Virus record (IMG/VR): IMGVR_UViG_3300029258_002326 | Span: 1-64,000 of that record | Source: a virus | Taxonomy: Duplodnaviria > Caudoviricetes | Reading direction: 5' to 3' (one strand) | Length of the DNA: 64,000 bases | Shown: positions 1 through 64,000 of the stretch, piece by piece | How the letters are laid out: every line of letters starts with the position of its first letter | Position numbering within the stretch: position 1 is the stretch's first letter | Notes under the pieces: model-generated | What the model was told of the DNA's origin: nothing | Seen by the model: the letters and a program-made list of their open reading frames with translations, nothing else | Database searches by the model: none | Program-made: the position numbers and the translations under genes

Positions 1-35
1 GGAGGACAGGCGGCGACGGGGACAACGGTGAGTCC

Positions 36-308
36 TTGATGTATCAGATGGATGCGTTCTTCGAGTCGATGGATATACACGGGACTCCAATGGACAAGCT
101 CCAGCAGCTAACCGTGGCCCTTGGGTTCAAGATTACTGATAAAGTGAGCCTTATGCGCTGCAAAAAAGGGTTTAATAGTCCTCGGTGGTGGCTGACCGGG
201 TGTGTTGGTGGGGACCATGTTTTGCCTGAAACGATTAACTGCGAGACAGAGGAAGAGGCTATAGATGCGGCTTTGAATGCCATATCCAGGGCAGATAAAC
301 CCGGTTGA
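36..308 (+). CDS. hypothetical phage protein
   Basis: ORF co-oriented with the rest of the region; no recognised motif. Confidence 0.55.
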   Translation: MMYQMDAFFESMDIHGTPMDKLQQLTVALGFKITDKVSLMRCKKGFNSPRWWLTGCVGGDHVLPETINCETEEEAIDAALNAISRADKPG

Positions 309-429
309 CGAAGCCCTGGTAACGCTGTACAAAGATTGGGCTCGAATATAGGGTCCTGAGTGGTTCCTCGTATTGATGCGGGGGTGATTTCGTTGCTGTT
401 GTTTTAATTGATGTTTTGGAGGCTGAAGA

Positions 430-1014
430 ATGAAGTGGCCTAGAAGAATCACAATGAGAATTGGCGACATGGTTGACGGCATGTGCACTGTGTATCCTGT
501 TGATAAGAGTTGGTACAAGGCATTTGGCGAATACACTGCAACAGTGTGTGGAGAGAGTATGCCGGATCTGTTGCTTGACGTCGACTATGCTGTTGGTAGA
601 GCTGTCTGTATTGCTGACGAGGTTATGAATGAGAAGTCATTAATCCGGATCCTTGAAGAGGAGTGCGGTTATTGGGATTTCGACACTGATCCGGTTTGGA
701 TTGTGCGCGAATATGCACTGAAAGCGGAGAAGGTGGACAAGGAGATCAGGAGGCGAGTCACCATGGATCTCCTGGATCAGGAGGCGCTCGAAGACGGGGC
801 TCAAGAGGAGCCCAAGCCTTCGTGTGCAGAGTGTTACTTCGCAGAGGGTCCACCTGGTGATCGTTCGCTTTTTCGATGTACTTATGGAAACCTCATGGTC
901 GCGACGCTTATCGACCAGATACCGGATGTGGACAAAGAGATGGGGTGCAGGCACTTCGTTCGAGCCCGGAAGGCAAAGGCGGCGGTCTTTGTTGATTGCA
1001 AAGGAGGCGAGTGA
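430..1014 (+). CDS. hypothetical protein with C-terminal four-Cys module
   Basis: GGAGG upstream; CAEC...C...C-x2-F near the C-terminus. Confidence 0.75.
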   Translation: MKWPRRITMRIGDMVDGMCTVYPVDKSWYKAFGEYTATVCGESMPDLLLDVDYAVGRAVCIADEVMNEKSLIRILEEECGYWDFDTDPVWIVREYALKAEKVDKEIRRRVTMDLLDQEALEDGAQEEPKPSCAECYFAEGPPGDRSLFRCTYGNLMVATLIDQIPDVDKEMGCRHFVRARKAKAAVFVDCKGGE

Positions 1015-1355
1015 TGGCCAATTGTTTCAGGTGCAGTCATCTCAAGAAAGCGCGGAGCGATGTGTGGAGATGGGAGTGTCTGGAGGCAGACACTTATTTC
1101 CGTACAGACGACGATAAGTCCATGAGGTTCATTAACTGTGACTACTTCAATGAAGCGCCTGGTGTTAAATCCGGGCGTCATGTGGTGCACACATCCGTGG
1201 CGGTGTCCGAGGATTATGTTGCGGTTATTGCGACGTGTCGCGACGGCACGATATGGGTTGTCGATCCGACGGCGAAGGACGACATGAGCAGTGAGGACTG
1301 GACTAAGTTTCCGGACATTCCTTTGGATGAACAAGGAGACAATGATGAGTGCTGA
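1014..1355 (+). CDS. hypothetical protein, four-Cys module + 'ALCNDGT.W' module
   Basis: AGGAGG RBS, TGATG overlap; CFRC..C..C then ATCRDGTIW...WTKFPDIP. Confidence 0.8.
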   Translation: MANCFRCSHLKKARSDVWRWECLEADTYFRTDDDKSMRFINCDYFNEAPGVKSGRHVVHTSVAVSEDYVAVIATCRDGTIWVVDPTAKDDMSSEDWTKFPDIPLDEQGDNDEC

Positions 1356-1719
1356 TAGAGATATTGTTAAACTTGAGAACGGGAAGTACACCTTCGTGAA
1401 AGAGGGCGTGGAGTTCCGGTGCGATCGATACGGCGAGGAGTGGATGGACTTCGGAGTCACGGTGGCGGGGAACAGAGCGATAGTGGCATTGTTTGACAGG
1501 GTGCTTGAGCTGGAAGGCGAACTCAAAGCTCTTAAGGCCGAACAGCAAGAAGATGAAGATGACATGGGCACTGACGAGGCGTGTCACATGTGCGGGAATG
1601 ACCTGATCGAGGTTGAAGATTCCAAGCCAAGAGAAATTGCCAATGGACCTTACAAAGGCAGGATGATGACTCCTACCCATGTGTGTCCTGTGTGCGATTG
1701 CTTGGTGCACAGAGGGTAA
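1342..1719 (+). CDS. hypothetical protein, C-terminal Zn-ribbon
   Basis: AAGGAG RBS; CHMC...PTHVCPVC. Confidence 0.75.
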   Translation: MMSADRDIVKLENGKYTFVKEGVEFRCDRYGEEWMDFGVTVAGNRAIVALFDRVLELEGELKALKAEQQEDEDDMGTDEACHMCGNDLIEVEDSKPREIANGPYKGRMMTPTHVCPVCDCLVHRG

Positions 1720-1730
1720 GAAGGAAAGCA

Positions 1731-2114
1731 ATGTCAGACATTCATACATGGATCTTGTTCGTGGGACTGATCACGTTGGTTGGGGCGGTATTTGTTGCTG
1801 TTAAGCTCTGGGTTGTTCGTCTCATGCTTCCGAAGAAGCTGGAGCTTCCGCCGATTGACGTAGATACGATTCTCTACGTGGATGAATTCTGTGGCTCCGA
1901 CAGCAACGATGGGACGTCCTGGGAGCAGGCGAGGAAGACTGTGGACGGACTTCCGAAGCAGTTGAACGCCGAGTTGACCATAAGGTTGAGGAAGGACCCT
2001 TGGACGCACTGCAACTTGAGCGGGTTCTACGGGGTTGGCAAGCTGATGTTTCAGGGCGAGTTGCCGCCGAAGATAAACCCAATTAGGCCAGGAGAAGACA
2101 ATGAGGGTCTTTGA
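1731..2114 (+). CDS. membrane-anchored protein with beta-helix/tailspike N-cap-like motif
   Basis: N-terminal TM helix; LYVD..GSDSNDGTSW..A.KTV motif typical of pectin-lyase-like protein N-caps. Confidence 0.55.
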   Translation: MSDIHTWILFVGLITLVGAVFVAVKLWVVRLMLPKKLELPPIDVDTILYVDEFCGSDSNDGTSWEQARKTVDGLPKQLNAELTIRLRKDPWTHCNLSGFYGVGKLMFQGELPPKINPIRPGEDNEGL

Positions 2115-2334
2115 TGAACACCTGAGTGAGCTTAAGCCGTGTCCGTTTTGCGGGGCGGGAGAGACGTTTTTCGATGCGGTGTTCGAAAGGAATTCGACTG
2201 TCATGAGCGAGGCGTTGAAGCTGAGGCACACTTGTCTTTATGGTGGCGCGGTGATTGTCATGGTTGGTTCTGATTTGCCATCACTGGTAGCAAGATGGAA
2301 CAAAGGAACAGGAGGACAAGATGGACATAGGTAG
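2101..2334 (+). CDS. Lar (restriction alleviation)-family Zn-ribbon protein
   Basis: ELKPCPFCG ... C ... ARWN signature. Confidence 0.65.
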   Translation: MRVFDEHLSELKPCPFCGAGETFFDAVFERNSTVMSEALKLRHTCLYGGAVIVMVGSDLPSLVARWNKGTGGQDGHR

Positions 2335-2527
2335 GGTGTTGAATGACATGGTCGAGAAGAAGAGTCCTTATGAACCGGTTCGACGTTTTCATGTCTGGAA
2401 CAGCAAGCGTGTTTATAGGGGTGTCAAATCAATGATCCTTGAGACGCCCGACGAGAAGGAGTTCCCCTACTACGAGGAGATTGTTCCACCTCAGTGTCCT
2501 GGGTGCAAAGAGGGAGAGGGTACTTGA
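2321..2527 (+). CDS. hypothetical protein
   Basis: AGGAGG RBS, overlaps the previous gene. Confidence 0.65.
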   Translation: MDIGRVLNDMVEKKSPYEPVRRFHVWNSKRVYRGVKSMILETPDEKEFPYYEEIVPPQCPGCKEGEGT

Positions 2528-2528
2528 G

Positions 2529-2774
2529 ATGGATCATGTGTACGCCGTAACAGTCGTTGAGGATGGAAAAGTCAAGTTTCAGGTTGTATTTTCGCGCATG
2601 AAGTCAGCAGTAGAGCGACGTAAGAAGTGGGCTGATAAATACGGCGAAGAGAACGTTATTGTCCTTAATCATATAATTGATGGAACTGTAGGCGCTGTGC
2701 CTGCGCACGGGACGGTGATTTCACCTGGTGATAGTTTCGTATTAAAGGATGTGTACAATGTTGAAACCGACTGA
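2529..2774 (+). CDS. hypothetical protein
   Basis: ORF in the tightly packed array; start chosen at ATG 2529. Confidence 0.65.
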   Translation: MDHVYAVTVVEDGKVKFQVVFSRMKSAVERRKKWADKYGEENVIVLNHIIDGTVGAVPAHGTVISPGDSFVLKDVYNVETD

Positions 2775-2982
2775 AAAAGAGATCGAGGACTTTCTTGAGT
2801 GGTCGAAGAAGCCTTGTATGTGCGAGTCGTACTACAGCTACCAGTGCACTAAACACCGAGATGTTGCTGATGGCTTCCTGAATGACCAAAAAGAAGTGTT
2901 GAACCATTGCTTGCGAGAAGGGCTTGTGGAGTGGGATTCCTACCATACGCTGAATGTAGTCGTGAAGCAAAATGGGCGTTGA
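2758..2982 (+). CDS. hypothetical protein
   Basis: ORF in the tightly packed array. Confidence 0.6.
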   Translation: MLKPTEKEIEDFLEWSKKPCMCESYYSYQCTKHRDVADGFLNDQKEVLNHCLREGLVEWDSYHTLNVVVKQNGR

Positions 2983-3403
2983 TCCCTTCGTTGAGAGATT
3001 CCTGCGGGTGTTCAGGATAGGGCAAGAATGCGTCTTTACCACATTCTCCGTGGTGGTGGCAGGGACGCGCACGTTTGACGACTACGAACTCCTCAAAGGG
3101 AAGCTGGATGTCCTGATTGGGGAGAAAGCCAAAGAGCACAAGATAGAGATCGTATCCGGGGGCGCTACAGGTGCGGACGCACTCGGGGAGAAGTACGCAG
3201 AGGAGCGCGGGTTCGCCGTGAAGAAGTTCCCTGCCAACTGGGGCAAGCACGGGAAGGCGGCGGGGCCGATAAGGAACAAGGAGATGGCCGAGTATGCTCA
3301 TGCGGTCGTTGTATTTTGGGACGGCCTGTCGCGTGGTTCTATGAGCATGACCAATGAGGCGCGGGCGGCGGGCAAGCCAACTCGCGTCATTAGGTATCAA
3401 TAA
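2972..3403 (+). CDS. SLOG superfamily (DUF2493/YspA-like) protein
   Basis: VVAGTRTF.DY; IVSGGATGAD; ANW.KHGKAAGPIRN.EM; FWDG.SRG. Confidence 0.85.
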   Translation: MGVDPFVERFLRVFRIGQECVFTTFSVVVAGTRTFDDYELLKGKLDVLIGEKAKEHKIEIVSGGATGADALGEKYAEERGFAVKKFPANWGKHGKAAGPIRNKEMAEYAHAVVVFWDGLSRGSMSMTNEARAAGKPTRVIRYQ

Positions 3404-3415
3404 GAGGAGAAGGCG

Positions 3416-3694
3416 ATGAGTGACAAGGACGAAATAACCAAGGGTGAGTCGTGGGTTCCGACGCACACGGGCGATCGAACTGGGTGCACGACAGCTGGTG
3501 TGACTCTGTGTGATTACCCTGCTGACTATTCGCCCCATGGTGACAAGCGTGTAATCATCCAAATTGCCGTTAGCGAGTGCCCAGAGTCAGACACTGTCGT
3601 GGCTCTCTGCAATGACGGGACTGTGTGGAGATCGATCTACCCGCATGAGAAGTGGATCAAGATGCGAGAGATTCCGCAGGGGGAAGAGGAATAA
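3416..3694 (+). CDS. hypothetical protein with 'ALCNDGT.W' module
   Basis: GAGGAG RBS; IIQIA...VVALCNDGTVW...W...IPQ. Confidence 0.8.
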   Translation: MSDKDEITKGESWVPTHTGDRTGCTTAGVTLCDYPADYSPHGDKRVIIQIAVSECPESDTVVALCNDGTVWRSIYPHEKWIKMREIPQGEEE

Positions 3695-3729
3695 GGGGTT
3701 CGGGTGAGCATTCATATGTTGGCTGTTGA

Positions 3730-4404
3730 TTGAGGAGAAGAATGGGCAAGACAGAATATACAGTTGAGCATGTTTATTGGGCTGCTTACGAGGCGAGGCG
3801 CAGGAAGAAGACGCCTGTGTTCCTCAGCGGTGATCGTATGCAGGAAGTCGATATTGAAGAGACGCAACCTGTTGTCACTGTGCTCTTGGGCGGCGACGCT
3901 GAGGTGCTGGATTCATACAATGGTGAGACTGGACCAGTGCCATGGATCGAGGTTAGTGCACGCAGGTTTTTTGCTTGCAGAGGAGACAGCAGTATTGCGG
4001 CGTATCTCGAAATCGGGTGCGGTCTGATTGAAGAGGAGACTCCGCCGAAAACTAAGCACATCTGTGTTGATTCAGCGAAGGAGTTGGAGCCGTTATTGAT
4101 CGCGGCGGCTGTCCGATGCAGGGAATGTTACAAGGATATTTCTTGTGAGGAGTGCGGAGGGAGGAAGGCATGGAGAGCATTGTCCGTGATATGCAAAGGG
4201 CACTCTGATGATGTTCCCGCTGATAAAGGGTCCGACCCTGATGATGATAGCAAGTGTTTCCAGTGCGGGTCCGACTGGGAGAAGGTCGACAATGCGGAGC
4301 CAGAGCCGACCGGTTTTAATATGCTTAACAAGGATACGGAGTTGTGGGTGAAGCCTACGCATCTGTGTTCCAAGAGGTGCGGAGAGTGGAAACGAGAGGG
4401 ATAA
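3730..4404 (+). CDS. hypothetical Cys-rich protein
   Basis: Several CxxC motifs; C-terminal C..CG.D...PTH.C module like 1342..1719; ATG 3742 is a likely start. Confidence 0.7.
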   Translation: MRRRMGKTEYTVEHVYWAAYEARRRKKTPVFLSGDRMQEVDIEETQPVVTVLLGGDAEVLDSYNGETGPVPWIEVSARRFFACRGDSSIAAYLEIGCGLIEEETPPKTKHICVDSAKELEPLLIAAAVRCRECYKDISCEECGGRKAWRALSVICKGHSDDVPADKGSDPDDDSKCFQCGSDWEKVDNAEPEPTGFNMLNKDTELWVKPTHLCSKRCGEWKREG

Positions 4405-4431
4405 GGAGGAGTAGGCAATGGAGGAAAAGGG

Positions 4432-4857
4432 ATGACAATGTTTAAGTACGAAATAGGACAAGAGGTTTGGTACACAAACAAGCGTGGGAAGGCGGCGGTG
4501 GCGGAGGTTGGTGGTCGGAAGTCAGAGGAGATGACAAAGGGTAATGTTAGCAGGGATTACTTCCTAAAAGGGATTGGAATGAAAGATGAGGATCAGCTGT
4601 ACAAGAGTGCGCCTGATCTGGTGGCTGATCTCTTGTCCGAAGCAAAAGGCGTCGATTACATGGTTCACGAGCAAGATCGCGAGAGGGTTGAGAGATACAA
4701 CAAGCTGTACGTCCTGTGTAGACGGTTCATAGTTGAGGCTGGAATCGACAGCGAGGAAGCCATTGGACGGGCTTCGGATAACTCATGGGGGCTCGTGAAA
4801 AGGATTTGTGATTTGATTGGTTACTACGATGGGGGGCGAGGGGAGGAAAAAGGATGA
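4432..4857 (+). CDS. hypothetical protein (paralog A1)
   Basis: MTMFKYEIGQ...KDEDQL...ICDLIGYYD; similar to the next gene. Confidence 0.8.
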   Translation: MTMFKYEIGQEVWYTNKRGKAAVAEVGGRKSEEMTKGNVSRDYFLKGIGMKDEDQLYKSAPDLVADLLSEAKGVDYMVHEQDRERVERYNKLYVLCRRFIVEAGIDSEEAIGRASDNSWGLVKRICDLIGYYDGGRGEEKG

Positions 4858-5276
4858 CAATGTTTAGGTACGAAATAGGACAAAGGGTTTGGCTTGAGGA
4901 CGATGGCCGGGCAGCCATCGATGCAGTCAAGGGGCGCAAGTTCGAGGAGAAAGACAACATAAAGAGCATTACTTATTACCTAGAAAATAGCTCTCCCAAG
5001 GATGAGAATCAGCTGTTTGGAGAGGCGTTTGATTTAGTGTTGGAGTTCCTGTCTGATGTCGATGTTGATTGTGCGATTACTGAACTGGACGGCAAGACAA
5101 TGGAGAAGCGTTCCTGGCTCCATGATTTATGCGGGCGCTTCATTGATGATCACAGGCTGAAGGACAAAGACTCTGTTTGGGCAAGTGACGAGGTTACTGC
5201 GAAGGAGATCCGAGCGTTCATCCAGAAGATTTGCGAGACAATCGGTTATTACGATCCTCCGGGAGAAAACGAATGA
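4854..5276 (+). CDS. hypothetical protein (paralog A2)
   Basis: MTMFRYEIGQ...KDENQL...ICETIGYYD; same RBS context GGAGGAAAA.GGATGACAATGTTTA. Confidence 0.8.
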   Translation: MTMFRYEIGQRVWLEDDGRAAIDAVKGRKFEEKDNIKSITYYLENSSPKDENQLFGEAFDLVLEFLSDVDVDCAITELDGKTMEKRSWLHDLCGRFIDDHRLKDKDSVWASDEVTAKEIRAFIQKICETIGYYDPPGENE

Positions 5277-5509
5277 GAACCATGTTCTGTTGTCCGACTT
5301 GTGGGAAAGCGCCTCGGTTGCGCCAAGTGGAGCTAGGTGGTGTACATCACTATCAATACCAATGTTGTCTCGTGAGAACGCAATTGGTTGAGGAAGATCC
5401 CGCTCGCGCCGAGAAGGAATGGAGTCTTAACCCAGAGGTTCTGGCCGGGGCGGTTGAGTCGCTAATGGCGCGAGTATATGCGTTAGAACACGAGGTAGAC
5501 AGCAAATGA
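5273..5509 (+). CDS. small Zn-ribbon protein
   Basis: CPTCG...CC; ATGA overlap. Confidence 0.65.
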   Translation: MRTMFCCPTCGKAPRLRQVELGGVHHYQYQCCLVRTQLVEEDPARAEKEWSLNPEVLAGAVESLMARVYALEHEVDSK

Positions 5510-5901
5510 AAAAAGAGCAAATAAATATAGGTGACTACGTATTCCACTTGATTGGATCCGTCAGAGACGACGGTGACATCATCAAGAAGGTCATTTGTAG
5601 TCGGGTGATCGCGATATACGAACGCGAGCGGGAAGATCTGCCTGGTAGAATATCTGAGTATCGATACGAGCTTAAGGATACCGAATTCGGAAGGGTCTAC
5701 ATCGGAGAAGGATGCCTCCTGGGCGCATGTGCGGTGGACGCCGTCGATAGGGCGATTGCCTACGGAGAGAGGGAAGTGGCTTCTCTGAGGCAGCTTTTAG
5801 AGGAGATGGAGGATGAAGAGCCGGTGGAAGGGAAGAACGAGGAGATCGAAAAGTTCAGAGCAACGCAGATCACTACAGAACCAAGGGGAACAAATGACTA
5901 A
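5506..5901 (+). CDS. hypothetical protein
   Basis: ORF with ATGA overlap. Confidence 0.7.
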   Translation: MKKEQINIGDYVFHLIGSVRDDGDIIKKVICSRVIAIYEREREDLPGRISEYRYELKDTEFGRVYIGEGCLLGACAVDAVDRAIAYGEREVASLRQLLEEMEDEEPVEGKNEEIEKFRATQITTEPRGTND

Positions 5902-6073
5902 TCTATACTGGATATATGCAAATATTAGCGGAAGTGCAAAATGGCACCTCGTACTGGATAGACGACCAGGACTGTACTTCATTCAGGAAGATTTCGAAGA
6001 AGAAGAATACGACATTGAACTATACCGAGAGGAAAATCCAGACCGTGAGGTTATAGCGGTGCCAATCGAGTAG
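5894..6073 (+). CDS. small acidic hypothetical protein
   Basis: AAGGGG RBS before ATG 5894. Confidence 0.55.
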   Translation: MTNLYWIYANISGSAKWHLVLDRRPGLYFIQEDFEEEEYDIELYREENPDREVIAVPIE

Positions 6074-6081
6074 ACTGCCCA

Positions 6082-6318
6082 TTGTGTGATGCTCTGTTCT
6101 TGCATGACCGTCTCAGCCTAGCTATCAGCGTGATTGGAAGTGCTTTGGAAGGACTTTCGAAGATACCGGACACAGGTAGTGAAGAAGGAGATCTAGACGC
6201 GGACGAAAGGGCTAGGGGTCAAGCATGTATTAACATGGAGCGGTTTTTAAACTACGCAAAAATGGGCAACGTGTTTGCCGAGAGTTTGCGGTTGGCAAAG
6301 AAAGACAATGGCGAGTGA
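6082..6318 (+). CDS. hypothetical protein
   Basis: ORF fills the gap; weak start. Confidence 0.5.
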   Translation: MCDALFLHDRLSLAISVIGSALEGLSKIPDTGSEEGDLDADERARGQACINMERFLNYAKMGNVFAESLRLAKKDNGE

Positions 6319-6548
6319 TGCCAGCGTTATTTGATTACGAGATGGCCCTCGCTGCCGTGGACCCGTGGAAATTGCGTGAGGATGGGTCAAACAACTGGAG
6401 TGTCCACTACTTTGACCGCATGGGGCGATGGACGGCCAGTGCAACAGGCATGAGCAAGGCCGACGCAAAAAAGAAGGCAGCAAAAAAGCGGCGTAAGGCA
6501 CGCCAGAAGATTGCCCAAAAACATTCAACCAGGTTAAGCAACGGCTGA
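6315..6548 (+). CDS. small basic protein
   Basis: K/R/A-rich C-terminus. Confidence 0.6.
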   Translation: MMPALFDYEMALAAVDPWKLREDGSNNWSVHYFDRMGRWTASATGMSKADAKKKAAKKRRKARQKIAQKHSTRLSNG

Positions 6549-6563
6549 GAGGCTTGAAGGCGA

Positions 6564-6842
6564 ATGAAGAAGAAATACTGGAAAAAGGTAACGCCGGACT
6601 GCACCAGGGGCTGGGGACTGAAGAAGCAGGGCCGGTTGTTCAGGAACAAGGACCGAGTCCGGCTAGAGGTTACCAAGCGACAGATCGGGCCTGGCATGAC
6701 CTTTGGTGCAATCACAGAGCGATTCGAGTTGCGTGTACACGACAACGTAACGGGGGTTGAATGCGTGATAGAGGATGACTTCCGAAGCGAGATCGAAGCC
6801 GTCACCGAGGCCGCCCAGTTGTTCAGGCTGGAGAAGTGGTAA
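6564..6842 (+). CDS. hypothetical protein
   Basis: ORF in array. Confidence 0.65.
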   Translation: MKKKYWKKVTPDCTRGWGLKKQGRLFRNKDRVRLEVTKRQIGPGMTFGAITERFELRVHDNVTGVECVIEDDFRSEIEAVTEAAQLFRLEKW

Positions 6843-6857
6843 GGAATAGAGAAGAAG

Positions 6858-7340
6858 ATGAAAGAAAACAGAGAGTTCAAGATGAGTTGTTACTTGTGCA
6901 AGCGGCACGAGCCTAGCATGGGGGCCGACGGTGTTCATTGTCGGGCCAAGGGTTTCGAAATTGACCATGAGCGTGCCGTGAGTATTAGGTGTGAGATGTT
7001 CGAGCGCATGGCGGCGTCGGAGTGGCGCTATTGGTGGGTATGGAACAAGGATAAGTACTCCAAGGGGATATACGCGAGCAAGGATGGAACGCCTGATAAG
7101 CAAGCCTCTCCATACCAGTTAGAGATAGAGCAGCCCTCATGCCCGGAGAAGCCGGTAGAGCCAGACTGGCCGAATGGTTGGTACTGGGTGAAGGATGAAA
7201 ACGGGCGAGAGTTGTTCCGTAGAAAAAGCGGCTATCATGCCTACGATAAGTACAACGGAAGGCGCGAAGAATGGGATTGCTATGAGGTGGTAGCCAGCTT
7301 TAATGGAGTCAAGTTCGTCAATGAGGAGGATGACAGATGA
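6858..7340 (+). CDS. hypothetical protein with N-terminal four-Cys module
   Basis: CYLC...HC...C-x2-F; Trp-rich C-terminal half. Confidence 0.7.
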   Translation: MKENREFKMSCYLCKRHEPSMGADGVHCRAKGFEIDHERAVSIRCEMFERMAASEWRYWWVWNKDKYSKGIYASKDGTPDKQASPYQLEIEQPSCPEKPVEPDWPNGWYWVKDENGRELFRRKSGYHAYDKYNGRREEWDCYEVVASFNGVKFVNEEDDR

Positions 7341-7765
7341 TATACAAGAAAAGACCGTTAAAGGTAGATGCAGAGCGTTGGTACAAGGTTGAGTACGACA
7401 GGCAGGCGGGGCAGAATACGCAGCCGATCTATCACCTAGACGTTGGGCACTTTCGGGATCCGGAGGTTGACGGCCAGGAGATGTGCGATCTGTGTAACAA
7501 TGAAATGTACAAACACGGATGGATAGATAAGTACGACGGTAGTGGGCATGTGGTTTGTCCGGAGGACTGGGTTGTGACCGAGATAGATGGATCCAAGGTT
7601 CCGTACAAGCTTCACGATTTCGAAAAGTCCCATGAGCCCAACCTCGCATATGCTGTTTCGGCGCTCAGGGACAATTTCGAGAGAGACGCCGTTGTCTTGA
7701 TAGAGAGAGTTGGCTCAGGAATGAGGTTCACCCCGATGGAGGGCGACGAAGAGATCATCGGGTAA
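7337..7765 (+). CDS. conserved phage protein (PGDYG-like)
   Basis: YKKRPLKVDA.RW...HGWID..DG.HVVCP.DW pattern. Confidence 0.6.
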   Translation: MIYKKRPLKVDAERWYKVEYDRQAGQNTQPIYHLDVGHFRDPEVDGQEMCDLCNNEMYKHGWIDKYDGSGHVVCPEDWVVTEIDGSKVPYKLHDFEKSHEPNLAYAVSALRDNFERDAVVLIERVGSGMRFTPMEGDEEIIG

Positions 7766-7772
7766 AGGAGGC

Positions 7773-8222
7773 GTGATGCCTGGTACAGATATTGGTTTCT
7801 GGTTGTTCCTGGTCAGCCTGATCCCTAGCTTTCTAATGCTTGTGGTTGTTGGGGTGATCACGTGGATACAAATCAAGTACAAGAATAGGCTATGGGGGGT
7901 GAACTGGGTCATTGCTTTCGGGGTCATGCTGATTGTGTTTTGGGCAACCTTTGGGTCTTACGGGCCGGGGATCGCGCCGGATCTCCCGCCACCGTCTGAG
8001 GAGGGGGTCAATGTGAGGATGGAGAGTGTTCCGCCAGAGGATGTAGGAGGCGCGGCGGCCAAGGCAGAGAGCAAGGTTCCCCCGGTGCTTAAGCAGGTGC
8101 GGGAAACCGCTCAGGGCGGGGCCGGGCCAGAGAAGATTGACGAAGACGAGAAGTTCAAGCGGACTCTTGAGAATGCACTCAGGATCCAAGACAATAAAAA
8201 GCGGAGAAAAGCCAAGAAATAG
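7773..8222 (+). CDS. two-TM membrane protein
   Basis: AGGAGG RBS; two hydrophobic helices. Confidence 0.75.
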   Translation: MMPGTDIGFWLFLVSLIPSFLMLVVVGVITWIQIKYKNRLWGVNWVIAFGVMLIVFWATFGSYGPGIAPDLPPPSEEGVNVRMESVPPEDVGGAAAKAESKVPPVLKQVRETAQGGAGPEKIDEDEKFKRTLENALRIQDNKKRRKAKK

Positions 8223-8261
8223 CCCCCCCTTTCTTTCTTTCCGCAAAAGCACTTCCCCCTG

Positions 8262-8290
8262 TTGACAAACCACTAACGAGGCTGTAAATT
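8262..8290 (+). promoter_or_regulatory. sigma70-like promoter
   Basis: TTGACA-17 nt-TAAATT in an intergenic gap. Confidence 0.75.
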
Positions 8291-8336
8291 AGCAATGAGA
8301 GCACAGCCCGAAGTTGACCGCTGAAAGGGGTTTCAG

Positions 8337-8996
8337 ATGAATAGTGAATTTAAAGACAGGGTAGCTTCTGATGTGGAGGCCATCGACAGTAACAACAGTA
8401 ACAAGGGGATTATGTATTCACTAAACGATATGACTTACCAGTCTCCTCTTAGCGATCGATACTCTGTTAAATTCTTCAACAAGATATGGGGCAAGAAGTT
8501 GATTCTCTCGGCGACCGAGGTTGCCAGGTTGGACGCCAGTGATTCAGACAAGATCTCTATTCTTCTTTCTAAGGTTAAAGACGAGGCGGCGATCCTGTGG
8601 GCCATTGAGTGTGTGAAGAACTCGGTCTGTCATGTCAATATGGCAAGGGCTGAGTTTGGGGTAGAGGTAGATAGCCGCTTTGACAGGGCGCTGTGGGCAT
8701 TGTCTTCGACGGTAGCGTGCGGGAGCGACCACCCCGGCCTGAGCCGGATACGTGAAGACTGTGCGCGATTCAAGGCCGAGGAGGGGGACTATGAGTCAAG
8801 TTGTATAGCGGGGGCAGTGAACGATCTGTTCATCGCTGTCAGGAGACTCCGCGAGGATGTTGAGGTCGAGGGTGACGGCGCGGATGATACCATAGTCGAG
8901 ATGGCAGAGAACGCTGCTGCGCTGGCGATGTTCAGTGACGAGGAAGAGAGGTGGCAATTGAACCTTCTCGTCAAGATGGCAGGAGGCCAGGTATGA
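8337..8996 (+). CDS. hypothetical helical protein
   Basis: ORF downstream of the promoter. Confidence 0.75.
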   Translation: MNSEFKDRVASDVEAIDSNNSNKGIMYSLNDMTYQSPLSDRYSVKFFNKIWGKKLILSATEVARLDASDSDKISILLSKVKDEAAILWAIECVKNSVCHVNMARAEFGVEVDSRFDRALWALSSTVACGSDHPGLSRIREDCARFKAEEGDYESSCIAGAVNDLFIAVRRLREDVEVEGDGADDTIVEMAENAAALAMFSDEEERWQLNLLVKMAGGQV

Positions 8997-9077
8997 TCGA
9001 CTGCCCAGGGGCAAGGGCGGAGACGACAGAAGAGAATGAAGGCAATGTTGCCGGTTAACAGCTGAAAGGAAACGAAG

Positions 9078-9305
9078 ATGGAAAGCAATCAAGGAATCAA
9101 TCAAGTTGAGAAAACCACAACCATTCAGCAGACGAGCAAGAGTATCAAGCTGATGTCTCTGGCTGGCACTCTAATGTTCTGGGGAGGGCTCGCGTTCACG
9201 ATATGGGGAGGGGACGTGATGAAGGTTGTGGGATTTCTTTCGGTGGTGTCTGGGGTGATCATGGTAATCGGAGCCAAGATCTCCAAGTGGTGGTATCACA
9301 GCTAG
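9078..9305 (+). CDS. small two-TM membrane protein
   Basis: TTIQQTSK.IK followed by two hydrophobic segments. Confidence 0.7.
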   Translation: MESNQGINQVEKTTTIQQTSKSIKLMSLAGTLMFWGGLAFTIWGGDVMKVVGFLSVVSGVIMVIGAKISKWWYHS

Positions 9306-9323
9306 AGGTGGGTGGCTTTCTCG

Positions 9324-9337
9324 CGAACTCAAGTTCG
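9324..9337 (+). repeat. 14-bp quasi-palindrome copy 1 (CGAACTCAAGTTCG)
   Basis: Exact match; intergenic. Confidence 0.95.
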
Positions 9338-9360
9338 CAAAATAAGGAGACGAAGAGTCA

Positions 9361-9756
9361 ATGTTAAAGGGTACATCTGGTCGAGAAGTCGTGTTTCATA
9401 TCCAGGATGGCAAGCAGCACTTAATCTCTCCTCCTCCAGGTTGGGAGCGCGGAGAGGTGAGGAGCGATGGTGCTGCTTGGGTTAACAGGAAGAAGTCGAT
9501 GAGTGTCATTGCGAGCATCTCTGTTGAATCAGATGGCAAGCACTGGCTTCATGTGTCTTGTGCACATTTTAGAAGGATGCCGACCTATGAAGAGATGGCG
9601 ATGGTGAAGAATGTTTTTGTCGGCAGAGACAAGTACGCGATCAGCGTGATGCCTCCAACCGAAAAGCATGTGAATATTCATAGGTACTGCCTTCACTGGT
9701 GGTCCTGCATGGATGGGCATCCGCTTCCGGAGTTTTCCTCTGGCGGAACCATCTGA
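9361..9756 (+). CDS. conserved phage protein (HVS...RxPT...HVN.H..CLH family)
   Basis: WLHVSCAH..RMPTYEEM..VKN.F; HVNIHRYCLHWW. Confidence 0.75.
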   Translation: MLKGTSGREVVFHIQDGKQHLISPPPGWERGEVRSDGAAWVNRKKSMSVIASISVESDGKHWLHVSCAHFRRMPTYEEMAMVKNVFVGRDKYAISVMPPTEKHVNIHRYCLHWWSCMDGHPLPEFSSGGTI

Positions 9757-9773
9757 ACTCGCCTCTAGTTTCG

Positions 9774-9787
9774 CGAACTCAAGTTCG
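9774..9787 (+). repeat. 14-bp quasi-palindrome copy 2
   Basis: Exact match; 11 nt upstream of a TTGACA. Confidence 0.95.
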
Positions 9788-9798
9788 CAATATTCATG

Positions 9799-9827
9799 TT
9801 GACAAAAGAATAACACGGTTGTAATTT
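9799..9827 (+). promoter_or_regulatory. sigma70-like promoter
   Basis: TTGACA-17 nt-TAATTT. Confidence 0.7.
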
Positions 9828-9876
9828 TCGGGCACAGTGTCTCGGGCGATTGATGTCCGATTGAAGGGGTGCGTCG

Positions 9877-10284
9877 ATGACCAGTGAAGAATTGTTGATG
9901 TTGAAGGAAAGTCCGGGTTTTGCTTACATAGCTGCTCCGTATTCGCATGAATCACAGGCGATCACTTTAGGGCGCGTGAGGATCGTCAATGCCGTGTGTG
10001 CTGCATTGATGAAAGAGGGCGTTCATCTGTTCTCTCCCATTAGTCACTGTCATCCAATTATGAAGGCGGGCAATCTGCCTGGGGACTTCGGTTTCTGGGG
10101 TGGTTACAACAGGAAGATGCTCAGTCATTCGGAGCATTTTGTTGTCTTGGAGCTAAAGGGTTGGAAGGAATCGGATGGTGTTAACGGCGAATCCAAGACG
10201 GCCAAGGGGCTCCATGTTCCACGCATAGGAATAAGCTGGGAAGAGATTTGCGACAGGTGGCTGGATCAGGCGCTCGGCATTTAG
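9877..10284 (+). CDS. DUF1937-family (nucleoside deoxyribosyltransferase-like fold) protein
   Basis: AYIAAPYSH; FSPISHCHPI; GWKESDGV.GE. Confidence 0.75.
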   Translation: MTSEELLMLKESPGFAYIAAPYSHESQAITLGRVRIVNAVCAALMKEGVHLFSPISHCHPIMKAGNLPGDFGFWGGYNRKMLSHSEHFVVLELKGWKESDGVNGESKTAKGLHVPRIGISWEEICDRWLDQALGI

Positions 10285-10291
10285 GGCTCGG

Positions 10292-10978
10292 TTGAAAGAT
10301 GTTGTTGTTTACCTGGGCAGGGTGCCCGGTGTTGAGGAGGAAAGAATGTTCGAGAATGTAGAAATCGGAGACAAGATCGTAGCGTATCGCGGCAATTACA
10401 CGGATAAGATCCTTGTTACCGTGACCGACATAACCAACAAGTACATTAATACTCGCTGTGATCGCGGTGATAGAAGTGAGCGGGACGCTCGCTGGCATAA
10501 GTCTGATGGAGTTAGGACAAGATCAAGCAATGTAAAAGATGCCAACAAAGAGAGGATCACAGACGATGAAGAAGTTGTTGCCGAAGTTGAGAGGGTGTGG
10601 GCAGACGAGAATGAGCGACAGAGTCTTTTGAGAGAGAACAGAACAACTGCTGCAATCATACGGTCACTTTGTATTGACTTGGATTTGCCTGGCAATAGGG
10701 TTGCTGGCTGTATGCTCGGCAATGTCATAATTGCCTTAAAAGACCTTGGGAGGGTGGCAGGCGGAGATGAGCCTGCAAAAAGAAGCAATGGGCGTTATCC
10801 GCATCCGAAGTGTCCCTCTTGTGGCAAGCCCATGAATAAAACCATGACCAAGGGGAAGGCTGTAAAGCCGACCGATCCGTGGGCGTTTTGCCGAAACAAA
10901 GGATGCAAGCTGCATGGTAAGGATCAGATACTAAGAGGGAAGCTCAGGAAGCTCAAAAAGAAGAGCAAATCTTCCTAG
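10292..10978 (+). CDS. hypothetical protein, SH3-like N-terminal module and C-terminal Zn ribbon
   Basis: MFENVEIGDKIV...VTDIT; CPSCG...FCRNKGC; ATG near 10346 with GAGGAGG may be the true start. Confidence 0.7.
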   Translation: MKDVVVYLGRVPGVEEERMFENVEIGDKIVAYRGNYTDKILVTVTDITNKYINTRCDRGDRSERDARWHKSDGVRTRSSNVKDANKERITDDEEVVAEVERVWADENERQSLLRENRTTAAIIRSLCIDLDLPGNRVAGCMLGNVIIALKDLGRVAGGDEPAKRSNGRYPHPKCPSCGKPMNKTMTKGKAVKPTDPWAFCRNKGCKLHGKDQILRGKLRKLKKKSKSS

Positions 10979-10998
10979 TCACGGATTGGAGATGACAG

Positions 10999-11409
10999 AT
11001 GAGAGTACCAAAGAGGTTCATACCTGGTTTCCCTAGTTGTCGGTTCAAGTGGTTAGAGAACAAGCTCCGGGATCTGCACTTGAAGCTGTTCCGGGGGTAT
11101 TACGATGTTTTCATCCCTCCTTCGATGACAAACGGAGGCAAGGGGGTTTATATCTGGAATGGCGGCCCTGAGATGACTTCCGATGAGATAGTCAGTGCTC
11201 AGCCTTTCACAGGCATGGGAGTGGATTGTCCATGGGAGTTCGTGTCTAGCGATGGCACCGAGGAGACCTCGGACGATCTGTGTGTCCAGATAAGCAAGAA
11301 ATGGCAGGCGTATTTCCTAGCGATTGGACAGCCAGGGGAAGAAGAGCGGTTGGCCGAGATAAGAGAGATGTCGGATCGGGCGCTCAAGCTCGTGAGGGAT
11401 CGAGACTGA
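10999..11409 (+). CDS. hypothetical protein
   Basis: GGAG RBS. Confidence 0.65.
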   Translation: MRVPKRFIPGFPSCRFKWLENKLRDLHLKLFRGYYDVFIPPSMTNGGKGVYIWNGGPEMTSDEIVSAQPFTGMGVDCPWEFVSSDGTEETSDDLCVQISKKWQAYFLAIGQPGEEERLAEIREMSDRALKLVRDRD

Positions 11410-11717
11410 TGGCCTACCGATCTGTTAGGAAGAAAAGGTTACAATCCATCCTCGGAAACGGCGGAAGCGATCTAGACAGCAGGGATGCGTCTATAAAGTC
11501 GATAAGAAAAGCGTTGCGTAAAGGTCTTATAAAAAGGCCGAGCAGGTGTTCGTACTGCAAGCGTATCCCAGGTGTCGACGCTAAGGGAAATCCCAAGATA
11601 GAGGCTGTGCATCTGAAGGGGTATGCTCCAGAGCACCGTTTTGATTTTGAATGGTTGTGTGTAAGTTGCAGGTCCAGGGCCGTGTGGGCAAAGAAGAGGA
11701 AAGTTCAAAATGGATAG
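11409..11717 (+). CDS. HNH-like Zn-binding protein (degenerate)
   Basis: KALRKGLIKRPSRCSYC...IEAVH..GY...WLCVSC; paralog of 17625..18038. Confidence 0.6.
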   Translation: MAYRSVRKKRLQSILGNGGSDLDSRDASIKSIRKALRKGLIKRPSRCSYCKRIPGVDAKGNPKIEAVHLKGYAPEHRFDFEWLCVSCRSRAVWAKKRKVQNG

Positions 11718-11889
11718 AGACATAAAGAGGTTCCTGGTTGCGTTGGCAGAATTCCTAGACGTCCACGACGCGGAGTTCAAGAGCGAGAGCGGAGGCATAA
11801 AGGTGTCGATTGGAAGCAATAACTTTGATACCGATCTCACCTTGTCGGCTGATGCTGCTCGGTATCTAGTCGAGACGTATGGATCTTGA
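11710..11889 (+). CDS. small hypothetical protein (59 aa, not in ORF track)
   Basis: GAGG RBS; MDRDIKRFLVALAEFL...YGS* fills the gap. Confidence 0.6.
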   Translation: MDRDIKRFLVALAEFLDVHDAEFKSESGGIKVSIGSNNFDTDLTLSADAARYLVETYGS

Positions 11890-12085
11890 TTTTGTTGTCC
11901 TTTTGATCCTGGTGGCAGGGTTCGCTTTGCTGATCGTCAAAGGGGTAGCATCGGAGCGCAGGTTTCGTAGAGGACATCGAGGGTATCGCTGGGGTAGTCA
12001 TAAGAAGCCTCCGAAGTGGGCGACCTTGAAACGGAGCGGGCGCAAGAAATGGAAGAAGGTGCTTAGGATGAAGGGTGGAAGATGA
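11879..12085 (+). CDS. small TM protein with basic tail
   Basis: Hydrophobic N-terminus, K/R-rich C-terminus. Confidence 0.6.
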   Translation: MDLDFVVLLILVAGFALLIVKGVASERRFRRGHRGYRWGSHKKPPKWATLKRSGRKKWKKVLRMKGGR

Positions 12086-12540
12086 TCAAATTTGACATTG
12101 CGGTCAGGTGCGATATTTGCCCTGAGGACAGATACCGGGCTTTGACAGTGCGGCTTCCGCCATGTGGGATCGATGAGGAGCCGATAAGGGATCTTCTTTT
12201 TTGGGCTAGCAAGGACGCTTGGTTTGGGCTGTGTTGTGATTGCGAGTCGTTGCCTACATGTGATTATGCTCGCGCTAACTCTACAATGCGCGACTATGAC
12301 GGCGAGCAATTGCTTCCTGAAACGGTGAAGATTATCAGAGATCTTGGCAATGCGTTCAACAGTCGAATGCAGCGTTTGGTGGGCTACTATTCCGATGATA
12401 CCGAGGTGGCTTCGTTGCATATTCTCAGGGACAGGGCCATCGACAGGGGCGACATTGAGGCTGCCATTGAGTGCAGTCGGAGGATGGGCTTTTTGGAAGG
12501 GCTAAGGTCTCAGGTTAAGAGTGTGAAATGCGGAAGATAA
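12082..12540 (+). CDS. hypothetical Cys-containing protein
   Basis: CDIC...CCDC. Confidence 0.65.
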   Translation: MIKFDIAVRCDICPEDRYRALTVRLPPCGIDEEPIRDLLFWASKDAWFGLCCDCESLPTCDYARANSTMRDYDGEQLLPETVKIIRDLGNAFNSRMQRLVGYYSDDTEVASLHILRDRAIDRGDIEAAIECSRRMGFLEGLRSQVKSVKCGR

Positions 12541-12824
12541 AGCGAAAGAAAAAGAAACCCGTGGAAGAATTGCACAGTGGCAGGCTCAACAGGTGTCTGG
12601 ACTGTGATGCCATGTGGAACAGTGGGAACAAATACTACAAGGGGTTTCCTGTAAAGAACGAGACTTCTCCTACTGCTACAGATGAGGGGTTCATTCGGTC
12701 TTCCGGGCCTTTCGTTTCTTCTGATACAGAGTGCGTTCATTGCGGCTCTGAAAATGTGGTAGAGAACGGGAAGGAGAGGGAGAATGAAGGACGGAATGAC
12801 AGATGCAGTGTCACAGGATTTTAG
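12528..12824 (+). CDS. Zn-ribbon protein
   Basis: CLDC...CVHCGS. Confidence 0.6.
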   Translation: MRKIKRKKKKPVEELHSGRLNRCLDCDAMWNSGNKYYKGFPVKNETSPTATDEGFIRSSGPFVSSDTECVHCGSENVVENGKERENEGRNDRCSVTGF

Positions 12825-13032
12825 CGCTAAGTTCGACGCCTTGATAATCAGGGCGGCGACGATTCGAAGTAAGAGCACATACCCTTTGCCGAAGAGGGCA
12901 TCGGAGGCGGTCAGGAGGATCGAGGCGGGCATGGAGAGCAGGGATCCGCTGTCCGTGTTTACAATGATCAGCGACCTTAGCTATTTCATCGGGTACATGG
13001 AGGCTCTTACAGATCCCAAGGGTGGCAAGTGA
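12784..13032 (+). CDS. hypothetical protein
   Basis: ORF with GGAG upstream. Confidence 0.6.
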   Translation: MKDGMTDAVSQDFSAKFDALIIRAATIRSKSTYPLPKRASEAVRRIEAGMESRDPLSVFTMISDLSYFIGYMEALTDPKGGK

Positions 13033-13394
13033 TGTGCAACTGCTTCAAGTGTAGGCATCACAGGATACGCGGTGATGGTGCATTGATATGCAAAAAGGAT
13101 GGCGAGTATCTCGATCCGGAGACCCAAGGCAAGTGTATCGAGGAGTGCAAGTGCATTGGGTTCGAGGAGGATCTGGAATACTCGAACTGCCTTGAGTGTG
13201 ACCTTTTGTTCGAAATACAGGGACGCAAGGGAATGTACTTGTGCGAAGGCAATACGCGTCGATTCGGAAACGGGTTGGTGGATGTCTCGGAGCCTGGGGT
13301 AAGGGCGCTCATGCGTGAAAGGGGGTGTGGCTGTTTTTCCCAAAAAGAGAAGGCTTCCCAGTCTTCACGGGAAGAAGCAAAGGAGCCAAGATGA
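13029..13394 (+). CDS. Cys-rich protein with two four-Cys modules
   Basis: CFKC..C..C and CLEC..C..C-x2-F. Confidence 0.7.
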   Translation: MMCNCFKCRHHRIRGDGALICKKDGEYLDPETQGKCIEECKCIGFEEDLEYSNCLECDLLFEIQGRKGMYLCEGNTRRFGNGLVDVSEPGVRALMRERGCGCFSQKEKASQSSREEAKEPR

Positions 13395-13397
13395 GCG

Positions 13398-13790
13398 ATG
13401 GGGACCCGAATGTTTGAGGACACAAAAGTCGGAGATACACTGGTCGTGAGGACGAGTGGGTTCAAGGAACACGCTTACGAGACGGTCAAGGTGACGAGGA
13501 TTACCAAGGCATCTGTTTTTACAGTGCTGAAGGATGGAGCGGCTGAGGTTCGGTGGTTCAGGAGTAACGGACGCCAGTATGGGGGCACTCATGACCGGTG
13601 GCATCCTCGCATGTTGTCGGACAATCCGAGGGATCTCACGAGGGCGCGGCGGTACAGGAAGATGGATAGGCTATCTAGGCTGTGCAACTACATCTCTAGT
13701 CGTGCTGGCGGGTTGACAGATGAGGACTTAGATGCGGTTTTGCGTCAGCTGAGTGCTATACGTGATCAGTTTTTCATGGACAAGAAGTAG
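13398..13790 (+). CDS. hypothetical protein, SH3-like N-terminal module
   Basis: MFEDTKVGDTLVV...VTRITK...RWFRSNG. Confidence 0.7.
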   Translation: MGTRMFEDTKVGDTLVVRTSGFKEHAYETVKVTRITKASVFTVLKDGAAEVRWFRSNGRQYGGTHDRWHPRMLSDNPRDLTRARRYRKMDRLSRLCNYISSRAGGLTDEDLDAVLRQLSAIRDQFFMDKK

Positions 13791-13793
13791 CAT

Positions 13794-14339
13794 ATGGAAA
13801 AGGAGGCGGTAATGGACCAGAAATTTATAAGTTTCATGCTTGAAAGACTAGGCGGGGAAGCGGCTGCACGGGAGGAGTACGAGAAGGCTCGTCCGGTGGA
13901 GATTGCCTTTGAGCTACCCGGCGAAGTGGTCACGATGATCGACAAGCAAGCTAGCGAGAAGGGTGTAGCCAAAAGCGAGGTCGTGGAGACGGCTGTGAGG
14001 GCATACGATGCGAGCGACAGAGCGCCTAAGAAGAAAAGACTGAATCTTGCTCCGGTTGAGAAGGTTATAAACGACGAGTGCGTTCTCAGGGTTTTGACTA
14101 TCCAGACGGAGGGCGGCGGATCTGTTTTCATGACAGCTGTTCAGGTGGCTGATTGCATTGACCACCTCGACAGGAACACCGCGAGGTCAACGCTGGATAG
14201 GCTGGTGCACTTCGGTAAAGTCATGCTTGACAAGAGGGGTCGCACGAACGAGTACAAGATCAATCCTGAATACGTGAGGACGATTGATGTTCTGAGGGAC
14301 GTTGTTGCCGGTGTCCTTAATGGAGAAGGTGAGTCCTGA
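13794..14339 (+). CDS. putative DNA-binding regulator (ribbon-helix-helix + winged HTH)
   Basis: IAFELPGEVVTMID..A...GVAKSEVVE.AV (CopG/RHH pattern); MTAVQVAD...RNTARSTLDRLV..G.V...Y (wHTH pattern). Confidence 0.65.
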   Translation: MEKEAVMDQKFISFMLERLGGEAAAREEYEKARPVEIAFELPGEVVTMIDKQASEKGVAKSEVVETAVRAYDASDRAPKKKRLNLAPVEKVINDECVLRVLTIQTEGGGSVFMTAVQVADCIDHLDRNTARSTLDRLVHFGKVMLDKRGRTNEYKINPEYVRTIDVLRDVVAGVLNGEGES

Positions 14340-14659
14340 TGGCCGACGACATACTCTCCGTCAAGGAGTACCCAGGCAGCATTTATATGCGGCGCGGGAA
14401 AGAGGGTCTTGATGGGTGGGGGGTTACTCGTGAGACAGGTAGCGATATAGAGTACATCCGAGGGGACATCGTGCGGGCCAGCGCGGCGCGTGCTGCGTTT
14501 ATGTGGCACCACTTGACCGAGCGGGCAGGGTTGGCGCTTGCGGAGCTGAAAGGCGACTGTGAGGCCAATTGCAGAAACCCAGGGAAGTGCGACGAAGTGG
14601 AGCATTGCTACATTCGAAGCGCGATGGATATTCTTAAGAAGATGACAGGAGAGGGGTAG
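14339..14659 (+). CDS. hypothetical protein
   Basis: YP.SIY...IEYIR.D motif; C-terminal Cys cluster. Confidence 0.65.
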   Translation: MADDILSVKEYPGSIYMRRGKEGLDGWGVTRETGSDIEYIRGDIVRASAARAAFMWHHLTERAGLALAELKGDCEANCRNPGKCDEVEHCYIRSAMDILKKMTGEG

Positions 14660-14662
14660 CAG

Positions 14663-14914
14663 ATGGTGAGCGAAAAAGGTCTCTCAGAAGAAGAAAAGGC
14701 CGACCTGGACAAAGCCATTAGGGCGATGCTCAAGAAGGCTCGTGATCGTGGCGATATTACGACGGAGCACTTCGTTAGTGTACCTCGCTCTAAGATCGTG
14801 GAGAGGCTCGACTCGTTTTGTGCGCATCATTGTCATGGCCGAGACGAGGGGTGCGATCCAGAGCGATGCCCGGTGGTTCAGGTTGTAGAGATGATAAAGT
14901 GGGACAAGGAATAG
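14663..14914 (+). CDS. hypothetical protein
   Basis: C-terminal Cys cluster. Confidence 0.65.
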   Translation: MVSEKGLSEEEKADLDKAIRAMLKKARDRGDITTEHFVSVPRSKIVERLDSFCAHHCHGRDEGCDPERCPVVQVVEMIKWDKE

Positions 14915-14916
14915 GA

Positions 14917-15132
14917 ATGAAAATCAGCTCTGAATTAAGGTCTCATCTTGAGATAGGGGTTCTCTTTCTGGCTCTGGTCTTGTTGATTGTTTGGCTCTCG
15001 ACGAGGGGAGCTATCTGGGACACTTGCGAGTCGGAGTGCGCCCCGTACACGGTGGCGTTGTGCAGTCGAAAACTTGCTGTGTGTAAAACTGTTGACGGTT
15101 ACTCCGTCAGGGAGAAAAAAGGTAAATTCTAA
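14917..15132 (+). CDS. small TM protein with Cys-rich ectodomain
   Basis: TM helix then CESECAP...C...CKTVDGY.VR. Confidence 0.65.
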   Translation: MKISSELRSHLEIGVLFLALVLLIVWLSTRGAIWDTCESECAPYTVALCSRKLAVCKTVDGYSVREKKGKF

Positions 15133-15133
15133 G

Positions 15134-15325
15134 ATGAAACAGACATTTTTAGATTACACGTGTACACGAGAAACAGAGAAGGCGATCCTTGTCGAAGACG
15201 GTGGCGGGGAAGAGACATGGATCCCCAAATCACAGATCGACGACGATAGCGAGGTCTACAAAATGGGCACGGAGGGCGACCTGGTTATCTCGGAGTTTTT
15301 CGCTGGCAAGCTAGGGTGGTTGTAG
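15134..15325 (+). CDS. conserved small phage protein (ETEKA...W.PKSQ family)
   Basis: RETEKAILV...WIPKSQI. Confidence 0.7.
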   Translation: MKQTFLDYTCTRETEKAILVEDGGGEETWIPKSQIDDDSEVYKMGTEGDLVISEFFAGKLGWL

Positions 15326-15347
15326 GGCTGCCAGAAAGAGGATTTAG

Positions 15348-15704
15348 ATGAATGTTGAAGATGGGTCTTATGCTGATGTTGCGTCCGTTGAAGACTGTAT
15401 GGTGACCACCACTGGGAAAGATGAGTACCTCACTGGGTATGAGGACGGGTTGGCCAAGGGCAAGCGGGACGCTAAGTTTAACAGTCAAGCTCTTCATATT
15501 GTGTACCTTACTTGCATTGCGTTCCTCTTTATCCTTTACATTGGATCGAGGTCTTTCAGGGCAATTGGTGAGCACGATGAACAGGTAATAGAGAACAAGT
15601 GCCGAGACATGTGTGAGCCATTTCGCATGGAGTCATGCGGCCCCAAGGCTAGGACTGCAACGTGCAGGACTGTCGAGGGCTTTGTAGTGAGGAGTAAGGA
15701 ATAA
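15348..15704 (+). CDS. TM protein with Cys-rich ectodomain
   Basis: TM helix then C...CEP...C...CRTVEGF.VR; paralog of 14917..15132. Confidence 0.7.
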   Translation: MNVEDGSYADVASVEDCMVTTTGKDEYLTGYEDGLAKGKRDAKFNSQALHIVYLTCIAFLFILYIGSRSFRAIGEHDEQVIENKCRDMCEPFRMESCGPKARTATCRTVEGFVVRSKE

Positions 15705-15705
15705 A

Positions 15706-15936
15706 ATGAGTGAGTATACCTCCGAGCGGACAGTTTGGATAATCGTGGTGGCTCTTTTGCTTTTAGCGGCTACCTTGATTGAGTCTGGACAACGTGACGT
15801 TGCCCAAGAGGACGAAGGGCATGTTGCGCAGTGCGAGTGTGAGGAGTGCGAGCCGTGCGGAGCGTACTACGCTGAGCCATGCCCGACATTGGATGAACTT
15901 GAAGAAATGATTAATCTACTTAGGAGCCAGGAATGA
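15706..15936 (+). CDS. TM/signal protein with CP.LDE motif
   Basis: Hydrophobic N-terminus; CECEECEPC...CPTLDEL. Confidence 0.7.
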   Translation: MSEYTSERTVWIIVVALLLLAATLIESGQRDVAQEDEGHVAQCECEECEPCGAYYAEPCPTLDELEEMINLLRSQE

Positions 15937-16175
15937 AAGACCGTAACGTGCTTTTTTGGCAGAGTGTCTTTATCGTCGTCTGTGCCGTTTTCATAGCCTT
16001 GCTCCTCCTTGATGGCGCCAGCTTCTCGGAGACACCAGAGGCACAGGAAGTCCTCGAAATACCTCTGCAAGAATGCCCATGCAGCTGCGAGGAAGTCATC
16101 AATTGCCTCGAAGACTGCAATGAGAAGCTAGAGGGAATCAACGAACTTCTTAAACGCAGGTCAGGGGGCATGTGA
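15933..16175 (+). CDS. TM/signal protein with Cys motif
   Basis: Hydrophobic N-terminus; CPCSCEEV. Confidence 0.7.
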   Translation: MKDRNVLFWQSVFIVVCAVFIALLLLDGASFSETPEAQEVLEIPLQECPCSCEEVINCLEDCNEKLEGINELLKRRSGGM

Positions 16176-16435
16176 TGCGTGATCGACTAGTTGTTTGGTT
16201 TGCGGCAGTGATGTCAGTGGTGTCTGTAATCGGGTTAATCGTTCTGTTCTTGACATCACTTTATAACAACAGATTCACCCACGATGAGGCCAAGTCATGT
16301 CACTGTTACACCTATGAGGAGGCTGTCGGGATTTTTGATGGAACGATGGAGAGGCGCAATGATGCCTGCTATGGTACTAACAAATGTCCGTCCTTAACAG
16401 AGCTTGTGAATACAAAGGGCATGGAGAACTGGTGA
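16172..16435 (+). CDS. TM protein with CP.L.E motif
   Basis: Hydrophobic N-terminus; CPSLTEL. Confidence 0.7.
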   Translation: MMRDRLVVWFAAVMSVVSVIGLIVLFLTSLYNNRFTHDEAKSCHCYTYEEAVGIFDGTMERRNDACYGTNKCPSLTELVNTKGMENW

Positions 16436-16438
16436 AGC

Positions 16439-16723
16439 ATGAAGTCGAAGATTGTAGTAATGGTTCTAAGTATAATCGCTGCGGTGACGCTGCTGGCATT
16501 GGCGGTAACCAATATTTCCGGATGTGGAAAAAAGAAAGAGGAGTGCCCTCCTTGCCCGACGCTTGATGAGGTGAGAGAGATACTGGCCGGGACAAGACCT
16601 GCCCTTCCAAAGGGGTGTGGCCCCGAGTCGCCGAAGTGCCCTTCTATCGATGAGATGCTTTCAGAGGAAATGTCGCGCAGCTTCCGGATAATAGAGGACT
16701 ATCGGCTAGGAGGGGCGAGGTGA
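16439..16723 (+). CDS. putative lipoprotein with CP.LDE motifs
   Basis: Signal peptide ending ISG|C; CPTLDEV and CPSIDEM. Confidence 0.65.
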   Translation: MKSKIVVMVLSIIAAVTLLALAVTNISGCGKKKEECPPCPTLDEVREILAGTRPALPKGCGPESPKCPSIDEMLSEEMSRSFRIIEDYRLGGAR

Positions 16724-16974
16724 TACTCGAAGGGACCGTCAAGAAGAGCAAAGAGTACTGGTTAGTAGAAGTGCCTGCGATCGATCTTATGACCCAGGGC
16801 AAGACTCGGGGCGAGGCGTTGGACATGATAATCGACGCGGTTGAGACCCTGGTAGATAAACCTGGTTTCAAGGTCGGGATACACGACAGGCGCAAGAACG
16901 TGATAGGTGTCTGGTCGGACGATGCTCAGGCTTTTATGGATCTGATGCTTGAGAGGGGTAAGAAGAGGGAGTAG
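16720..16974 (+). CDS. HicB-family antitoxin-like protein (solo)
   Basis: YWLVEVP.I...TQGKT..EAL.MI.DAVE, the HicB N-terminal domain pattern. Confidence 0.75.
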   Translation: MILEGTVKKSKEYWLVEVPAIDLMTQGKTRGEALDMIIDAVETLVDKPGFKVGIHDRRKNVIGVWSDDAQAFMDLMLERGKKRE

Positions 16975-16980
16975 GCTTTG

Positions 16981-16994
16981 CGAACTTGAGTTCG
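16981..16994 (-). repeat. 14-bp quasi-palindrome copy 3
   Basis: CGAACTTGAGTTCG; intergenic. Confidence 0.95.
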
Positions 16995-17013
16995 CGAGAG
17001 CACGGGGGCTGAT

Positions 17014-17223
17014 ATGATAGAGTGGCCGAGGGTAGAATTTTTTACAGTTAGACCTGTAATAGAATGCGGAGAAGAGAAGCGCAGACAGGCCATGGAGGTC
17101 CGGTGCAAAAAATGCCCCCACACCGACGAATGCAAGGGATTCCAGTACGGTGACAAACTGGGACCTGCGGAAACTGCTGAGTTTTTGCGTATATACAGAG
17201 AAGAGTTGACAAACAAAAGATAG
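17014..17223 (+). CDS. small hypothetical protein
   Basis: CKKC...C. Confidence 0.55.
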   Translation: MIEWPRVEFFTVRPVIECGEEKRRQAMEVRCKKCPHTDECKGFQYGDKLGPAETAEFLRIYREELTNKR

Positions 17224-17234
17224 CAATGTAAGGG
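17206..17234 (+). promoter_or_regulatory. possible sigma70-like promoter
   Basis: GTTGACAAA, 17-nt spacer, TG-TAAGGG; weak -10 but same family as 8262/9799/21625. Confidence 0.45.
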
Positions 17235-17286
17235 ATCTGAGTGAGATGGCGAGCGACGATGCTCGTCAGAGGCGAAAAGAGGCAAG

Positions 17287-17628
17287 TTGATGGCTGGTTG
17301 TAATGGTTGCGAGCACGGGAAAGAAACGTTCAAGGTCGATGTCGTAGGCACGGTCGTTTATTGCAAGAAAAAGGGCAGGTCCGTGATTCCTGAGTTGTTT
17401 AACAATTGCCCTTCTCGTTCTACCATGGAGGGCAAGAAAGTCGCCAGGAGGGTGTTTCCAGACGAGAATGTGCCGTGCGATAATCCGTTTGATGAAGTGA
17501 AGCGTCTTGAGGGTCTTCTCAGGAATGCGAAGCGTGAGAATACCAAATTGCTGGACATGATAGGCAAGATGCGGGGCGCGAGCGCCGTAGTGATCAAAGC
17601 GGCTGATAAGGTATTGGGGGCGGGGTGA
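17287..17628 (+). CDS. four-Cys module + coiled coil protein
   Basis: CNGCEH...YC...C. Confidence 0.7.
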   Translation: MMAGCNGCEHGKETFKVDVVGTVVYCKKKGRSVIPELFNNCPSRSTMEGKKVARRVFPDENVPCDNPFDEVKRLEGLLRNAKRENTKLLDMIGKMRGASAVVIKAADKVLGAG

Positions 17629-18038
17629 GCGAGCACAACAAGAGCGGGGAAAAATGGGGAAGGACAGCTACGAAGGCGGCGGCTGTAAAGACGATCTTCG
17701 AGGCGGTCAGAACCGGGCGCATTATTCGTCCGGATACCTGTTCACAGTGCGGTGAAAAGCCGGGACTGGACGCGGTAGGTAATTCAAAGATTCAGGCAAT
17801 ACACACCAAGGGTTATGAGTTCGAGCACAGGATGGACGTGGTCTGGATGTGCGTGAGCTGTAGGAATAAATTTGCGTGGATAGCCAGGAGAGAGCGAGAG
17901 AACGAAAAGTGCGACATCTGCGGGGAGCCGACAAAAAGGGGAGAAGGCGAGCCCCGGCTGACACAGGTGAACGGAGAGGAACACGACAGTTATCACTCCA
18001 TCTGTTTCGATTGCTATTTGCCTGGCGGATATGGCTGA
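17625..18038 (+). CDS. HNH-like Zn-binding protein (degenerate)
   Basis: AVRTGRIIRPDTCSQC...IQAIH.KGY...WMCVSC plus a second CxxC pair. Confidence 0.6.
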   Translation: MSEHNKSGEKWGRTATKAAAVKTIFEAVRTGRIIRPDTCSQCGEKPGLDAVGNSKIQAIHTKGYEFEHRMDVVWMCVSCRNKFAWIARRERENEKCDICGEPTKRGEGEPRLTQVNGEEHDSYHSICFDCYLPGGYG

Positions 18039-18049
18039 GGAGAAAAGGG

Positions 18050-18460
18050 ATGTCGGATTACTTTAAGCAGGCGAACGTTGCGTTTTTGATTTTGGCGGCG
18101 TTGTCCCTGGAGAAATCACTGGAAATCACGTGGTTCATGACACTGTTTCCGTATTTGCTGATAGTGATATGGTGGTTGCTTGATTATCTGGTCCGGCCAT
18201 GGTTCGGGCTGTCCAGCGAGGACACCTCTGATGACAGCATGGTCAGGGGGCTAGTGGACGGGACGTTCAATAATGCGAGGGCAGCCAAGTCTGTGTTACG
18301 GTACTATTGTGACAGCGTTTGTTCCCAGGATTACGGAGACTCGAAGCATTGTGAACGGTGTGAGCACATGAGGGCGCGTGAGTTTTTTGAGGCGGTGGAT
18401 AGCATAGGTGCAAAGATCCGGTCGCGCAAGAGGCTCGAAGGAGAGGGCCGGAATGCCTGA
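18050..18460 (+). CDS. membrane protein with C-terminal Cys cluster
   Basis: Two hydrophobic segments; C...C...CERC. Confidence 0.65.
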   Translation: MSDYFKQANVAFLILAALSLEKSLEITWFMTLFPYLLIVIWWLLDYLVRPWFGLSSEDTSDDSMVRGLVDGTFNNARAAKSVLRYYCDSVCSQDYGDSKHCERCEHMRAREFFEAVDSIGAKIRSRKRLEGEGRNA

Positions 18461-18683
18461 AATCGGAGGATCGGTTGCTGAGGTAATCGTGGAGCAGGCT
18501 GCGACCATCAAACACCAGGCTGCGGTTATCGAACATCTCAGGAGTGTCATTCTGGATCTGTGTCCGAGGGTTACGGTGAAGGATGTAGCCGATCTTGTGG
18601 CTATAGAGGCGGATCTAAAGAGGGCGGCTGCCAAGCGCAAGGAAATACGAGAGAAGCACAACATAGGGGGGTCTGATGGCTAA
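18453..18683 (+). CDS. hypothetical protein
   Basis: AAGGAG RBS. Confidence 0.6.
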   Translation: MPEIGGSVAEVIVEQAATIKHQAAVIEHLRSVILDLCPRVTVKDVADLVAIEADLKRAAAKRKEIREKHNIGGSDG

Positions 18684-19086
18684 CTGTCACGAGTGCGAGC
18701 ACAACGAGGAATTCAATACGAAGTTTGTGTGGTGCGATGCCAAGAAGTGGCACGTCGAGCCTCATAACGAGCAGGACTGCAAAGAGTTCAAGAGCACCCT
18801 TGGGCGCAAGTTGTCTCCCAGTGAGGCAATCATGGGTTTTGCGCAGTGGCTCTCTACCCGGAACTATGAAGTTTCGATGTCGTGCCAGTGTGATCGCCGT
18901 ACGGTCAAGGAGTTGATCGATGCTTATTGCGAATCGAACAATCTGGAGGATCCGAAGAGCGGGTGGTGGTCCATCTCCAAAGATCCGGGCAGCGATTACA
19001 TGTCGGAAAGAGAGATAAGAAAATCGAACGAGCTGGGGATACTGGCTCCATTCAAGAGGGTGAAAAATGGAATGGGTAAAAGATAA
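18676..19086 (+). CDS. four-Cys module + unknown domain
   Basis: ANCHECEH...WC...C-x2-F. Confidence 0.7.
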   Translation: MANCHECEHNEEFNTKFVWCDAKKWHVEPHNEQDCKEFKSTLGRKLSPSEAIMGFAQWLSTRNYEVSMSCQCDRRTVKELIDAYCESNNLEDPKSGWWSISKDPGSDYMSEREIRKSNELGILAPFKRVKNGMGKR

Positions 19087-19468
19087 GTTTAAGAATTTCT
19101 CTAGCTTGTCCATATGGATGAAGATCCTGACGGTCCTGGCGGCTATCCTGTTCCCTGTCCTGTTCGTGCTCTGGGTAGTGGGCAAAGTTGCTGGCTACAA
19201 AAGAGGATCCATTGCTGACAGAGAGGGTGGGTCGGACGAGGCTCACGAGAGCGTCGTTGACGTTGCTCTTGACGAGTTGGTTATTGTGGATCTTGGTATA
19301 GAGAAAGGCCAGAAAGAGGCAAAGATAAAGAGGCTGATCGCTGAAGAGAAGGTAATGGAGGAAGACAATGGCCGGAAGGAATTCCATGACAAAGTTGATG
19401 CTGCTGCTGACGCTGGTGGCGTCGATACTATTTTACTCTGGAGAGATGATCGCAGAGGAAAAGACTAG
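19067..19468 (+). CDS. N-anchored coiled-coil membrane protein (i-spanin-like?)
   Basis: N-terminal TM, charged helical tail; overlaps the next gene by about 80 nt. Confidence 0.5.
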   Translation: MEWVKDKFKNFSSLSIWMKILTVLAAILFPVLFVLWVVGKVAGYKRGSIADREGGSDEAHESVVDVALDELVIVDLGIEKGQKEAKIKRLIAEEKVMEEDNGRKEFHDKVDAAADAGGVDTILLWRDDRRGKD

Positions 19469-19895
19469 CGTCGAGTTCGATGCGTTCAGGCTATTGGACT
19501 CGGCACCCAAAGCCAGGCGAGAGCTTCCAAGGGGGAAGAAGATAGTAAGAGACGGTGTGGAGTACCAGGCTTTCACGGCGCGAGAGCTTGCCGAGATCGT
19601 CAAATTGGAAGACGACTATGTGTGGCTCCACAAGCGGTTCTTCCCGCTAGTTCACGCGCACGCGCAGGGGCACTTGGAACTCAAGGCGCTGGATAACAGG
19701 AAGGCGCTGTGCGATGGTTCGAAGGAGATCCTAACAAGTGATCGCCTGTACTACAAAGAGCGACTGAAAGAGAACAAGGCGTATACGCTAAAGCTCTCGA
19801 AGAGCGCCAAGGTAGAAAAGGTTTTACTGATAGGTGCTGTATTGATTGAGGCGGCGATCATAGGGGCGCTGGGCGTCAAGGTTGTTGTTGACTGA
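19386..19895 (+). CDS. signal-peptide protein with C-terminal TM
   Basis: AAGGA RBS; hydrophobic N- and C-termini around a coiled coil. Confidence 0.6.
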   Translation: MTKLMLLLTLVASILFYSGEMIAEEKTSVEFDAFRLLDSAPKARRELPRGKKIVRDGVEYQAFTARELAEIVKLEDDYVWLHKRFFPLVHAHAQGHLELKALDNRKALCDGSKEILTSDRLYYKERLKENKAYTLKLSKSAKVEKVLLIGAVLIEAAIIGALGVKVVVD

Positions 19896-19909
19896 GAAGG
19901 GCGAGAGAG

Positions 19910-20119
19910 ATGAAAGTTGATATTGAGCCGTTCGTTGCGATTGTCATAGTCGTCGGGATACTGGGGGCCATGTTCATTGGGCAGTACAACTGGAATGTCT
20001 GTGAGAAGTGCGATGTTTGCCATGAGGTAGATGTTGACTCTGATGAGCAAGACGGCGGAGTCTTTGTTGAGAATGTTCCGTATCAGGTTGTCCCAATAGA
20101 GGTTGGAGCTATGCCATGA
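19910..20119 (+). CDS. small TM protein
   Basis: TM followed by CxxCxxC. Confidence 0.6.
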   Translation: MKVDIEPFVAIVIVVGILGAMFIGQYNWNVCEKCDVCHEVDVDSDEQDGGVFVENVPYQVVPIEVGAMP

Positions 20120-20295
20120 CCACGATTCAAGTAATTACAGTTGCTCTTTGTATTTTCTCGCTTGCGACTTCATGCTTGGCGTTTGCTCTTACCTTCAGGA
20201 AGGCGAGAGGGTCAGAAATAGCCAGGGATAGGACACTCAGGATCTTAGGTGAGATAGAGAGAGAAGCTGAAAAGTGGAATAAGGAGATCAGTTGA
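20116..20295 (+). CDS. small TM protein (59 aa, not in ORF track)
   Basis: MTTIQVITVALCIFSL...KEIS*; 4-nt overlaps on both sides. Confidence 0.6.
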   Translation: MTTIQVITVALCIFSLATSCLAFALTFRKARGSEIARDRTLRILGEIEREAEKWNKEIS

Positions 20296-20603
20296 TGGAT
20301 TGTTTTGCTTGCGGATATTCAGACACAGGCGGCGACTTCGTGAGGTGCTGGCAAGGTGACCGAGAGGGGAAGAGGATCAGCAGAGAAGAGTCGATAAAGG
20401 GTTGTAAGTATATAGATTGTACTGGTGAAGAGTGGAGGCACCCGATCCAGATTGCGCCAGCGGAAAAGGGCGTCAAGGGGACTTTGTATGCGCTCTGCAA
20501 CGATCATACGATCTGGTCTTATGCAGTGGGGGCCAAGGCGTGGTCGCGAATAAAGGGGATCCCTCAGCGCAAAAAGGGGGAGGAAGTTGATGGAGCGCGT
20601 TAA
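20292..20603 (+). CDS. four-Cys module + 'ALCND.T.W' module
   Basis: CFAC..C..C; PIQIA...LYALCNDHTIW...W...IPQ. Confidence 0.75.
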   Translation: MMDCFACGYSDTGGDFVRCWQGDREGKRISREESIKGCKYIDCTGEEWRHPIQIAPAEKGVKGTLYALCNDHTIWSYAVGAKAWSRIKGIPQRKKGEEVDGAR

Positions 20604-20614
20604 TAGGGAGACAG

Positions 20615-21196
20615 TTGATGCCTGATGATAAATTGAAAGGTTGCCTTACACCCGTGGAGGTGCTTGAGAAACTGGGATCGGTTAGTTTCGTGAGGCCAGT
20701 GACGGATGACACAGAGAGGTACGCTGAGCAGAGTGGGTGGTTAAGATCTCATGCTGAGGATATTTCCGTCCTTACAATTGAGCATCTAACCGATTTTTGC
20801 GCCCTGGATTGCAAAGCGTGCTCTCCTGGCTGCCCCGGCTGCCCGATTGGGTGCGAGATAGAGATCCGGGCAATGGAGGGCAAAGGGCTCCGCGTTAGGG
20901 TGGATGAGAAGGACGGTACTACTTGCATGACCATGATCCACGGCGGGAAAGAGCCAGAGCCGTTAAGGTTCGACATAGGCCCTGTCGCCGAAGATACGGA
21001 CGTTATGATGCTGGTCGGAAACGACTTCCGAATTGTGAAGGCCGGGGACTTGGCTGATCACGTGAACAAGGTCCGGGATGCCAAGGGGGTTAGCAGGGGT
21101 CTGGGTTTGAGCGGAGAGGTGGCCAAGGGGCTCAAGGAGAGCGCCGAGCATATCAGAAAAATGGAAGCAAAACGCTGGGTGGGCAATGATGAGTGA
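20615..21196 (+). CDS. hypothetical protein with central Cys cluster
   Basis: C...C..C...C..CP. Confidence 0.7.
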   Translation: MMPDDKLKGCLTPVEVLEKLGSVSFVRPVTDDTERYAEQSGWLRSHAEDISVLTIEHLTDFCALDCKACSPGCPGCPIGCEIEIRAMEGKGLRVRVDEKDGTTCMTMIHGGKEPEPLRFDIGPVAEDTDVMMLVGNDFRIVKAGDLADHVNKVRDAKGVSRGLGLSGEVAKGLKESAEHIRKMEAKRWVGNDE

Positions 21197-21569
21197 CGAG
21201 TTGAAAGTTGGAGACGTGGTCTACGGAAAGTCTACAGAATGGGGATGGAGGGGGATGGTGACCGGTCCCCCTAGAACCATTACCCGTGAGACGAAGACGT
21301 TGTGGATAACCGACGAGGGAACGCCGAACGAGCACAGGTGGAAGAAGGCGGGCATGGGTTTGAGTCTCTACGATGACAAGGCGAGAGCCGACAGGAAGAT
21401 CTACCAGGAGAACAAGGAGATCGGGATATTGCTGTACAGGCTGGGAAAGTTCAGATTCGACAGGCCCAGAGCCTGCACTCCAGAGGTGGCAAATCTTCTG
21501 CGGTTGGCTGTTAAGATCCTGTCGGATGAGGAACTGTCAAAGGAAAAGGCAGACCTCTCGCCCAAGTGA
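21186..21569 (+). CDS. hypothetical protein, SH3-like N-terminal module
   Basis: ELKVGDVVY...ITRETKT...RW. Confidence 0.7.
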   Translation: MMSDELKVGDVVYGKSTEWGWRGMVTGPPRTITRETKTLWITDEGTPNEHRWKKAGMGLSLYDDKARADRKIYQENKEIGILLYRLGKFRFDRPRACTPEVANLLRLAVKILSDEELSKEKADLSPK

Positions 21570-21602
21570 ACCATTAGGGGATTCCTGATAGTTGGATGCT
21601 CG

Positions 21603-21616
21603 CGAACTTGAGTTCG
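21603..21616 (-). repeat. 14-bp quasi-palindrome copy 4
   Basis: CGAACTTGAGTTCG; 8 nt upstream of a TTGACA. Confidence 0.95.
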
Positions 21617-21624
21617 CAATTCTG

Positions 21625-21653
21625 TTGACAAAGCATCATGCGGCCTGTAAATT
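21625..21653 (+). promoter_or_regulatory. sigma70-like promoter
   Basis: TTGACA-17 nt-TAAATT. Confidence 0.75.
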
Positions 21654-21686
21654 GCCAGGGTGGAAAGTTGATAGTGGAGGCTGAAA

Positions 21687-22058
21687 ATGAAGATGAAGAT
21701 TGGCGAGGCAAAAGAGATGATTAAGGTTTGCAGCGATTGTGTTCATGGCCGGGGTTACTCGGATTTGGTTCACTGTTGCCACCCTAGTGGTAAATTTTCC
21801 TTACCCAACATTGACATTAGAACTGCTGAAAAATGCAAATTCTTTCAGGTAAAGCCGGATTTGGAACGCCCCAGGGTGAGTCCTGTGTCGCGCAAGATTA
21901 TCGGTATAGCAGGATACGGGGACAAGGAAGTAGTTGTTGCGTTGTGTAACGACGGTACGACATGGGAGCTGTGGCGCGAGCTAGTGGATATTCAGAATGG
22001 CCAGGCTGAGTACAGGGATTCATGGAGGAAGTTGCCTCCGATTCCACAGGACGAATAA
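21687..22058 (+). CDS. four-Cys module + 'ALCNDGT.W' module
   Basis: GGAGG RBS; CSDCVH..C..C-x2-F; VVALCNDGTTW...WRKLPPIPQ. Confidence 0.8.
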   Translation: MKMKIGEAKEMIKVCSDCVHGRGYSDLVHCCHPSGKFSLPNIDIRTAEKCKFFQVKPDLERPRVSPVSRKIIGIAGYGDKEVVVALCNDGTTWELWRELVDIQNGQAEYRDSWRKLPPIPQDE

Positions 22059-22069
22059 GAAGGTTCAAA

Positions 22070-22309
22070 ATGAATAAAGCAGAGGCAAAAAGAAGGGTCT
22101 GCATGGATGTAGCAAGGTATCTGCGTGTCAATGCCGAGCTTGTGTTGGACAGGCTGGAGGCGCACGCCTTGGATCATAATTCGTTGCCATCGGCGCGAAA
22201 AACCGATTCGGAGAGAATGGTGGAGGCTACCTTGGAATTGGCAGCCGAGCTAGAGCGCCGGGGCACCCGTAGATACAGAGATGAGTCGGGGGACAACCAA
22301 GATGTATAA
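22070..22309 (+). CDS. hypothetical protein
   Basis: ORF in array. Confidence 0.6.
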   Translation: MNKAEAKRRVCMDVARYLRVNAELVLDRLEAHALDHNSLPSARKTDSERMVEATLELAAELERRGTRRYRDESGDNQDV

Positions 22310-22511
22310 GCCGAACAAGGTTGAGATATTTTTGCCGGATGGAACGAGGCTGTTCTCGTCCGAGGATAAGCCGCCTGCGAAGAATGCGTACGCCTATCCG
22401 CCTCCGGTATCGGGGGTTGTCGGGCTAAAGAGGACGGCCAAGGACGGCGACGACTACGATGGCCTAGTTGGTTTTTTGATTGCTGGTAAGGAGAAGGATG
22501 ATGAGCGTTGA
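22302..22511 (+). CDS. hypothetical protein
   Basis: ORF in array. Confidence 0.55.
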   Translation: MYKPNKVEIFLPDGTRLFSSEDKPPAKNAYAYPPPVSGVVGLKRTAKDGDDYDGLVGFLIAGKEKDDER

Positions 22512-23488
22512 TGACAAATAAATCCAAGATAACCTGGACTGACAGAACGTGGAACATAATGACAGGATGCACCCAGGTGTCGGACGGTTGCAAATTCTGC
22601 TATGCGAAGCGACAGGCTAGGCGGCTGGCGACGATCCCAGGCAGTGGGTACGAGGGTGACTATGCGCACCCGTTTGACGGCATGGGCTTCGAGGTCCGGC
22701 TGAGGCCAGACAGGATGGAGGATCCCAAGGGATGGAGGAAGCCGTCCAAGGTGTTCGTCTGCTCCATGGGCGATCTGTTTCACGAGGAAGTTCCGTTTGA
22801 GTTCATCGGAGAGGCGTTCTATGTAATGGCGCGGACTCCTCAGCATACGTATCAGGTGCTCACGAAGCGACCGGCACGAATGCTCGAATTCTTTGAGTGG
22901 CTGGGCGGCACGAGCGGCGCGGGCTGGATAGCGATGCGTAAGGATTGCGTGTTCCCTCTCCCTAATGTGTGGCTAGGTGTATCGGTAGAGAACCAGGCGG
23001 CGGCGGACGAGCGCATTCCGATATTAGCTAAGGTTCCTGCTGCTGTTCGGTTCTTGAGCTGCGAGCCATTGCTGGGGTTCGTTAACCTGGGCTTCGGAGG
23101 TTCTTTTCCCAGTCATGGCCGATGGGGATGGATGGACAACGAGGTGATTCATCTCGTAATTGTTGGGGGAGAGAGCGGGCCTGGCGCACGCCCTATGCAC
23201 CCAGAGTGGGCGATAGATCTGAGGGATCAATGTGTGGGTCACGACGTTCCGTTCATGTTCAAGCAATGGGGTGAATTCCAGCACGGGAGTGATTTGTCTA
23301 GGTCAACTGTGAACAAGATAGTTTTGAACGATGGTCGATATTGCGATACTCCTGCTGAACTTGGTTTTTCATCATCTGATGCCAGGAAGTGGTACGATCT
23401 GGATCCGACCATGATGGGCAAGGTCGGGAAGAAGAAAGCGGGCAGGTTGCTCAAAGGCAAGCTATGGAACGAGTATCCAAGAGAGTAG
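22508..23488 (+). CDS. phage Gp37/Gp68 family (DUF5131, radical-SAM-like) protein
   Basis: SKI.WTD.TWN..TGC..VS.GC..CYA; FVCSMGDLFH; LTKRP; NVWLGVSVENQ; RFLSCEPLLG; GGESG; FKQWG. Confidence 0.92.
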   Translation: MMTNKSKITWTDRTWNIMTGCTQVSDGCKFCYAKRQARRLATIPGSGYEGDYAHPFDGMGFEVRLRPDRMEDPKGWRKPSKVFVCSMGDLFHEEVPFEFIGEAFYVMARTPQHTYQVLTKRPARMLEFFEWLGGTSGAGWIAMRKDCVFPLPNVWLGVSVENQAAADERIPILAKVPAAVRFLSCEPLLGFVNLGFGGSFPSHGRWGWMDNEVIHLVIVGGESGPGARPMHPEWAIDLRDQCVGHDVPFMFKQWGEFQHGSDLSRSTVNKIVLNDGRYCDTPAELGFSSSDARKWYDLDPTMMGKVGKKKAGRLLKGKLWNEYPRE

Positions 23489-23763
23489 CGAATTGCGAGT
23501 TGGAAGAGTTTTATCAGTTGCTCACGCGCGCACAGGGTGCCCTCTCCAAGGGCATAGCGGCCATACGAAGGTTCGATAAGAGCAAGCAGGGGAAGGGCGT
23601 CATGAGGGACGCAGCGACGCGGGTGCGTGCGCTTGCGATGATCAATGATCGGATGGCCGTCCGTCGTCATGAGGTTGGGCGTCAACTAGACAAGAAAAAT
23701 GCTGCGGTTCTAATGCCGTGGCAGACGAGTACACTCGGGCATTATGACTCGCCTCCGGCATAG
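23389..23763 (+). CDS. hypothetical protein
   Basis: Fills the gap after DUF5131; true start probably downstream of 23389. Confidence 0.45.
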   Translation: MVRSGSDHDGQGREEESGQVAQRQAMERVSKRVANCELEEFYQLLTRAQGALSKGIAAIRRFDKSKQGKGVMRDAATRVRALAMINDRMAVRRHEVGRQLDKKNAAVLMPWQTSTLGHYDSPPA

Positions 23764-23831
23764 GCGATCACGTGCAGAGAGGGTGAACGAAAATGAGAGA
23801 ATTAATAGAGAGGATAAAAGGAGGCAAGAAA

Positions 23832-24173
23832 ATGGATAGGTACATAGCAGTGGACTTGGACGGAACGCTGGCCGAATATCACGGCTGGGTAGGAGTCGAT
23901 CACATTGGAGAACCGATCCCTAAGATGGTGAATCGAGTGAAAAAGTGGCTGGCAGAGGGCAAGGATGTCAGAATAATGACGGCCAGGGTTTCTCCTCAGC
24001 CGGAGGGAAGAACAGCAACAACGGTTCAAGCAATAGAGCGCTGGTGCTTGGAGCACATCGGCCAGTTGCTTCCTATAACGCACAGCAAAGACTATGGTAT
24101 GATTGAGCTGTGGGACGACCGAGCGATCCAGGTTATTGAGAACACCGGAGAGAGGGCAGACGGCAAAGAGTAA
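23832..24173 (+). CDS. HAD-superfamily phosphatase (PNKP phosphatase-like)
   Basis: IAVDLDGTLA; IMTAR; K...WDDRA. Confidence 0.85.
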   Translation: MDRYIAVDLDGTLAEYHGWVGVDHIGEPIPKMVNRVKKWLAEGKDVRIMTARVSPQPEGRTATTVQAIERWCLEHIGQLLPITHSKDYGMIELWDDRAIQVIENTGERADGKE

Positions 24174-24224
24174 GCCGTCACTGTGGGGACTGGGCCTACT
24201 TGAGCCCTTAAACAGGAGGGCAAT

Positions 24225-24779
24225 ATGTGGGCAACTTTCGTTAGTACCATCAAATATCTGGGCGTGATAATCAGGCACAAGTTCTTTGTGATCATTGCTG
24301 GCTTCAGGGTAAGGGCTCCGCTCATGCGGCTGCTCAGGCATGACATGTCCAAGTTCAGCCGGGCTGAGTTTCATCATTATAGGCGACAGTTTTGTGGGGA
24401 CGCCGGGGATCCTGGCGGGTTCAGAGCAGCGTGGCTTCATCATCAGAACTCAAACGATCATCATTGGGAGCACTGGATGCTTTCTAGGCGCATGTCTGCT
24501 TCTGAGAGCGCGGGCGCTGAAGTGGCTATGCCGATGCCGGAAGGGGCCGTCAGAGAGATGGTGGCGGACTGGATGGGCGCAACCAGGGCGTACGGCGGGA
24601 AGTGGCCCACGGTGGTGGAGTGGGACTGGTTCGTGGACAAGTGGCCCAGTGTTAGCAGTAAGATGCACCCGTCCACGAGAGCCAGGGTTTTCGCGGTAAT
24701 GAGAGAGGCCGGTTATCACGATATTTTGAAGCAAACGGCGGAGTCCAAAACGCCGGTTCGGGAGCAGTCCGAGGTCTAG
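24225..24779 (+). CDS. DUF5662-like (HD-type His-rich) protein
   Basis: RHK.FV; HDMSKFS..EF; AWLHH...N.HHWEHW; EMVADW. Confidence 0.8.
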   Translation: MWATFVSTIKYLGVIIRHKFFVIIAGFRVRAPLMRLLRHDMSKFSRAEFHHYRRQFCGDAGDPGGFRAAWLHHQNSNDHHWEHWMLSRRMSASESAGAEVAMPMPEGAVREMVADWMGATRAYGGKWPTVVEWDWFVDKWPSVSSKMHPSTRARVFAVMREAGYHDILKQTAESKTPVREQSEV

Positions 24780-24888
24780 GATTCTCCGTCATTTAAATCA
24801 CCTATAGCATTGCGAGATTTTGGTTTAACGTCGTGGTTGACCCGTGGTAGTGTTGTCGCAATGTTGCATGAATGAAGAGAGGTTGAAG

Positions 24889-25497
24889 ATGAAGTTTGAA
24901 TACTATGTTGACAATGTTGTGATGAAGCTGGCGAGCGATGCTGGGGCAAGCTCCGGGCGGCTGGCTGAGTTGATGAGCAGTAGGCAGTTCGTGGATTTCT
25001 TACACGGTACAATCGGTATATCCAGTGAGATGGGCGAGCTTTTGGACGCTTATAGAAAAGCAGATGCCAAGCCAGGTCCTATGTCCGATGAGCATCGCCG
25101 AGAGGTATTGGGAGAGCTTGGGGATATTTTATGGTTCACGGGCCTAGCTAGTCGGGCTCTGGGCGCGAGCGTTGAGGTGGGACAAGGGGTCGACAGTGGC
25201 AGTCGCAAATGGTCCGGGGATGCGGAGCTGGACATGGTCGTGTGTTCAGGGGAGCTTCTGTCCATAGCCAAGGCTCGGATCTTCTATGGTCGAGAGATAG
25301 CCCCAGGGCTGGCGATTTCAATGCTTAGTCGTATTGTGGACGGGGTGCGATCTTTGGCTCGCAAGGAGAGATGGACTCTTGAGGATGTAATGAGGGCGAA
25401 TATTGCCAAACTTTCGAAGCGCTATCCCGAGTTAGAGTTCTCGGACGACAGCGCCAACAACAGGGACACGGACGCAGAATTCGTGGCCATGGAGTAG
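24889..25497 (+). CDS. MazG-like nucleotide pyrophosphohydrolase
   Basis: GISSEMGELLD...ELGDILWF; NIAKL..RYP. Confidence 0.85.
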   Translation: MKFEYYVDNVVMKLASDAGASSGRLAELMSSRQFVDFLHGTIGISSEMGELLDAYRKADAKPGPMSDEHRREVLGELGDILWFTGLASRALGASVEVGQGVDSGSRKWSGDAELDMVVCSGELLSIAKARIFYGREIAPGLAISMLSRIVDGVRSLARKERWTLEDVMRANIAKLSKRYPELEFSDDSANNRDTDAEFVAME

Positions 25498-25523
25498 GTA
25501 GAAAATGGACGACACGGTCTTCG

Positions 25524-25537
25524 CGAACTCAAGTTCG
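25524..25537 (+). repeat. 14-bp quasi-palindrome copy 5
   Basis: Exact match; intergenic. Confidence 0.95.
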
Positions 25538-25622
25538 TGTTCTGTTTGCAAAACAGATTTGACCGTAGTACAGGTTGCCCAGTTTTTTAATTGCCAGTTG
25601 AACATTGGACAGGGTGAGTTCG

Positions 25623-26585
25623 ATGAAAAGGAGGGCGAGGATGCTCGGAGCCACGTGGGTGATTGGACATCGCGACGCAGATGGTTTTATGTCGGGGTAT
25701 TTAGCGCACAAGAAGCTGAGCGAATTGGGCGTGCGCGATATAAAGATGCACTCGATCCAGTACGGAGAGAATCTCCCAAAGATCAATTACGACTTTGACG
25801 AAGTGTACATGCTTGACTTTTCGTTGCCTGATCAGGAGATGCGCGAGCTTGCTGACAAGCTCGGCGATCGGCTCATATGGATAGACCATCATAAGACATC
25901 GCTTGATACTGAGAAGAAGATGGAACTGTCCACAGTTCGCGGAGTAAGGATCTCCTCGGACAATGAGAAGGTTGCAGCGTGCGAGTTGTGCTGGGAGTAT
26001 TTCTGGCCAGGGCGGAAGGTCCCTGGATGTGTGACGCTGGTAGGAGACTGGGATACGTTCCGGTGGGTTGATATGTTGGATGGATCCAATGGCAAGAGGT
26101 TCGCTAGGTTCTTCGCTCAGTTTATTGATGGGCTAGGTCTGGATCCGTCCCTCAAAGAGGCGCGTGACCTTATGGAAGGGTCAATCGAGGAGATACCATC
26201 GCTGGAGCATGTTGGGGTCCGAATCGGGAAGATGCTGTGCGAAAAGCAAGACGCTCTCCACGCTGAGATCATGGAGAATTGCTCATTCACTACGGTGATG
26301 ACAGTTCCAGAGGGTGATCAGCAGCTTACTGCATTGGTGGTAAACCATCGTGGCAATAGCTTGATGTTTCAGTCCAAGGTTCAGCCTCGGCATGAGATCC
26401 TGGTTAGCTACAGGATGAGGGGGAGAGACTGGGTGGAAGCCAGCTTGTACGGGGCGTCGGATCATGTCCATTGCGGGGAGATTGCGCGTTCGATAAGCAA
26501 CGGTAAAGGCGGCGGACACAGGGGTGCTGCTGGGTTCACGATGCCCATGAGTGAGTTCTACGTGCGCATGGGCATGGATAGATGA
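25623..26585 (+). CDS. DHH/DHHA1 phosphoesterase
   Basis: HRDADG; MLDFS; WIDHH; GGGH.GAAGF. Confidence 0.9.
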   Translation: MKRRARMLGATWVIGHRDADGFMSGYLAHKKLSELGVRDIKMHSIQYGENLPKINYDFDEVYMLDFSLPDQEMRELADKLGDRLIWIDHHKTSLDTEKKMELSTVRGVRISSDNEKVAACELCWEYFWPGRKVPGCVTLVGDWDTFRWVDMLDGSNGKRFARFFAQFIDGLGLDPSLKEARDLMEGSIEEIPSLEHVGVRIGKMLCEKQDALHAEIMENCSFTTVMTVPEGDQQLTALVVNHRGNSLMFQSKVQPRHEILVSYRMRGRDWVEASLYGASDHVHCGEIARSISNGKGGGHRGAAGFTMPMSEFYVRMGMDR

Positions 26586-26845
26586 GCGGCATTCTCAGTC
26601 TGAGTAAGTTCCTTTCCAAGAGGGGCAAGGCTGATCTATGTGGTCATGACGTCATCGTTATCGACCGAGCGAAGCGCATAGTGATATGCGAGAGGTGCCT
26701 TGAGGAGCTGGACCCATTGGAGATGCTTGCCAGGTGCGGAGGTTTCAGTGATCAAGGAGAGATTGCTATTCAGCCGGGATCAGATAACGATAAGGGTGAG
26801 CCGACCCCGTATGCGACCGTGCATCGTTTGCGGCCAAAAAGTTAA
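26582..26845 (+). CDS. small Zn-binding protein
   Basis: C.H...CERC..ELDP. Confidence 0.65.
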   Translation: MSGILSLSKFLSKRGKADLCGHDVIVIDRAKRIVICERCLEELDPLEMLARCGGFSDQGEIAIQPGSDNDKGEPTPYATVHRLRPKS

Positions 26846-27119
26846 GCCTGCATACAAGGGGCTCTGCAAGGATCGTTTTTTTCATTGCAAAAAATCTTGG
26901 TCGGTGGACCATCGGACGGGGGAGATTACGTTCGCGATGGATAGCGGTATGAAAGGGGACGAGGATTATTGAAGGTTCTGTCGAGGGCATCAGATCTGTT
27001 AGTCCCGACAGGTGGGTTTGACAATAACCTGTTGTAGGTTTCAAACTTGTATGAGATACAGGTAGAGAGGAAAAAAACAGTGACAGCGGTATAAAGCTAA
27101 TTACAAGGAGGGGCTGCCC

Positions 27120-27338
27120 ATGGCGAAAAAAGGTGCTGAGAGGCGAAAGAGTAAAAGGCCGAGTCGGTATAAGATTTTTCGTTCACAGTGCGAGTGTGGA
27201 GCCAGGGCGGTTGATTGGTACAAGGAGGAATTCATTTGCCGGGATTGCATGTGCCCCGAAGTGGAGGGGCAAGAGATCGGCGATTTAGTGAGGGTGGCCA
27301 GCTCTCTTGACTGGTGTGTCCTCGGAGACATGAGATAA
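27120..27338 (+). CDS. small Zn-finger protein
   Basis: AAGGAGG RBS; CECG...CRDC. Confidence 0.65.
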   Translation: MAKKGAERRKSKRPSRYKIFRSQCECGARAVDWYKEEFICRDCMCPEVEGQEIGDLVRVASSLDWCVLGDMR

Positions 27339-27340
27339 AT

Positions 27341-27634
27341 ATGACCCCAAGTGTTTTTAAGAAGATCGCCCCAGGCGGGCGAGCGGGACGCGTTGGTGCG
27401 GGCATTAGCTGTGACGCTGGTAAGTTCTACTGCGAGATAGACGTTGCTTCCGGTGTGGGGAGCTTTGTTGCTCGGCTGAGTAACGGCGAAGAGTACAGAA
27501 GATCTCTGGATGAGTTAAGGATAGAATACGATGTGGCTGACGGTAGGGTCGACGAGCCGGTGTCGGCTGATTCGTATCTCTTGAAGGGGATCGGATGGGT
27601 CCTGACTAAGTACAAACTATCCAAGAGTGACTAA
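27341..27634 (+). CDS. hypothetical protein
   Basis: GGAG upstream. Confidence 0.6.
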   Translation: MTPSVFKKIAPGGRAGRVGAGISCDAGKFYCEIDVASGVGSFVARLSNGEEYRRSLDELRIEYDVADGRVDEPVSADSYLLKGIGWVLTKYKLSKSD

Positions 27635-27737
27635 TTGGTGAGATCTTCGTAAAGTCGTGATATGTGTTGATGATTCAATGCTGTTCGGAGCGTAGGCTGA
27701 TGGAGGAAAACTGTGAAATTGGAAGTTGGTGTCTTCA

Positions 27738-28643
27738 ATGGGTAAAGCAGCTAAACGTCTAAAGGGTAAGCCAACTGGGCGGATTGCTAATCTTAGGTGT
27801 TACGAGACTGTCCATGACATGGTGTGCGCAGGCTATCCGCTGACCGCGATTGCCAACTTGATACAGGACAAAATGCAAGAGTATCTTGATGTGCCTAAGC
27901 AGGCTGTTGTGATGGCCCTTCACAGGTACAGGGAGAGTCTTAAGGATAGCGGGGATTTGGTCCAGGGTGCAATGCCGAGGGTATTTGTAGAGGCCAAGAA
28001 GAAGTTCTCCAACAAAATGCAGGAGCTTGAGCGCCTGGAGGATATGATCCTCGTGCTCCAGTATCGGATTGATTTGGCCCATGGCGTGGAGCGGATAGCG
28101 AACGCAGTTGACCCTGGGGTCGACAGGATGACGAGGGAATTCACGAATGTGGTTGCGCGAATGCACGACATCAAAATGGATCTTGGACTTGTCGGCTCGC
28201 GGGACATCGGTACGATCACAGTCTCTGCGGAGAGACTGGAGGAAGTACGACTTAAGTACGGGGACAATGCAGCTAAGGCATACGCCGATCCTGTATCTCG
28301 AAATAGAGTTCTGGCAGCCATTGGTGCGATACGGAAGGTGTCGGGAGATAAGTCAGTCGAGCGACTTGCTACTGAGATGGGGGTTTCCGATCCTGACGGT
28401 GCTGTGATTGACGCTGAGTTTACGGCCAAAGAAGAGTCTGTCGCGATTCCTGTCGCGAAAGACGCCGGAGATGTCGCGAAAGCCAAGGGCAAGCCAGTGA
28501 AGAAGACCGCGAAAAAGCCCGCGAAGAAGAAGGCCAAGATCAAGCCAGCTGACAAGCCAGTGGCGAAAGAGGCGCCGGTCGAAAAGCCTGCCCCAGTTTC
28601 AGTTCTCCCTCCTGGGCCAGAGAAGCCGAAGATAAAGAGGTGA
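27738..28643 (+). CDS. putative terminase small subunit
   Basis: Directly upstream of TerL; N-terminal HTH-like region, central coiled coil, K/P/A-rich tail; mostly a positional inference. Confidence 0.5.
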   Translation: MGKAAKRLKGKPTGRIANLRCYETVHDMVCAGYPLTAIANLIQDKMQEYLDVPKQAVVMALHRYRESLKDSGDLVQGAMPRVFVEAKKKFSNKMQELERLEDMILVLQYRIDLAHGVERIANAVDPGVDRMTREFTNVVARMHDIKMDLGLVGSRDIGTITVSAERLEEVRLKYGDNAAKAYADPVSRNRVLAAIGAIRKVSGDKSVERLATEMGVSDPDGAVIDAEFTAKEESVAIPVAKDAGDVAKAKGKPVKKTAKKPAKKKAKIKPADKPVAKEAPVEKPAPVSVLPPGPEKPKIKR

Positions 28644-28653
28644 GCTTAGCTCG

Positions 28654-28667
28654 CGAACTCAAGTTCG
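28654..28667 (+). repeat. 14-bp quasi-palindrome copy 6
   Basis: Exact match; between putative terS and terL. Confidence 0.95.
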
Positions 28668-28683
28668 CAGATGGGGATGACTG

Positions 28684-31600
28684 TTGATAGTTACGACACG
28701 CAAGGGGAGAAAGAAGTCTGTAATAACCAAGGAGGAGCTGGCGGCCCATGCCGGTGACATGGTTGACGCCCTGACAGACGCAGAGCTAGAGCTGGTGATG
28801 GGCCTGATAGACGAAGATCCGGAGATTCAGATAGAGCACCACAAGACGATGCGCGGGCACTTGTACCACCGAGAGCCTGTCTCTATGGAGCAATTCATAG
28901 AGGATCCACATTACCTGGGCGAGTCTTGCTCGACTCTCTACCCAGAGCTTAAGAAAGATCTCATAGATCTGTTTGATTATCCATTCAGAGAAGTTGTGCT
29001 CACAGGCGGAATTGGAGTTGGCAAATGCCAACGAGGGGTGAACGAGCTTTATGATCCGGTCATGGGGAGAAGGCTAACTGTAGAAGATGCTGCATCTTTT
29101 GGCAAGTACAAAGCGTGCGCCACGTTCAACAAGGATGAGCGGAAGACAGTGAGTGGAGGGTGCAAAGTATTCGAAAGCGGAAGAAAGAAGGCGGGGGATC
29201 TCGTGCTTGGGAGCGGGAAGAAGATTGGACTAACTCCTGATCACCCTGTCTTGACACCGTGGGGATACAAGCCAGTCGGAGAGCTTAAGAAGGGGGATCT
29301 TGTTGCGACTTCGCGAGAGATGCCCTTACCTGAGATGCCTTTGGCTATTTCTGACAATGAGGTCAAGTGGGTGGGCTACATCTTGGCAGACGGCGGTGTG
29401 ACAACGTCTCGGATTGTCTTCGTAAAGGGTGTTGATGAAATAATCTCAGAGTTTTGGTCTCTGTCGGAATCGCTTGGCGGGGATGTGAAGGAAGAGGATG
29501 TGGATGCTGATGCGCGGAGGGTTCGTGTCCTGGGGCTTGATCGCTTGAGGGATAAATTTGATCTCAAACACAAGTCCAAGGACAAGAGAGTTCCGAGTGA
29601 GTTCTACGGGCTAGACAATCGCCAGCTTGCCTTGTTGCTGAATCGCATTTGGTCGTGTGATGGATGGTTCTGTCGCAGGGATAAGAAAAAGGGCAACTGG
29701 GAGATTGGAATATCCTTAGCCAGTGAGCCGTTCGTGAGGGATATTCAACAGCTCTTGCTTCGTTTTGGGATTCACTCTCGGATGCGTCCGCGTGAGATGG
29801 GGTACACGCACAACGGAGAGAGGAAGCATAGCGATGCTTGGTCTTTGCAGGTGCTGGGTAGGGATGAAGTTATTAGGTTCTTGAATTCGATTGGAAACCT
29901 CGTAGGCAAGGAAGAAGATTGCGAGACTGCGCGGCGCGAACTTGAGTTCGTAAAGGGCAACTCGAACGTGGACATTACCCCCATGAACAGAGAGGTGATG
30001 ACCAGGGTTCGTAAAGAGATCGGGCCGGTGCCCAAGAAGGCGTACTGGCCGCGTCCGGCGCAGGGCTCGCAAATGGGCCACGGGGTGTTCTTGAGATTCG
30101 CTGAGGCGTATGATCTTCCCGAGTGGTGCTCCTGGTGGGGTGGAGTATTCTGGGATGAGGTGGAATCGTATGAGTGCGGCGATGAGTTAGAGCCTGTGTA
30201 TGACATCGAGGTTCCTAAGACGAGGAACTTCTCAGTGCACGGGGTTATCGTTCACAATACGTTCGTGCTCTCAATAGCCATATGCAGGGTGCTTTACGAG
30301 CTGTCTTGCTTAGTGAATCCCCAGAAGACTTTCGGCCTGTCGTCGGGTACGGAGATGGTTATTCCGTTGATCTCAAAGAACCTTCCGCTGGCGCGTGCTG
30401 TCATGAAGACGGCGGTTGACGACAAGATCAAAGAGTCTCCGTATTTCATGAACGAGTTCTCTCCGAAGATCTCCAAGGAAGCCACGCTGTTTCCTCATAA
30501 CATCCGAGTGATCATAGGGTCGTACGGTAGTGAGCGAGTTCTTGGCTCGAACGTTTTCTGTGTTGGGCTTGATGAGTGCCTAATACTAGAGGCAGGTTTG
30601 ACAACGGAAAGAAAAGGTGTTAGGCGATCCATGACAGTTGGAGATCTTCTGGAAATGAGTCCAGAGGACGCTGAAAACTGCAAGGTTGTAGGTTTTGATC
30701 ATGCGGAGAATAAGCTCAAGGCTGGATGGTGGAGAATCAAGAAGTCCACGGTTCAAGAGCTTGTTGAGATCAGGACTGCGCTGGGGTCGGTATCGCCGTC
30801 GAGAAAACATCCCGTTCTTGTCCAAAGAGGAGACTGGCTTGTTTACGTTCATGCGGAGGATGTCGTCCCTGGCGATTTTGTTGTCATGGAGGATCGTGAT
30901 GCCAGCGAAGGGGCAGACTGTAAGCGAAGAGCAGAAGAAAAAACAATCGGAGAAGATGAAGGGTCGAGAGTTATCGGAGGAGACGAAAGAGAAGATGAGA
31001 TCTGCGCAAAAGGCGCGGTACGAGAATGGGTACGTCAATCCGATGAAGGGGAAGACTCAGTCAGAGGAGACGAAGAAGAAAATCAGCGAGGCCCAAAAGG
31101 GGAGGAAGTTCTCCGAGGAACATCGGCGGAAGATCGGAGAGGCGAATCGCAGAAGGAAGATCTCGAAAGAGACGCGGGAGCGAATGAGCGAGGCTCAAAA
31201 GAGCAAGGCACCTGCAAGCGAGGAGCACAGACGGAAGATAAGCGAAGCCAATACAGGCAGGAAGCATACGGACGAAGCTCGTGCGAACATGAGCAAGGCT
31301 CAGAAGGGTCGCGCCCTGTCAGAGGATCACAAAAAGAAGCTGTCAGAGGCGGCCAAGAAGCGCACAGGAGAGGCGAATCACTTCTACGGAAAGACTCACT
31401 CCGAGGAGGCGCGGAAGAAGATGAGAGAGGGTCAGGCGGGTGTACAGCGGAAGCCTCACTCCGAAGAGACAAAGAGAAAGATGAGCGAGTCTCAAAAGGG
31501 GCGCAAGTTTTCCGAGGAGACGAAGGAGAAGATGAGAAATGCTGCGAAGCGTCGTGCAGCCGATCCAGAGTGGCGAAAGAAGATGAGCGAGTCGTCGAAG

Positions 31601-34600
31601 AGGGGCTGGGCAGAGGGCACCATTGGCCAGAACATGCCACCCCGGCACGGAGAGGCGAACCCTTTCTACGGGAAGAAGCACACGGAGGAAACGAAGGCGC
31701 GTCTGAGCGAGGTTGCAAAGGCGAGAGAACCTCGCGTGCATACGGAGGCGTCGAAGGATGCGATTTCCGAGGGGAACATGCGGGCTATCAAGGACGGGAC
31801 GAGGACGTACAAGTTCCGTGCGACGTCTCCGGATGGTGGGGTTGTGCCTTGCCGGACAGAGGCGGAGAAGAGACTAGCCGATCATCTTTGTTCTCAGGAC
31901 GGGGTTGTTTCTGTTGTCGGCGAAGACAAGATGCCGTTTGTGGAGTACGATTTCAACGGCCAATCCAGGATAACGGTTGCGGACTTCATGGTAACAGCAA
32001 GCGACGGTCGAATCATTATCGTAGAAGGGAAGGCGCAGGGGTCGCTATACGGAGAGAGAGAGAGGGCTCGGTTTCTTGCTACATGGGAGCACTGCAAGGC
32101 GTGCGGGTTCGACATGATTATATCATTCAACCATGCAAGGGACCCCGATCTGTCTCTCGGTCCATTTGTGACACAGGAATTTGTGGAGATGGTGAAACAG
32201 GGGTTTGTTCCCATGTCACTGCTTTCGGACAATCGTGCCACTGGGGTTGCGGCAAGGCGAACGGGCTTTGGGCATCACGGGAAAAGAGTAGCTGGAGGAG
32301 ACAGAAAGTATCTGTTCAGCACTGTGTCTCCGGACGGGGTGATCGTCAATTGCAGGACAAGGAACAGCCTGCGTGTAGCCGATCATCTTTGCTCTCAGAG
32401 CGGGGTTGTTTCTGTTGTAGGCGAAGACAAGATGAGTGCTATTTATCACAAGGTGAATGGAGAGGGGCGCCAGACGGTTGCAGACTTCATGGTTACTCGC
32501 AGCGACGGACATATTATTTTTGTGAATGTAGAGAGCAACACGTTTGCAGAGAGCAAGGGCCTCTGTCATCGTATGAATGCAATGTGGGACCATTGCAGGG
32601 CTGTCGGTTGCAGTTTCATGATGGTATTTGCCGATGCGTCCGTGGATCCAAATGTGTGGGAGGGTCCGTTTGTCACGGATGCGTTTGTCGAGCGCGTCAT
32701 GGGCACAGGGGTGATTCGACAAGGATTAATGGCCGATGCCAGAGTTCCTGCGTTGACGGTGGCGTCTCCGAGCGGGAGCACGATCCATTGCGCGACAGAG
32801 AAGGAGATGAGGCTGGCGGAGTGCCTATGTCAGCAAGAGGGCGTGGAGTCCATTTCCTCAACAAAGAGGGAGTGCGTGGCGAGGTTCGAGTTCGAGGGGC
32901 GGGCGCGAAGGGCTGTGGCGGACTTTATTGTTCTCATGCGGGACGGGAGAGAGGTGGTTGTCTATTCCATACATGGGACAAACGCGAGGAGCGTATCATC
33001 AAGGAGTGCGCTCATGGCTATGTGGGATCACTGCAAAGAGATGGGCATGAGCATGTTGCTAGCCCTCAAGGAAGCGAGGAATCCAGATCTGTCCCTTGGT
33101 CCGTTCGTGACGCAGGAGTTCGTGGATGGGTATATGCGCGGAGATGCCAAGAGGAGTGCGCTCATAGACAAAAGGCCAAAGGGAAGGAGACCATCTCCGT
33201 TGAAGGGCAGGAAACTTGGTCCTCGCAAGAAAATGACGAACTTGAGTTCGCAGGAATCCGCCCCGAAAGAACACATGTCGAAGAAATCCCTGTCGGTCTT
33301 TGCCTCGCGGAAGTAGTGTCCGTTTCTGCCCTGCCCGCTGAACAAACATATTCTCTATGCACGGAGCATCAGACGTTCATCGCTGATGGGTTCGTGGTGC
33401 ATAATACGAACTTCCCGCCGAACCGTAAGAGCCAGCAGATCACTACAGCTATGGGCCAGAAGAAGACAAAGGCTCACTTTGATATTGTGGAGAAGGTCTA
33501 CCGGAACTTGGTCCGGCGAATAAAGTCCAGGTTCCAGGTTGCAGGCGGGGATTTCCCTGGGATGATCATCTTGGCTTCTTCGGCTGCTACCCTGGACAGT
33601 TTCACTGAGCGGAAAATCCGGGAGAGCAGGCTTGATTCCTCTGTCTTCGTCCGAGATCACACTCAGTGGACGGCCAAGCCTGGGTCTAACTTCTGCGGGG
33701 AGAAGTTCTGGGTTCTGTGTTCGGCGTCCTCTATGCGCTCTAGGATAATCGGAGACGATGAAGTGAAGCACTTCACCGACGAGTGGCTGGAGGAGAACGA
33801 TTCTTTTTTGATCGACATTCCGGTTGAGTACAAGTCGGACTTCGAGACAGACATTGAGAATGCACTAAGGGACCTTGCTGGTATATCTACTCAGGCTATA
33901 TCGATTTATATCCAGAGGCCCGACGCGGTGGACGCGTGTGTGAGCGAAGAGATGGAGCATCCGTTTACTGCGTATGAGTGGACATCCGGGCAGGCCGGGG
34001 CGTTCAAGTGGAACATTCTGTGTAACATGTTCGAGCGTCGGCTGCCTGGCGGATACACGGAGACAGCGTGGTCCCCCAAGATTAATCCTTCGAAGATGAG
34101 ATGGTGTCACATTGATACATCTCTCTCGGGGGACTGTACGGGTTTCTGTGTTGGTCATATAGACAAGTGGGTTGAGGTAGTAAGGCGAGACGGGGACGGG
34201 GTTCGTTACACGGACCTGGCACCCTCTTACGTCATTGACGTGATGTTGCGAGTGAACCCACCGGCTGGAGAGCAAATCTACATGCCGGACTTGCGTCGTT
34301 TCATTTACGAACTACAGGCACATGGTTATCAGTTCCTTGGGTTTTCGTCGGACACATACCAGTCGGCGGAGATGCACCAGCAAGTAAAGAGAAGGGGGAT
34401 TTCTACCCATATCATATCGACGGATACGTCCACGGATCCTTACGATGAGCTGAAGATGGCGATGTACGAGAACCGGATTACGTACTATCATTATCAGCCA
34501 TTTATTGAGGAAATCAAAGACTTGGAATATGATCGCAACGTGGGCAAGATCGATCATCAGCAGGCCGGGTGTTTTGTCGGAGAGACGCGGATTCCTCTTC

Positions 34601-35223
34601 TGGATGGAAGCTGCCCTATGATCTCAGAGTTGGATGGGGTGGATACGTGGGTGTACTCCTGTACAGAGGGTGGTCGCATTGTTCCGGGCCGAGCAAGGGG
34701 TCGATTAACGAAAGAGGTGACCGAGCTTGTGGATGTGGTTCTGGACAGCGGGGCTGTCGAGAGGTGTACGCATGAGCACCTTTGGATGTTGAGGGACGGG
34801 ACGTACAAGAAGGCATGCGACTTGGATCCTGGCATTGACCGTTTGATGCCGATTGATTTGAATTCTTTTCCGGTTGAGCACAAGGTCAGGCATGTAACTC
34901 CTGTTCGCCTTGATAAGCCGGTGGCTGTGTATGACTTAGAGGTTGAGGAGTATTCCAACTTCTCGCTTTCTTCTGGAGTGTTCGTCCACAACTCCAAAGA
35001 CGTTAGTGACGCAGTAGCGGGTGTGGTGTATGGTTTGATGAAGACATCGACCAAAATCCCTGCGATTGTGGGCGATAGTAAAAGTGCCGCTGTTGAAAAC
35101 GAATACGACTGGGTCTCACCTATGATCCAGACGGACGGCATAAGCGCCGAAGAGCTAAGGGACATGAAGGACGCGGGAGATACAGACGTGTCGGAGTATG
35201 TCCCTATTGTGTTTGGAGACTGA
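28684..35223 (+). CDS. terL: terminase large subunit precursor with three inteins (about 684 aa after splicing)
   Basis: Walker [11 protein letters not shown]|T, Walker B CVGLDE|T, nuclease HIDTSLSGD and KIDH...G|[10 protein letters not shown], each split by an intein; upstream of portal. Confidence 0.93.
29026..30258 (+). mobile_element. intein 1 in TerL Walker A, with LAGLIDADG endonuclease (411 aa)
   Basis: Starts CQRG; block B TPDHPV; GYILADG and IWSCDG motifs; ends VYDIEV...IVHN followed by Thr. Confidence 0.93.
29937..29950 (-). repeat. 14-bp quasi-palindrome copy 7 (inside intein 1)
   Basis: CGAACTTGAGTTCG, coding RELEF. Confidence 0.9.
30899..33316 (+). CDS. nested putative homing endonuclease: NUMOD3 repeats + three TnsA-like PD-(D/E)xK domains (805 aa), +1 frame relative to TerL
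   Basis: GGAGG at 30888-30892, 6 nt before ATG; about 14 (H/F)SEE.K.K(M/I)SE repeats and NPFYGKKH; three copies of CRT..E..LA..L....V...ADF.V...G. Confidence 0.88.
33237..33250 (-). repeat. 14-bp quasi-palindrome copy 8 (inside the dual-coding region)
   Basis: CGAACTTGAGTTCG. Confidence 0.9.
34570..34992 (+). mobile_element. intein 3 (mini-intein, 141 aa) in TerL nuclease domain
   Basis: [13 protein letters not shown]; CTHEHLW; VYDLEV...FVHN followed by Ser; no endonuclease. Confidence 0.93.
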
Positions 35224-35224
35224 T

Positions 35225-38071
35225 ATGGGATTTACCGAACTAGTCAAAGGGCTCTTCAAGAGGGACAGGGATGTCCAGGCAGCAGCTATTGCCAAGGGTA
35301 CGGCGATTGCTACCAACGTCTCTGTTGACAGTATGGATCCGAGTAGCGGGACAGAGGGCGTCAATGCCCTTCAGAGCCAGCTAGCCATCGAGCAAGATCT
35401 GATTTCTCGTTACATAGATTACGAGAATATGGACGACTATGTTGAAACCAGCGCAGCTCTAACGGTGTTCGCGGATGACTCTACTATTCCAGATACCCTC
35501 CATAGGAAGACCGTGTGGGCTACGTCGGAGGATCGGCTCGTTCGCGATCTTCTGAACGACATGCTTCACAGGATGATCCGTATCGAGGAGGACGCCTGGG
35601 TCACAGTTAGGAGCTTGGCAAAGTACGGGAACTTGTACGGGGAGGTTCTGACCACAAAGGGCGGGGTAATAGGTATCAACTGGCTTCCCGCACCGTCGAT
35701 ACGTAGAATAATAAACAGCAAAGGCGTCCTTCTTGGGTTCATCCAAGATGTGTCTGGGCAGTTCAACTACGATGCGGGGGCGCTTGTAGAGGCTCTAGAG
35801 GCTGGCAAGAAGCCCATTCCTGAAAACGAGAACAACTCTGGGATTACCTTCTTCTACCCTTGGGAGATGGTCCATTGGCGGCTGCGCTCCAAGCGGCTTC
35901 GCTCTCCTTACGGGTACGGTGTTCTAGACAGTTCACGGTGGATCTGGAAGCGTCTCCAGTTGATGGAGGACACAGCCCTGGTTCAAAAGCTGACAAGGGC
36001 TCCGGGTCGGTATGCGTTCTACGTGGATACCGGAGACTTGCCGCCTAAAGAAGCGGTGGCTCTTGTCCGCAAGGTTAAGAGCGGATTCAAGAAGAAGCGT
36101 CTGATCGATCCGAGCACAGGCCAGCTGGATCTTCGCAATAACCCGCTGTGCCTAGCGGGTGACACGGAAGTTCCTCTCCTTGATGGGAGTAAAAAAACGA
36201 TAGTCGAGATGGCGGAAGCGTTCGACAGGGGCGAGGAGCAGTGGGTTTACGGCGTTGACAGGAAAAATAACAGCAAGATGGTTCCTGGCAAGGTTGTGTG
36301 GGCAGGTCAGACACGTAAAGACGCTGAGCTAGTGCGCGTTACATTAGATAATGGCGAGTCTTTCAGGGTTACTCCTGATCATAAGTGCATATTGAGAAGC
36401 GGAGATCTGAAGGATGCCCAGGACTTGGTTCCTGGCGAATCCTTGATGCCGTTGCGTAGGACAATCTCTTCTTTTGAGAAGGGAGACACGATGGACGGGT
36501 ATGAGAAGGTCTACGATCCGTCCAGCAAGAAATATGTGTATACGCACAGGATGGTTGTGCGGGAACTAGGGATGAAGGAAAAAGGCAAGCTCACTCATCA
36601 CAACGCAGGGAAGCTGAATAACAATCCTAGTTGCCTTGAGAGCATGACATGGAGAGAGCACTCGGAGCATCATTGTAAACTGGGGCAAATGGGCGGTGCT
36701 AAACTCAGAGAGCTTCGCAAGACGGATAAAGCTCTGGATCAAAAGTTACGAGATGCAGCGTCGAGGACGCTTAAAGAGCGTCACGCTGATCCTGAGTGGA
36801 AAAAGAGGAATGCTGAGGCAGTGCGTCGGAGTAACATCGAGCGTGATAGTGGTAGGTACATCCGTGCCTATAACGATTCTGACAAGCATGTAGAAGACAA
36901 CGCGCAGAGAAGCTCCGCCATGAAGGCGTTCTGGACCGATGATGCCAGGTCTGAGTATTCGGAAACTAGGACGATCAGCTACTCGGATGTCTTCATTTCG
37001 GCGCTAGAGGAATTCGTCAGGAGCAACCCTGGGTCGAGCGCAGACGATGTGGCAGACTTCGTGTCTAGCGATTCTGTTGCTCTAGGTCTTCTCAATGAGG
37101 GAAGTTGCCGCGTGATAAAGAAAGCCCATCGTCATTTGCTTTTAAAGGCGTATAGGGCGCATGGCTATTCTAACTTCAGCGAGTTCAAGGAATCTGCGTG
37201 TTCCTACAATCACAAAGTTGTGTCTGTTGAGCGTCTTTCCGAGAGAGAGGACACGTATACGCTGACTGTTGACTCGTGTCACAACTTTGGCCTTTCTTCT
37301 GGGGTTGTAGTTTGCAACTCGCCATCCGAAGATTTTTGGATTCCTACCCGTGGAGGGAAAGATTCCACAAGGATCGAAGTCATCTCTGGGCCAGATGTTC
37401 AGATGATGGACGACGTGGAATACTTCCAAGGCAAGCTGGTTACATCGACGACGGTTCCGAGGCGCTTCATGGGTCTTGGGGATCCTGGTGACTCTACGAA
37501 CATGATGGCGTCCCAGGATGACGTGAGATTTGCCCGTGCCTGTATGAGGCTCCAGCGTGAGTACGTGCAGGGGCTTGAGAAGGTTGCCCGTATACATCTC
37601 GCGGCGTTGAACATCGATCCCGATTCTGTGCCTTGGCAAATCAAGATGACGGTTCCGTCTGCGATCTTCGAGATGCAGCAGATTGAGGTTATGAATGCCC
37701 AAGCTGGGCTGGCGTCTTCGCTGTCTGATTACATGAGCAAGCCTTGGATTCTCCAACGCGTGTTCAACTTCACGAGAGACGATGCCCAGGCTATGATCCA
37801 GGCGAAACGCGATGAGGAGTCCGGGGATGTTGTCCGGGAAGCCGAAGCGCAAGCGAAGGTCATGAAGTTATTCCCCGAGCTTGAGGGCGCACTCGACGAC
37901 AAAGACGGGGGAGGGAAAGAAGAAAGCGTTTCCCCTAAGAAGGCACCTATAGCGGAGAACGAGGACAGGAGGCTTCTTCGCTCCTTGAGCAAGAAGGCTA
38001 ACGCGATTGAGCGTTCTGTCACTCGGATCAATAAAATGTCACGGATCAACGGGTCCGGAAAGAGGAGTTAG
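35225..38071 (+). CDS. portal protein (T4 gp20-like) precursor with one intein
   Basis: Y..M......AL...ADD; L.LMED......TRAP.R..FYVDTG.LP; EDFWIP.RGG; DDVEYF..KL. Confidence 0.92.
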   Translation: MGFTELVKGLFKRDRDVQAAAIAKGTAIATNVSVDSMDPSSGTEGVNALQSQLAIEQDLISRYIDYENMDDYVETSAALTVFADDSTIPDTLHRKTVWATSEDRLVRDLLNDMLHRMIRIEEDAWVTVRSLAKYGNLYGEVLTTKGGVIGINWLPAPSIRRIINSKGVLLGFIQDVSGQFNYDAGALVEALEAGKKPIPENENNSGITFFYPWEMVHWRLRSKRLRSPYGYGVLDSSRWIWKRLQLMEDTALVQKLTRAPGRYAFYVDTGDLPPKEAVALVRKVKSGFKKKRLIDPSTGQLDLRNNPLCLAGDTEVPLLDGSKKTIVEMAEAFDRGEEQWVYGVDRKNNSKMVPGKVVWAGQTRKDAELVRVTLDNGESFRVTPDHKCILRSGDLKDAQDLVPGESLMPLRRTISSFEKGDTMDGYEKVYDPSSKKYVYTHRMVVRELGMKEKGKLTHHNAGKLNNNPSCLESMTWREHSEHHCKLGQMGGAKLRELRKTDKALDQKLRDAASRTLKERHADPEWKKRNAEAVRRSNIERDSGRYIRAYNDSDKHVEDNAQRSSAMKAFWTDDARSEYSETRTISYSDVFISALEEFVRSNPGSSADDVADFVSSDSVALGLLNEGSCRVIKKAHRHLLLKAYRAHGYSNFSEFKESACSYNHKVVSVERLSEREDTYTLTVDSCHNFGLSSGVVVCNSPSEDFWIPTRGGKDSTRIEVISGPDVQMMDDVEYFQGKLVTSTTVPRRFMGLGDPGDSTNMMASQDDVRFARACMRLQREYVQGLEKVARIHLAALNIDPDSVPWQIKMTVPSAIFEMQQIEVMNAQAGLASSLSDYMSKPWILQRVFNFTRDDAQAMIQAKRDEESGDVVREAEAQAKVMKLFPELEGALDDKDGGGKEESVSPKKAPIAENEDRRLLRSLSKKANAIERSVTRINKMSRINGSGKRS
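36149..37318 (+). mobile_element. portal intein with HNH endonuclease (390 aa)
   Basis: CLAGDTEVPLLDG; VTPDHK; YTHRMV...HH...NN.P.CL..MT..EH..HH; ends VVVCN followed by Ser. Confidence 0.9.
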
Positions 38072-38074
38072 CAA

Positions 38075-38932
38075 ATGCCATTTATCCAAGGATCCAAGCT
38101 GGACAAGTATTACCGTGGCAGCCTAGCGCACCGGAGTCATGCCGTGGACGTGGCTGTAGCGGAGCGATTCGAGGGCAAGAAAGCTCAGGTCATGGTAGTC
38201 CAGGAAGACTCGGCGGTAGTGGTTATGGATAACAGTCCTGTCCTGATCGTTGGTTACGAGATGGACGGGGACATTGCCAAGATCACAAAAGAGTCCATAT
38301 GTAAAGATATACCCGTGATAGAGAGCGGTAACATGGATGCTTTTGTAGCAGGTGAGCTTAGGGACATTGCGAAGAAGATGGCAATGGGCGAGGACGTTTC
38401 ACGAACTCAAGTTCGCGAGCTGGCATCTGTGATGGAGCCGGGCGGGGACTATTGGCTCACTGGCGTTTTGTCCAAAATAGACGAGTCTACTGAGGACTCT
38501 GATTGGTTCAAAATGTACGAGGCCAACCAGGAGAAGGTCCGCACTGCCATGCACGGTAGTATTAGGGCTATCGAGGGGGCGGTCCCGAGTACAAAATACG
38601 CGAGCATTTCCCCTGGAAAGCTCCATGCGTTTGAGGAAGAAATCAGGGAATCCATGGGTGTCATATCGTCCGTTATTCAAGGAATAGTTGACGAATGCGA
38701 CGCGATCATGTTTGATCAAAAGGAAGATGAGTTCTTTGGTGCCACCTGTGAATCGTTGAAAGTTGAAGCGCAAGTCCTCACGGGCTTGCTCGGCAAGGCA
38801 GAAAAGTTGATGCGTTCTGAAGATATGGAGCGCATGTCCGTGGCACATGACAAACTTGCTGGGCGAGCAAAACAAATGGCAGTCGTTGCCGCTTACCTCA
38901 AAAAGCGCAGCGCAAACGAAGTGAGGAGCTAG
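38075..38932 (+). CDS. hypothetical head morphogenesis protein
   Basis: GAGGAG RBS; between portal and protease. Confidence 0.7.
   Translation: MPFIQGSKLDKYYRGSLAHRSHAVDVAVAERFEGKKAQVMVVQEDSAVVVMDNSPVLIVGYEMDGDIAKITKESICKDIPVIESGNMDAFVAGELRDIAKKMAMGEDVSRTQVRELASVMEPGGDYWLTGVLSKIDESTEDSDWFKMYEANQEKVRTAMHGSIRAIEGAVPSTKYASISPGKLHAFEEEIRESMGVISSVIQGIVDECDAIMFDQKEDEFFGATCESLKVEAQVLTGLLGKAEKLMRSEDMERMSVAHDKLAGRAKQMAVVAAYLKKRSANEVRS
38402..38415 (+). repeat. 14-bp quasi-palindrome copy 9 (intragenic)
   Basis: Exact match, coding RTQVR. Confidence 0.9.
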
Positions 38933-38934
38933 CA

Positions 38935-40002
38935 ATGATCACGCGCAAAGTCAAAAGTCTAGATGAAGATCTTAGGTCACTCGGTCTAATCGCAGAGGGC
39001 GAAGAGGTTAACTCCAGCTTGCTGGGTGAGGAATCCACGGAAGAAGCCGTTGCAGAAGACGACGATGCTGAAGAATCCGTAGAAGAGGCCAAGAAGCCTG
39101 CATGTGAAGGCGACGATTGCCCCAAGGCTGACGACGAAGAAGAGGAAGAGAAGGAAGAAAAAGACGAGGAGAAAGAGGAAGGCGCCAAGGAAGAGGATGT
39201 CGAGGATCTAGAGATCGACATGCTTGACGAGGACGACGCTCTTGACTCTGATAACGTTAATATGGAGATGCTCAATGCTATCTCCGAGCTTCCGATTTCC
39301 GAGATGGACACAGATGACATAGCGGACGTCTTAGAGGCGCTCAAAGAGAAGAATCTCCCAGAAGGTGACGAAGTTCTCGCTGAACGCGCAGAAGAAATCG
39401 TTGACGTTCTGGTTGCAGAGGCCGTAGCCAAAAAGACCCGTAGGTCCAAGGCTGGCTCCATGGCTAAAAAAGCATCCTTCCAGTGTCCTCAAGGCACTCG
39501 CAAGGATCCAAAAGATCCCGGTGGCCGTCGTTGTGTAAAAGCGGCGAAAGCTGCGGGCGGTGCTGGCAAGCTCGCCAAAGAGGGTCGCAAAAAAGCTCGC
39601 TGGTCCAAGAGCGGCGGCGGACAGAAGTCCCAGAAGAAATCTGCTCGCTGGGCAGCACGTCGTGAGGATGTAGAGCTATCCCCATTCGCAGCGGAACTCG
39701 CTGGGTTGCTGGAGAACGACGATATTCAAGTCGAGAGCGTAGTGACTATTCGCGGTGAGATCATTGATCGCATCGGTTCCATCATGGAGATGCTCCACGA
39801 GGAATTCCTGGACGAGAATGTCACATCCGTCATGGAAGGCGTCTATGAAGGCGTCGTTGAGGCTATGGACGAAGGTCGCCTTGACGAGAACACCATGGGC
39901 GAAGACGACTTTATTGCAGAGCTTAAAGCTCCTCTCCAGCTTATCGCTAAGTCTCTCGGTCAAATCGAGCAGAACGAAGGTAGTGAACTGGGAAACGAGT
40001 AG
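38935..40002 (+). CDS. acidic prohead core/scaffold-like protein
   Basis: GAGGAG RBS; very D/E-rich with a central basic block; position before the protease. Confidence 0.7.
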   Translation: MITRKVKSLDEDLRSLGLIAEGEEVNSSLLGEESTEEAVAEDDDAEESVEEAKKPACEGDDCPKADDEEEEEKEEKDEEKEEGAKEEDVEDLEIDMLDEDDALDSDNVNMEMLNAISELPISEMDTDDIADVLEALKEKNLPEGDEVLAERAEEIVDVLVAEAVAKKTRRSKAGSMAKKASFQCPQGTRKDPKDPGGRRCVKAAKAAGGAGKLAKEGRKKARWSKSGGGQKSQKKSARWAARREDVELSPFAAELAGLLENDDIQVESVVTIRGEIIDRIGSIMEMLHEEFLDENVTSVMEGVYEGVVEAMDEGRLDENTMGEDDFIAELKAPLQLIAKSLGQIEQNEGSELGNE

Positions 40003-40019
40003 GCCGTCGCAAAGGCGGC
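39990..40019 (+). other. candidate programmed -1 frameshift signal
   Basis: In-phase G_GGA_AAC at 39990-39996, 6-nt spacer, GCCGTC-GCAAA-GGCGGC hairpin; -1 frame open to TGA at 40194-40196. Confidence 0.65.
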
Positions 40020-40212
40020 AAAGAGAGAAGGACGAAGTATTCGTCTGGTCGCAAGGAGGCAGTAGGTTTTGAGTCACTCAAGAAAAGCGCTCGTCCGGAT
40101 GGGAAGAAAACTGATAGGAAAGTCTCCCCAGAAGCCAAGCGGAGGCTCAAGCGAAACCCTCTTAGAAGAATACTCGCACGTCAGAAGGCGTGGTGAAGAA
40201 ACAGGTGATGGA

Positions 40213-41829
40213 ATGCCCCAGGTGCTAATCGAAGCTAGCCCGGTTCAGATGACTCTCACGGAGTCTAAGAACGGGAAATTTGTTGCTCGTGGTGAGTTCG
40301 GACGCGTAGGTATCCCAACTCAAAATGGTCGCATCTATCGTAAAGAGCTGATGAACAGAGAGATCGGCAGACTTTCGGAGGACATCTCTTCTCGTCGGGT
40401 ACTAGGTGAGCTTGACCATCCATCCGACGGTAAGACTTCGCTAAAGCGGGTTTCTCATGTGATTACCGATCTGACAGTCAACGATGACGGTCTGATTATC
40501 GGAGAGGCAGAGATTCTGGATACCGCAGAGGGTAAGAATCTCAAGGCCCTCATCGCTGCCAATGTTCAGATAGGCGTTTCCTCTCGTGGATTCGGGAGCA
40601 CTCGCCCATCTGACGATCCCAAGGTGGAAGGCGATGTTGTCCAAGATGACTTCGTTCTGAAGACATGGGATTTCGTAGCTGATCCTGCGGTCAAGACAGC
40701 GCTTCCTGAGATCTTCATCGAGGATGTTAACGAGAAAGAGGATGCAGCAGATCTGTTCTTGGCTGAGTTCCCTGAGATTGCAGGGAAGATCCAAGAGGAC
40801 GCCAGGGTGAAGGCCCAGGCAGAGATCGACGCTACTGCCAAGGAAGAACTCCGCAGGGAAATGGCGGAGGGATTCGAGCAGCGTTTAGCGGATGCAATCA
40901 CTGGTGTGCGTGCGGATCTCACTGAGTCCATCCGTGAAGAGTTCCAGTCCGATCCAGAGGTAGGCGGGGCGAAAGGCGTCCTGGCTGCTATCTCTGAGAT
41001 GGTGTCTGCGTACAACTCGGTTCCAGACGAGGACGCTGTACGCGATTCTCTCCGAGCTTCCGAGCTAGAGGTATCCGAGGCAAGGCAGCAAGCCAAGGAT
41101 GCCGAGAAAGCGGCGCTGAGAGCGCAGTGCGAGCTGGTTATCGAGAGGAACATCGGCGAGCACCCGATGCGTGATGCGTTTAGGAATATCATCGAGGGTG
41201 TAGAATTCACCAGCGTGGATGACGCAGAACGCAAGATTGGCATCATGATCGAGGAAGCCCCTGACCTGAGTGAGGGGTATGTGTCTGATGCAGAGGCGGA
41301 GCTTCGCGAGGAGAACGCCAAGTTAAAAGGTCAAATTTCTCTCCTGTCGGAGAAGACTGATACGTTGAATGATAAATTGTTGAAAGCTGTAGAAGTGGGT
41401 ACGGAGGCCAGCGATCAATTACAGGCGGCGCGAAACGCCTTGGAAGAGTTCGATGGCAAACTTGAGGCTATGACGGAAGAGCGCGACGAAGCATTAGCCG
41501 AGGCGGATAATGCGGAGAAGCGTTCCAGGTTGGAAGCCTACAAGGTCCAAAAGGTTGCTGGATTGTCTAATGGTAGACAGTTGATGAGCGTAATGGAGGG
41601 TGTAACTTCCAAGAGCGCAATTGATACGTTGGTTGAAGAGAGGGGAGTTCAAGGGATCCCAGGAGGAGATCTGGAGGCTATGCGGGCAAGGTTGTCCCGT
41701 GGCCAGGCCATGTCCGAGAGGGAATTGAACGAGTCGCATCAAGCTAAGCCTTCCGCATCTGGTCGTCCACAGGTCGACGAGTTCGGTAACAACATGAGCG
41801 AGATGCAACGCCTAGCCGGTCTGGAGTAA
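40213..41829 (+). CDS. prohead protease (T4 gp21-like) fused to coiled-coil scaffold
   Basis: NGRIY; LGELDHP; VSH.I; GVSSRG.GS; DFVADP; long acidic coiled-coil C-terminus. Confidence 0.9.
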   Translation: MPQVLIEASPVQMTLTESKNGKFVARGEFGRVGIPTQNGRIYRKELMNREIGRLSEDISSRRVLGELDHPSDGKTSLKRVSHVITDLTVNDDGLIIGEAEILDTAEGKNLKALIAANVQIGVSSRGFGSTRPSDDPKVEGDVVQDDFVLKTWDFVADPAVKTALPEIFIEDVNEKEDAADLFLAEFPEIAGKIQEDARVKAQAEIDATAKEELRREMAEGFEQRLADAITGVRADLTESIREEFQSDPEVGGAKGVLAAISEMVSAYNSVPDEDAVRDSLRASELEVSEARQQAKDAEKAALRAQCELVIERNIGEHPMRDAFRNIIEGVEFTSVDDAERKIGIMIEEAPDLSEGYVSDAEAELREENAKLKGQISLLSEKTDTLNDKLLKAVEVGTEASDQLQAARNALEEFDGKLEAMTEERDEALAEADNAEKRSRLEAYKVQKVAGLSNGRQLMSVMEGVTSKSAIDTLVEERGVQGIPGGDLEAMRARLSRGQAMSERELNESHQAKPSASGRPQVDEFGNNMSEMQRLAGLE

Positions 41830-41858
41830 CTAGAGCGGCCTAACCAACGGAGAAATTG

Positions 41859-43457
41859 ATGGAAGCTAGAGAACTATTCGAGCAAGCCGGAGCCAAGACT
41901 GTTTTTGACGAGTCTTATACTGGTGCATGCGTCCAAAAATGGGGAAAGATGCTTGGCGGCATCGAGGACACCCATCTGAAGAAAAACACCGCTGTCCTTT
42001 TGGAGAATGAGCTTCAACATTTGAAGAGCTTCAATGAGGATACTCTATCCACAAACGCAGGCGCGTTCACGAAATACGTGTTCCCGATCCTGCGCAGGGT
42101 TTTCCCGAATCTGATTGCCAACCAGTTGGTATCGGTTCAGCCCATGACCTCTCCTGTTTCCGGCATCTTCTACTACGAGAAAAAGTACGAAGATCGCAAA
42201 GGAACCAAGATTCCTCAGACACCTATTGCTGATCTTCCGACAGCCATGGGTTACGACGGTGAATTGGCAGCAGGCGACAATCTCAATCAGAACTTCGCGA
42301 AGTATTACAGCTCTGAGTTCGTAGACTACGACGTAGTTTGCACAGACACAGGAACGTCCACAGACGCCCTGACCCAGGCTGGAACCAACTGCCGTGGAGC
42401 AGCATGGTCTCCCATCCGTGACAACGGAACAGTCGGACAGCGCACTTTCTACGTCAAAGCGTACTACCGCTTTGTCGATCCTGATGCTGCATCGGCTCCA
42501 ACCGAAGCCATCGCCACAATGGATGCTTCTGGCAATCTGATCGACAATACTGCCACTGGCAACACCGTTGGAACATTCACCATCGCCACAGGCGCATGGG
42601 CGATTGATCCTGTCGGTTCCGGTGGTACAGCTGCTGGCGCATTGTTCGTCGACAACACCGTCATCTACCTCCAGTATTTCGTGAACTGGGAACTCGTAGG
42701 CCAGACTTCTGGTGCCGAGATTCCTTCGATTGGTCTGGACATCACTCTATCGACCGTTCAAGCCGAGAGTCGTAAGCTCAAAGCTCGTTGGTCCGTAGAA
42801 GCCATGGACGACCTCAAAGCCCTTCACGGCTTGGATGCAGAGACAGAGTTTGTTTCTACGTTCTCCAACGAGGTTCTTCTGGAGACAGACCGCGAGATCA
42901 TCACAGACCTCGTGAACAACGCCGGTCACACCGCTGCTTACACCTACAGCTCGACTGTTCCTGGTGAAGTAGAGAGCATTCGCCAGCTGCTGACTCAAAT
43001 CAGTGCAGTGTCCGCTCGCATTCACAAAACAACCACTCGCGCTCCCGCGAACTTCCTGGTTGTTTCGACTGCGGTCGGTGGACTCCTGGACCAACTCTCG
43101 ACACACGGCGACTTCGCCTCCATCGAGCAGAATATCCAGAGCCCAAGTTACGGTCCTGTGACTGCCAACTTCGGCATCACCAGAATCGGAACTCTGCTTC
43201 GCAAGTATGCGGTCTACCAAGATCCTTACATGGCGGACGGACAGATCCTCGTCGGTCTCAAAGGCAACAGCTTCCTGGACGCTGGTTACGTGTACGCACC
43301 TTACGTGCCACTACAACTGACACCAACCTTCATGGATCCGAACGACTTCACATTCCGTAAGGGTGTCCGCACTCGTTACGCAACTAAGATGTTGCGTCCT
43401 GAGTACTACGGAGTGATCAACGTTTCGGGTCTGCCTTCGGTGACAACTAGTCTCTAA
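41859..43457 (+). CDS. major capsid protein (T4 gp23-like)
   Basis: PILRRVFPNLIA...VSVQPM..P...IFY; A.SRKLKARWS.EA..DL...HGLDAE; YAPYVPL; G..TRYA. Confidence 0.95.
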   Translation: MEARELFEQAGAKTVFDESYTGACVQKWGKMLGGIEDTHLKKNTAVLLENELQHLKSFNEDTLSTNAGAFTKYVFPILRRVFPNLIANQLVSVQPMTSPVSGIFYYEKKYEDRKGTKIPQTPIADLPTAMGYDGELAAGDNLNQNFAKYYSSEFVDYDVVCTDTGTSTDALTQAGTNCRGAAWSPIRDNGTVGQRTFYVKAYYRFVDPDAASAPTEAIATMDASGNLIDNTATGNTVGTFTIATGAWAIDPVGSGGTAAGALFVDNTVIYLQYFVNWELVGQTSGAEIPSIGLDITLSTVQAESRKLKARWSVEAMDDLKALHGLDAETEFVSTFSNEVLLETDREIITDLVNNAGHTAAYTYSSTVPGEVESIRQLLTQISAVSARIHKTTTRAPANFLVVSTAVGGLLDQLSTHGDFASIEQNIQSPSYGPVTANFGITRIGTLLRKYAVYQDPYMADGQILVGLKGNSFLDAGYVYAPYVPLQLTPTFMDPNDFTFRKGVRTRYATKMLRPEYYGVINVSGLPSVTTSL

Positions 43458-43488
43458 GGCTTAGCTCACTAGTTTGATCAGAACCCCC

Positions 43489-43526
43489 AGGGCTGGGTCG
43501 GGAAAACCGGCTCGGCCCTTTTTTTT
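43489..43526 (+). terminator. intrinsic terminator after the major capsid gene
   Basis: GGGCTGGGTCGG-GAAAA-CCGGCTCGGCCC followed by T8. Confidence 0.85.
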
Positions 43527-43540
43527 GAAGGAGATTTTTC

Positions 43541-43966
43541 ATGTCTAAAAAATATATGCTCGCAGGATTCCAGACCAAGCCATGTACCCATCACGGGGTT
43601 AAGCATGTGGCAGCCGAAGGAAATGCTCCTGCACGCAAGATATTTGTCGATGTAGCGTTCAAACCGGGCAAGATTACGGAGACGGATCTTGACATGAGCG
43701 CAATCGTGGAGGCCGGGTATATTACCGAGGTGCTGATTGCCAAACCGCCAGTCAAGGCGCCGGAGAAAAAAATTGTTGCTCCCGAAGTGCCGCAGGGTGA
43801 CAATGAGAAGCAAGATGAGCCTATAAAAGTCGAGATCGGCGATATGGAGGCGACCATAGATCCTGGTAAAGACGGTGAGCTTGGCACGAAAGACGATGTC
43901 GTAGAGGTCAAGCCGAAGCCCAAGAAGTCCAAAAGGAGGAGCAAGTTATCCTCTCTGAAGAACTAG
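43541..43966 (+). CDS. hypothetical K/P-rich protein
   Basis: AAGGAG RBS. Confidence 0.7.
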   Translation: MSKKYMLAGFQTKPCTHHGVKHVAAEGNAPARKIFVDVAFKPGKITETDLDMSAIVEAGYITEVLIAKPPVKAPEKKIVAPEVPQGDNEKQDEPIKVEIGDMEATIDPGKDGELGTKDDVVEVKPKPKKSKRRSKLSSLKN

Positions 43967-44128
43967 GAATGACAAGGTCGATGAACCTTTCTGTGGAAAA
44001 GGCCAGCACAAGCATTGAAGCAGAGGGGTTCGTGGGTCTTCTTCTTGATAAGTGTCTGAATATTACCCGTTTACAGAGTTCATGGTTGGCGAACCGTCAG
44101 CCTGTCTCAACATGGATGAGGTTTTGAA

Positions 44129-44776
44129 ATGAGTATTCTGAATGAGATGCTAGAGATGGCTGGGGTTTCCGATGCCGATCTTCCTGAGTCCAATGGTTCC
44201 AGCGAGGAATTAGCCGAGGCAATGTCCAGGGTCAAGCATACACATGATCCGGGCAGGCAGAATCTTGTGGTTACTCACCCACAGGATGTTTTCAGGGCTG
44301 TCTTATCTCCGCTTGGTGCTTCGCCCATGCCTATGGCTGGTTACTCAGCATCAGCTCCGGTGGACTCTCCTAATGCGATTCAGATAAGGGCAGCCCTAGA
44401 GGAGCGGGGATACAAGAACCATTATCCTGTTCTTGTTCTTTATGCGCTTAGCCCGGCGACCAACAAAGAGAGCAGGATTGCATCGTTTGAATTCGGCAAC
44501 AAGGTTCTCTACAGTGATTTAGGGGGCAGGCATAGCGCCTGGACCGTTGAAGGCGATCCATCTTTTGAACATGTCGGCAAGGCCGAAGCTGCCATTAATG
44601 TTGTAGTTTCAAAAGCCTCTAAGTTCATCAAAAATTATGTCAAAGCGGCTCAGAAGGTTCCAAAGAGCCCTGTTGGAGGAGAGTCTATCGACAGGGCATT
44701 GCAGATAAACAAGGAATTGGGTTTAAGGATACCTGAGGCAAAACTCAAGAAGCTCTTTCACGTACTGGGCAAGTAA
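44129..44776 (+). CDS. hypothetical virion protein
   Basis: GAGG RBS; in the structural module. Confidence 0.7.
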   Translation: MSILNEMLEMAGVSDADLPESNGSSEELAEAMSRVKHTHDPGRQNLVVTHPQDVFRAVLSPLGASPMPMAGYSASAPVDSPNAIQIRAALEERGYKNHYPVLVLYALSPATNKESRIASFEFGNKVLYSDLGGRHSAWTVEGDPSFEHVGKAEAAINVVVSKASKFIKNYVKAAQKVPKSPVGGESIDRALQINKELGLRIPEAKLKKLFHVLGK

Positions 44777-44809
44777 TCTCAGATCGCTTCAATTGGAAGG
44801 AAAATCAGT

Positions 44810-45484
44810 ATGGCACTGGAACACGAGATGAGAATGAAAAACGTTGTCCCTGTTGGAGAGCTTTCAACAGGTGACTCGGTTGTTGTCCGGACTCGAATGG
44901 GCAAAGAAGTCATGTCGGGGTCTGTCCGGACGGTGACTCCTTTCGGTATCATCATGGCGGAGAGCAGCGGGGGAACTAGCTTCTTCCGGAGTTCTCTCTA
45001 TCTGTTCGCGTCTGAGAAGGCGGAGGAAGAGGTAGAGAATGCCCTCGATTCTCGTGTTCAGGCCAAGCTGGATGCAATGAGTGAGGCGGGGGATCCTACT
45101 GCCTCGGATACCGGGGGAGCAAAGAAGATGTCCTCCAGTATAGCCAAGAAGGACAAAGAGGACGAAGAGGACAAGGAAGACGAAGAAGACGAAGAGTCCA
45201 AGGACGATAAAGAAGACGACAAGAAAGACGACAAGAAGGGTAAGAAGGATGGGGACAGCGATTCTGTCGATCCGGAAGACCTTCCGTCGGATATAAAAAG
45301 CTCCATTTCGTCGGCTGGCGAGTTCAGCGACGCTGAGGCTAACGAAGTTCTGTCTGACATAAACGACATAGCTATCAAGACGTTGAAGCGGAATGGCATT
45401 CTCGAAAAGGACGTTCTCCGCGTGGCTCAGGCTATCAGCGATGCTGTTGACAAGGTCTTGGCAGGAGAAGTTTCGAAGGAGTAG
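44810..45484 (+). CDS. hypothetical protein with D/E/K low-complexity linker
   Basis: AAGGA RBS; Sm/SH3-like N-terminus. Confidence 0.7.
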   Translation: MALEHEMRMKNVVPVGELSTGDSVVVRTRMGKEVMSGSVRTVTPFGIIMAESSGGTSFFRSSLYLFASEKAEEEVENALDSRVQAKLDAMSEAGDPTASDTGGAKKMSSSIAKKDKEDEEDKEDEEDEESKDDKEDDKKDDKKGKKDGDSDSVDPEDLPSDIKSSISSAGEFSDAEANEVLSDINDIAIKTLKRNGILEKDVLRVAQAISDAVDKVLAGEVSKE

Positions 45485-45487
45485 CCA

Positions 45488-46207
45488 ATGCGTTTCAACG
45501 AGGCTCAAATAAAAGAGTGGATCCAGCGGCGGCTAGGCTTAGGGACAGTAAAGGTCGAGCTGACTGCGGAGCATCTCAACGACGCCATAACCGACGCTAA
45601 AGTATGGTGGCAGTCCTGGGTTGGCCAGGGCAAAGGGACCCTGTTTACGCTGACCGGGGCTACCGAGTACGATGTGGATACGATTGCGGACGATGTTGAC
45701 TCAGTGGTTGATGTTGCATTTGAGGTGTCTGGTCATTCGCTGACTGATTATTTCAAGTGGGCGGATGTAGAGGTGAACCCATATCAGTGGATTTACGGCG
45801 GCGGCGGTGGTGGATACTCGGCACTTCTTCAGTACACTCAATACAGGGAGATGGCCAAGCAGATTGCAGGTGCTGAGCAGGATTGGGTTTTCGAGCGAGC
45901 AAGAAGAGTGTTGGTCCTGACTCCGCAGCCAGATGCGGGGACCACGATACTTGTGAATTACATCTCTCGGAATGTGGATCTCACGTACCTAGAGAACCAT
46001 GAGATGTACATTTTCAGGAAATATGCCCTGGCTCAAGCGATGAAGACTTTGGCTACTATCCGGATGAAATACTCTGGGAAGCCTTCGGCGACCGGGGAGT
46101 TCACGATGGATGGAGATGCTCTCTATGCGAATGGAGAGGCTCTAGAGCAAGACACCGAGGAGAAGGCCAGGTTGCTTCAGGCGCCAGTCGGCTTCTTCGC
46201 AGAATAA
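45488..46207 (+). CDS. neck/head-tail adaptor protein (T4 gp13-like)
   Basis: IKEWI.RRLG...VKVELT.EHL.DAI; YALA.....L..IR.KY; .DG..LY..G. Confidence 0.75.
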   Translation: MRFNEAQIKEWIQRRLGLGTVKVELTAEHLNDAITDAKVWWQSWVGQGKGTLFTLTGATEYDVDTIADDVDSVVDVAFEVSGHSLTDYFKWADVEVNPYQWIYGGGGGGYSALLQYTQYREMAKQIAGAEQDWVFERARRVLVLTPQPDAGTTILVNYISRNVDLTYLENHEMYIFRKYALAQAMKTLATIRMKYSGKPSATGEFTMDGDALYANGEALEQDTEEKARLLQAPVGFFAE

Positions 46208-46211
46208 TTTG

Positions 46212-46225
46212 CGAACTTGAGTTCG
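46212..46225 (-). repeat. 14-bp quasi-palindrome copy 10
   Basis: CGAACTTGAGTTCG between the neck gene stop and ATG 46238. Confidence 0.95.
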
Positions 46226-46237
46226 CGGGAGAAAGAA

Positions 46238-47614
46238 ATGTACCACGACATCAAGAAGCTGAAAGAGATGCACGAGGACGTCCTGGAGATCCTCAGCGAG
46301 GACGACAAGGCCAAGCTCGGGTATAGGAAGTTGGACGAGAGCGCCGTTGTTGATCAGATTCATCAAATCGACGAGTCTGACATAGCAATATCCGGTAACC
46401 TGGTTCCCCTCATGCGCATGCAAGACCGCAAGGACATCAAGCCTGCGCAGGGCAAAGAGAGCGATGCAGAGATTTACTTCACATTTGAAGACCTCTCCGA
46501 CGCGCAGGAGCTGTATGACTTCGTGTTGGACACAGGGATGTTGGAAGCCGGTGAAGTCAGATTGACCATGGAGTCGGGGCAGAACTCTGTCCATTTTGCT
46601 CCACATGTGATCTGGACCAAGCCGGACGTTTTCCAGGCCGTACTCATGGCGTATGACGAGTACGTTACCGAGGATAGCGACGAAGCAGTAGACAACTTGA
46701 CTGAGGCCGTAATGGTTGCCTTAGACGAGAAGTACAAGGTTTCTGGAGCACCCAAGAAGCGCAAAAAGGGCAACCCGTTCCACGACAAAGAGGGGAAACT
46801 TTCTGGTCCAAAGGAGATCGACAAAGCGGACGGTGGATCCTTTTCCTCTGGCAAGACCAAGCTCAAGTTCACGAAGGCAAAGAAGGCCAAAAGTGGTGAC
46901 ATGGTAGCGAACTTTGCGTCTACCAAGCGTCCCTGTGGAAGAACTGCTCGCGAAAAAGGTAAAGACATTCGCTGCTGGGACGGTTCAAAAGGCGCAGGGG
47001 CCGCTATGGCCAAGGTCCTAAAGAAGAAGCTCAGGAAAGAGGACATCTCTGACGATGAACTCCGCACATTCATCGAGGCACTGGACTATCTTGACCGCAG
47101 CGTTGCCATGATGGAGGCAGAGCGCGGAGAGGAAAGAGGAGAGACACCCCCTTTTCAAAGTAAAGACATCGACTTAAGAGAGGCTCAGAAGGCCGACCCT
47201 GCATTGGCCATGCCCGACGACGAGAAGAAGGCAAAGCCAGGGGCTTTCAAGATTAGCCAGAAGGCGATCAAGCTGTTCAAGTCTGGCATTCCCGAGTGGA
47301 CACTGGACAAGGCGCTGTTTACAAAGGTCAACAAGGTCATAGACGAGATAGGCTGGGATGATTGGAACAAGGTGTTTGGTACGGAAGATCGTGCCGAGGC
47401 CCAGGATGTTATTGCTCGCTCGCCTAAGAGGGCATTTCAGAAGTTCATGCGAAACATTCACAGGCATTCCCCCATGCTTGGTAAGTATATCCGGGCGGTT
47501 CCCTCGAACGCTTCGATTATCTTTTACATAGCTGTGTCGAAAATCTCCGGGGTTGACATGGCAGACATCATTCTGAAGAAATATTTCCTTACCAAAGACG
47601 AGACAGAAAAGTAA
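46238..47614 (+). CDS. hypothetical virion protein
   Basis: GGAG RBS; acidic N-terminus, basic middle with NPFHDKEGK motif. Confidence 0.7.
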   Translation: MYHDIKKLKEMHEDVLEILSEDDKAKLGYRKLDESAVVDQIHQIDESDIAISGNLVPLMRMQDRKDIKPAQGKESDAEIYFTFEDLSDAQELYDFVLDTGMLEAGEVRLTMESGQNSVHFAPHVIWTKPDVFQAVLMAYDEYVTEDSDEAVDNLTEAVMVALDEKYKVSGAPKKRKKGNPFHDKEGKLSGPKEIDKADGGSFSSGKTKLKFTKAKKAKSGDMVANFASTKRPCGRTAREKGKDIRCWDGSKGAGAAMAKVLKKKLRKEDISDDELRTFIEALDYLDRSVAMMEAERGEERGETPPFQSKDIDLREAQKADPALAMPDDEKKAKPGAFKISQKAIKLFKSGIPEWTLDKALFTKVNKVIDEIGWDDWNKVFGTEDRAEAQDVIARSPKRAFQKFMRNIHRHSPMLGKYIRAVPSNASIIFYIAVSKISGVDMADIILKKYFLTKDETEK

Positions 47615-47635
47615 GTCTCTCAGAAGGGTCTAACC

Positions 47636-48190
47636 ATGGCTCGTGTCTACTACGACGAAGACGCTACGTATTTGCGTAGCCTTGAGGAGGAGCGGATCGA
47701 GCTATCAGGGCCGACCTGCGAATACTTCTCACTGAACAGGGGACAGAACGTCGACGCTCTTTACGGGGAGCCGACCAATGATCCCCTGTACGGTGGGTCT
47801 TCGCCTCCTGGGACTCCATCTAGGAGCGAGGACGCGTGGAACTTTTACCCTGACGCGGAGGCAGAGATACCGGAGCCTGATATTACCTTCCCGTGCGCTA
47901 TGGAGTTCGTCGAATCTGACGGGCGGACTCCTTCTGTTCGGGAGGGTGGTTTCGTTGCTGAGTTCGACGGCATCGTATCCATATCCAGGAACCACTGGGA
48001 GTGTGCCTACGAGGGGACCACCGTGGAGGGGCGTCTACCCAAAGAAGGTGACGTGATTTATGTGTTTGATGAGTGGTGGGATGTTGTTAGATCGGGAACT
48101 AGCGGTAATGTGTTAGACTCGACGACGTACGTGGGATTCAGGCTAGAAGTGAAGAAAAGAACTCAGTTTACGCCTGATAAGAAGGACTGA
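47636..48190 (+). CDS. neck/head-closure protein (T4 gp14-like)
   Basis: E.IELSG...Y; VDALYGE; P.EGDVI. Confidence 0.6.
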   Translation: MARVYYDEDATYLRSLEEERIELSGPTCEYFSLNRGQNVDALYGEPTNDPLYGGSSPPGTPSRSEDAWNFYPDAEAEIPEPDITFPCAMEFVESDGRTPSVREGGFVAEFDGIVSISRNHWECAYEGTTVEGRLPKEGDVIYVFDEWWDVVRSGTSGNVLDSTTYVGFRLEVKKRTQFTPDKKD

Positions 48191-48192
48191 CG

Positions 48193-48573
48193 ATGATTGA
48201 TGCTGATAGCGCAAACAAAGCTGTTAAAAACGGACTGGTTGCAATGTGCGCTTGGTGCGAGAGGCTATGGGAATCGTACGACAAAACAGGGTCGTTATCG
48301 TGCCGGGAGGACTGCGGCGGACCGGCGTCTAGCCGTGGGTTTCCTCGGTACAAGGGTCCTTGGAGGCAGGGGCGAGCACGCTTCTGCTTTAGGTGCGGGG
48401 GAGAGGCCACCGCAATGGTCGAGTTCAGGGAGCGAGACGGCGAGCGCCACATGATCGGGATATGCGAAGAGCATATGGATGAGCTGAAAAGGATCGTGGG
48501 CAGTCAAAAGGGTGTAATTGTTAAGGAGAAGAGAATCAGCATAATGGATCTCTTTGATTCAGAGGCAACATGA
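48193..48573 (+). CDS. Cys-rich Zn-finger protein
   Basis: CAWC...C...C; CFRC...C..H. Confidence 0.65.
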   Translation: MIDADSANKAVKNGLVAMCAWCERLWESYDKTGSLSCREDCGGPASSRGFPRYKGPWRQGRARFCFRCGGEATAMVEFRERDGERHMIGICEEHMDELKRIVGSQKGVIVKEKRISIMDLFDSEAT

Positions 48574-50156
48574 CCAAGATTGCTCGGTTCGGAACAGGCG
48601 CAAGCGGTGGCGTTTATATAAACGACATTGAGCCAAACGGAGGAGGGAACGTCGGGGGCAAGGTCTTTGTGACCGGCTCCAATGACAACATCCTTGAGTC
48701 CTGCGTTGCCGATGATCCGAATTTGAGAGTTTACGTTGTTGCCTTGATCGGCGTGAGCAACCTAAGACCAGCTGTTTCTGTGAACGGAGTGTCCGTAGGC
48801 AACTGGGATTATGATGCGTACGAGACAGATAATCGGGTGCTGTTCAGGGGATACGCGGACATCGTTCTGAGTGGGACGGTTGTCACGGCTACCCATGAGG
48901 ACGGGGTGACAGATTCGTGCATAGTGGAAGCGGACCCTCGTCCTGTTATTTCATCTGCTGAATTCGTGGGCGTGTATCCGACTGGTCCGACGGGCGTTGT
49001 TCAGACACAGGTGAAGGACGGGGATACGTTCTCCGTCTCTGTGGCCACTGACATCGATTTTGACAGGGTTGAGTTCGAGGACAGTGGAGCGCTTAGGTCT
49101 GGGACGCAGGCGGTCACACAGGGGGTCTCAGCGACCGTGGACGCGACGATAGATGCAACAGGGACCAGTACGCAGTCCTTGGGCGGTCGCGTGCGCGTGA
49201 GTACACCCTCTGGCTCGTGGAGCGAGTGGTTCAATATTACGAACACCGTGGACTGCAATGACACTGTTCCGAGCGTGTCGTTTGGGCTGAAGACGTATCC
49301 GGCTGGGCAGAGTGCACTGAAGAACAGCGAGTCGGCTACTGTGGTGAATACCATCTCCGGATGGAGCGCTTCTGTGGACGAGGTTACGTATTCGACTCCT
49401 GGGCAGCTCGCGATAGTGAACGACACAGTGTACGAGAGTCCTAAGTCGGTAAGCCGGGCGAGCGGATCGTACAATGTTACCGTGGATAATCTCAGTATTC
49501 TGGCTACCAGGATCGCGAATGGGGCGCAGGATACGAGCAGTACAGTCATAAAGATCGCCAACGTTCTGCCCGTGATAGATGTCTCGATAGTGGGAGCGAC
49601 TAGGATGAGGACGGGCGGCAACGATGGGACACCTGTCCAGTCTTACCAAATCCTCATTGAGTCCTCTCAGGATCTGATTTCGGCGCCCTTGCTTTCCAAG
49701 GCTGTTGCCGATGACAACGCGTTTGGTATGTTCTCCGGATCCGGCGACACATGGACGGCCACGTATGAGGCCGACGATGACAACCCGGTGGGTTCTTTTG
49801 CCTGGAATACACTGTCGGCTACGAACCTATCAGGGATGACTCAGACGACGATTGCGAGCGGTGTGAACTATGAAGTTGGCGGGTTCGTGTCTCGGACGAT
49901 TGCGATACCTGGAAGCGTCGACAATGGGGAGATAAATGTAAGGATTACAGAGTGGACATCGAAGATTGTCTTCTCGTGGACGTCTGATGCGACAGTAATC
50001 ACAAAGGGAACAATCGGAGATACTACACAATACATACAGGACACATGGACCATTGATGCGCTGGACACGTATCCGACAAGGATCTTGATACAGGACACGT
50101 CTGCTGCGCTTTCATCGACCGACGTAAGTTACGTTACGCTTGAAGAGGAAGAGTGA
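48570..50156 (+). CDS. beta-rich (Ig-like) virion structural protein
   Basis: T/S/V/G-rich; D.(T/R)P linkers typical of tandem Ig-like domains. Confidence 0.65.
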   Translation: MTKIARFGTGASGGVYINDIEPNGGGNVGGKVFVTGSNDNILESCVADDPNLRVYVVALIGVSNLRPAVSVNGVSVGNWDYDAYETDNRVLFRGYADIVLSGTVVTATHEDGVTDSCIVEADPRPVISSAEFVGVYPTGPTGVVQTQVKDGDTFSVSVATDIDFDRVEFEDSGALRSGTQAVTQGVSATVDATIDATGTSTQSLGGRVRVSTPSGSWSEWFNITNTVDCNDTVPSVSFGLKTYPAGQSALKNSESATVVNTISGWSASVDEVTYSTPGQLAIVNDTVYESPKSVSRASGSYNVTVDNLSILATRIANGAQDTSSTVIKIANVLPVIDVSIVGATRMRTGGNDGTPVQSYQILIESSQDLISAPLLSKAVADDNAFGMFSGSGDTWTATYEADDDNPVGSFAWNTLSATNLSGMTQTTIASGVNYEVGGFVSRTIAIPGSVDNGEINVRITEWTSKIVFSWTSDATVITKGTIGDTTQYIQDTWTIDALDTYPTRILIQDTSAALSSTDVSYVTLEEEE

Positions 50157-50159
50157 TCC

Positions 50160-50813
50160 TTGGCGACGATTGAGGGAAATGCGTTTGAGATTCAAAGACG
50201 TTCGGTTATGTACAACCAGAACACGTCGATGTCTGCTGCCCAGGGCGGCGGAACTCTCGGATACAACGGAGATCCCAACCTAGTACCAGTCCCTCCTCTT
50301 GGAACTTCAGGGGAGCAGTTAATCTACAACTGTGCGATGGGGTCGGCGTATCAGCATTCAGACGGCACGATATACGACAAGACAGAGCGGCCAAATACGT
50401 GGGTGGTACGCATACAGGCTGGTGAGCCGAGTCTTACCGGGTACGTGGACGTGGCTTGTCTAACGACGGACGTTGTTGGGTCTCCGGTGTCGATACGGGA
50501 GGCTCCGATTAATGGGAAGTGGAGGGTCCAGACAGCGGATCCTACTGATTTCACGAAGATGCCGTCTTTAGGGGTGTTAATCTCTAAATCTACCCCTACG
50601 GTCGGCGTGGCAAAAATACTTGGTGTGTGTGATGTATTCACAGGTCTTACGCCTGGCGTTAATTACATGGTTGGAACAAGCGGGGGCCTTTTAGAAGAGG
50701 TTCCGATTTCGTCTCCGACCGGAGTGTTCTGGGGCCAACATCTCGGTGTGGCAGTAAGCGAGAGCATTTTGATGCTAGGAGGAAATGTGAATATGATTGG
50801 ATATAGTGTATGA
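50160..50813 (+). CDS. virion protein with capsid cement-like C-terminal domain
   Basis: C-terminus (G.PV...A...G...GLTPG..Y.V...G......Q.LGVA) resembles the C-terminus of 51395..53248. Confidence 0.55.
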   Translation: MATIEGNAFEIQRRSVMYNQNTSMSAAQGGGTLGYNGDPNLVPVPPLGTSGEQLIYNCAMGSAYQHSDGTIYDKTERPNTWVVRIQAGEPSLTGYVDVACLTTDVVGSPVSIREAPINGKWRVQTADPTDFTKMPSLGVLISKSTPTVGVAKILGVCDVFTGLTPGVNYMVGTSGGLLEEVPISSPTGVFWGQHLGVAVSESILMLGGNVNMIGYSV

Positions 50814-50856
50814 TTAATGAAAGTTGAAAGAGATGACTGATGAAGGAGATGGAACG

Positions 50857-51363
50857 ATGAGCAAGGGTAAGAACAAAGAGGAAATGGTAAAGGCGGGAAA
50901 AGTTGAGGATCTGAGAGTCTTCAAGTTGATGTATTTAGAGAAGAGCGTTAGCGAGACGAAGCTCATGGCGGAGCTGAAAAGGCGTGCCTTTAATGACCAG
51001 ATTGAGCAGCTTAAGATCGAGAGACAGTCTCAGGCGAAGGGGTTCGAGCTTCGCGCAAAAGCCTTAGCCGATGAGATTCTTCAGATTCGTAAGATGTTCG
51101 AGGAAGAGTACGAGATTAGCCTAGCGGAGTGGGGGTATGACGACGCAACAGGAGTGCTAGTTCCTCTTAGCCATGAGGTCCTTGAGAGGATCCATTCTCA
51201 GAGAGCGTTGCAGAAGGATATTGATGTTGAGAAATCTGAGGAGAAAAAGAAGAGAGTGAGAAAGAAACGGAAGCTCAAGCTACCGGTGGGCGATTCTGCT
51301 CCAGCCGAAGTCGAGAGCAAAGAAGGCGAACAGAAGCCTCCGACTGCTACAGCGGAGGCTTAG
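50857..51363 (+). CDS. coiled-coil hypothetical protein
   Basis: AAGGAG upstream; charged helical sequence. Confidence 0.65.
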   Translation: MSKGKNKEEMVKAGKVEDLRVFKLMYLEKSVSETKLMAELKRRAFNDQIEQLKIERQSQAKGFELRAKALADEILQIRKMFEEEYEISLAEWGYDDATGVLVPLSHEVLERIHSQRALQKDIDVEKSEEKKKRVRKKRKLKLPVGDSAPAEVESKEGEQKPPTATAEA

Positions 51364-51394
51364 TTCGGCGCTAGAAGCGTCAGGAGGTTAGGCT

Positions 51395-53248
51395 ATGGCT
51401 ACTAGGAAGTTCCTTTATGGTGGTGCTAACGGATACCCGCGTGAAGCGGATCCAGCGGACGACATTCAACTAGGTGGACTGGAGATGTCTGGCGGCATCG
51501 ACATGAACACCAACAAAGTCACTGAGCTGGCTGCTGCTACAGCTTCTGGTGATGCGCTCTCTTTTGGACAGTCTGGCGCTGAGCTAAGCGGGCTGTCTAT
51601 CACGACTTCAGCTCTTGACATGAACTCGCAGCAGATTACCAATCTAGCTGATGGTACTGTCAGTCATCACGCGGTCAATCTTTCTCAAATGGAAGATGCG
51701 ATCACATTGGGTAGAACTTGGAAAGAGTTTCTTCTTTATTCCCGTCAGCTAAACAATGCACAAGGTGTATTGGGAGCTTCGGCATTGTACATGTCGGCTA
51801 ATCCGGTAGCTGGCGATACAATCACAATCACGAACGGGACAGTAACCAGAACGTACGGCGCGACTTCTGGTGGCGATGCTCAGTACACAATTGGTGCAAC
51901 TCCAGCCGACACGATGGCAAATCTTGCAGCAGCAATCGAAGCTGACGGGTCTGCATGGGTGTCGAATTTCGACACTGATCTGGACGCAATCAACTCCGCT
52001 GGTGTTGTTGTTATTATGGAGTCGACTACAAGCGCTGGTGATTCTGAGGTTTATGGTACGTGGGCAACGCCTGCCAGCATTCAGCTTGTTGATTTCACGG
52101 ATGAGACCGACTACACGAAGAAGACTTCGTCGAATCTTCCTGGGTCTGCTCCTGGCGCTACAAACTTCGGTATTCGCAGGACACAAGCAAACCTCATCGC
52201 TGGTGAGGTTCACTATGTAGAGAATAACGACAGGTTGTACGGTTGGGATGACGATGCCGACGAGTGGAATGCTCTGTCTGGTAGCGTTTCTATCCCTGAT
52301 GCGACTGCTGCATCTGGTGGTGGGATTAAGGGTAAAATCACAGTAGACAGTGATTTTGGTCTTGCCGTAAATACCGGTATCTTGACTATAGATCTCGCAT
52401 CCAACAGAGGTCTTGGTTTTAGTTCTGGTGAACTTGAAGTCGTAGAGAATACCGCCGCAGGTATCGAAGTCACATCTTCTGGTATCGGGATTGACCTCGC
52501 AGCATCTACTCCAGCTCTGTCATTCGATGGCAGTGGTGATCTGCAAGTAGACGTTGATACCACAGCTGGTATCGAGAAGACAGCCAATGGTGTTGCGATT
52601 GACCTCGCGGCAACCACTCCTGCTCTTGGATTTGACGGATCAGGTGATCTCGAAGTCACTGTCGTGTCGACAGGCGGCGTAGAGAAAGCGGCTGGTGGGC
52701 TCCAAATCAAAATTGACGATACGCCAGACACCTTGGACGTTGATGGCGACGGCCTTAAAGTTGTCGGTGTTCCTTCGTTGTTCAAAGTTGGTGGCACTGC
52801 TGTCAGTGCGAACGTTACTGCCCCTAACCTCGACACCTTGACAGGTGGCGGTGTTACCACGCTGCATAGTCATGCTGGTTCCGACGAGGCGACTCGTGTA
52901 GAGAACGCTTTCACAGCAGGCGAGAACGTCACGATTGGTGATCCAGTTTATCTGGATGCAACCAACAACCAAGTGGCCAAAGCAGATGCTGGCGACGACA
53001 GCAAGTACGAGACAATTGGTGTTGCCAAAGCGACCATCAGTTCCGGCAATCCAGTCGAAGTTATTACTCTAGGACCAGCTAATGTGCTTACGGGTGCGAC
53101 TGCTGGAGCGAGGTATTACCTCGATGATACTGGCGGAATGACAACTACTATTCCAACTGGCCAGAAATGGGTTGTTGTTATAGGGTTTGCTGTTGACGCC
53201 GATACGCTGTTTGTGATGCCAAGGGTACTCCACAAGCAATTCGCGTAG
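51395..53248 (+). CDS. head fibre/decoration-like protein
   Basis: AGGAGG RBS; ITNLADGT...AVN..Q motifs; G(L/I)...G.L.(V/I) shaft repeats; C-terminal AGE.V..GDPVY...KADA...IGVA cement-like domain. Confidence 0.7.
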   Translation: MATRKFLYGGANGYPREADPADDIQLGGLEMSGGIDMNTNKVTELAAATASGDALSFGQSGAELSGLSITTSALDMNSQQITNLADGTVSHHAVNLSQMEDAITLGRTWKEFLLYSRQLNNAQGVLGASALYMSANPVAGDTITITNGTVTRTYGATSGGDAQYTIGATPADTMANLAAAIEADGSAWVSNFDTDLDAINSAGVVVIMESTTSAGDSEVYGTWATPASIQLVDFTDETDYTKKTSSNLPGSAPGATNFGIRRTQANLIAGEVHYVENNDRLYGWDDDADEWNALSGSVSIPDATAASGGGIKGKITVDSDFGLAVNTGILTIDLASNRGLGFSSGELEVVENTAAGIEVTSSGIGIDLAASTPALSFDGSGDLQVDVDTTAGIEKTANGVAIDLAATTPALGFDGSGDLEVTVVSTGGVEKAAGGLQIKIDDTPDTLDVDGDGLKVVGVPSLFKVGGTAVSANVTAPNLDTLTGGGVTTLHSHAGSDEATRVENAFTAGENVTIGDPVYLDATNNQVAKADAGDDSKYETIGVAKATISSGNPVEVITLGPANVLTGATAGARYYLDDTGGMTTTIPTGQKWVVVIGFAVDADTLFVMPRVLHKQFA

Positions 53249-53264
53249 TTCTAGTGTTGTTCTT

Positions 53265-53300
53265 GTCTGGGGGTCATCGGCCCCCAGGCTTTTTCTTCTT
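53265..53300 (+). terminator. intrinsic terminator
   Basis: GTCTGGGGGTC-ATC-GGCCCCCAGGC followed by TTTTTCTTCTT. Confidence 0.8.
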
Positions 53301-53314
53301 TGAGAGGTCTTCGT

Positions 53315-54667
53315 ATGGCGTTAGACAGGGTCAGAGTACTGAAGATCGAGAATCCGTCGACTGGTGGCACGCAGACTGACATTTACCAGACAATGATACG
53401 TCCAGAAGAGGACGCGATTGATGTTCGCGGCGTAGTCATTCAAAATGACACGTCAAACGATGAGACGGTTCTGGTTTCAAGAGATGCGTCAGACAACATG
53501 ACGTTTCAAGACGGACAAGTTGCAGGTGTAAAGACTTTGGACGACCTGCTCTCGGCAGGCGGTGATGACGACGATCAAGTGAAGGACAATGTTCCCGTTG
53601 GGGAGACATTCATTGTTAAGGAAGAGCATCAGCATATTACCTATGATGAGTTTACCGTTGCCGGAGAATATTTGGTAAACGGTGAAGCAGTTGTACTGGG
53701 AGGGTATGAAGAAGGTGGAGGGCTTGCAGAACACGCACTTGGTGGGATGTACCACACGGAGTCTACTCTAGCGCAGTTGAACGCTCTAGTTTCCGACGCA
53801 ACCTTGGACACTTCGTCTGCCAGTAGGACGCCGAATGCGCACTCAAGTTCCCATGAGAATGGCAATTCTGATGAAATAAGTGTAGCTGGGTTATCGGGAA
53901 CGCTTGCAGATGATCAACCTCCTGTCGCGCACGCGCTGGGTGGTTCGAAGCATACGTCGGCAACCCTGGCGCAATTGAATGCACTTGTTTCGGATGCAAC
54001 TTTGGACACTTCGTCTGCTAGCAGAACACCGAGTTCGCATGCCAGTTCCCATCAGGCTGCCGGTGGAGACGCAATTAAATTAGATGATTTGGCGAGTCCT
54101 GACGACAACACGGATTTGAATGCCACAACATCTGCGCATGGGCTCTTGCTCAAGCTAGGCGGCGGAATAAGTAATTTTTTGCGAGCGGATGGGACGTGGG
54201 CACCGCCTACTGCAACACCATCGTTTACTGTGTTTAGTGGTTATGACAGCGCTGGAGGGACGGCCATTGCAGCTACGTGGATTGATGTGCCTCTTGATAC
54301 GGAGAATAAAAAAACAAATGGATTTACTCACTCTACGGTGACTAGTCCGGCAGAAGTGACTATCGATGCAACGGGCACGTATAGGATTGATGTTCAAGTT
54401 TCATCTTACATTACGTCAGGAAATGATCGAAGCGAGACAACGATTAGAGTTCTTGTCGACAGTGGAAGCGGTTTTTCTGAAATAGATGGGACTAGGGCAA
54501 TTATCTATAATCGCATAGACCCTGAAGGGGGAGGGACGGCTTCTGTTTCACTCATTAAGGATTTTACTGAGGATGATATTATCAAGGTGCAAGCGATTAG
54601 GAGTGGTGGGACAAGTACCATCAATCTGTTAGCTGATGGCTCAAGGGTTGTTATAGAAAAAAGGTGA
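53315..54667 (+). CDS. fibre protein 1 (His-rich shaft, C1q/TNF-like tip)
   Basis: HxxxH repeats; FLRADGTW; V.I...G.Y.I...V and F...D.I.V tip pattern. Confidence 0.7.
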   Translation: MALDRVRVLKIENPSTGGTQTDIYQTMIRPEEDAIDVRGVVIQNDTSNDETVLVSRDASDNMTFQDGQVAGVKTLDDLLSAGGDDDDQVKDNVPVGETFIVKEEHQHITYDEFTVAGEYLVNGEAVVLGGYEEGGGLAEHALGGMYHTESTLAQLNALVSDATLDTSSASRTPNAHSSSHENGNSDEISVAGLSGTLADDQPPVAHALGGSKHTSATLAQLNALVSDATLDTSSASRTPSSHASSHQAAGGDAIKLDDLASPDDNTDLNATTSAHGLLLKLGGGISNFLRADGTWAPPTATPSFTVFSGYDSAGGTAIAATWIDVPLDTENKKTNGFTHSTVTSPAEVTIDATGTYRIDVQVSSYITSGNDRSETTIRVLVDSGSGFSEIDGTRAIIYNRIDPEGGGTASVSLIKDFTEDDIIKVQAIRSGGTSTINLLADGSRVVIEKR

Positions 54668-55433
54668 GCTGATGGGACGATTAGTTTTTGAGCATCAAGA
54701 CACGCAAGACTCTCCTGCATCTGGAGCGACGGCTATTTATGTCAAGACAGATGGCGCAGTGTACAAAAAAGACTCGGATGGGAATGAGTCAGGCATAGCG
54801 GAAGCATCTGCTCCTCTCGCTCACGTTGAAACGCACCTTGTTGGTGGAGATGACGCGTTGCCTGAGTCATCGGCGTCTGTGCCTGGCCTGTTGTGTTGTT
54901 CTGACAAAACGAAATTGGACACTGTCGCAGCCAATGCTGATGTCACAGCGTCTAATGCTCCGAAGGCCCACGCTGCTAGTCATGTGTCCGGATCTAGCGA
55001 TGCAATCAAGCTCGATGACTTAGCAGCACCGGACGACAACACCGACTTGGACGCCTCTACTTCGAAGCATGGTTTGTTGAAAAAACTCGGAGGCGGAACG
55101 AGCAACTTTTTGCGAGCTGATGGGACATGGGCGGCCCCTCCTGGCGGTGGAGGTGAGAATGACAAGGTTGGAGTCGACTCGGGTGCAACTGCTGGTTACT
55201 TGGGTGCAGCATCTAATGATGGCGTACTGCGTGTCGGTTCGCAGCTTAGCTATGTAGATGGGGGAGACCACGTTACGCTGGATGTAGCTGAGGCTAATAT
55301 CAAACTGGACGATCTTGGAGCCCCAGATGATAACACTGATCTGAATGCCTCTACTTCTAAGCACGGTTTGCTTCCCAAATTAGGGGGTGGAACGTCGAAT
55401 TTTTTGCGAGCGGATGGGACGTGGGCACCGCCT
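54071..55433 (+). repeat. three ~135-bp shaft repeats shared between fibre genes 1 and 2
   Basis: IKLDDL..PDDNTDL.A.TS.HGLL.KLGGG.SNFLRADGTW at about 54071-54208, 55002-55142 and 55299-55433. Confidence 0.85.
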
Positions 55434-56531
55434 GCTGGAGGGAGCAGTGGGCCATCTGAGCTTGTATATGACCGCGTTCGAGGAGAAAGCTGGACCCCCA
55501 CATGGGCACAGCTTGATTCTGCTGGGGATATGATAGTTGTAAATTCTAGGCTTATTTCGGATAACTTTGTAGGCAATGCGACGGTGGCGCAGATTAATGC
55601 AATGTCTCCTGTGCAAAACCAAGCTTATGTAGTGACTGATTCAGGAACGATCGGATTCAACAGTGTGACACCAGGTGCTGTTGTTGTGTACATGGGCATT
55701 TTTTGGATAATGGCGACTAGTGGGGTTGAAGGCTATGTTGAGTCAGGGGCTAGGCTGAGACTCTCCACAACCATAGCACTGGTAAGCCCCTACACAGATG
55801 GCACGGACGATGGGAAGTTTATGTCTTTTGATGGGACCAGCTTAACTGGTTCAGAGGCCACAGAAGACATCACAATCTCGTTGCCTTACTCTGGTGATTT
55901 AGAAGACTCTGACCGTTACCGTGGACCTATTGTTGTTCAGCGATTGGGATATGCGTCTTCGACAGAGGGCAAAATAATTGTACGCCCAGCCTCTCCTTAT
56001 GTATTCAGGGATGGCTTGGACGCTGTGCATTTGTTGCGAGACTATGAATCGGTGTCTCTAATTGCATCTCCAGAACTTGGCTGGAGCAGGACCACTAAGC
56101 TGGAGAACGTGTTTCAGGCGATCAGAGCTGCTACGTGGGCGCATACAAATTTTCAAACGGCGGCTGGGATCCCGTGGGACACTACTGCGGAGGCTGGATC
56201 TACTGAGATCATGGAGATAGACAGTACCAACACGAACAGGATAAACATCCTGCACAGTGGATGGTACGAGATAAGTACGTTTGCACAGGTGAATTCAACA
56301 ATTGTTGGTCTTGCATATACGGTTGACTCTTATTTAAGGGTGAATGGGACGACCGAGCTTACAGAAAGCAGGGTCCAGATTGTGAACTGGGAGGATGAGA
56401 ACATGTATACGTCTCATTCGTCGTATGTGGCATTTCTTGGTTCTAATACATATATAGAACTTATGTTTTGGAATTCGCAATTGGCTGGTAGCATTGATCA
56501 TGCAAGAATGACGCTGAGGAGCCTTTATTAG
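54672..56531 (+). CDS. fibre protein 2 (paralog)
   Basis: Two IKLDDL...FLRADGTW.PP repeats; C1q-like tip (RINI..SGWY.I...YLR.NG...YIEL). Confidence 0.7.
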   Translation: MGRLVFEHQDTQDSPASGATAIYVKTDGAVYKKDSDGNESGIAEASAPLAHVETHLVGGDDALPESSASVPGLLCCSDKTKLDTVAANADVTASNAPKAHAASHVSGSSDAIKLDDLAAPDDNTDLDASTSKHGLLKKLGGGTSNFLRADGTWAAPPGGGGENDKVGVDSGATAGYLGAASNDGVLRVGSQLSYVDGGDHVTLDVAEANIKLDDLGAPDDNTDLNASTSKHGLLPKLGGGTSNFLRADGTWAPPAGGSSGPSELVYDRVRGESWTPTWAQLDSAGDMIVVNSRLISDNFVGNATVAQINAMSPVQNQAYVVTDSGTIGFNSVTPGAVVVYMGIFWIMATSGVEGYVESGARLRLSTTIALVSPYTDGTDDGKFMSFDGTSLTGSEATEDITISLPYSGDLEDSDRYRGPIVVQRLGYASSTEGKIIVRPASPYVFRDGLDAVHLLRDYESVSLIASPELGWSRTTKLENVFQAIRAATWAHTNFQTAAGIPWDTTAEAGSTEIMEIDSTNTNRINILHSGWYEISTFAQVNSTIVGLAYTVDSYLRVNGTTELTESRVQIVNWEDENMYTSHSSYVAFLGSNTYIELMFWNSQLAGSIDHARMTLRSLY

Positions 56532-56542
56532 GAGGGTCTACG

Positions 56543-58099
56543 ATGGGCAGAATAACTGTAAAAGAAGAGAATACGCAGACCACTCCGCCGACTGGTTACA
56601 ACAAGCTTTATCCCAAAGAGGACAGTAAGTGGTATTTCAAGAATGACGCTGGGACTGAGACAGCACTTGTGACTGGTGACCATGCTGCAACGCACAAGGG
56701 TGGTGGATCCGATGAAATTGACGCTGTTACGACTGGCGTCAATGGCTTGATGTCTAGCGCTGATAAAACTAAGCTGAACGGCATCGCAACTGGTGCTGAC
56801 GTGACAGCATCAAATGCTCCGCAGGCGCATAAGGCGTCCCATGAAAACGGCAGCGGAGACGAGATAAGCGTTGCTGGATTGAGCGGGGTCTTGGCCGATG
56901 AACAGGACGCAGGTGCTATTAAGGGTTTCGATGTAGTTCTGACAGATCCAGCACGGCGTCATCCGATCGTGTATGACGAGGTAAATAACGAATGGGTCAA
57001 TGAGTCTTTGTACGCTGTTGCGTATGGAACGGTAATAATTGCAGATTGGTCCCCTAGTTGGGACGACATGAAAGAGTTCTACAAGTTTATTCCTGTCAAC
57101 ACTAAACCAGCCGTAACTTCGCACGTAGGTAACGGGACTGTTTCCTATTTGAATGGAATAACGGGAGTAACAGGTGACACGTACACTGTAACCGATGCTG
57201 GTACTTTAACTGCTGGTTCTCTGGCAGTTACGTCTGGCCATGTTGTCATGTGGTACATTGCGCAATGGATCAGCATTATGCCGCCAACAGATGTTGGGAA
57301 TGTTGTTGGCGGATTGATGGTCCAGCTGTCTACGACAACTGCTCTGATTAGCCCTTACACAGACGGGACCGACGATGGGAAGCTGATTGGTTTTCAGAAC
57401 GACGGGCTCGTTGGAGTGGAAACCAGTCAAGACATTACTATAACGCTGCCAGACCCTGCTGGTCTTCCGTATAATGATGGGTCACTTAAGGGGATGTTTT
57501 ACGTCGGCAAGCTGAGTGACGGAGGTTCAGTTACTGTTGTTTGTGATGGCGTTGAGGGCAAGTACTTGGATGGGCTTGAAAGCGTTCTACTGACTCAACA
57601 AATGCAGCAAACGACGCTTGCTGTTTCAAATGCTTCGTTGGCTAAGATTTGGATGCGTATTTCGGCTTTGCCCGATTATTTGCAAGTTCGACGGGCAGCT
57701 ACGTGGGCAGCTACAAACTTTTCATCGCCCACTGGGTTGCCGTGGGACACAATAGACGAAGCTGGGAACCCGGATGTTTCAGAATGGGACACGCCTACAA
57801 ATACATCCAGGATTTATGCTCGATACAAAAAGAACTACCAAATTGGTGGAACAATAAATATCGACACAACGGGCGGTTCAACTTGGATTTTTGAGTGCTG
57901 GTTGAGAAAAAACGGAACAACAGAGGTTCCTGGTTCGAGGGTGAGGACAGGCAACTACCAGGGCGAGGACATGGCCGTTTCTTTGTTTGGTATCGAGGTT
58001 TTGTTGGAGGTTGACGATTACATTGAGTGGATGTGTGAACACACGAGTTTGACTGGCCAGGTTTATAGCGCGACTCTAACCATGTCGACGGTTTACTAG
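56543..58099 (+). CDS. fibre protein 3 (paralog)
   Basis: GLMSSADKTKLNGI; shares SPYTDGTDDGK and RAATWA.TNF blocks with fibre 2. Confidence 0.7.
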   Translation: MGRITVKEENTQTTPPTGYNKLYPKEDSKWYFKNDAGTETALVTGDHAATHKGGGSDEIDAVTTGVNGLMSSADKTKLNGIATGADVTASNAPQAHKASHENGSGDEISVAGLSGVLADEQDAGAIKGFDVVLTDPARRHPIVYDEVNNEWVNESLYAVAYGTVIIADWSPSWDDMKEFYKFIPVNTKPAVTSHVGNGTVSYLNGITGVTGDTYTVTDAGTLTAGSLAVTSGHVVMWYIAQWISIMPPTDVGNVVGGLMVQLSTTTALISPYTDGTDDGKLIGFQNDGLVGVETSQDITITLPDPAGLPYNDGSLKGMFYVGKLSDGGSVTVVCDGVEGKYLDGLESVLLTQQMQQTTLAVSNASLAKIWMRISALPDYLQVRRAATWAATNFSSPTGLPWDTIDEAGNPDVSEWDTPTNTSRIYARYKKNYQIGGTINIDTTGGSTWIFECWLRKNGTTEVPGSRVRTGNYQGEDMAVSLFGIEVLLEVDDYIEWMCEHTSLTGQVYSATLTMSTVY

Positions 58100-58108
58100 G
58101 AGGCACGA

Positions 58109-58594
58109 ATGAGTATGAAACAAATCATGGGGCTTCCTGGTAAGCCGGATCAAGGTTATCTGAAGTTCTTACATGATCGGTCCAGCGTGATGGCTGGATT
58201 GTCATGGATAGACATCTCTTATCATCCAGGGGAAAACTGGATAAAAATATGGTACGGCGAGGAACTGACAGGGGCACAGGAGGCTGAGCTTGAAGCCTTG
58301 GTCTCTGCATGCCAGATCTCAAGCAAGTTCAAGCTACAGGAGGGTGAGGAGTATTTTGAGCACAAGGCGGGGAATAAGCGCGGATCGAAACACCGATCTC
58401 GCGTTAAGTTTAGGAGTGCTTTTGCGTCTGAGCCGACTATAGAGATTTTTAATGCAGAGCTAACCGGACTTGCAAATATGGAGCTTGTAAAGACAACTCT
58501 TAATGGGTTTAATTTTTTAGTTGAAGCTAATGGCTCTCGCAAGGGAGACGCCATCACAACGATGCAATTTCAATGGAGAGCGTGGACGACATGA
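58109..58594 (+). CDS. virion protein with H-type-lectin-like C-terminus
   Basis: V.F...F...P.I...T..GF...F.W.A pattern. Confidence 0.5.
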   Translation: MSMKQIMGLPGKPDQGYLKFLHDRSSVMAGLSWIDISYHPGENWIKIWYGEELTGAQEAELEALVSACQISSKFKLQEGEEYFEHKAGNKRGSKHRSRVKFRSAFASEPTIEIFNAELTGLANMELVKTTLNGFNFLVEANGSRKGDAITTMQFQWRAWTT

Positions 58595-59184
58595 GCTTGA
58601 GTTTTGGAACACAGAAAAACGGGTTGTCAGTTGAGTGCATTCAAGACTCGATTGGCGTGCATGATTTTGCAGATGAGGGTTCTTGGATTAACGGTACGGC
58701 TGACAGTTCGTGGGTTCTAGACCCATCCGATGAAAATGCGCCATCTGATTACAAGGACAAAGTCGTCAAGATTACTGGCATGCAACTTGATCTTGCAGAA
58801 GATGTTGATATGCCTTCGGGTTCTGAGCTTTTGGTGGAGTTTTACGGGTATATTCCGCAAGACGGCTACACAACGGAAATGAAGCTAAAGACAGTCACGT
58901 ACGCGACTATGAAAGATTGGATTTCACGAGCGCACACGAAGACGCCTGTGAAAAACGAGTCAGGTGCAGTTGGTGACTACACTCAGTATGATATTTCGTT
59001 TCCGATACCGCCAACGTTTTGGTCAACAAAAGGGCTTGACGCTGCTGGCGGTCTGAAGCTTACGAAGATGGTGATTCGAATTGCAGACAACGCTCCATAC
59101 AAAAAGAAGTCGAATGTGGCAGAGAACGCAACAATCGCGAAGCCTCGTTATTTTGTTGAGATCTACGAGGATCCAGATCTATGA
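58591..59184 (+). CDS. hypothetical structural protein
   Basis: ORF in the structural module. Confidence 0.65.
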   Translation: MSLSFGTQKNGLSVECIQDSIGVHDFADEGSWINGTADSSWVLDPSDENAPSDYKDKVVKITGMQLDLAEDVDMPSGSELLVEFYGYIPQDGYTTEMKLKTVTYATMKDWISRAHTKTPVKNESGAVGDYTQYDISFPIPPTFWSTKGLDAAGGLKLTKMVIRIADNAPYKKKSNVAENATIAKPRYFVEIYEDPDL

Positions 59185-59714
59185 GTAATAGAGTCTTGAT
59201 AGTTCTGGCAAGGTCCAACTCTTGGTATGCGCCATTGATTCGCGCTGTCACTGATACTTGGTTCAATCATGTTTTTGTGGTGTACCAGGACAAGGGTTTT
59301 GAGGAGTGGATGGCGCTGGACATTCTAGAGGATGGCCCGGTTATTCTTCCGGTGGATCGGGCAATGAAGCGTTACCAGCGGATCGAATGCTGGGAGTACA
59401 AGGGAGATCTGTGGGAAGGCATACGTCTATCAGGAGGGGACCTTGGCGGAGGGTACGACTGGCTCGGACTATTTACTTCGATCATCAAGCTGCTGCTTTT
59501 CAAGATTCTACGTATCAAGAGGCTTAAGCCTATTCATTGGGCCTCTAGGTATATGTGCTTTGAGTGGGTGTTGACAGTGATGAAACGGGCAGGGGTTCCC
59601 GGAGGGGAGAACCTGGATCCGGTGATAGTCCCTCCTGCTCAGTTTTGCAATTTCGTGGAAAGGCACGGCGACTTTTTGAAGGTCAACCCTCCGAAGGACG
59701 TGTGGGACAACTAG
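59181..59714 (+). CDS. permuted papain-like (NlpC/P60, YiiX/YebB-type) amidase
   Basis: N-terminal FNHV, central G..YDW, C-terminal YMC.E.V (His before Cys). Confidence 0.7.
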   Translation: MSNRVLIVLARSNSWYAPLIRAVTDTWFNHVFVVYQDKGFEEWMALDILEDGPVILPVDRAMKRYQRIECWEYKGDLWEGIRLSGGDLGGGYDWLGLFTSIIKLLLFKILRIKRLKPIHWASRYMCFEWVLTVMKRAGVPGGENLDPVIVPPAQFCNFVERHGDFLKVNPPKDVWDN

Positions 59715-59820
59715 CACGTCTGGGTGGTGGTGCGTCCGCTGCTCAAGTTGAATAACTAGAGGGCGGGTTAGATATATGCAATAATGTTCCTGGGTATGAC
59801 ACCGCCTACGGAGGCAAATA

Positions 59821-60291
59821 GTGGTAAAATTACAGAATGTGTCCCAGGTGGAACTTCAGGTCGTCGCCCAAGAGTTAGATGGGACCCCTAAGACGAATAT
59901 AACGACAGCCTTTGTTCGGGTTTACCATATAGTATCAGGCGTTGAGACAGAGGTCCTGGCCTCGACGGCGCTGGCTCAGGTAGGGACGAGCAGTACGTTT
60001 CGGTATACCTGGGCAACCACGGTGTCTCCGGGAACGTATTTCGCTGAATACACGCTAACCGATGTGAACTCGAAGCAGAGCACCACGGTTGAAGACGTGG
60101 ATGTTTTGGATTTGGCGGTCAAGGCAGACATCGATACCATTCGGATTATCGAGTCTGGGCGCTGGCGCATATTGAATAATCAGATGGTTTTTTATGCAGA
60201 GGATGGATTGACACCTTTCATGACTTTCGATCTGTTCGACGAGAACGGGCTCCCGTCATCCATAGATGTCTCTGAGAGGAGACCTGTTTGA
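59821..60291 (+). CDS. virion protein, Ig-like
   Basis: GGAGG RBS; IE.GRW.I..NQM.FY..DG.TP...FDL.D tail. Confidence 0.65.
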   Translation: MVKLQNVSQVELQVVAQELDGTPKTNITTAFVRVYHIVSGVETEVLASTALAQVGTSSTFRYTWATTVSPGTYFAEYTLTDVNSKQSTTVEDVDVLDLAVKADIDTIRIIESGRWRILNNQMVFYAEDGLTPFMTFDLFDENGLPSSIDVSERRPV

Positions 60292-60755
60292 ACAAACTGG
60301 TCACCAGAGGGCTTGGGCCAGGCCATCTACTGATCACTGGCGGATTTAACGTAGGCAGATTCCTTGATGAGCTTGTGGAGATTCTCCGCATGACATCAAA
60401 GATTGCGACGTCCATGGGTCTTACATCCAAGGTCGTCACGTCCATGGATCTTGTGTCCAGGACGTTGTCATCTATGGGGATCACGTCGGGTGTTACAGCG
60501 TCCATGGATCTTGTGTCGAAGGTAACGGAATCCATGGATCTGGTGTCCAGGGCGCTGTTGTCCATGGATCTGTCGTCTAAAGTCACAACGTCCATGGGGA
60601 TTGTGTCCAAGACGTTATCGTCCATGGAGCTTTCATCTAAGACATTGTCGTCCATGGATCTTTCATCTAAAGTTGCAACATCTATGGAACTAGTGTCCAA
60701 AGTAGTGGCAGCCGTGACCGGAACATCGAAAGTGGACCTAGAGGGAGAAGAATAA
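60288..60755 (+). CDS. protein with 10-residue tandem repeats
   Basis: LVTRGLG start; (SKV..SMDLV)n. Confidence 0.75.
   Translation: MNKLVTRGLGPGHLLITGGFNVGRFLDELVEILRMTSKIATSMGLTSKVVTSMDLVSRTLSSMGITSGVTASMDLVSKVTESMDLVSRALLSMDLSSKVTTSMGIVSKTLSSMELSSKTLSSMDLSSKVATSMELVSKVVAAVTGTSKVDLEGEE
60394..60725 (+). repeat. 30-bp tandem repeat, about 11 degenerate copies
   Basis: TC(C/T)ATGG recurs every 30 nt from 60411 to 60681. Confidence 0.9.
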
Positions 60756-61063
60756 TGACCTGTAGCACTCCATGTGATTGTCCAGGAAAGTACTATGTCG
60801 GAGACATCGGGACTATTATCATTATCGATGTTTGCAGCGATATAACTACGGCTACCCTCATGGCGTTGGACGTAACCAAACCGGACGGAACCACCGATAG
60901 GTGGGTGGGCTCTCTTTCTGGGTCAACGAGTATTCAGTACGTGGTTGACGTGGATGACTTCGACCAGGCGGGAGAGTATCGAGTTCAGTCTTATATTGAG
61001 ATGCCGAACTGGAGTGGGCACGGGGACACTACCCAGTTCACAGTTAGCGAAGTGTATCAGTAA
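60755..61063 (+). CDS. BppU-N-like (baseplate upper protein) domain protein
   Basis: GDIGT.I...DIT.AT...KPDG...I.Y...DFDQAG.Y..Q. Confidence 0.6.
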   Translation: MTCSTPCDCPGKYYVGDIGTIIIIDVCSDITTATLMALDVTKPDGTTDRWVGSLSGSTSIQYVVDVDDFDQAGEYRVQSYIEMPNWSGHGDTTQFTVSEVYQ

Positions 61064-61959
61064 TGAGCGAGAAGACTCTCAGGTATAGGCCGCCAAGGCT
61101 TTCCACAGAGTCTCCTGTGCCTGCGATCTTTATGACCCGCAAGCACATCAAGATGTACAACGAGATGGTTAGCGATGCGCTGGACAGGGCTGACTGGGGG
61201 ATGATGCTGTTCCTATTGGAAGTAGCGAATATCGTGAGGAGCAAGGTTCAGCAACTGGCGCCAGATCTTCTTGTTGGAAAAGAAAAGGTTTCATACGCGG
61301 ATGATCTTCGCATTGCCCTTCTCCATGTCGAGAAGAGCAACGTAGCCGTTGCGATATATCTCGATTCCAGGTCGTTCAAGGTAAGCGAGAAGGACGTGGA
61401 TAAACTCGCTTTGTTTTTTCAGCCCAAACATGGGTCGCCGGAGTGGGTTGACGTGCTGAGGCACTATGGTCCTTGGCCGTCCGACATGCTCCCGTTTTAT
61501 GTTCCAGAGGGAAAGGCGCGGATTATCTCGCGCCGTGCTCGCGAGGATGAGATTGGAGCACTGAAGAGACGGATACTGAAGCAGCGTAAAGCCATACAGA
61601 AGGCACTGAGGGCGACCAAGGCTCCGAGCTATGAAATCCAAGAAGACGGTTACAACGCTACGTCTGGGAATGCCGTCGGGATTGTGGCTAGAGAAGACAT
61701 GGGGTACAATGTGCTCAGGGCAGAGTTTGGGTACGACGGGGAGTCGCAAAATGCTCACTGGAGACCTGCTCTGAGGGCATTGGATGACGAAATCCCTGGC
61801 CTAATGAGAAAGTATATCGAGTATGTTGAAACCGGCAGAGAAAGCTCATTTAACATACCCAGTGAAGTGCTGGAGATGACCAGTGCTGAATACAGAAAGG
61901 GCGATGCGTTTGCGAGAGCGCTTGCGCCGTATGCACCCACGGGGAAAGTTGGAGGATGA
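61063..61959 (+). CDS. putative tail completion/neck protein
   Basis: L..EFG......HWRPAL motif near the C-terminus; position. Confidence 0.45.
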   Translation: MSEKTLRYRPPRLSTESPVPAIFMTRKHIKMYNEMVSDALDRADWGMMLFLLEVANIVRSKVQQLAPDLLVGKEKVSYADDLRIALLHVEKSNVAVAIYLDSRSFKVSEKDVDKLALFFQPKHGSPEWVDVLRHYGPWPSDMLPFYVPEGKARIISRRAREDEIGALKRRILKQRKAIQKALRATKAPSYEIQEDGYNATSGNAVGIVAREDMGYNVLRAEFGYDGESQNAHWRPALRALDDEIPGLMRKYIEYVETGRESSFNIPSEVLEMTSAEYRKGDAFARALAPYAPTGKVGG

Positions 61960-61960
61960 C

Positions 61961-62134
61961 ATGGAAGATAAGCTGAAGGAACTAAACGTAACGTTGAAGG
62001 ATGTAGAGAACAACCTGATGAGTCGAAAGATTGAGCGCCAGGATGCGACGATCGACGACGCGTTGGAGATTATCAATATGGCCCAGGAAGCTGGAGCCAT
62101 CGAAGTAGACGATTGCGCAGCGTGCGGAGACTGA
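61961..62134 (+). CDS. small hypothetical protein
   Basis: GGAGG RBS before ATG 61961. Confidence 0.6.
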   Translation: MEDKLKELNVTLKDVENNLMSRKIERQDATIDDALEIINMAQEAGAIEVDDCAACGD

Positions 62135-62139
62135 ACTCG

Positions 62140-62153
62140 CGAACTTGAGTTCG
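62140..62153 (-). repeat. 14-bp quasi-palindrome copy 11
   Basis: CGAACTTGAGTTCG; intergenic. Confidence 0.95.
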
Positions 62154-62166
62154 CAAGGGGCAGCAA

Positions 62167-62865
62167 ATGACAGTAATCGGAACAGCGGATATTCGAGACT
62201 GGGATGAAGGGTGTATGCAGACTCTCGGCGCCGAGATCACGACATATGTTGTGGACGGCGATACCCGGAATATTTACGCGTGCGATGTTCCGGGACTTGA
62301 CTCTGGCTTCCCTGCCATAGATGGAAAAGTTCCGTGTCAATTTGTTGAGCCAGAGGGAGTGTATCAGCCGTACAGGGTTCCGTGTTTCCAGTTTAGGCGT
62401 TCTGATATGACTCCGGCGTTTGATCGCCACCCTTGGTATCAATGGGTTGCAAGAGGCCCTTCGAAGACAGCCAGGAAGGTCACTCTTGAAGACGGGACAG
62501 AGGGTTATACTGAGTATGAGAACCAATGGCGGGGTACTCCGTTTGACATATCTTACGAGTGCAGCGTCATTGCGAGGCGACAGCAGGACTCAACCCTTAT
62601 GCTGACATATGCGCTTAGGCACTTTCTTCCGCCGAGCTTCATTTTCAAAATAATTGACAGTCTAGGGGACGTGCGGGAATATGATGCTGTAGATGTGTCT
62701 ATTACGAACGCTTCGGAGCTTGTCGATATTGCGGACAGAGTTGTTGCCTGGTCGGTGTCCTTTGTTGTTCGTGGCGAGGTTGATCTACATGACTCGCGTG
62801 AATTCCCGGCCATGTTGGAACCGAGGATTACGTATGAGCAATTCGTGATAGGCGAGGAGGATTAG
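62167..62865 (+). CDS. putative tail terminator/sheath stabiliser (gp15-like)
   Basis: P...F.R....P...R; PFDISY......R..QD; two genes upstream of the sheath. Confidence 0.55.
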   Translation: MTVIGTADIRDWDEGCMQTLGAEITTYVVDGDTRNIYACDVPGLDSGFPAIDGKVPCQFVEPEGVYQPYRVPCFQFRRSDMTPAFDRHPWYQWVARGPSKTARKVTLEDGTEGYTEYENQWRGTPFDISYECSVIARRQQDSTLMLTYALRHFLPPSFIFKIIDSLGDVREYDAVDVSITNASELVDIADRVVAWSVSFVVRGEVDLHDSREFPAMLEPRITYEQFVIGEED

Positions 62866-62867
62866 AA

Positions 62868-63305
62868 ATGCCGTGGTTTTACTATTCAGGAACTGTTTCG
62901 AGATCTATCCCTGTAAAAAAAGGTTTGAGCGTTGCGGTGCGGCCACATTCGAGGGTTGAGATTTTCGATGCTCAGGCTCGCGAAGTGCAGAGTTTGATCA
63001 AAAAAGGGCAGCTGAAGAGGACCGGCAAGCCCGCAGGCGTTGAGAGCACAATTAACGCTGAGACAGTGACAGGAAAAGACATTGAGAGTGTGACTCCTCG
63101 CTCGGCTATCGCTGATAGCTTTGCGGAAAAAGGAATCTCCACTGGTCCTGACAAGCCCCCTAAGAAGCTCAAGGGGGCTCCCGAGATGACATCTGCTGAA
63201 GTAGGATTAGCTGAGGGTGACAAGCCCGTGGTTGACGAGTTGAAAAGCGTTGAGAGCAAAAAAGAAAAACAAGGCAAAGGAAAAAGCAAAAAACGCGATG
63301 CGTAG
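62868..63305 (+). CDS. basic hypothetical protein
   Basis: GAGGAGG RBS; small gene just before the sheath. Confidence 0.7.
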   Translation: MPWFYYSGTVSRSIPVKKGLSVAVRPHSRVEIFDAQAREVQSLIKKGQLKRTGKPAGVESTINAETVTGKDIESVTPRSAIADSFAEKGISTGPDKPPKKLKGAPEMTSAEVGLAEGDKPVVDELKSVESKKEKQGKGKSKKRDA

Positions 63306-63333
63306 GCGCTAAACTCGGCAAACGGAGCTAAAA

Positions 63334-64000
63334 ATGACAGATTACACGTACCCAGGGGTATATGTGCAGGAGCAGTCGAGCGGTCCAGGACCGATCACTG
63401 GCGTCTCCACATCGAACTTAGGATTGCTCGGTTGGACTAACAAGGGTCCAATCGACGAGCCTACACTGTGCACCAGCTTCTCTGATTTCAAGACGAAGTT
63501 CGGGACATTTACCGAAGACGGCCTAACGCCAACAATGGCGTATGCGTTCTTCCAAAACGGTGGGCAGCGTGCGTACGTCGTGCGTGCGGCTCCGTCCGAT
63601 GCTGACGAGGCATACTACGACTACGAGTACACGATTCCCTCCGGGAGCGAAGAGGATCTTGGAAACACAGTCGAGGCGAGTGGCATTTACGAGCTTCAAC
63701 TTGCACATCCCCCGGTTACGCCGGGTTCGGTGACGATTACCTTCGAGGGTACTCTCACCAATATCTTTACTGACCCAGGTTCGGACGGAGTGCTTGTCGC
63801 TTCTGGAACTGGCGCTGGCGGATCGGGATCTATCGATTACACCACTGGCGAAGTCAACATTACGCTGACCAACCCTGCTCAGTTCACAGGTAGCTCCTAT
63901 CACATTGAGGCCGTGTACACTTATCGCGTGTTCCGCTTCCAGATGAAATGGCCTGGGGCTGCGGGGAATTATTACCGCGTAAGGATCACTCCTGGGTCTG
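63334..64000 (+). CDS. tail sheath protein (5' part, runs off the window; not in ORF track)
   Basis: MTDYTYPGVYVQE...ITGVSTS...G...KGP...P....SF.DF...FG; AFFQNGG.RAYVVR. Confidence 0.92.
   Translation, partial: MTDYTYPGVYVQEQSSGPGPITGVSTSNLGLLGWTNKGPIDEPTLCTSFSDFKTKFGTFTEDGLTPTMAYAFFQNGGQRAYVVRAAPSDADEAYYDYEYTIPSGSEEDLGNTVEASGIYELQLAHPPVTPGSVTITFEGTLTNIFTDPGSDGVLVASGTGAGGSGSIDYTTGEVNITLTNPAQFTGSSYHIEAVYTYRVFRFQMKWPGAAGNYYRVRITPGS

Follow-up and report, generated by a model that had tools for sequence, protein, structure and literature searches.

The Gram-positive-type LexA operator, or Cheo box, has the consensus CGAAC-N4-GTTCG. The genome of phage GIL01 is 15 kb long, the stoperator variants of Cluster A phages differ between subclusters, and the start-associated sequences (SAS) of Cluster K are asymmetric and include the ribosome-binding region. 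GIL01 is controlled by host LexA together with gp7, and its gp6 is a truncated LexA homologue, 44% identical to the LexA of its host, according to the part of the published account considered here (PMC6182141). In the portion of the mycobacteriophage report that we draw on, Cluster A stoperators are thought to stop transcription when bound by a single repressor, and the dispersed 17-bp dyad repeat of Cluster O mycobacteriophages, 5'-TGTTCGGNNNCCGAACA, is predicted by its authors to be recognized by a dimeric DNA-binding protein, its function being unknown (PMC4351075). The Cluster O repeat is the closest precedent for the sites described below, which point to a genome-wide control system, still unproven, in a 157-kb myovirus.

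Copies of the site in the phage genome

The 14-mer CGAACTCAAGTTCG is present in 11 exact copies in the window, i.e., the whole 64-kb stretch of DNA analyzed, and in none of 100 dinucleotide-preserving shuffles. Exact search bore out the original prediction at all 11 positions and on the predicted strands, and a search allowing any 2-nucleotide centre and 1 mismatch returned the same copies and no others. Fresh gene calls reproduced the predicted split into 8 intergenic and 3 coding copies:

9324..9337, CA centre on +: intergenic; 18 nt past upstream stop, 23 nt before the start of a 131-aa ORF (9361)
9774..9787: intergenic; 17 nt past upstream stop, 11 nt upstream of a sigma70-like promoter
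9799..9827, +: sigma70-like early promoter TTGACA-N17-TAATTT, directly downstream of site 9774
16981..16994, TG centre on +: intergenic; 6 nt past upstream stop
21603..21616: intergenic; 8 nt upstream of a sigma70-like promoter
21625..21653, +: sigma70-like early promoter TTGACA-N17-TAAATT, directly downstream of site 21603
25524..25537: intergenic; 26 nt past upstream stop, 103 nt before a DHH-family gene (25641)
28654..28667: intergenic; 10 nt past upstream stop, 16 nt before the start of a 2179-aa ORF (intein-bearing, weak large-terminase match)
29937..29950: inside the 2179-aa ORF; residue 418, encodes ELEF
33237..33250: inside the 2179-aa ORF; residue 1518, same reading phase as 29937, encodes ELEF
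38402..38415: inside a 285-aa ORF beside the portal gene; codons R-T-Q-V-R
46212..46225: intergenic; 4 nt past upstream stop, 12 nt before the start of a 458-aa ORF, with a ribosome-binding site in between
62140..62153: intergenic; 5 nt past upstream stop, 13 nt before the start of a 232-aa ORF

The predicted extension beyond the 14-mer was also recovered, with G at −1 in 9 of the 11 copies and C at +1 in 9 of 11, and likeness between copies spans no more than approximately 20 bp. The whole phage genome (G000; 157,265 bp) carries 23 copies with a CA/TG centre, 9 in one orientation and 14 in the other, and 3 further copies with a TA centre (118984, 119024, and 143294). There are no other 1-mismatch variants, and all 26 matches to CGAAC-N4-GTTCG belong to the motif family. 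The asymmetric centre, predicted to be invariant, is thus invariant within the window but not genome-wide, being fixed per lineage rather than universally. Single contigs of 2 runs (X1 and X3, both of which may be the source sample) run collinearly through 6 copies, differing at 0 positions, and the 3 listed assembly joints all fall elsewhere than at a copy; hence, the copies are not assembly joins, a concern raised by the original prediction.

Conservation of the sites and lineage-specific spacers

Consistent with the prediction of a conserved genome-wide binding-site system, fully fetched genomes of relatives contain 20 to 41 copies each, in which the arms are always CGAAC/GTTCG, except that G006 also allows CGCAC. 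By contrast, the inner 4 bp are lineage specific (TCAA, TCCA, TCGA, CCAG, or ACGT). The centres CA/TG, TA, and CG occur in a ratio of 68:5:0 in the 3 T-type genomes (G000, G001, and G005), and 20 of the 31 sites of G011 have a CC/GG centre. The T-type motif is kept in relatives of approximately 40% to 63% GC. For at least 9 of the 26 sites of G000, a C- or A-type genome carries a site at the equivalent position, although head proteins across these lineages are only 64% to 66% identical. Within the window, the orthologous junction also carries a site in G006 for site 28654, in G001 for site 46212, and in G005, G009, and G006 for site 62140. All 5 fully fetched genomes have a site at the homologous codons of the 285-aa ORF, and each of these copies carries the spacer of its own lineage; the codons differ synonymously in G009 and by a Q-to-R replacement in G006, in both cases fitting the local motif.

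In G000, approximately three-quarters of the sites fall between genes, usually after a stop codon and ahead of the following ribosome-binding site. Intergenic enrichment has p=2e-16 to 9e-19 in 4 genomes and 7e-8 in G001, and 49 of the 104 sites outside genes in 5 genomes end 11–20 nt before a start codon. Taken together, the intergenic enrichment, the maintenance of the motif across the GC range, the positional counterparts, and the homologous codons indicate, at the level of sequence comparison, that selection is acting on the DNA at the sites. Genes lie nearly all on one strand in the 5 fully fetched genomes. Searches for a phage RNA polymerase, sigma70 region 2, or a separate late-promoter word found none, and over-representation between genes is confined to 2 words, the early −35 word and the site motif. 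The shares of predicted promoters with a site within 60 nt are 2/8, 0/4, 3/15, 2/10, and 8/26. As read by eye from the sequence, TTGACA promoters are closely followed, or overlapped at the −10 element, by sites 70083 and 147065, and the latter site heads the operon containing the LexA-like gene described below.

The 2 halves of the site vary independently. The choice between A and C at arm position 3 of G006 is distributed 11:11:10:9 over the 2 halves (Fisher p=1.0), such that a mid-stem mismatch would fall in 21 of the 41 copies. Positions 6 and 9, in turn, change symmetrically between lineages (T.A, C.G, and A.T), yet they flank a 2-nt centre, where pairing in a hairpin is impossible. Both patterns argue against a hairpin and for a dimeric protein that would read duplex DNA.

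LexA-family proteins of the phage and its candidate host

The likeness to the LexA box, already part of the original prediction, gained from 2 further findings, a LexA-domain gene in the phage and boxes at the lexA genes of the candidate host clade. The former is as follows:

148530..148820 (genome coordinates, outside the window): truncated LexA homologue, DNA-binding domain only (PF01726)

The LexA_DNA_bind domain (PF01726) scores above the curated cut-off in the 3 T-type phages, with no S24 peptidase domain in these proteins, and their profile matches 9 PDB entries, every one a LexA repressor. Identity to the N-terminal domain of LexA from the metagenome-assembled genome (MAG) G019 is 42% for G001 and 28% for G000. 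The gene has a different neighbourhood in each of the 3 genomes and was not found in G011 (100% complete), G009 (91%), G006 (87%), or G007 (72%), in 8 smaller fragments searched or, by a scan of the collection, in C- or A-type contigs. Given the varied neighbourhoods and these absences, genome comparison indicates that the gene is accessory and that its product cannot be the universal binder of the sites.

MAG G019 (2.6 Mb; "uncultured Dehalococcoidales bacterium") includes a 149.9-kb contig encoding a head protein 100% identical to that of the phage over the best segment. CGAAC-N4-GTTCG occurs in 27 places in this MAG, 25 of them on the phage contig and 1 on contig C66, which, judging by site spacing, is probably a missing phage piece. 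The remaining box, CGAACTAATGTTCG, lies downstream of a TTGACA-N17-TATGTT promoter and in front of a full-length lexA (LexA_DNA_bind and Peptidase_S24 domains), 14 nt from its start codon, in a box-GGAGG-ATG layout matching that of phage junction sites. NGAAC-N4-GTTCN is found upstream of 22 of the 29 lexA loci in G019 and 30 relatives, ending 11–20 nt before the domain start in 17 of those 22; the 23 boxes comprise 17 different 14-mers, with freely varying spacers. Dehalococcoidales are a candidate host, the assignment resting on metagenomic binning of a single contig, and binning is unreliable for host calls, as shown by a related phage that was placed with an "uncultured archaeon" MAG.

The explanation that we favour, tentatively and from sequence evidence, is that the sites together make up an array of binding sites for LexA-family proteins, which would serve either as operators or as roadblocks in the path of host RNA polymerase. 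We infer LexA-family binding and all its functional consequences from the sites and their conservation, the lineage spacers, the independence of the half-sites, the LexA-box layout, the phage LexA-domain gene, and the host-clade lexA boxes. The 14-mers would be operator-type sites read on duplex DNA by a dimeric winged-helix protein of the LexA family, most likely the host LexA repressor; the truncated phage homologue may also bind, as competitor or partner. Host RNA polymerase would transcribe the genome in one direction, meeting the sites at gene junctions. The few sites overlapping or directly following sigma70-like promoters would hold the classical operator position, and a dimer bound between a stop codon and a ribosome-binding site would block the elongating polymerase, on the assumption that LexA can act as an elongation roadblock. 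Site occupancy would thereby gate transcription of downstream modules, with release through LexA self-cleavage in the SOS response or titration by accumulating phage DNA copies.

Several observations speak against LexA operators. Each phage genome fixes its spacer, whereas cellular boxes of the host clade do not, and an asymmetric centre is preferred, although a symmetric homodimer should not favour one. Half of the G006 half-sites read CGCAC, not GAAC, and most sites lie away from promoters. Furthermore, no integrase, resolvase, or ParA was found in the phage genomes searched, and thus there is no hint of a temperate lifestyle, for which LexA control of phages is known.

Alternative binders and functions

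The main rival, possible but rather unlikely in our estimate, is a phage-encoded, non-LexA dimeric regulator of the core genome that co-evolves with the sites, silencing or timing transcription from junction operators in the manner of Cluster A stoperators or Cluster O repeats, the LexA-box likeness being coincidence or mimicry. The best candidate is the following:

142204..142761 (genome coordinates): g182, MerR-type helix-turn-helix protein (MerR_1 HTH by Pfam)

Such a binder would explain lineage-wide spacer fixation better than a conserved host factor and would account for the arm-position drift in G006. Each of the 5 fully fetched genomes encodes an orthologue of g182, as do G011, G013, and G014, and the g182-g183 pair adjoins a site in G000, G001, G005, and G006. 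The MerR assignment is based on a Pfam match below the cut-off (E 8e-4), Atlas features (0.93, 173 shared), and Atlas structure, in which one row meets the bar for PF13411. Position 2 of the putative recognition helix, its residues assigned by reading an alignment, is V/I in genomes whose arms are CGAACT and K where they are CGAACC or CGAACA. However, the helix fails to split C- from A-type genomes, as A-type L198 (G014) shares RSKDVI with C-type genomes, and the split between T and C/A simply tracks phylogeny. Under the g182 reading, 3 things would also be coincidence: that arms and spacing match the LexA box exactly, that the phages have LexA-domain genes, and that the candidate host has such operators at lexA.

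Titration of host LexA is improbable as the purpose of the sites. Replicating genomes would present hundreds to thousands of high-affinity boxes and soak up LexA, switching on the host SOS regulon, with repair, recombination, and nucleotide supply benefiting the phage; the sites would be intergenic only because a 14-bp palindrome seldom fits coding DNA. The high copy number with perfect arms (apart from CGCAC in G006), nearly always with the lineage spacer, suits this scheme, as do the single perfect CGAAC-N4-GTTCG box of the candidate host MAG outside phage contigs and the distance of most sites from promoters. Yet an effect of a few percent per site implies weak selection and hence site turnover, whereas the divergent lineages have retained sites at no fewer than 9 junctions and at one codon position, and the fixed asymmetric centre is no better accounted for.

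It is very unlikely that the sites act as RNA stem-loops between cistrons, marking processing, protecting mRNA ends, or causing transcription pausing or termination. Their location between stop codon and ribosome-binding site would be suitable, predicted hairpins average −7.6 to −9.2 kcal/mol versus −2.4 to −4.5 for shuffles, and every lineage encodes a conserved RNA-binding protein with a KH domain. Nevertheless, arm position 3 shows no covariation in G006, mismatch classes lose approximately half of the stability, positions 6 and 9 covary where they could not pair, 14 invariant letters exceed the need of a stem, no T-run follows the motif, and no Rfam family matches in the window.

Even less probable are parS- or Noc-like loading or organizing sites for a ParB-family protein, an option of the original prediction, or targets of a ParB_N-methyltransferase fusion. 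The sites are dispersed palindromes, and a ParB_N + N6_N4 methyltransferase fusion, with orthologues in the 4 other fully fetched genomes, is encoded shortly downstream of a site in G000, G001, and G005. However, ParA was not found in the 6 genomes searched, the only ParB_N domain is fused to the methylase with no separate ParB-type DNA-binding domain by Pfam, and 14 bp is long for a methyltransferase target.

Recombination sites with a 2-bp asymmetric core, also suggested originally, or a mobile REP/MITE-like repeat spread by copying would fit identical copies in both orientations with an asymmetric centre but are most improbable, because serine recombinases (0/6 genomes) and tyrosine integrases (0/5) were not found, the near-uniform gene strand excludes inversions between copies, the assembly contigs are collinear with no joint at a copy, likeness spans no more than approximately 20 bp, and copying from a master element leaves the lineage spacer at old, positionally conserved sites unexplained.

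Comparison with known systems

Among the features given in the portion of the report considered, Cluster O repeats share with the phage sites the dispersion (>30 copies), invariant inverted arms, an asymmetric centre (TTT/AAA in 29/34) with no link to transcription direction, many intergenic copies with few near promoters, and phages that are not obviously temperate (PMC4351075). They differ in sequence and layout (7-N3-7 versus 6-N2-6 or 5-N4-5 here) and, unlike the sites here, half of which end 11–20 nt before a start codon, are described as having no close link to the starts of translation; LexA-box likeness or a lineage series is not among the features reported in that portion (PMC4351075). 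Cluster A stoperators, as described in the same report, are likewise tens of near-identical sites in short intergenic gaps of early and late regions (PMC4351075), and the original comparison with them remains a fair functional analogy. Stoperators, however, are asymmetric and follow the direction of transcription, and the phages that carry them are temperate and have a dedicated repressor, whereas the sites here are dyad-symmetric, in both orientations, in genomes where no integrase was found. Cluster K SAS, mentioned in that report (PMC4351075), are also a repeated conserved motif just upstream of the translation starts of some genes, but the sites here are palindromes upstream of the Shine-Dalgarno sequence and occur in coding DNA and beside promoters as well.

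GIL01, in the part of its account considered, is a temperate tectivirus with LexA boxes at 2 of its 3 promoters (P1 and P3; PMC6182141), compared with 26 sites in a myovirus without detectable lysogeny genes, and a truncated LexA homologue is missing from most lineages related to this phage. Finally, cellular Cheo boxes are few, located at promoters and variable in spacer, whereas the phage sites number 20–41 per genome, mostly at promoter-less junctions, with a lineage-fixed, often asymmetric spacer. Nevertheless, arms and spacing are identical, the same box type lies upstream of lexA in the candidate host MAG and its relatives (22/29 loci), and the box-RBS-ATG geometry is shared by host lexA and the phage junction sites.

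Distribution of the motif in the phage genome

The 14-mer CGAACTCAAGTTCG, a palindrome of the form CGAAC-N4-GTTCG, had been noted 11 times in the window, and all 11 copies were found precisely where claimed, with none in 100 dinucleotide-preserving shuffles. The whole phage genome (G000; 157,265 bp with 144-bp direct terminal repeats), of which the window is the first 64 kb, contains 23 exact copies, 9 forward and 14 reverse, and 3 further copies with a TA centre, the only one-mismatch variants in the genome. The centre had been called invariant; this holds within the window, where a search with an NN centre and 1 mismatch returned the same 11 sites, but not genome-wide, where it is mostly CA/TG (23 copies) and TA in 3. 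In all 26 copies, the CGAAC and GTTCG arms lie exactly 4 bp apart, and both arms and spacing equal those of the Gram-positive-type LexA box (Cheo box) consensus, in agreement with the layout originally proposed.

Copies with a TA centre (G000 genome):
118984
119024
143294

Apart from G/C at positions −1/+1, no conserved tag was found in the flanks of the palindrome. At the second base outward from the 14-mer, the 2 sides mostly do not complement each other (C..A or T..G in 14 of the 26 G000 sites; G..G or C..C at 17 of 30 sites in the relative G009), but this pattern is absent from the relatives G001, G005, and G006 and was therefore dropped as a general feature. Across viral contigs, exact matches to the 14-mer were mostly single chance occurrences, and only contigs with at least 2 matches proved to be relatives. 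No match near-identical to window positions 28000-48000 was present in the phage collection, and the exact 14-mer was not found in the literature searched.

G000 is a myovirus, encoding a T4-like portal, a prohead protease, a major head protein, and a tail sheath, with about 205 of the 209 called genes on the + strand. The GC skew of the window, nearly all genes of which are on the + strand, is very strongly positive (0.10-0.30 in 31 of 32 two-kb windows), and the relatives display the same skew on the coding strand. Other features observed in the genome are as follows:

28684-35223 (window): 2179-aa ORF with 3 intein-splicing stretches and a LAGLIDADG domain; weak large terminase match
35225-38071 (window): T4-like portal protein of 948 aa, split by an intein that bears an HNH-type endonuclease signature
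48570-50156 (window): 528-aa protein matching tail-sheath PHROG phrog_15433
89140-91791: 883-aa protein matching the same PHROG, with an extra N-terminal part
125363-125674 (outside the window): GroES-like Cpn10 co-chaperonin
136515-139124: replicative DnaB helicase, with a LAGLIDADG-containing intein
146566-146958 (outside the window): Hjc-like Holliday-junction resolvase (weak match), adjoining a RecA-like recombinase

Orthologues of the 2179-aa ORF in the relatives are only 683-1096 aa long, so the G000 version appears to carry several inteins. The 2 motif copies inside this ORF, at residues 418 and 1518, share one reading phase, and each encodes ELEF.

Sites are concentrated at gene junctions

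Gene calls based on codon usage place 8 of the 11 window copies between genes and 3 in coding DNA, as claimed. Genome-wide, 19 of the 26 copies are intergenic, with a non-coding share of only 7.6% (binomial p = 2e-16). At a typical junction, the site follows the stop codon after 0-10 nt and precedes a GGAGG-type ribosome-binding site and the start codon by 2-6 nt to the former, and in some cases the TGA of a TG-orientation copy itself serves as the upstream stop. Eight of the 21 G000 sites outside genes end 12-16 nt ahead of a start codon, as do 49 of 104 such sites in the 5 fully fetched genomes (G000 and 4 relatives) when the interval is 11-20 nt. Both gaps are near the minimum possible, and hence this regularity may reflect only a 14-20-bp element squeezed into minimal junctions.

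For most sites, no promoter is predicted within 60 nt, and the predicted promoters with a site within that distance number 2 of 8, 0 of 4, 3 of 15, 2 of 10, and 8 of 26 in the 5 genomes. A minority of sites precede a sigma70-like promoter (TTGACAAAC...TAnnnT), at variable distances of 4-52 nt from its −35 box and with no constant phase, and a few lie directly downstream of such promoters. By our own reading, site 147065 overlaps the −10 element of the promoter that heads the operon with the LexA-like gene, and site 70083 lies at about +3 of another G000 promoter; our reading also places several G006 sites in operator-like positions.

The early promoters themselves (window positions 8262, 9799, and 21625, and genome-wide) share an extended −35 word, GTTGACAAAC, that ranks near the top for over-representation in G005, G006, and G009. 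They are concentrated in non-structural regions and nearly missing from the 87-kb structural region. No late-promoter word was seen; the only over-represented intergenic words were the early −35 word and the 14-mer.

Relatives carry lineage-specific spacers at conserved positions

A search with the head protein yielded 21 related viral loci. The closer relatives share the 14-mer, whereas GAACT-NN-AGTTC has no copies in the more distant ones (63-66% head-protein identity). De novo word counts revealed that every distant relative has its own invariant 14-mer built on the same arms. The T-, C-, and A-type lineages differ at arm position 6 (CGAACT, CGAACC, and CGAACA).

Table. Motif types among relatives of G000 (genome; size; head-protein identity to G000; motif; copies)
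G001; 125 kb; 76%; 14-mer; 27 in the whole record
G005; 176 kb, terminal repeats; 74%; 14-mer; 20 in the whole record
G002; 81 kb; 76%; 14-mer; 14 in the whole record
G009, also G007, G008, and G010; C-type, CGAACC-YR-GGTTCG; 30 in G009 (26 CA/TG, 4 CG)
G006; A-type, CG(A/C)ACACGTGT(T/G)CG; 41
G014; A-type, GAAC arms only, CGAACACGTGTTCG; also hybrid copies with one T-type half
G011; complete, 195 kb; T arms with CC/GG centre, CGAACT-CC-AGTTCG; 20 of 31 sites (rest: 5 CA, 1 TA, 4 hybrids, 1 other)
G020 (phage contigs in a second MAG); T arms with CG centre, CGAACT-CG-AGTTCG; 28 of 29

All copies in T- and C-type relatives have the CGAAC and GTTCG arms 4 bp apart. In G006, both arms have this form in 11 of the 41 copies, and CGCAC is found in one or both halves of the other 30. 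Relatives ranging from about 40% to 63% GC keep the T-type motif, which thus does not follow base composition. CA/TG, TA, and CG centres occur in a ratio of 68:5:0 in 3 T-type genomes; a symmetric homodimer should favour a CG or TA centre, unlike the observed preference for CA/TG or CC/GG. Rare hybrid copies in G002, G007, G008, G011, and G014 combine half-sites of 2 lineage types (for instance, CGAACC-TG-AGTTCG and CGAACA-CG-AGTTCG) and may be intermediates in spacer turnover.

The scan of the whole genome and its relatives, suggested as a check of conservation, revealed sites at orthologous junctions in genomes that differ in motif type.

Junctions with a site kept across motif types (G000 coordinates):
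28684: upstream of the intein-bearing large ORF
62167: upstream of the gene and its orthologues
80366: upstream of the gene and its orthologues
86567: upstream of the gene and its orthologues
107826: upstream of the gene and its orthologues
115120: near this position
123195: upstream of the gene and its orthologues
133909: upstream of the gene, with the promoter always between site and gene
147092: upstream of the gene

The conservation extends to coding DNA. Site 38402, inside a 285-aa gene adjoining the portal gene, occupies homologous codons in phase 0 in all 5 genomes. The T-type genomes have CGA ACT CAA GTT CG (R-T-Q-V-R), G009 encodes the same peptide through synonymous changes (CGA ACC CAG GTT CG), and G006 has CGC ACA CGT GTG CG (R-T-R-V-R). 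Homologous placement with lineage-specific letters indicates that selection acts on the DNA sequence. Since the lineages split, the inner letters have changed in concert at all sites of a genome.

Positions 133844-134551 (outside the window; 9844-10551 of locus L129) comprise, in all 5 genomes, a site, a sigma70-like promoter, a small protein, and a KH-domain (KhpA/B-like) protein, and look like a conserved early operon. The small protein (101-105 aa, helical, ending in D(V/L)GF) is conserved and belongs to no known family; the KH-domain protein is 66-70% identical in 3 of the 4 relatives and 44% in G006.

LexA-like genes in the phages and in the candidate host

The original prediction called for a LexA-like gene to be sought, and a six-frame search with the LexA DNA-binding domain PF01726 (curated cut-off, 23.7 bits) detected one in 3 genomes.

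Phage LexA-like proteins:
G000, 148530-148820 (outside the window): 96 aa, PF01726 36.1 bits
G001: 159 aa, PF01726 73.0 bits
G005: 146 aa, PF01726 59.5 bits

All 9 PDB matches to a profile of these proteins were LexA repressors. The C-terminal S24 domain (PF00717), responsible for self-cleavage and dimerisation, was absent from the 3 phage proteins and present, in the same scan, in the LexA of the metagenome-assembled genome (MAG) described below. With the N-terminal winged-helix domain but not PF00717, the phage proteins are truncated LexA homologues, resembling gp6 of phage GIL01, rather than LexA repressors. The gene lies in 3 different neighbourhoods in the 3 genomes. No copy was detected in G011 (100% complete), G009 (91%), G006 (87%), or G007 (72%), nor in G008, G010, G002, G003, or 5 further fragments, and a collection scan with the three-protein alignment detected it, within the phage family, only in G001 and G005. 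The LexA-like gene is accessory and therefore cannot be the universal binder of the sites.

Alignment of the head protein led to a 149,931-bp contig, 100% identical over the best segment, in a 2.6-Mb MAG (G019) titled 'uncultured Dehalococcoidales bacterium'. CGAAC-N4-GTTCG occurs at 27 places in this MAG (10 for the backwards control), 25 of them on the phage contig. Another is on a small contig which, judging by the site spacing, is probably a missing piece of the phage. The last, CGAACTAATGTTCG, is located downstream of a TTGACA-N17-TATGTT promoter and 14 nt ahead of the start codon of a full-length LexA, with both DNA-binding and S24 domains. The N-terminal domain of this LexA is 42% identical to the phage LexA-like domain of G001 and 28% identical to that of G000. 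G019 also contains a third ORF with a LexA DNA-binding domain (G019:C36:195-368, 347 aa), besides the MAG lexA and the phage copy.

Among G019 and 30 relatives, 27 of the 31 genomes have lexA, and NGAAC-N4-GTTCN is present upstream in 22 of 29 lexA loci, ending 11-20 nt ahead of the LexA domain start in 17 of these 22. The candidate host clade thus uses this box type, with the same box, ribosome-binding site, and ATG geometry as at the phage junctions and with variable spacers: 23 cellular lexA boxes represent 17 different 14-mers. Each phage genome, in contrast, fixes the spacer (23 CA/TG and 3 TA in G000; 28 of 29 CG in G020). A Dehalococcoides LexA box was reportedly described in J Bacteriol in 2002; our search of the LexA-box literature returned no paper naming Dehalococcoides. 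The binning hints at Dehalococcoidales as the host, although it is weak evidence, because a related phage was binned with an 'uncultured archaeon' MAG.

Candidate binders and alternative readings

Among the readings considered, the likeliest treats the sites as operators of the LexA family, on a genome that the host polymerase would transcribe in one direction. A few, such as 147065 and 70083, would act at promoters, and most would be roadblocks at module junctions, to be released through LexA cleavage or titration. The whole functional side of this mechanism is inferred.

The sites could instead be bound by a phage-encoded, co-evolving protein, such as the core MerR-type helix-turn-helix protein g182.

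142204-142761: g182, MerR-type HTH protein (Pfam E 8e-4, below cut-off; Atlas features 0.93 with 173 shared; one structure match reaching the bar for PF13411)

A phage-encoded binder would account for spacer fixation in each lineage better than a host factor, and g182 is present in all lineages examined. Position 2 of its putative recognition helix is V or I in T-arm genomes and K in C- or A-arm genomes, but the helix does not tell C-type from A-type. HTH_3 had no match over the cut-off, and Sigma70_r2 and the beta-prime domain were not found. T7-type phage RNA polymerase (PF00940) was not found either, a blank that is uninformative, since the control also matched nowhere. Pfam and PHROGs left most of about 45 proteins unannotated, including genes after conserved sites. 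Among these proteins, g173, a small gene always preceded by a site and a promoter, could be assigned to no family in Pfam or PHROGs; its Atlas model is of low confidence and gave no usable look-alike.

An RNA hairpin is rejected. In G006, the choice of A or C at arm position 3 is independent between the halves (11:11:10:9, Fisher p = 1.0), so that 21 of the 41 copies would have an A.G or C.U mid-stem mismatch, which roughly halves the predicted hairpin stability. Positions 6 and 9 change symmetrically among lineages (T.A, C.G, A.T), yet flank a 2-nt centre and cannot pair in a hairpin. No T-run follows the motif 3', and the window has no Rfam match at the gathering threshold. Degenerate M (A/C) and Y/R positions are expected of direct protein read-out, and we take those of the motif as a sign of it. 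The motif is accordingly best described as duplex DNA that is probably read by a dimer.

Partition sites of the parS type, also proposed originally, are rejected because no ParA-type ATPase (PF13614) was found in 6 genomes and the sole ParB_N domain is fused to a methyltransferase.

151239-152522 (outside the window; 7239-8522 of locus L130): ParB_N fused to an N6/N4 DNA methyltransferase

This fusion has orthologues in the 4 other fully fetched genomes and could modify the motif; in G000, G001, and G005, a motif copy stands immediately upstream of it.

Recombination sites or a mobile repeat are rejected as well: serine recombinase/resolvase (PF00239) was found in 0 of 6 genomes and integrase (PF00589) in 0 of 5, none of the 3 listed joints falls at a copy, collinear contigs span 6 copies, and genes are nearly all on one strand in 5 genomes. 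Loose ends (of contigs only) at 21599, 21619/21620, 28650, and 28669 do coincide with motif copies; those inspected by eye agree with sequence flanking copies 62140, 153416, 9324, and 107799, and we read the loose ends as cross-mapping over a shared stretch of roughly 21 bp.

Implications

The LexA-operator reading invites a bolder version, which we consider unlikely as a whole. A 125-195-kb myovirus family, probably of Dehalococcoidia, would have placed its one-directional genome under the control of the host SOS repressor. Its 20-41 maximal-affinity LexA operators at conserved junctions would serve as roadblocks by which the lytic programme is timed or gated, replacing a phage repressor, sigma factor, or polymerase. 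The spacer would be re-tuned in concert at all sites whenever a lineage moves to another host LexA, and in some lineages an uncleavable LexA DNA-binding domain would provide an additional decoy or lock. If true, dormancy or temporal control in a virulent-looking phage would here be built from a host factor, which would be new.

The repeat has a recognizable shape, that of a LexA box; the candidate binders (host LexA, truncated phage LexA, and the core MerR-type protein) can be cloned; and a natural spacer series (TCAA, TCCA, TCGA, CCAG, and ACGT) exists at the same gene junctions. The question is thus testable in vitro without culturing the host. Binding by LexA would show that a large and apparently non-temperate phage is coupled to the SOS response, and would provide a host clue for Dehalococcoidia viruses, whereas binding by a phage protein would make the series an immediate example of a global regulator that co-evolves with about 30 sites.

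Comparison with known systems

Stoperators were among the options originally raised, and the likeness is partial. As in Cluster A phages, near-identical copies number in the tens and occupy short gaps between genes in both early and late operons. However, Cluster A stoperators are asymmetric and oriented with transcription, whereas the G000 sites are dyad-symmetric and occur in both orientations on a one-directional genome. Furthermore, Cluster A phages are temperate, with integrase or partition genes and an immunity repressor, whereas PF00589 (5 genomes) and PF00239 and PF13614 (6 genomes each) were not detected here, nor was HTH_3 over the cut-off.

The 17-bp dyad repeats of Cluster O mycobacteriophages are reported to have a preferred asymmetric centre and random orientation, with no known function (PMC4351075). 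Dispersed invariant dyad repeats have already been reported in phages without a binder or function. The sites described here resemble them in kind: copies are dispersed and number more than 20-30, the inverted arms are invariant, and the centre is preferentially asymmetric irrespective of the direction of transcription. The sequences are unrelated. LexA operators of one regulon, by contrast, vary in the spacer, which the phage sites do not within a genome. Precedents exist for dispersed phage dyad repeats, for stoperators, for phage-borne LexA boxes, and for truncated LexA homologues of phages; new, as far as our searches show, is a genome-wide LexA-box-shaped array with lineage-specific spacers at conserved junctions of large, apparently non-temperate phages.

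Follow-up and report, generated by a model that had tools for sequence, protein, structure and literature searches.

A Nuclease Gene Nested in a Terminase Intein

The window analysed here is a 64,000-nt stretch of a Caudoviricetes genome (IMG/VR record IMGVR_UViG_3300029258_002326). Its plus strand, on which all features below lie, carries a 2179-codon precursor ORF for the terminase large subunit, TerL, with three inteins (28684..35223). Its four extein pieces of 114, 106, 388 and 76 aa add up to a mature terminase of 684 aa, which shares 30–33% identity with annotated phage terminase large subunits. Intein 2 (30577..33405; 943 codons in the TerL frame) sits in the Walker B motif at GLDE|TNF, directly after the N-extein flank VFCVGLDE (30553..30576). 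It runs from the Cys codon of CLILEAG, which begins at 30577, to the Asn codon of FVVHN, which finishes at 33405, and Thr+1 follows at 33406.

In 13 of 15 TerL relatives, GLDE or another ..DE sequence is joined straight to TNF in one frame, at exactly the boundaries previously proposed. We identify the element as an intein because it is a precise in-frame insertion relative to these 13 intein-less relatives. One of the 15 (L085) has a homologous 180-aa mini-intein without a nuclease at the same terL site, so that intein-less and mini-intein alleles are both found there. All 23 extein rows keep the DE|TNF junction, which 13 have without interruption. The homing site of an intein-less allele would presumably be 30553–30576 joined to 33406–33429.

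Nested in intein 2, in the +1 frame relative to TerL, is a nuclease gene of 805 codons plus TAG (30899..33316; ATG at 30899, TAG at 33314–33316). A Shine-Dalgarno sequence, GGAGG (30888..30892), lies 6 nt 5' of its ATG, inside the TerL-frame codons M-E-D. The preliminary description of this locus had the coordinates of intein, GGAGG, ATG and TAG exactly right. It also had the nuclease ORF ending where the C-terminal splicing domain starts; its position between the splicing domains stands, but its final ~20 codons overlap the conserved beginning of that domain.

Splicing Domains and Linker

The N-terminal splicing domain (30577..30900) contains Cys1 and block B (..SRKHPVLV..), with C1, H78, P79 and others invariant. 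The C-terminal domain (33253..33405; ..G.R.E...EQTYS..T..TF.ADG.VVHN) has invariant residues from G893, R895 and E897 through H942 and N943. No aligned intein departs from Cys1, the His of block B or the final HN. Residues 1–110 and 900–943 are modelled at pLDDT 82–96 and 88–97, respectively, and both intein ends together form a single HINT domain (Z 19.1, rmsd 2.1 Å, 147 residues). The Pfam Intein_splicing profile scores 23.1 bits, under its cut-off of 35.8. The intein-less relatives, invariant residues and HINT model bear out the earlier claim that intein 2 has normal splicing ends, and we regard it as a class-1 intein at the TerL Walker B motif that probably splices in cis.

Between these domains lies a stop-free, E/G/R/C-rich TerL-frame linker of ~784 codons (30901..33252). 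It has no invariant column in the alignment. In the intein model, 726 of 943 residues have pLDDT <50 and the linker, modelled from an 11-row alignment, appears unfolded, with a short stretch at pLDDT 56–67 around residues ~650–700. As modelled, it behaves as a non-conserved, unfolded sequence whose frame is merely kept open, consistent with the disposable linker suggested before.

The Nuclease and Its Conservation

The nuclease consists of a NUMOD3 array followed by three TnsA-like PD-(D/E)xK domains, only the first of which keeps D/ExK. The DNA-binding NUMOD3 array (30899..31783) matches Pfam PF07460 (E 4.1e-44; 148.6 bits, cut-off 20.4) and PHROG homing-endonuclease families. Domain copy 1 (31784..32308) has an intact catalytic set of E28, E47, D67 (31982–31984), E81 (32024–32026) and K83 (32030–32032), which is retained in 10 of 10 first copies. 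Its AlphaFold2 model (pLDDT 90.1, pTM 0.82) matches TnsA best (1f1z, 1t0f; Foldseek E 5.6e-5 to 1.5e-4, prob 1.00, TMq 0.51–0.53, 14–16% identity). The corresponding sequence profiles stay below their cut-offs: Pfam TnsA-like N reaches 19.4 of 26.5 bits, and NCBIfam TnsA_like_Actin 1.4e-11, with its best stretch in copy 2. Copy 2 (32309..32749) keeps the fold residues with N-V-E in place of ExK, and copy 3 with the C-terminal tail (32750..33313) has Y-S-I there. Judged by these residues, probably only copy 1 is catalytic. A single catalytic domain per chain, set against the need for a double-strand break, counts against homing.

Ten further complete loci, from about eight lineages with GC contents of 0.35–0.66, have the nuclease in the corresponding intein. 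With the window, all 11 have it in the +1 phase inside a continuous host frame with no stops. L097 and L104 are nearly identical to each other, as are L103 and L109. A fragment (L111) shows the same phase. Differences at nuclease codon positions 1/2/3 number 19/19/55 between L101 and L106, 42/38/82 between L100 and L101, and 104/94/203 between the window and L097. The nuclease frame is more conserved than the host frame in 10 of 11 pairs compared (47–73% versus 20–51% identity in the eight diverged pairs). The near-identical L103/L109, with 10 differences, show no wobble excess (2/6/2) and are 98.5% identical in the nuclease and 99.4% in the host frame. Because substitutions concentrate on the nuclease wobble base, the nuclease frame is, on this comparative evidence, a protein under selection, with the host frame only held open.

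These data bear on the possibility that only TerL matters and that the +1 ORF is a relic without translation or a once in-frame domain in decay. Loss of ExK from copies 2 and 3, two family representatives without catalytic residues (P0012, P0014) and the nuclease-free mini-intein are what such decay would leave. However, the ORF is intact in 11/11 complete loci with its start signals conserved, the catalytic set persists, and substitutions are wobble-biased, the nuclease keeping 47–87% identity while the host-frame linker is 20–77% alike. We consider a relic unlikely. The NUMOD3 matches, TnsA-like fold, catalytic residues and third-position substitutions instead agree with the original reading of the ORF as a coherent nuclease.

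In quick tree searches with SH-aLRT support only, the nuclease-bearing state requires at least five changes on the 23-row extein tree. It is neither significantly scattered nor significantly clustered on that tree (31 of 500 shuffles were as low), and its sporadic pattern accords both with gain and with repeated loss. The nuclease and splicing-domain trees group L101 with L106 as sisters (support 98 and 99), but the extein tree does not.

Initiation of the Nuclease

The sequence upstream of the nuclease is GGAGG in 8 of the 11 loci and GAGG in 3, spaced 6–7 nt from the ATG, but the host-frame residues that it overlaps vary (ME, VE, WR). A nuclease-frame stop lies 3–207 nt upstream of the ATG across loci. 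With a conserved Shine-Dalgarno sequence and ATG, and such stops ahead of the ATG, the sequences argue for separate, internal initiation, as first suggested. A programmed +1 frameshift would instead fuse the nuclease to the N-extein and N-intein. The shared strand, the +1 phase and the 207 nt of open nuclease frame before the window's ATG would suit such a fusion. The frame is closed 3 nt (L100, L101) or 9 nt (L097, L104) before the ATG in other loci, and this, together with the start signals conserved in 11/11 loci, makes a frameshift very improbable.

Avoidance of Stops in the TerL Frame

Over 30577–33405 the TerL frame has 0 stops and the third frame 49; the nuclease frame is stop-free between 30692 and 33313. 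In the +1 phase, a host-frame stop can arise only at NNT|AA, NNT|AG or NNT|GA. NNT and NNC codons are always synonymous, so wobble choice alone avoids these stops and leaves the nuclease protein unaffected. Before AA-, AG- or GA-starting codons, 0 of 269 nuclease codons end in T (G 137, A 64, C 68), versus 154/535 (28.8%) elsewhere. Nine control genes from the window have T in 324 of 1463 such contexts and 16–62 stops in the equivalent frame.

When we shuffled synonymous codons of 30899–33313, preserving codon usage and the nuclease protein, 43.0 ± 4.7 TerL-frame stops were expected (minimum 23) against none observed, and 0 of 5000 shuffles were stop-free. This agrees with the earlier rough estimate of tens. 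The avoidance holds in each of four sub-segments, and the nuclease domain parts with normal T content alone would have 5.8–9.8 stops. An AT-rich relative at GC 0.38 has none of 24.9–25.1 expected, and five other loci have none of 9.6–17.3 (zero-stop shuffles 0/3000 each). Three GC-rich short loci expect 2.9–4.6, and 10–82 of 3000 shuffles are stop-free, so significance there is modest. The TerL frame is kept open by selection, not composition: any such stop would destroy an essential gene and has been purged.

This purging also speaks against removal or skipping of the middle segment before or during translation, as by a group I intron or translational bypass. Nucleases with NUMOD3 are typically found in group I introns of phages, and NCBIfam grpIintron_endo gives 6.2e-11, under its cut-off. 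However, selection would have no hold on stops in a segment that is never read in the TerL frame, yet they are absent from 11/11 complete loci; the insert is flanked by intein blocks rather than extein sequence, and an Rfam search of 28000–36000 returned no family at E ≤ 1. We hold such removal to be highly doubtful.

Chance was rejected as having a negligible probability: the first ~900 nt, which encode the NUMOD3 array, contain little T (AT skew up to 0.56), and GC-rich relatives sometimes reach zero stops by shuffling, but the shuffles, the domain parts with normal T content, the 49 stops of the third frame and the relatives' loci all contradict it. The window record is a metagenome assembly, in which two compensating indels could have displaced a truly in-frame endonuclease. 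Yet contigs from 2018 and 2021 runs (depth ~31–33) span 30400–33600 with 0 differences and 0 gaps, and a third-party MAG contig matches without a difference along 12,525 nt, although all three may go back to samples that the window also came from. Because independent contigs are identical, we give an artefact practically no credence. The +1 phase of the other ten complete loci, which come from various metagenomes, the nuclease-frame stops just 5' of the ATG, and the absence of TerL-length fusions among 12 true family matches (1.84 billion representatives) also oppose it.

Proposed Mechanism

The joint explanation we favour, with a probability of roughly 0.85, is a cis-splicing TerL intein that houses a separate +1 nuclease cistron between its splicing-domain halves and spreads by homing. 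One mRNA would give two products. Ribosomes from the TerL start codon would translate through ~790 codons of meaningless, unfolded linker, after which the intein halves would come together as a single HINT domain that would splice TerL at GLDE|TNF. Ribosomes starting at the internal GGAGG-N6-ATG would yield the 805-residue nuclease. This enzyme may cut near the conserved GAYGAR|ACNAAYTTY in intein-less terL alleles of relatives that infect the same cell, and repair would copy the intein in. Selection removes TerL-frame stops through wobble choices that cost the nuclease nothing.

Comparison with Known Systems

The layout is real and conserved, and its general kind was already described in 2025–2026; the novelty first attributed to it was therefore over-rated. 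Gosselin, Arsenault and Gogarten (bioRxiv 10.1101/2025.01.02.630785) report intein endonucleases in other frames or strands, including in terminase large subunits, and propose that a free-standing endonuclease gene invaded the intein. Their actinobacteriophage inteins are, like ours, contiguous and presumably cis-splicing, with the endonuclease ORF off-frame between splicing blocks. The nucleases they describe are antisense LAGLIDADG, antisense VSR-like and 'frame 3' endonuclease VII-like, whereas the present family combines NUMOD3 with TnsA-like PD-(D/E)xK, lies without exception in the sense-strand +1 frame, reaches 805 codons and is hosted by uncultured phages whose TerL is only 30–33% identical to that of named phages. 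'NUMOD' and 'TnsA' do not occur in that preprint's main text, and we found no stop-avoidance statistics in the portions consulted. A dnaX intein from cyanobacteria whose homing endonuclease is out of frame and whose distribution is sporadic (bioRxiv 10.64898/2026.09.14.751524) resembles ours, judging by its title; its host gene is cellular.

In fractured genes, the halves of a split intein flank a gene for a free-standing GIY-YIG or Vsr-like endonuclease (Dassa et al. 2009, PMC2677866). These share with our locus an endonuclease cistron between intein halves, phage terminase hosts, some NUMOD3 nucleases, and an endonuclease 3' end that overlaps the downstream intein part (6–69 bp at 15 loci). 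There, however, the host gene is in two ORFs joined by trans-splicing, whereas our host frame is continuous in 11/11 loci, and the new nuclease family has Vsr-type catalytic residues where ours has a canonical D...ExK. The out-of-frame HNH gene mentioned in the preliminary description is the one hidden in the ShiLan insertion element of a phage methylase (Arsenault et al. 2025, PMC11855218). That element is likewise stop-free in the host frame, with its nuclease in another frame and homing inferred, but is described as lacking a splicing domain and a detectable ribosome-binding site; ours is a bona fide intein with conserved GGAGG/GAGG 6–7 nt before the ATG.

TnsA, the Tn7 endonuclease subunit, shares with copy 1 the restriction-endonuclease-like core, acidic residues and Lys. 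Unlike TnsA, the window nuclease has its domain triplicated and fused to NUMOD3 repeats. What is new here is the nuclease type, its triplication, its size and the conserved Shine-Dalgarno sequence.

A terminase frame and a nuclease gene open on the same DNA

Across intein 2 of the large terminase subunit (TerL; 30577-33405), the TerL or host frame contains no stop codon, and the third frame contains 49. The +1 frame, stop-free over 30692-33313, holds a nuclease ORF of 805 codons (30899..33316). We permuted the synonymous codons of 30899-33313 among positions, preserving both the protein and its codon usage. The shuffled sequences had 43.0 ± 4.7 stops in the TerL frame, with a minimum of 23, and zero was reached in 0/5000. 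Nuclease codons standing before a codon that starts with AA, AG or GA never end in T (0/269; G 137, A 64, C 68), and 154/535 codons in other contexts do. The same avoidance of stops was found when the part made up of NUMOD3 repeats and each of the three domain segments that follow it were taken separately. Nine other genes of the window served as a control; they had 16-62 stops in the equivalent frame, and 324/1463 of such contexts were T-ended. Taken together, the shuffles, the segments and the control genes show that both frames are truly open and that base composition does not account for this, so an origin by chance is unlikely. The preliminary description had located the TerL frame, the Shine-Dalgarno (SD) sequence, the nuclease ORF and intein 2 at exactly these coordinates; its remark that T-ended codons are missing before AA, AG and GA is borne out by the count, as is its rough estimate that tens of stops should be expected.

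An assembly artefact is also unlikely. Contigs from two public runs (2018 and 2021), which may include the source sample of the window, cover 30400-33600 with no difference and no gap at a depth of ~31-33. Over 12,525 nt, the window has 100% identity to a contig of 149,931 bp in a third-party metagenome-assembled genome (MAG), and the arrangement recurs in other genomes, which speaks against the misassembly raised in the preliminary description. The MAG is titled uncultured Dehalococcoidales bacterium; the contig may point to the host, or else a phage genome was mis-binned.

Because overlapping frames bias dN/dS, we used codon-position counts in its place to ask which frame encodes a conserved protein. 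Differences pile up on the third codon position of the nuclease in 11 pairwise comparisons, for example 19/19/55 at positions 1/2/3 for the related loci L101 and L106, 42/38/82 for L100 and L101, and 104/94/203 for the window and L097. Nuclease identity exceeded host-frame identity over the same DNA in 10/11 pairs (e.g., 59.1% vs 27.8%). The exception is the near-identical pair L103/L109, which has 10 differences, spread 2/6/2. In the host frame, the invariant columns of an 11-intein alignment are confined to residues 1-103 and 893-943, and the AlphaFold2 model of intein 2 places 726 residues at pLDDT below 50, with residues ~650-700 reaching 56-67 on a shallow alignment. Invariant columns at the ends and a low-confidence middle therefore point to a host-frame middle that is a stop-free, unconserved and apparently unfolded linker, as had been proposed when it was called disposable. 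The statistics argue strongly for same-strand dual coding, in which selection would act on the protein in the nuclease frame and merely to stay open in the TerL frame. An untranslated +1 relic is unlikely. It is also unlikely that the middle is removed at the RNA level or bypassed, as by a group I intron: this would not purge stops from the host frame, and Rfam gave no match at E ≤ 1 in 28000-36000.

The terminase precursor and intein 2 as a predicted splicing element

The IMG/VR virus record is 157,265 bp long and has direct terminal repeats; the window covers its first 64 kb and encodes TerL as a single ORF of 2179 residues (28684..35223). When TerL is set against 15 related contigs, retrieved via the third extein piece, the exteins divide into four pieces of 114, 106, 388 and 76 aa, which are contiguous and in a single frame in most of these relatives. 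Annotated terminase large subunits of named phages share 30-33% identity with the third piece. Intein 1 (29026-30258; 411 aa) lies within Walker A (GVGK|C...HN|T) and has an in-frame LAGLIDADG_3 domain, intein 2 directly follows the ..VGLDE of Walker B, and intein 3 (34570-34992; HQQAG|C...VHN|S) is a 141-aa mini-intein. With the nuclease nested in intein 2, the TerL inteins thus show three different endonuclease states.

Intein 1 homologues occupy the same site in 6/15 TerL relatives (L090, L091, L092, L094 and L096 at 32-59% identity) and are also found in at least two nuclease-bearing loci. Homologues of intein 3 in L085 and L091 have a bigger in-frame insert with an HNH-like motif (HH..G....N....N). 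Another intein, 390 aa long (CLAGDTEV...VVVCN|S), lies at 36149-37318 within a portal-like protein (ORF 35198..38071) and contains an HNH-like segment in frame; L091 has an intein at the corresponding place. The packaging module of the window thereby holds four inteins in 9 kb, three in TerL and one in the portal-like protein.

The intein-2 site of the 15 TerL relatives has no insert in 13, a mini-intein in one (L085) and a nested-nuclease intein in one (L091). In the 13 relatives, the second and third extein pieces are joined without a gap, exactly at 30576|33406. Cys1 and the block-B His78 (..SRKHPV..) are invariant in 11/11 aligned inteins, as are H942 and N943 at the C-terminal end, and Thr+1 (TNF) is present in 23/23 extein rows. 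Intein 2 thus has the features of a class 1 HINT intein: the N-terminal Cys, block B, HN followed by Thr+1, in-frame insertion and the HINT fold. Its model (943 residues) is confident at 1-110 and 900-943 (pLDDT 82-97), and these ends together superpose as one domain on solved mini-inteins (7oec: Z 19.1, rmsd 2.1 Å, 147 residues), with 81 structure chains matching at Z ≥ 8. Pfam PF14890 covered 10-155 of its 155 positions and stayed below the gathering score (intein 2 alone, 23.1 vs 35.8 bits, E 7.1e-5), the NCBIfam intein models had no match to intein 2 at E ≤ 0.1, and PHROGs and NCBIfam had none for the TerL-frame intein. The PF14890 shortfall is a threshold miss by a divergent intein with an 800-aa insertion, and is outweighed by the residues, the insertion and the fold.

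The L085 mini-intein (9461-10000; 180 aa) lies at the same Walker B site, is 49-59% identical to the splicing halves of the window intein and groups with the window and L097/L104 (SH-aLRT 96; all trees in this work have SH-aLRT support only). It keeps GGAGG where its relatives have the nuclease SD. The +1 frame of its linker has no ATG and no recognisable nuclease remnant, just the GGAGG and a TNSSSQE-like string that is there because the host frame is conserved. It is either ancestral or a deletion derivative.

Architecture of the nested nuclease

Residues 1-295 of the nuclease form a NUMOD3 array (Pfam PF07460, 148.6 bits vs a gathering score of 20.4, in five stretches), which also matches homing-endonuclease families in PHROGs. 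Three paralogous domains of ~150 residues follow: copy 1 (31784..32308), copy 2 (32309..32749) and copy 3 (32750..33313). The copy 1 model, built on a 26-row alignment, had a pLDDT of 90.1 and a pTM of 0.82. Its best fold matches were TnsA of Tn7 (1t0f and 1f1z; E 5.6e-5 to 1.5e-4, probability 1.00), with TnsA chains in the first four ranks and Hjc, RecU and Cas4-like nucleases next. Copy 1 is accordingly modeled as a restriction-endonuclease-like alpha/beta domain with a PD-(D/E)xK core, in which D67 heads the strand 68-72 and E81-x-K83 lies in the strand 77-83. E28, E47, D67, E81 and K83 are kept in 10/10 first or only copies. Catalytic residues are lost from window copy 2 (N-V-E), window copy 3 (Y-S-I) and the second copy of L103, and these degenerate copies still hold fold residues such as W101 and GPFVT.

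The HMM and structure searches proposed in the preliminary description thus gave NUMOD3 above its cut-off, a HINT fold and TnsA as the best fold match, whereas the Pfam and NCBIfam cut-offs for TnsA-like and intein models were missed. For the TnsA-like domain, PF08722 scored 19.4 vs 26.5 bits and NF033179 scored 44.3 vs 110 bits (E 1.4e-11); a search of PDB sequences with the domain profile gave nothing at E < 0.01. Pfam, PHROGs and NCBIfam returned only NUMOD3 and TnsA-like matches, with no LAGLIDADG, VSR-like or endonuclease VII-like type in the nuclease, and the nuclease motif, D...ExK, differs from the Vsr catalytic set.

Relatives have one domain, except for two in L103 and L109, and the triplication is found in the window sequence only (the MAG contig is an identical copy). 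In L103 (5154-7034) and L109 (129-2009), the first of the two tandem domains is of the catalytic type and the second is degenerate; this two-domain nuclease, of 477 codons from its MAKKG start or 495 from the first ATG, is an intermediate form. L103 has a further intein in its third extein piece, at a site with no insert in the window. Between copies 1 and 2 the protein identity is 47-48%, yet a 59-nt patch is 93% identical as DNA (31875-31933 vs 32376-32434) and may be a gene-conversion tract between these tandem copies. A predicted complex of copies 1 and 2 scored 0.00, which is evidence neither for nor against binding.

Relatives of the nested nuclease

A word-index search of 5.8 billion proteins gave a sole relative for the nuclease-domain region, P0002 (470 aa), which carries a single nuclease domain and ends in the same C-terminal tail. 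Copy 1 was searched exhaustively with HMMER against 1.84 billion representatives and yielded 17 matches, none of them a TerL-length fusion. Twelve are true family proteins of 106-470 aa, with NUMOD3 and one domain and mostly starting MP.KG or MA.KG; two (P0013 and P0015) are false positives, judged by eye to be Ig-like repeat proteins. The other three (P0016-P0018; E 1e-4 to 9e-4) are weak and are possibly free-standing relatives of the nuclease. The DNA of 30577-33405 had no match in 50,697 phage records, and the nuclease protein matched these records over its NUMOD3 region only, covering ≤29% of the nuclease. A viral-contig scan with P0002 as the query found 80 loci that were set aside, as they matched in the NUMOD3 part alone.

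The domain alignment, used to scan viral, metagenome and genome contigs, returned 16 rows, which after removal of same-contig rows left 10 further complete loci, including two near-identical pairs, and one fragment. In 11/11 complete loci, the window included, the nuclease is in the same TerL intein, exactly in the +1 phase, with zero host-frame stops. The fragment (L111) has the same nuclease phase. Shuffling predicted 24.9-25.1 stops for the AT-rich pair L097/L104 (GC 0.38) and 9.6-17.3 for L098, L099, L102, L103 and L109, with 0/3000 at zero in each; in L100, L101 and L106, which are short and GC-rich, 2.9-4.6 stops were expected and 10-82 of 3000 shuffles reached zero. The nested nuclease is 216 to 805 codons long across the family, and the arrangement is replicated in about nine lineages with GC of 0.35-0.66. 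What had been described from the window is therefore shared by homologous inteins in the 10 further complete loci.

A probable internal start and the +1 phase

In each of the 11 loci the nuclease begins MP.KG, MA.KG or MRKG, and its ATG is preceded at 6-7 nt by GGAGG (8) or GAGG (3). Over this SD the host-frame residues vary (M-E, V-E, W-R), so it is the nucleotides that are conserved there and not the host amino acids. Upstream of the ATG, at a distance of 3-207 nt and of only 3-9 nt in four loci, a stop closes the nuclease frame. The conserved SD and ATG and the upstream stops argue for internal initiation and make it unlikely that the nuclease is expressed as a frameshift fusion. The nuclease stop falls 89-152 nt before the extein, so the nuclease tail extends into the beginning of the C-terminal splicing domain.

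The genetic code may account for the phase. In the +1 phase, a host-frame stop would always consist of the wobble T of one nuclease codon and the AA, AG or GA of the next. Since NNT and NNC are synonymous throughout, any such stop could be removed with the nuclease protein left unchanged. Some dipeptides would force a stop in the other sense phase, for example Met followed by a codon starting with A. Duplication of NUMOD3 units and the nuclease domain in place would keep both frames open and could enlarge the nested gene; the family span of 216 to 805 codons is compatible with such growth.

We give a probability of roughly one in three (0.35) to a reading that goes further than the papers cited here and comprises three propositions: that the +1 phase is a rule, that each TerL molecule is made through an unconstrained polypeptide of ~790 residues, and that the nuclease is a single-chain asymmetric enzyme in a family that may represent the precursor state of fractured terminase genes of the kind described by Dassa et al. 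If the first is true, the +1 phase would be the only sense phase in which synonymous T-to-C wobble changes clear every host-frame stop. A free-standing endonuclease gene could then settle in an essential intein at no protein-level cost and grow to 2.4 kb by duplication. If the second is true, the polypeptide must be harmless and must not block splicing, making it a natural test bed for the tolerance of a HINT domain to random sequence. Under the third, the nuclease would combine one live and two dead TnsA-like domains, and the family may be a contiguous precursor of the fractured genes.

Possible mobility of the intein

The DE|TNF site (GAYGAR|ACNAAYTTY) is conserved in 23/23 extein rows. In a quick maximum-likelihood tree of the exteins, which holds 9 bearers, 13 empty alleles and 1 mini-intein, at least five changes are required to explain the nuclease-bearing state, and the nearest relatives of the window are all empty or mini. 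This tree omits L091 (same contig as L101), L103 (third extein piece split by another intein), the fragments L109 and L111, and L105, L107, L108 and L110 (same contigs as L099, L100, L101 and L102). The sporadic state could also be read as the outcome of repeated loss. The nuclease tree and the splicing-domain tree both place L101 and L106 as sisters (98 and 99), whereas in the extein tree L106 pairs with L100 (99) and L101 with the intein-less L093 (96). This conflict would fit horizontal movement of the intein. Indirectly, these patterns suggest that the nested nuclease is a putative homing endonuclease for intein-less alleles with the conserved DE|TNF site.

Comparison with known systems

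The arrangement in intein 2 is real, conserved and mechanistically coherent. Stop statistics, conservation and folds agree with the interpretation offered in the preliminary description, in which the nuclease is read separately and the TerL frame is held open. The nuclease type, its triplication and size, the conserved SD and the consistent +1 phase are new here; the kind of arrangement was described recently, and this is not a new class. The case adds NUMOD3 with a TnsA-like PD-(D/E)xK domain to the nuclease types tied to inteins, and the genetic code offers a simple reason for its phase. Automated gene calling will either overlook the nested gene or give the TerL precursor a wrong annotation. 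An intein that bears an unstructured insert of ~800 residues, together with a long modular NUMOD3 array, may interest protein engineers.

In the intein and endonuclease literature searched, no NUMOD3/TnsA-like nuclease was reported from inside an intein, although supplements of the papers cited here may list more types or terminase cases. A 2026 preprint announces in its title an out-of-frame endonuclease in a cyanobacterial dnaX intein (bioRxiv 10.64898/2026.09.14.751524). A hidden HNH, out of frame within an insertion that is not an intein, is described by Arsenault et al. 2025 (PMC11855218); no ribosome-binding site was detected for it, in contrast to the canonical internal SD of the intein 2 locus. 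A close parallel is the set of 63 actinophage inteins with non-canonical endonucleases, terminase among their hosts, described by Gosselin, Arsenault and Gogarten (bioRxiv 10.1101/2025.01.02.630785). Intein 2 shares the layout that they describe: the splicing blocks flank an endonuclease ORF that is read in a different frame, and the host frame runs through unbroken. The types described there include antisense LAGLIDADG, antisense VSR-like and frame-3 endonuclease VII-like enzymes, and the NUMOD3 plus TnsA-like nuclease of intein 2 is unlike these. Our case supports the colonisation of pre-existing inteins by free-standing endonuclease genes, in line with their proposal that such genes invade inteins. 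It also links contiguous inteins with fractured split-intein genes. Dassa et al. 2009 (PMC2677866) described split inteins parted by endonuclease cistrons, with overlaps of 6-69 bp in the fractured genes, and the overlap of the nuclease tail with the C-terminal splicing domain recalls these. In those fractured genes the host gene lies in two ORFs, whereas the host frame is unbroken in 11/11 complete loci of the intein 2 family.

Follow-up and report, generated by a model that had tools for sequence, protein, structure and literature searches.

A probable programmed -1 ribosomal frameshift adds a basic tail to an acidic protein encoded beside the prohead protease gene in uncultivated phages with T4-type head genes

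We analyzed a 64,000-nucleotide stretch of viral DNA (the window) whose head genes run in the order portal (35198-38071), a 285-aa protein, a 355-aa protein, an S77 protease, and a gp23-like capsid protein. The gene for the 355-aa protein (the carrier) sits where T4 has gp68, between portal and prohead protease, and its 3′ end carries the features listed here.

38935 to 40002, plus strand: 0-frame gene for the acidic carrier protein, 355 aa (from the ORF list)
39990 to 39996, plus strand: slippery heptamer G_GGA_AAC, in phase; identical in 16 of the 19 frameshift-type loci
39996 to 40196, plus strand: putative -1 frame extension, 66 codons (39996-40193) plus TGA; coding-type substitutions, conserved family
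40000 to 40002, plus strand: 0-frame stop TAG, one codon past the heptamer (zero or one codon past it in relatives)
40003 to 40019, plus strand: predicted stimulatory hairpin, 6 bp with a 5-nt loop (MFE and centroid folds)
40030 to 40046, plus strand: second predicted hairpin, 7 bp, inside the -1 ORF (folding of the window only)
40203 to 40208, plus strand: Shine-Dalgarno-like AGGTGA for the protease gene, just past the -1 ORF stop
40213 to 41829, plus strand: prohead protease (Peptidase_S77, gp21-like) with a fused coiled-coil scaffold-like region (PF03420, 1e-12; PHROG 207, 6e-38)

The carrier gene ends CTG GGA AAC GAG TAG, which by direct reading of the sequence places G_GGA_AAC in the X_XXY_YYZ phase. 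A TGA at 39984-39986 closes the -1 frame upstream of the heptamer; the -1 ORF itself runs from 39987 to 40196 (TGA at 40194-40196; 68 codons if counted from the heptamer) and stops 16 nt upstream of the protease ATG at 40213. Each coordinate that a preliminary description of this DNA had given for the heptamer, stop, hairpin, -1 ORF, and protease ATG proved correct on re-reading. That description had also remarked that the -1 frame lacks an ATG; we find that GTG and TTG are likewise absent from the whole -1 ORF of the window, where the sole rare start is an ATA at codon 60. The segment 39700-40400 is identical (0 differences, 0 gaps) in independent assemblies (Logan contigs) of three runs, some of which may be the source sample, which makes it improbable that assembly introduced an indel where the shift occurs. 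The listed public runs carrying the sequence included no RNA runs. An in-phase heptamer is, by itself, a common occurrence: as a chance estimate, the 64 putative plus-strand ORFs of the window (17,703 codons) contain 44 in-phase XXXYYYZ heptamers (27 with Y = A or T), of which only that at 39990-39996 opens a -1 frame reaching more than 60 nt beyond the 0-frame stop. The weight of the argument consequently falls on comparative evidence; judged from sequence, the window's cassette by itself makes a weak case, and it is the comparison across loci that makes the case strong.

The comparison covers 25 distinct related loci with the window included and made use of single-protein searches of viral contigs. 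All 25 adjoin a gp21-like (S77) prohead protease gene, and a Pfam S77 gene was present downstream in the window and in the five distant loci scanned (L033, L034, L035, L039, and L047). An in-phase slippery heptamer lies zero or one codon before the stop in 19 of the 25 (16 G_GGA_AAC and one each of A_AAA_AAC, G_GGT_TTT, and A_AAA_AAA), and the open frame for the tail is kept in every one. Within the window's own clade the heptamer is found in 16/16 distinct sequences (15 G_GGA_AAC, and A_AAA_AAC in L030), while three distant lineages carry one at the same junction (G_GGT_TTT in L033, G_GGA_AAC in L034, and A_AAA_AAA in L047). The tail peptide is encoded in the other six loci as a free-standing gene of ca. 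75 aa, beginning by a GTGA or ATGA overlap or with its own ATG. The preliminary description had staked its claim on the heptamer, hairpin, and -1 ORF being conserved in homologous loci, and it comes through this comparison strongly, given the counts above for heptamer and open frame. Neither a tail ORF nor a frameshift site was found in four protease relatives of about 40% identity (L002-L005); in these, the protease gene directly follows the gene before it.

Downstream of the heptamer, folding of the window in both modes reproduced the 6-bp hairpin that had been described 6 nt past the shift site: positions 40003-40008 are predicted to pair with 40014-40019 through five G-C pairs and one G-U pair, and the 6-nt spacer contains the 0-frame stop. 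The predicted fold of the window's 74-nt region has a z score of -2.38, with 4 of 200 shuffles as stable. Among the relatives, the stem begins 5 to 8 nt past the heptamer, and 12 sequences share a 21-bp hairpin that starts at 8 nt. Pairing in this longer hairpin holds in 92.9% of cells, versus 37 to 50% when the 3′ partners are slid; both sides have changed in six pairs (compensatory changes), and its covariation score was matched by none of 500 shuffles. Of 13 sites folded individually, 9 gave a z score of -2 or below, and there was no significant structure after the heptamer in L012 (z = 0.10) or L047 (z = 0.45). The window's hairpin is short, unlike the 21-bp hairpin of most relatives. No U-run follows the window hairpin, and no terminator-like or promoter-like site was found on the plus strand; the lack of a terminator-like site argues that the hairpin at 40003-40019 is not an intrinsic terminator. 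An Rfam search matched no family, and no tRNA genes were found in the window.

The tail peptide is highly basic (pI 11.9; net charge about +20; 26 K+R and 6 D+E), and an AF2 model of the tail alone (pLDDT 53) is mostly disordered, with two short C-terminal helices. Mean pairwise differences at the three codon positions of the -1 frame are 0.239, 0.172, and 0.453 (0.219, 0.108, and 0.434 in its second half); the differences thus fall mainly at third positions, a coding-type pattern. Mean amino acid identity is 74% for the tail versus 54% for the carrier body, and the peptide is kept, down to 47% identity, where the carriers can no longer be aligned by BLAST. Neither Pfam nor PHROG gave a match for the tail or its free-standing homologues, and the ESM Atlas returned only unnamed clusters with scores of 0.76 or lower. 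When 1.84 billion representative proteins were searched with a profile of the tail family, 12 were retrieved, namely, 11 ORFs of 43 to 77 aa and one unrelated repeat protein; no in-frame fused carrier-tail form was found among these representatives. The database ORFs of the family begin at differing points within the conserved block. As far as sequence comparison can define it, the tail is a conserved family of small basic peptides encoded beside the gp21-like protease gene in uncultivated phages with T4-type head genes. Since the tail folds poorly alone and matches no known family, its function has to be read from context and composition only, and these suggest a component of the prohead core or an internal protein.

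The carrier, for its part, is acidic (pI 4.3; net charge about -52) and has no family in Pfam or PHROG. AF2 predicts a helical protein whose acidic N-terminal region is disordered (pLDDT 68; pTM 0.27); searches of BFVD and the PDB for similar folds yielded no match at E <= 0.001, which says little given so low a pTM. Fifteen distinct homologues of the carrier share 40 to 53% identity. Neither blastn with the DNA nor tblastn with the tail gave a match among 50,697 deposited phage records, and no deposited phage has a capsid protein that reaches 40% identity with the window's. The preliminary description had called the carrier a head core protein. The gene's position (portal, two intervening genes, S77 protease, capsid) fits this name, whereas comparison with gp67 and gp68 gave no sign of homology, and we suggest, on grounds of gene position, that the carrier may be a prohead-core protein. 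Relatives have an equivalent (A)GG(G)TGAT before the protease ATG; in most of them the gap between tail and protease ATG is 1 to 4 nt, and the Shine-Dalgarno-like motif overlaps the last tail codons.

Taken together, the comparative evidence makes it highly likely that a programmed -1 ribosomal frameshift operates at this junction and yields isoforms of 355 and 420 aa. Most ribosomes would stop at the TAG at 40000 and release the 355-aa acidic protein, while a fraction would slip one base back at GGA-AAC and continue in the -1 frame through 39996-40193. The resulting 420-aa isoform would consist of residues 1 to 354 followed by a strongly basic tail of 66 residues, predicted to be largely disordered. 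The preliminary description further proposed a fixed ratio of the two isoforms and a tail like those of DNA-binding proteins, both of which are conjectural. Ribosomes of E. coli shift poorly with AAC in the A site, and the efficiency here may accordingly be low.

Other explanations of the junction have to be weighed against this one. The -1 ORF could be an independent small gene, translated by termination-reinitiation or from a noncanonical or internal start, with no transframe fusion being made. The six relatives with an overlapping or separate start show that such an arrangement occurs; L030 has an ATG overlapping its stop (TAATG) and might for this reason use coupling rather than a shift, and eight loci have a GTG at codon offset 10. 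However, this GTG lies within the conserved stem, only 2 nt past GAGG, and the start codons in the -1 ORFs of the other loci vary in position, with no conservation among loci. L021, like the window, has no ATG, GTG, or TTG at all in this frame. Moreover, reinitiation needs no heptamer, yet four types of heptamer stand in exact phase at 19 junctions. We regard an independent gene as unlikely. Slippage by RNA polymerase, producing a -1 shifted mRNA without any slippage by the ribosome, might be entertained for L047 and L030, which have homopolymer runs at the site (A7 and A6, respectively), but the runs are only 3 to 4 nt in 17 of the 19 loci, window included (GGG AAA; GGG TTTT in L033). Transcriptional slippage of this kind generally requires long A or T runs, and the conserved 3′ hairpin at 5 to 8 nt suits ribosomal frameshifting, making a transcriptional origin very unlikely.

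It is also very unlikely that the 210-nt gap is a noncoding spacer or a regulatory RNA acting on protease translation or mRNA stability, its open -1 frame and heptamer having arisen by chance. Hairpins are indeed predicted in the gap, the ORF runs at its end into the ribosome-binding site of the protease, and in-phase heptamers are common in the window; against this, substitutions gather at the third positions of the -1 frame, the peptide persists across lineages whose carriers cannot be aligned, free-standing homologues of it exist, and neither an Rfam match nor a terminator was found. We consider equally remote the idea that the gap belongs to the protease, either through an upstream start (TTG 40069 or ATG 40099) that would give it an N-terminal extension or through read-through of the TAG. 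Carrier and protease are in the same frame, and before ATG 40213 the frame of the protease has no stop for 49 codons in the window and for 40 to 81 codons in 14 of 15 clade relatives (11 in L032), with an ATG (40099-40101) that is invariant in 16/16 sequences. Nevertheless, codon position 2 is the most variable in this frame, which is not a coding pattern, the Pfam S77 homology starts at the Met of 40213, and a conserved Shine-Dalgarno-like motif precedes that codon. The preliminary description had itself named a protease start at 40069 as an outcome that would undo its reading; the protease frame upstream of 40213 does not show the evolution of a coding frame. Read-through was rejected because a second in-frame TAG follows at 40063 (L013 also stops there) and the 0 frame is not conserved.

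What might the frameshift accomplish? In 23 of the 25 distinct loci, among them L015 with L-G-E, an L/I-x-E motif immediately precedes the basic block, the exceptions being the window (GKE) and L012 (LGA). The N termini of the capsid proteins keep L-x-E in 17/17, and the six free-standing relatives have leaders of 8 to 17 residues that end in L/I-x-E. Both the L/I-X-E motif of gp21 and 10-residue capsid targeting sequences have been described (PMC9026906). In most relatives, the tail may be released by the protease at L/I-x-E, a few residues past the shift site, and this release would resemble that of a T4 capsid-targeting propeptide; absence of the motif leaves tail release in the window uncertain and unsupported. 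By frameshift fusion, an acidic core protein could carry a set fraction of tail into the assembling prohead. One tentative possibility is that the frameshift serves as a dosing and delivery device, supplying each prohead with a small set number of tail copies that, once freed by the gp21-like protease, either stay with the DNA (for charge neutralization or ejection) or organize the core, and that lineages switch freely between fused and free-standing forms. If the tail is delivered in this way, such switching would mean that a whole protein and a leader of ca. 10 residues are interchangeable as capsid-targeting signals.

In phage T7, a -1 shift close to the 3′ end of a head gene reportedly gives the 10A and 10B proteins. 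Lactobacillus phage A2 likewise has such a shift, near the 3′ end of the gene for its major head protein (cited in PMC10885494). As in these accounts of T7 and A2, the predicted shift falls a few codons ahead of the stop in a gene for head structure and would give a minor, C-terminally extended isoform. In T7 and A2, however, the gene is that of the major capsid protein, whereas the gene here, which occupies the prohead-core position, encodes a nonhomologous acidic protein. The extension, unlike theirs as described, is a module found elsewhere as a separate gene. For tail assembly chaperones, some lineages are said (Vladimirov et al. 2022) to have swapped the frameshift for another arrangement, and some lineages here likewise replace it. 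The -1 frameshift of lambda G/GT and other tail assembly chaperones is conserved (Xu et al. 2004, via PMC10885494), and our case is similar in being a conserved, predicted -1 frameshift in a morphogenesis gene of double-stranded DNA phages, with conservation across otherwise dissimilar sequences as the main evidence in both (PMC10885494). The lambda module, though, belongs to the tail rather than the head, and its extension is not known to be basic or disordered or to have a link to a prohead protease. The cassette is also of the bacterial type exemplified by E. coli dnaX, with a heptamer and a 3′ stem-loop (PMC4344849, PMC5600365). dnaX shares an upstream Shine-Dalgarno-like motif with 13 of the 19 loci (at -16 to -5, versus a background of 25%), whereas the window has no strict match upstream of its heptamer; the dnaX shift shortens its product, and that in the window would lengthen it.

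The T4 internal proteins, as described in PMC9026906 and PMC3012670, offer a further parallel. There, too, a basic peptide follows a removable N-terminal part ending in L/I-x-E; the free-standing relatives match this with their leaders of 8 to 17 residues, their gene adjoins the gp21-like protease gene, and the peptide would presumably be packaged. In contrast to those proteins, the tail has no Pfam or PHROG homology, and in the window it has neither L/I-x-E nor an N terminus of its own. The "leader" in the frameshift lineages would be a whole protein of 300 to 390 aa, unlike the T4 targeting sequences in these sources. As with T4-type gp67 and gp68 (Aeromonas phage 25 locus), the carrier gene lies between portal (gp20) and protease (gp21). 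gp67 has an acidic C terminus, and the C-terminal half of gp68, which is encoded in frame, is strongly basic; this acidic-plus-basic pairing resembles carrier plus tail. Still, hhalign probabilities were below 1% for each of the comparisons made (tail with gp67, tail with gp68, and carrier body with gp68), the sizes differ (69 and 140 aa versus 285 and 355 aa here), and the gp67 and gp68 genes of that locus have no frameshift, whereas one is predicted in the window's carrier gene.

A literature search of the main texts of articles returned no report of a frameshift in a prohead-core gene; judging by the sequences, this is very probably a familiar recoding device at work in the acidic head-core gene, a class from which no earlier case came up in that search. 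A well-conserved frameshift family in which four heptamers are found and a downstream hairpin covaries would extend the short list of phage examples outside tail chaperones and major capsid genes. Gene callers miss it, the databases holding just the truncated ORFs of 43 to 77 aa. The loci also delimit a family of small basic peptides that has no annotation and accompanies the prohead protease gene. Finally, related phages that differ in having a frameshift fusion or a separate gene provide a natural comparison, one that bears on what a virus gains by frameshifting, be it stoichiometry, targeting, or both. Fusion is dispensable for the tail peptide as such, given the 6/25 loci that encode it as a separate gene.

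The candidate frameshift site lies within a T4-type head module, in the first 64 kb of a 157,265-bp IMG/VR virus record that has direct terminal repeats. The preliminary description had proposed a −1 frameshift that adds a basic tail to an acidic head core protein, and its coordinates were all correct when rechecked on the window sequence. The features are as follows:

35198-38071, + strand: portal protein (Pfam Portal_T4), intein-interrupted
38075-38932, + strand: 285-aa ORF
38935-40002, + strand: acidic 355-aa ORF (the carrier)
39984-39986, + strand: −1-frame TGA upstream of the heptamer
39990-39996, + strand: slippery heptamer G_GGA_AAC, in phase
40000-40002, + strand: 0-frame TAG stop
40003-40008 paired with 40014-40019, + strand: hairpin after a 6-nt spacer (MFE and centroid folds)
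68 codons counted from the heptamer, ending with TGA at 40194-40196, + strand: −1 ORF
40213, + strand: protease ATG
40213-41829, + strand: S77 (gp21-like) prohead protease with a fused coiled-coil region
41856-43457, + strand: gp23-like major capsid protein

All long ORFs of the window are on the + strand, and its G-over-C skew is strong (+0.1 to +0.3 nearly everywhere across 1-64000). Pfam Intein_splicing matches residues 325-707 of the portal protein, with Portal_T4 matches on either side, and an ORF of 2,179 codons (28684-35223) is found directly 5′ of the portal gene. The listed start of the capsid ORF is a TTG at 41856 (window 41856-41861); alignment of relatives suggests a conserved N terminus (M-E-A-R) from the next ATG codon. 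The window DNA had no match among deposited phages, none of which has a capsid protein reaching 40% identity to that of the window.

By itself, the window is only suggestive of frameshifting. The 17,703 codons of its putative genes include 44 in-phase heptamers of the form XXXYYYZ, and the G_GGA_AAC at 39990-39996 is the sole one with a −1 frame extending more than 60 nt past the 0-frame stop. The hairpin region folds with z = −2.38, and the frame that opens after the cassette has no start codon of its own, ATG, GTG and TTG all being absent from the window −1 ORF. An assembly indel at the site is an unlikely explanation, because independently assembled contigs from three public runs (some possibly the source) match 39700-40400 with 0 differences and 0 gaps.

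Comparison with related viral-contig loci (L numbers) bore out the heptamer and the −1 ORF picked out in the preliminary description. The acidic protein as query returned 6 loci (51-62% identity) and the aligned −1 peptides returned 21; adding the window brings the set to 16 distinct −1 ORF sequences, referred to here as the clade. An in-phase slippery heptamer, 0 or 1 codon 5′ of the 0-frame stop, is present in 16/16 (G_GGA_AAC in 15, A_AAA_AAC in L030) and in 19 of the 25 distinct loci found overall, and in the clade the gap from the end of the −1 ORF to the protease ATG is always 1-17 nt. Differences pile up at third positions of the −1 frame (mean pairwise differences of 0.239, 0.172 and 0.453 at codon positions 1, 2 and 3), which, at the level of sequence, is as expected of a translated frame. 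Mean amino acid identity is 74% for the tail versus 54% for the carrier body. The predicted downstream structures take differing forms: 12 clade sequences share a 21-bp extended hairpin starting 8 nt past the heptamer (RNAalifold), L031 has a long hairpin arising from an insertion, and in the window, L014 and L032 the hairpins are short and local (6-7 bp), differ in sequence and follow a 6-nt spacer. In the alignment of the 21-bp hairpin, 92.9% of cells pair, versus 37-50% after a shift of the 3′ partners by 1-3 columns; two-sided changes occur at 6 pairs, and the covariation score was matched by 0/500 shuffles. Nine of 13 singly folded sites had z ≤ −2, with L013, L026, L012 and L047 weaker. 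No Rfam family matched the frameshift-site RNA, and no U-run or terminator-like site was found on the + strand. A Shine-Dalgarno-like word (GAGG, GGAG, AGGA or GGGG) occurs at −16 to −5 of the heptamer in 13 of the 19 frameshift-type loci, versus a 25% rate at in-phase control positions (nominal P = 7e-5; the loci are related and so not independent); the window has only AAGGT there.

The tail has no Pfam or PHROG annotation. Its profile, searched against 1.84 billion representative proteins, gave 12 matches, namely, 11 ORFs of 43-77 aa and one unrelated repeat protein, with no in-frame fusion of the tail to a larger protein. The short ORFs start at differing points within the conserved tail block, the expected outcome of gene calling where the real N terminus lacks a start codon. 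Two of them used as queries led to 16 further viral-contig loci (9 distinct), which fall into three arrangements:

L033, frameshift type: G_GGT_TTT in phase, TAA directly after; strong downstream hairpin, z = −6.3
L034, frameshift type: G_GGA_AAC, then one codon, then TGA; strong downstream hairpin, z = −3.2
L047, frameshift type: A_AAA_AAA, then one codon, then TGA; no downstream hairpin
L039, L042, L044 and L046, start/stop overlap: GTGA or ATGA, no heptamer; tail homologue a separate gene of ca. 76 aa 3′ of a 683-829-codon ORF
L035 and L036, own start: ATG 8 codons after the in-frame TAG ending an acidic 326-336-codon ORF

In all, 19 of the 25 distinct loci are of the frameshift type and 6 are free-standing. 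Every carrier in the distant lineages is acidic (21-30% D+E), and BLAST gave no alignment between them and the window carrier. An S77 protease gene lies downstream in 5/5 Pfam-scanned distant loci, directly in all but L033, where two small ORFs intervene. In the protease tree, the window's clade forms one group (support, 100/99), with L030 nested within it, and L047, a frameshift-type locus, pairs with own-ATG L035 and L036 as their sister (92/89); the arrangements have therefore interconverted. Either a frameshift fusion or a separate gene would deliver the same payload. The ORF from the protease ATG of L027 is 930 codons long and has a very long branch, and the 592-aa ORF of L033 (3404-5179) carries its S77 domain C-terminally; these two cases point to insertions or fusions in the protease gene.

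What the alignments show is a canonical frameshift cassette, conserved at the nucleotide level across lineages, that opens into a frame evolving as a protein would. A 420-aa isoform is most likely made, alongside the 355-aa product, by −1 ribosomal slippage on GGA-AAC. Against transcriptional slippage, the runs in the window are just 3 nt long. Independent initiation is real in the six free-standing relatives, which use their own starts, and possible in L030, the sole A_AAA_AAC locus, where (L030:2965-2980) an ATG overlaps the 0-frame stop as TAATG; this locus could be an intermediate between frameshifting and coupled initiation. However, such initiation leaves unexplained both the start-less window ORF and the four types of in-phase heptamer. 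Canonical starts are absent from the −1 ORFs of the window and L021 and stand at variable offsets in the remaining loci.

A noncoding spacer, read-through of the TAG and the upstream protease start raised as an alternative in the preliminary description all conflict with the codon-position data, with the presence of a second TAG at 40063 and with the onset of S77 homology at Met 40213. The protease frame is not coding over the tail region: read that way, the clade sequences would vary most at the second codon position. This holds despite a protease-frame ATG at 40099-40101, formed by the tail codons GAT-GGN and invariant in 16/16 clade members; in window genes, GAT and GAC are equally frequent (264 each).

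Phage structural proteins extended by −1 programmed frameshifting are known from passages and references of PMC10885494, examples being tail chaperones and major capsid proteins; among the papers returned by our literature searches, none reported such a frameshift in a prohead-core gene. The two parts of the putative fusion are of opposite charge: the carrier has a pI of 4.3 and a net charge of about −52, and the 66-residue tail has a pI of 11.9 and a net charge of about +20 (26 K+R). AF2 predicts the carrier to be helical, its acidic N-terminal region being disordered (pLDDT 68, pTM 0.27), and the tail alone to be mostly disordered, with two short helices toward the C terminus (pLDDT 53); structure searches gave no significant neighbor for either model. 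The carriers of L013, L015, L021, L022, L024 and L030 have a zinc-ribbon-like CPKC...C..C insert in the variable acidic region (columns ca. 70-100 of the carrier alignment, A8), only part of which is present in the window. All 16 carriers retain two further cysteines within the central basic block.

T4 gp21 cuts after L/I-X-E, as stated in part of PMC9026906, and passages there and in PMC3012670 describe T4 internal proteins that reach the prohead core via N-terminal capsid targeting sequences of ca. 10 residues, which gp21 removes. An L/I-x-E stands directly 5′ of the basic block in 23 of the 25 distinct loci, a few residues past the shift site in frameshift forms and at the end of an 8-17-residue leader in free-standing ones; the exceptions are the window (GKE) and L012 (LGA). 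These positions, together with the further L-x-E motifs noted below, fit a scheme whereby the basic peptide would enter the prohead attached to the acidic core protein or to a short leader and would then be released by the protease. The window itself gives no support for such release, since its tail lacks the motif. Aeromonas phage 25 offers an analogy rather than a homology (hhalign probabilities, <1%): its gp67 is acidic, the C-terminal half of its gp68, encoded in frame, is basic, and the gene position is shared. Elsewhere in these phages, L-x-E occurs in the N-terminal region of 17/17 capsid protein sequences, and the window carrier contains 15 L/I-x-E motifs versus a shuffled expectation of 7.9 (a fraction of 0.0035 of the shuffles having as many or more).
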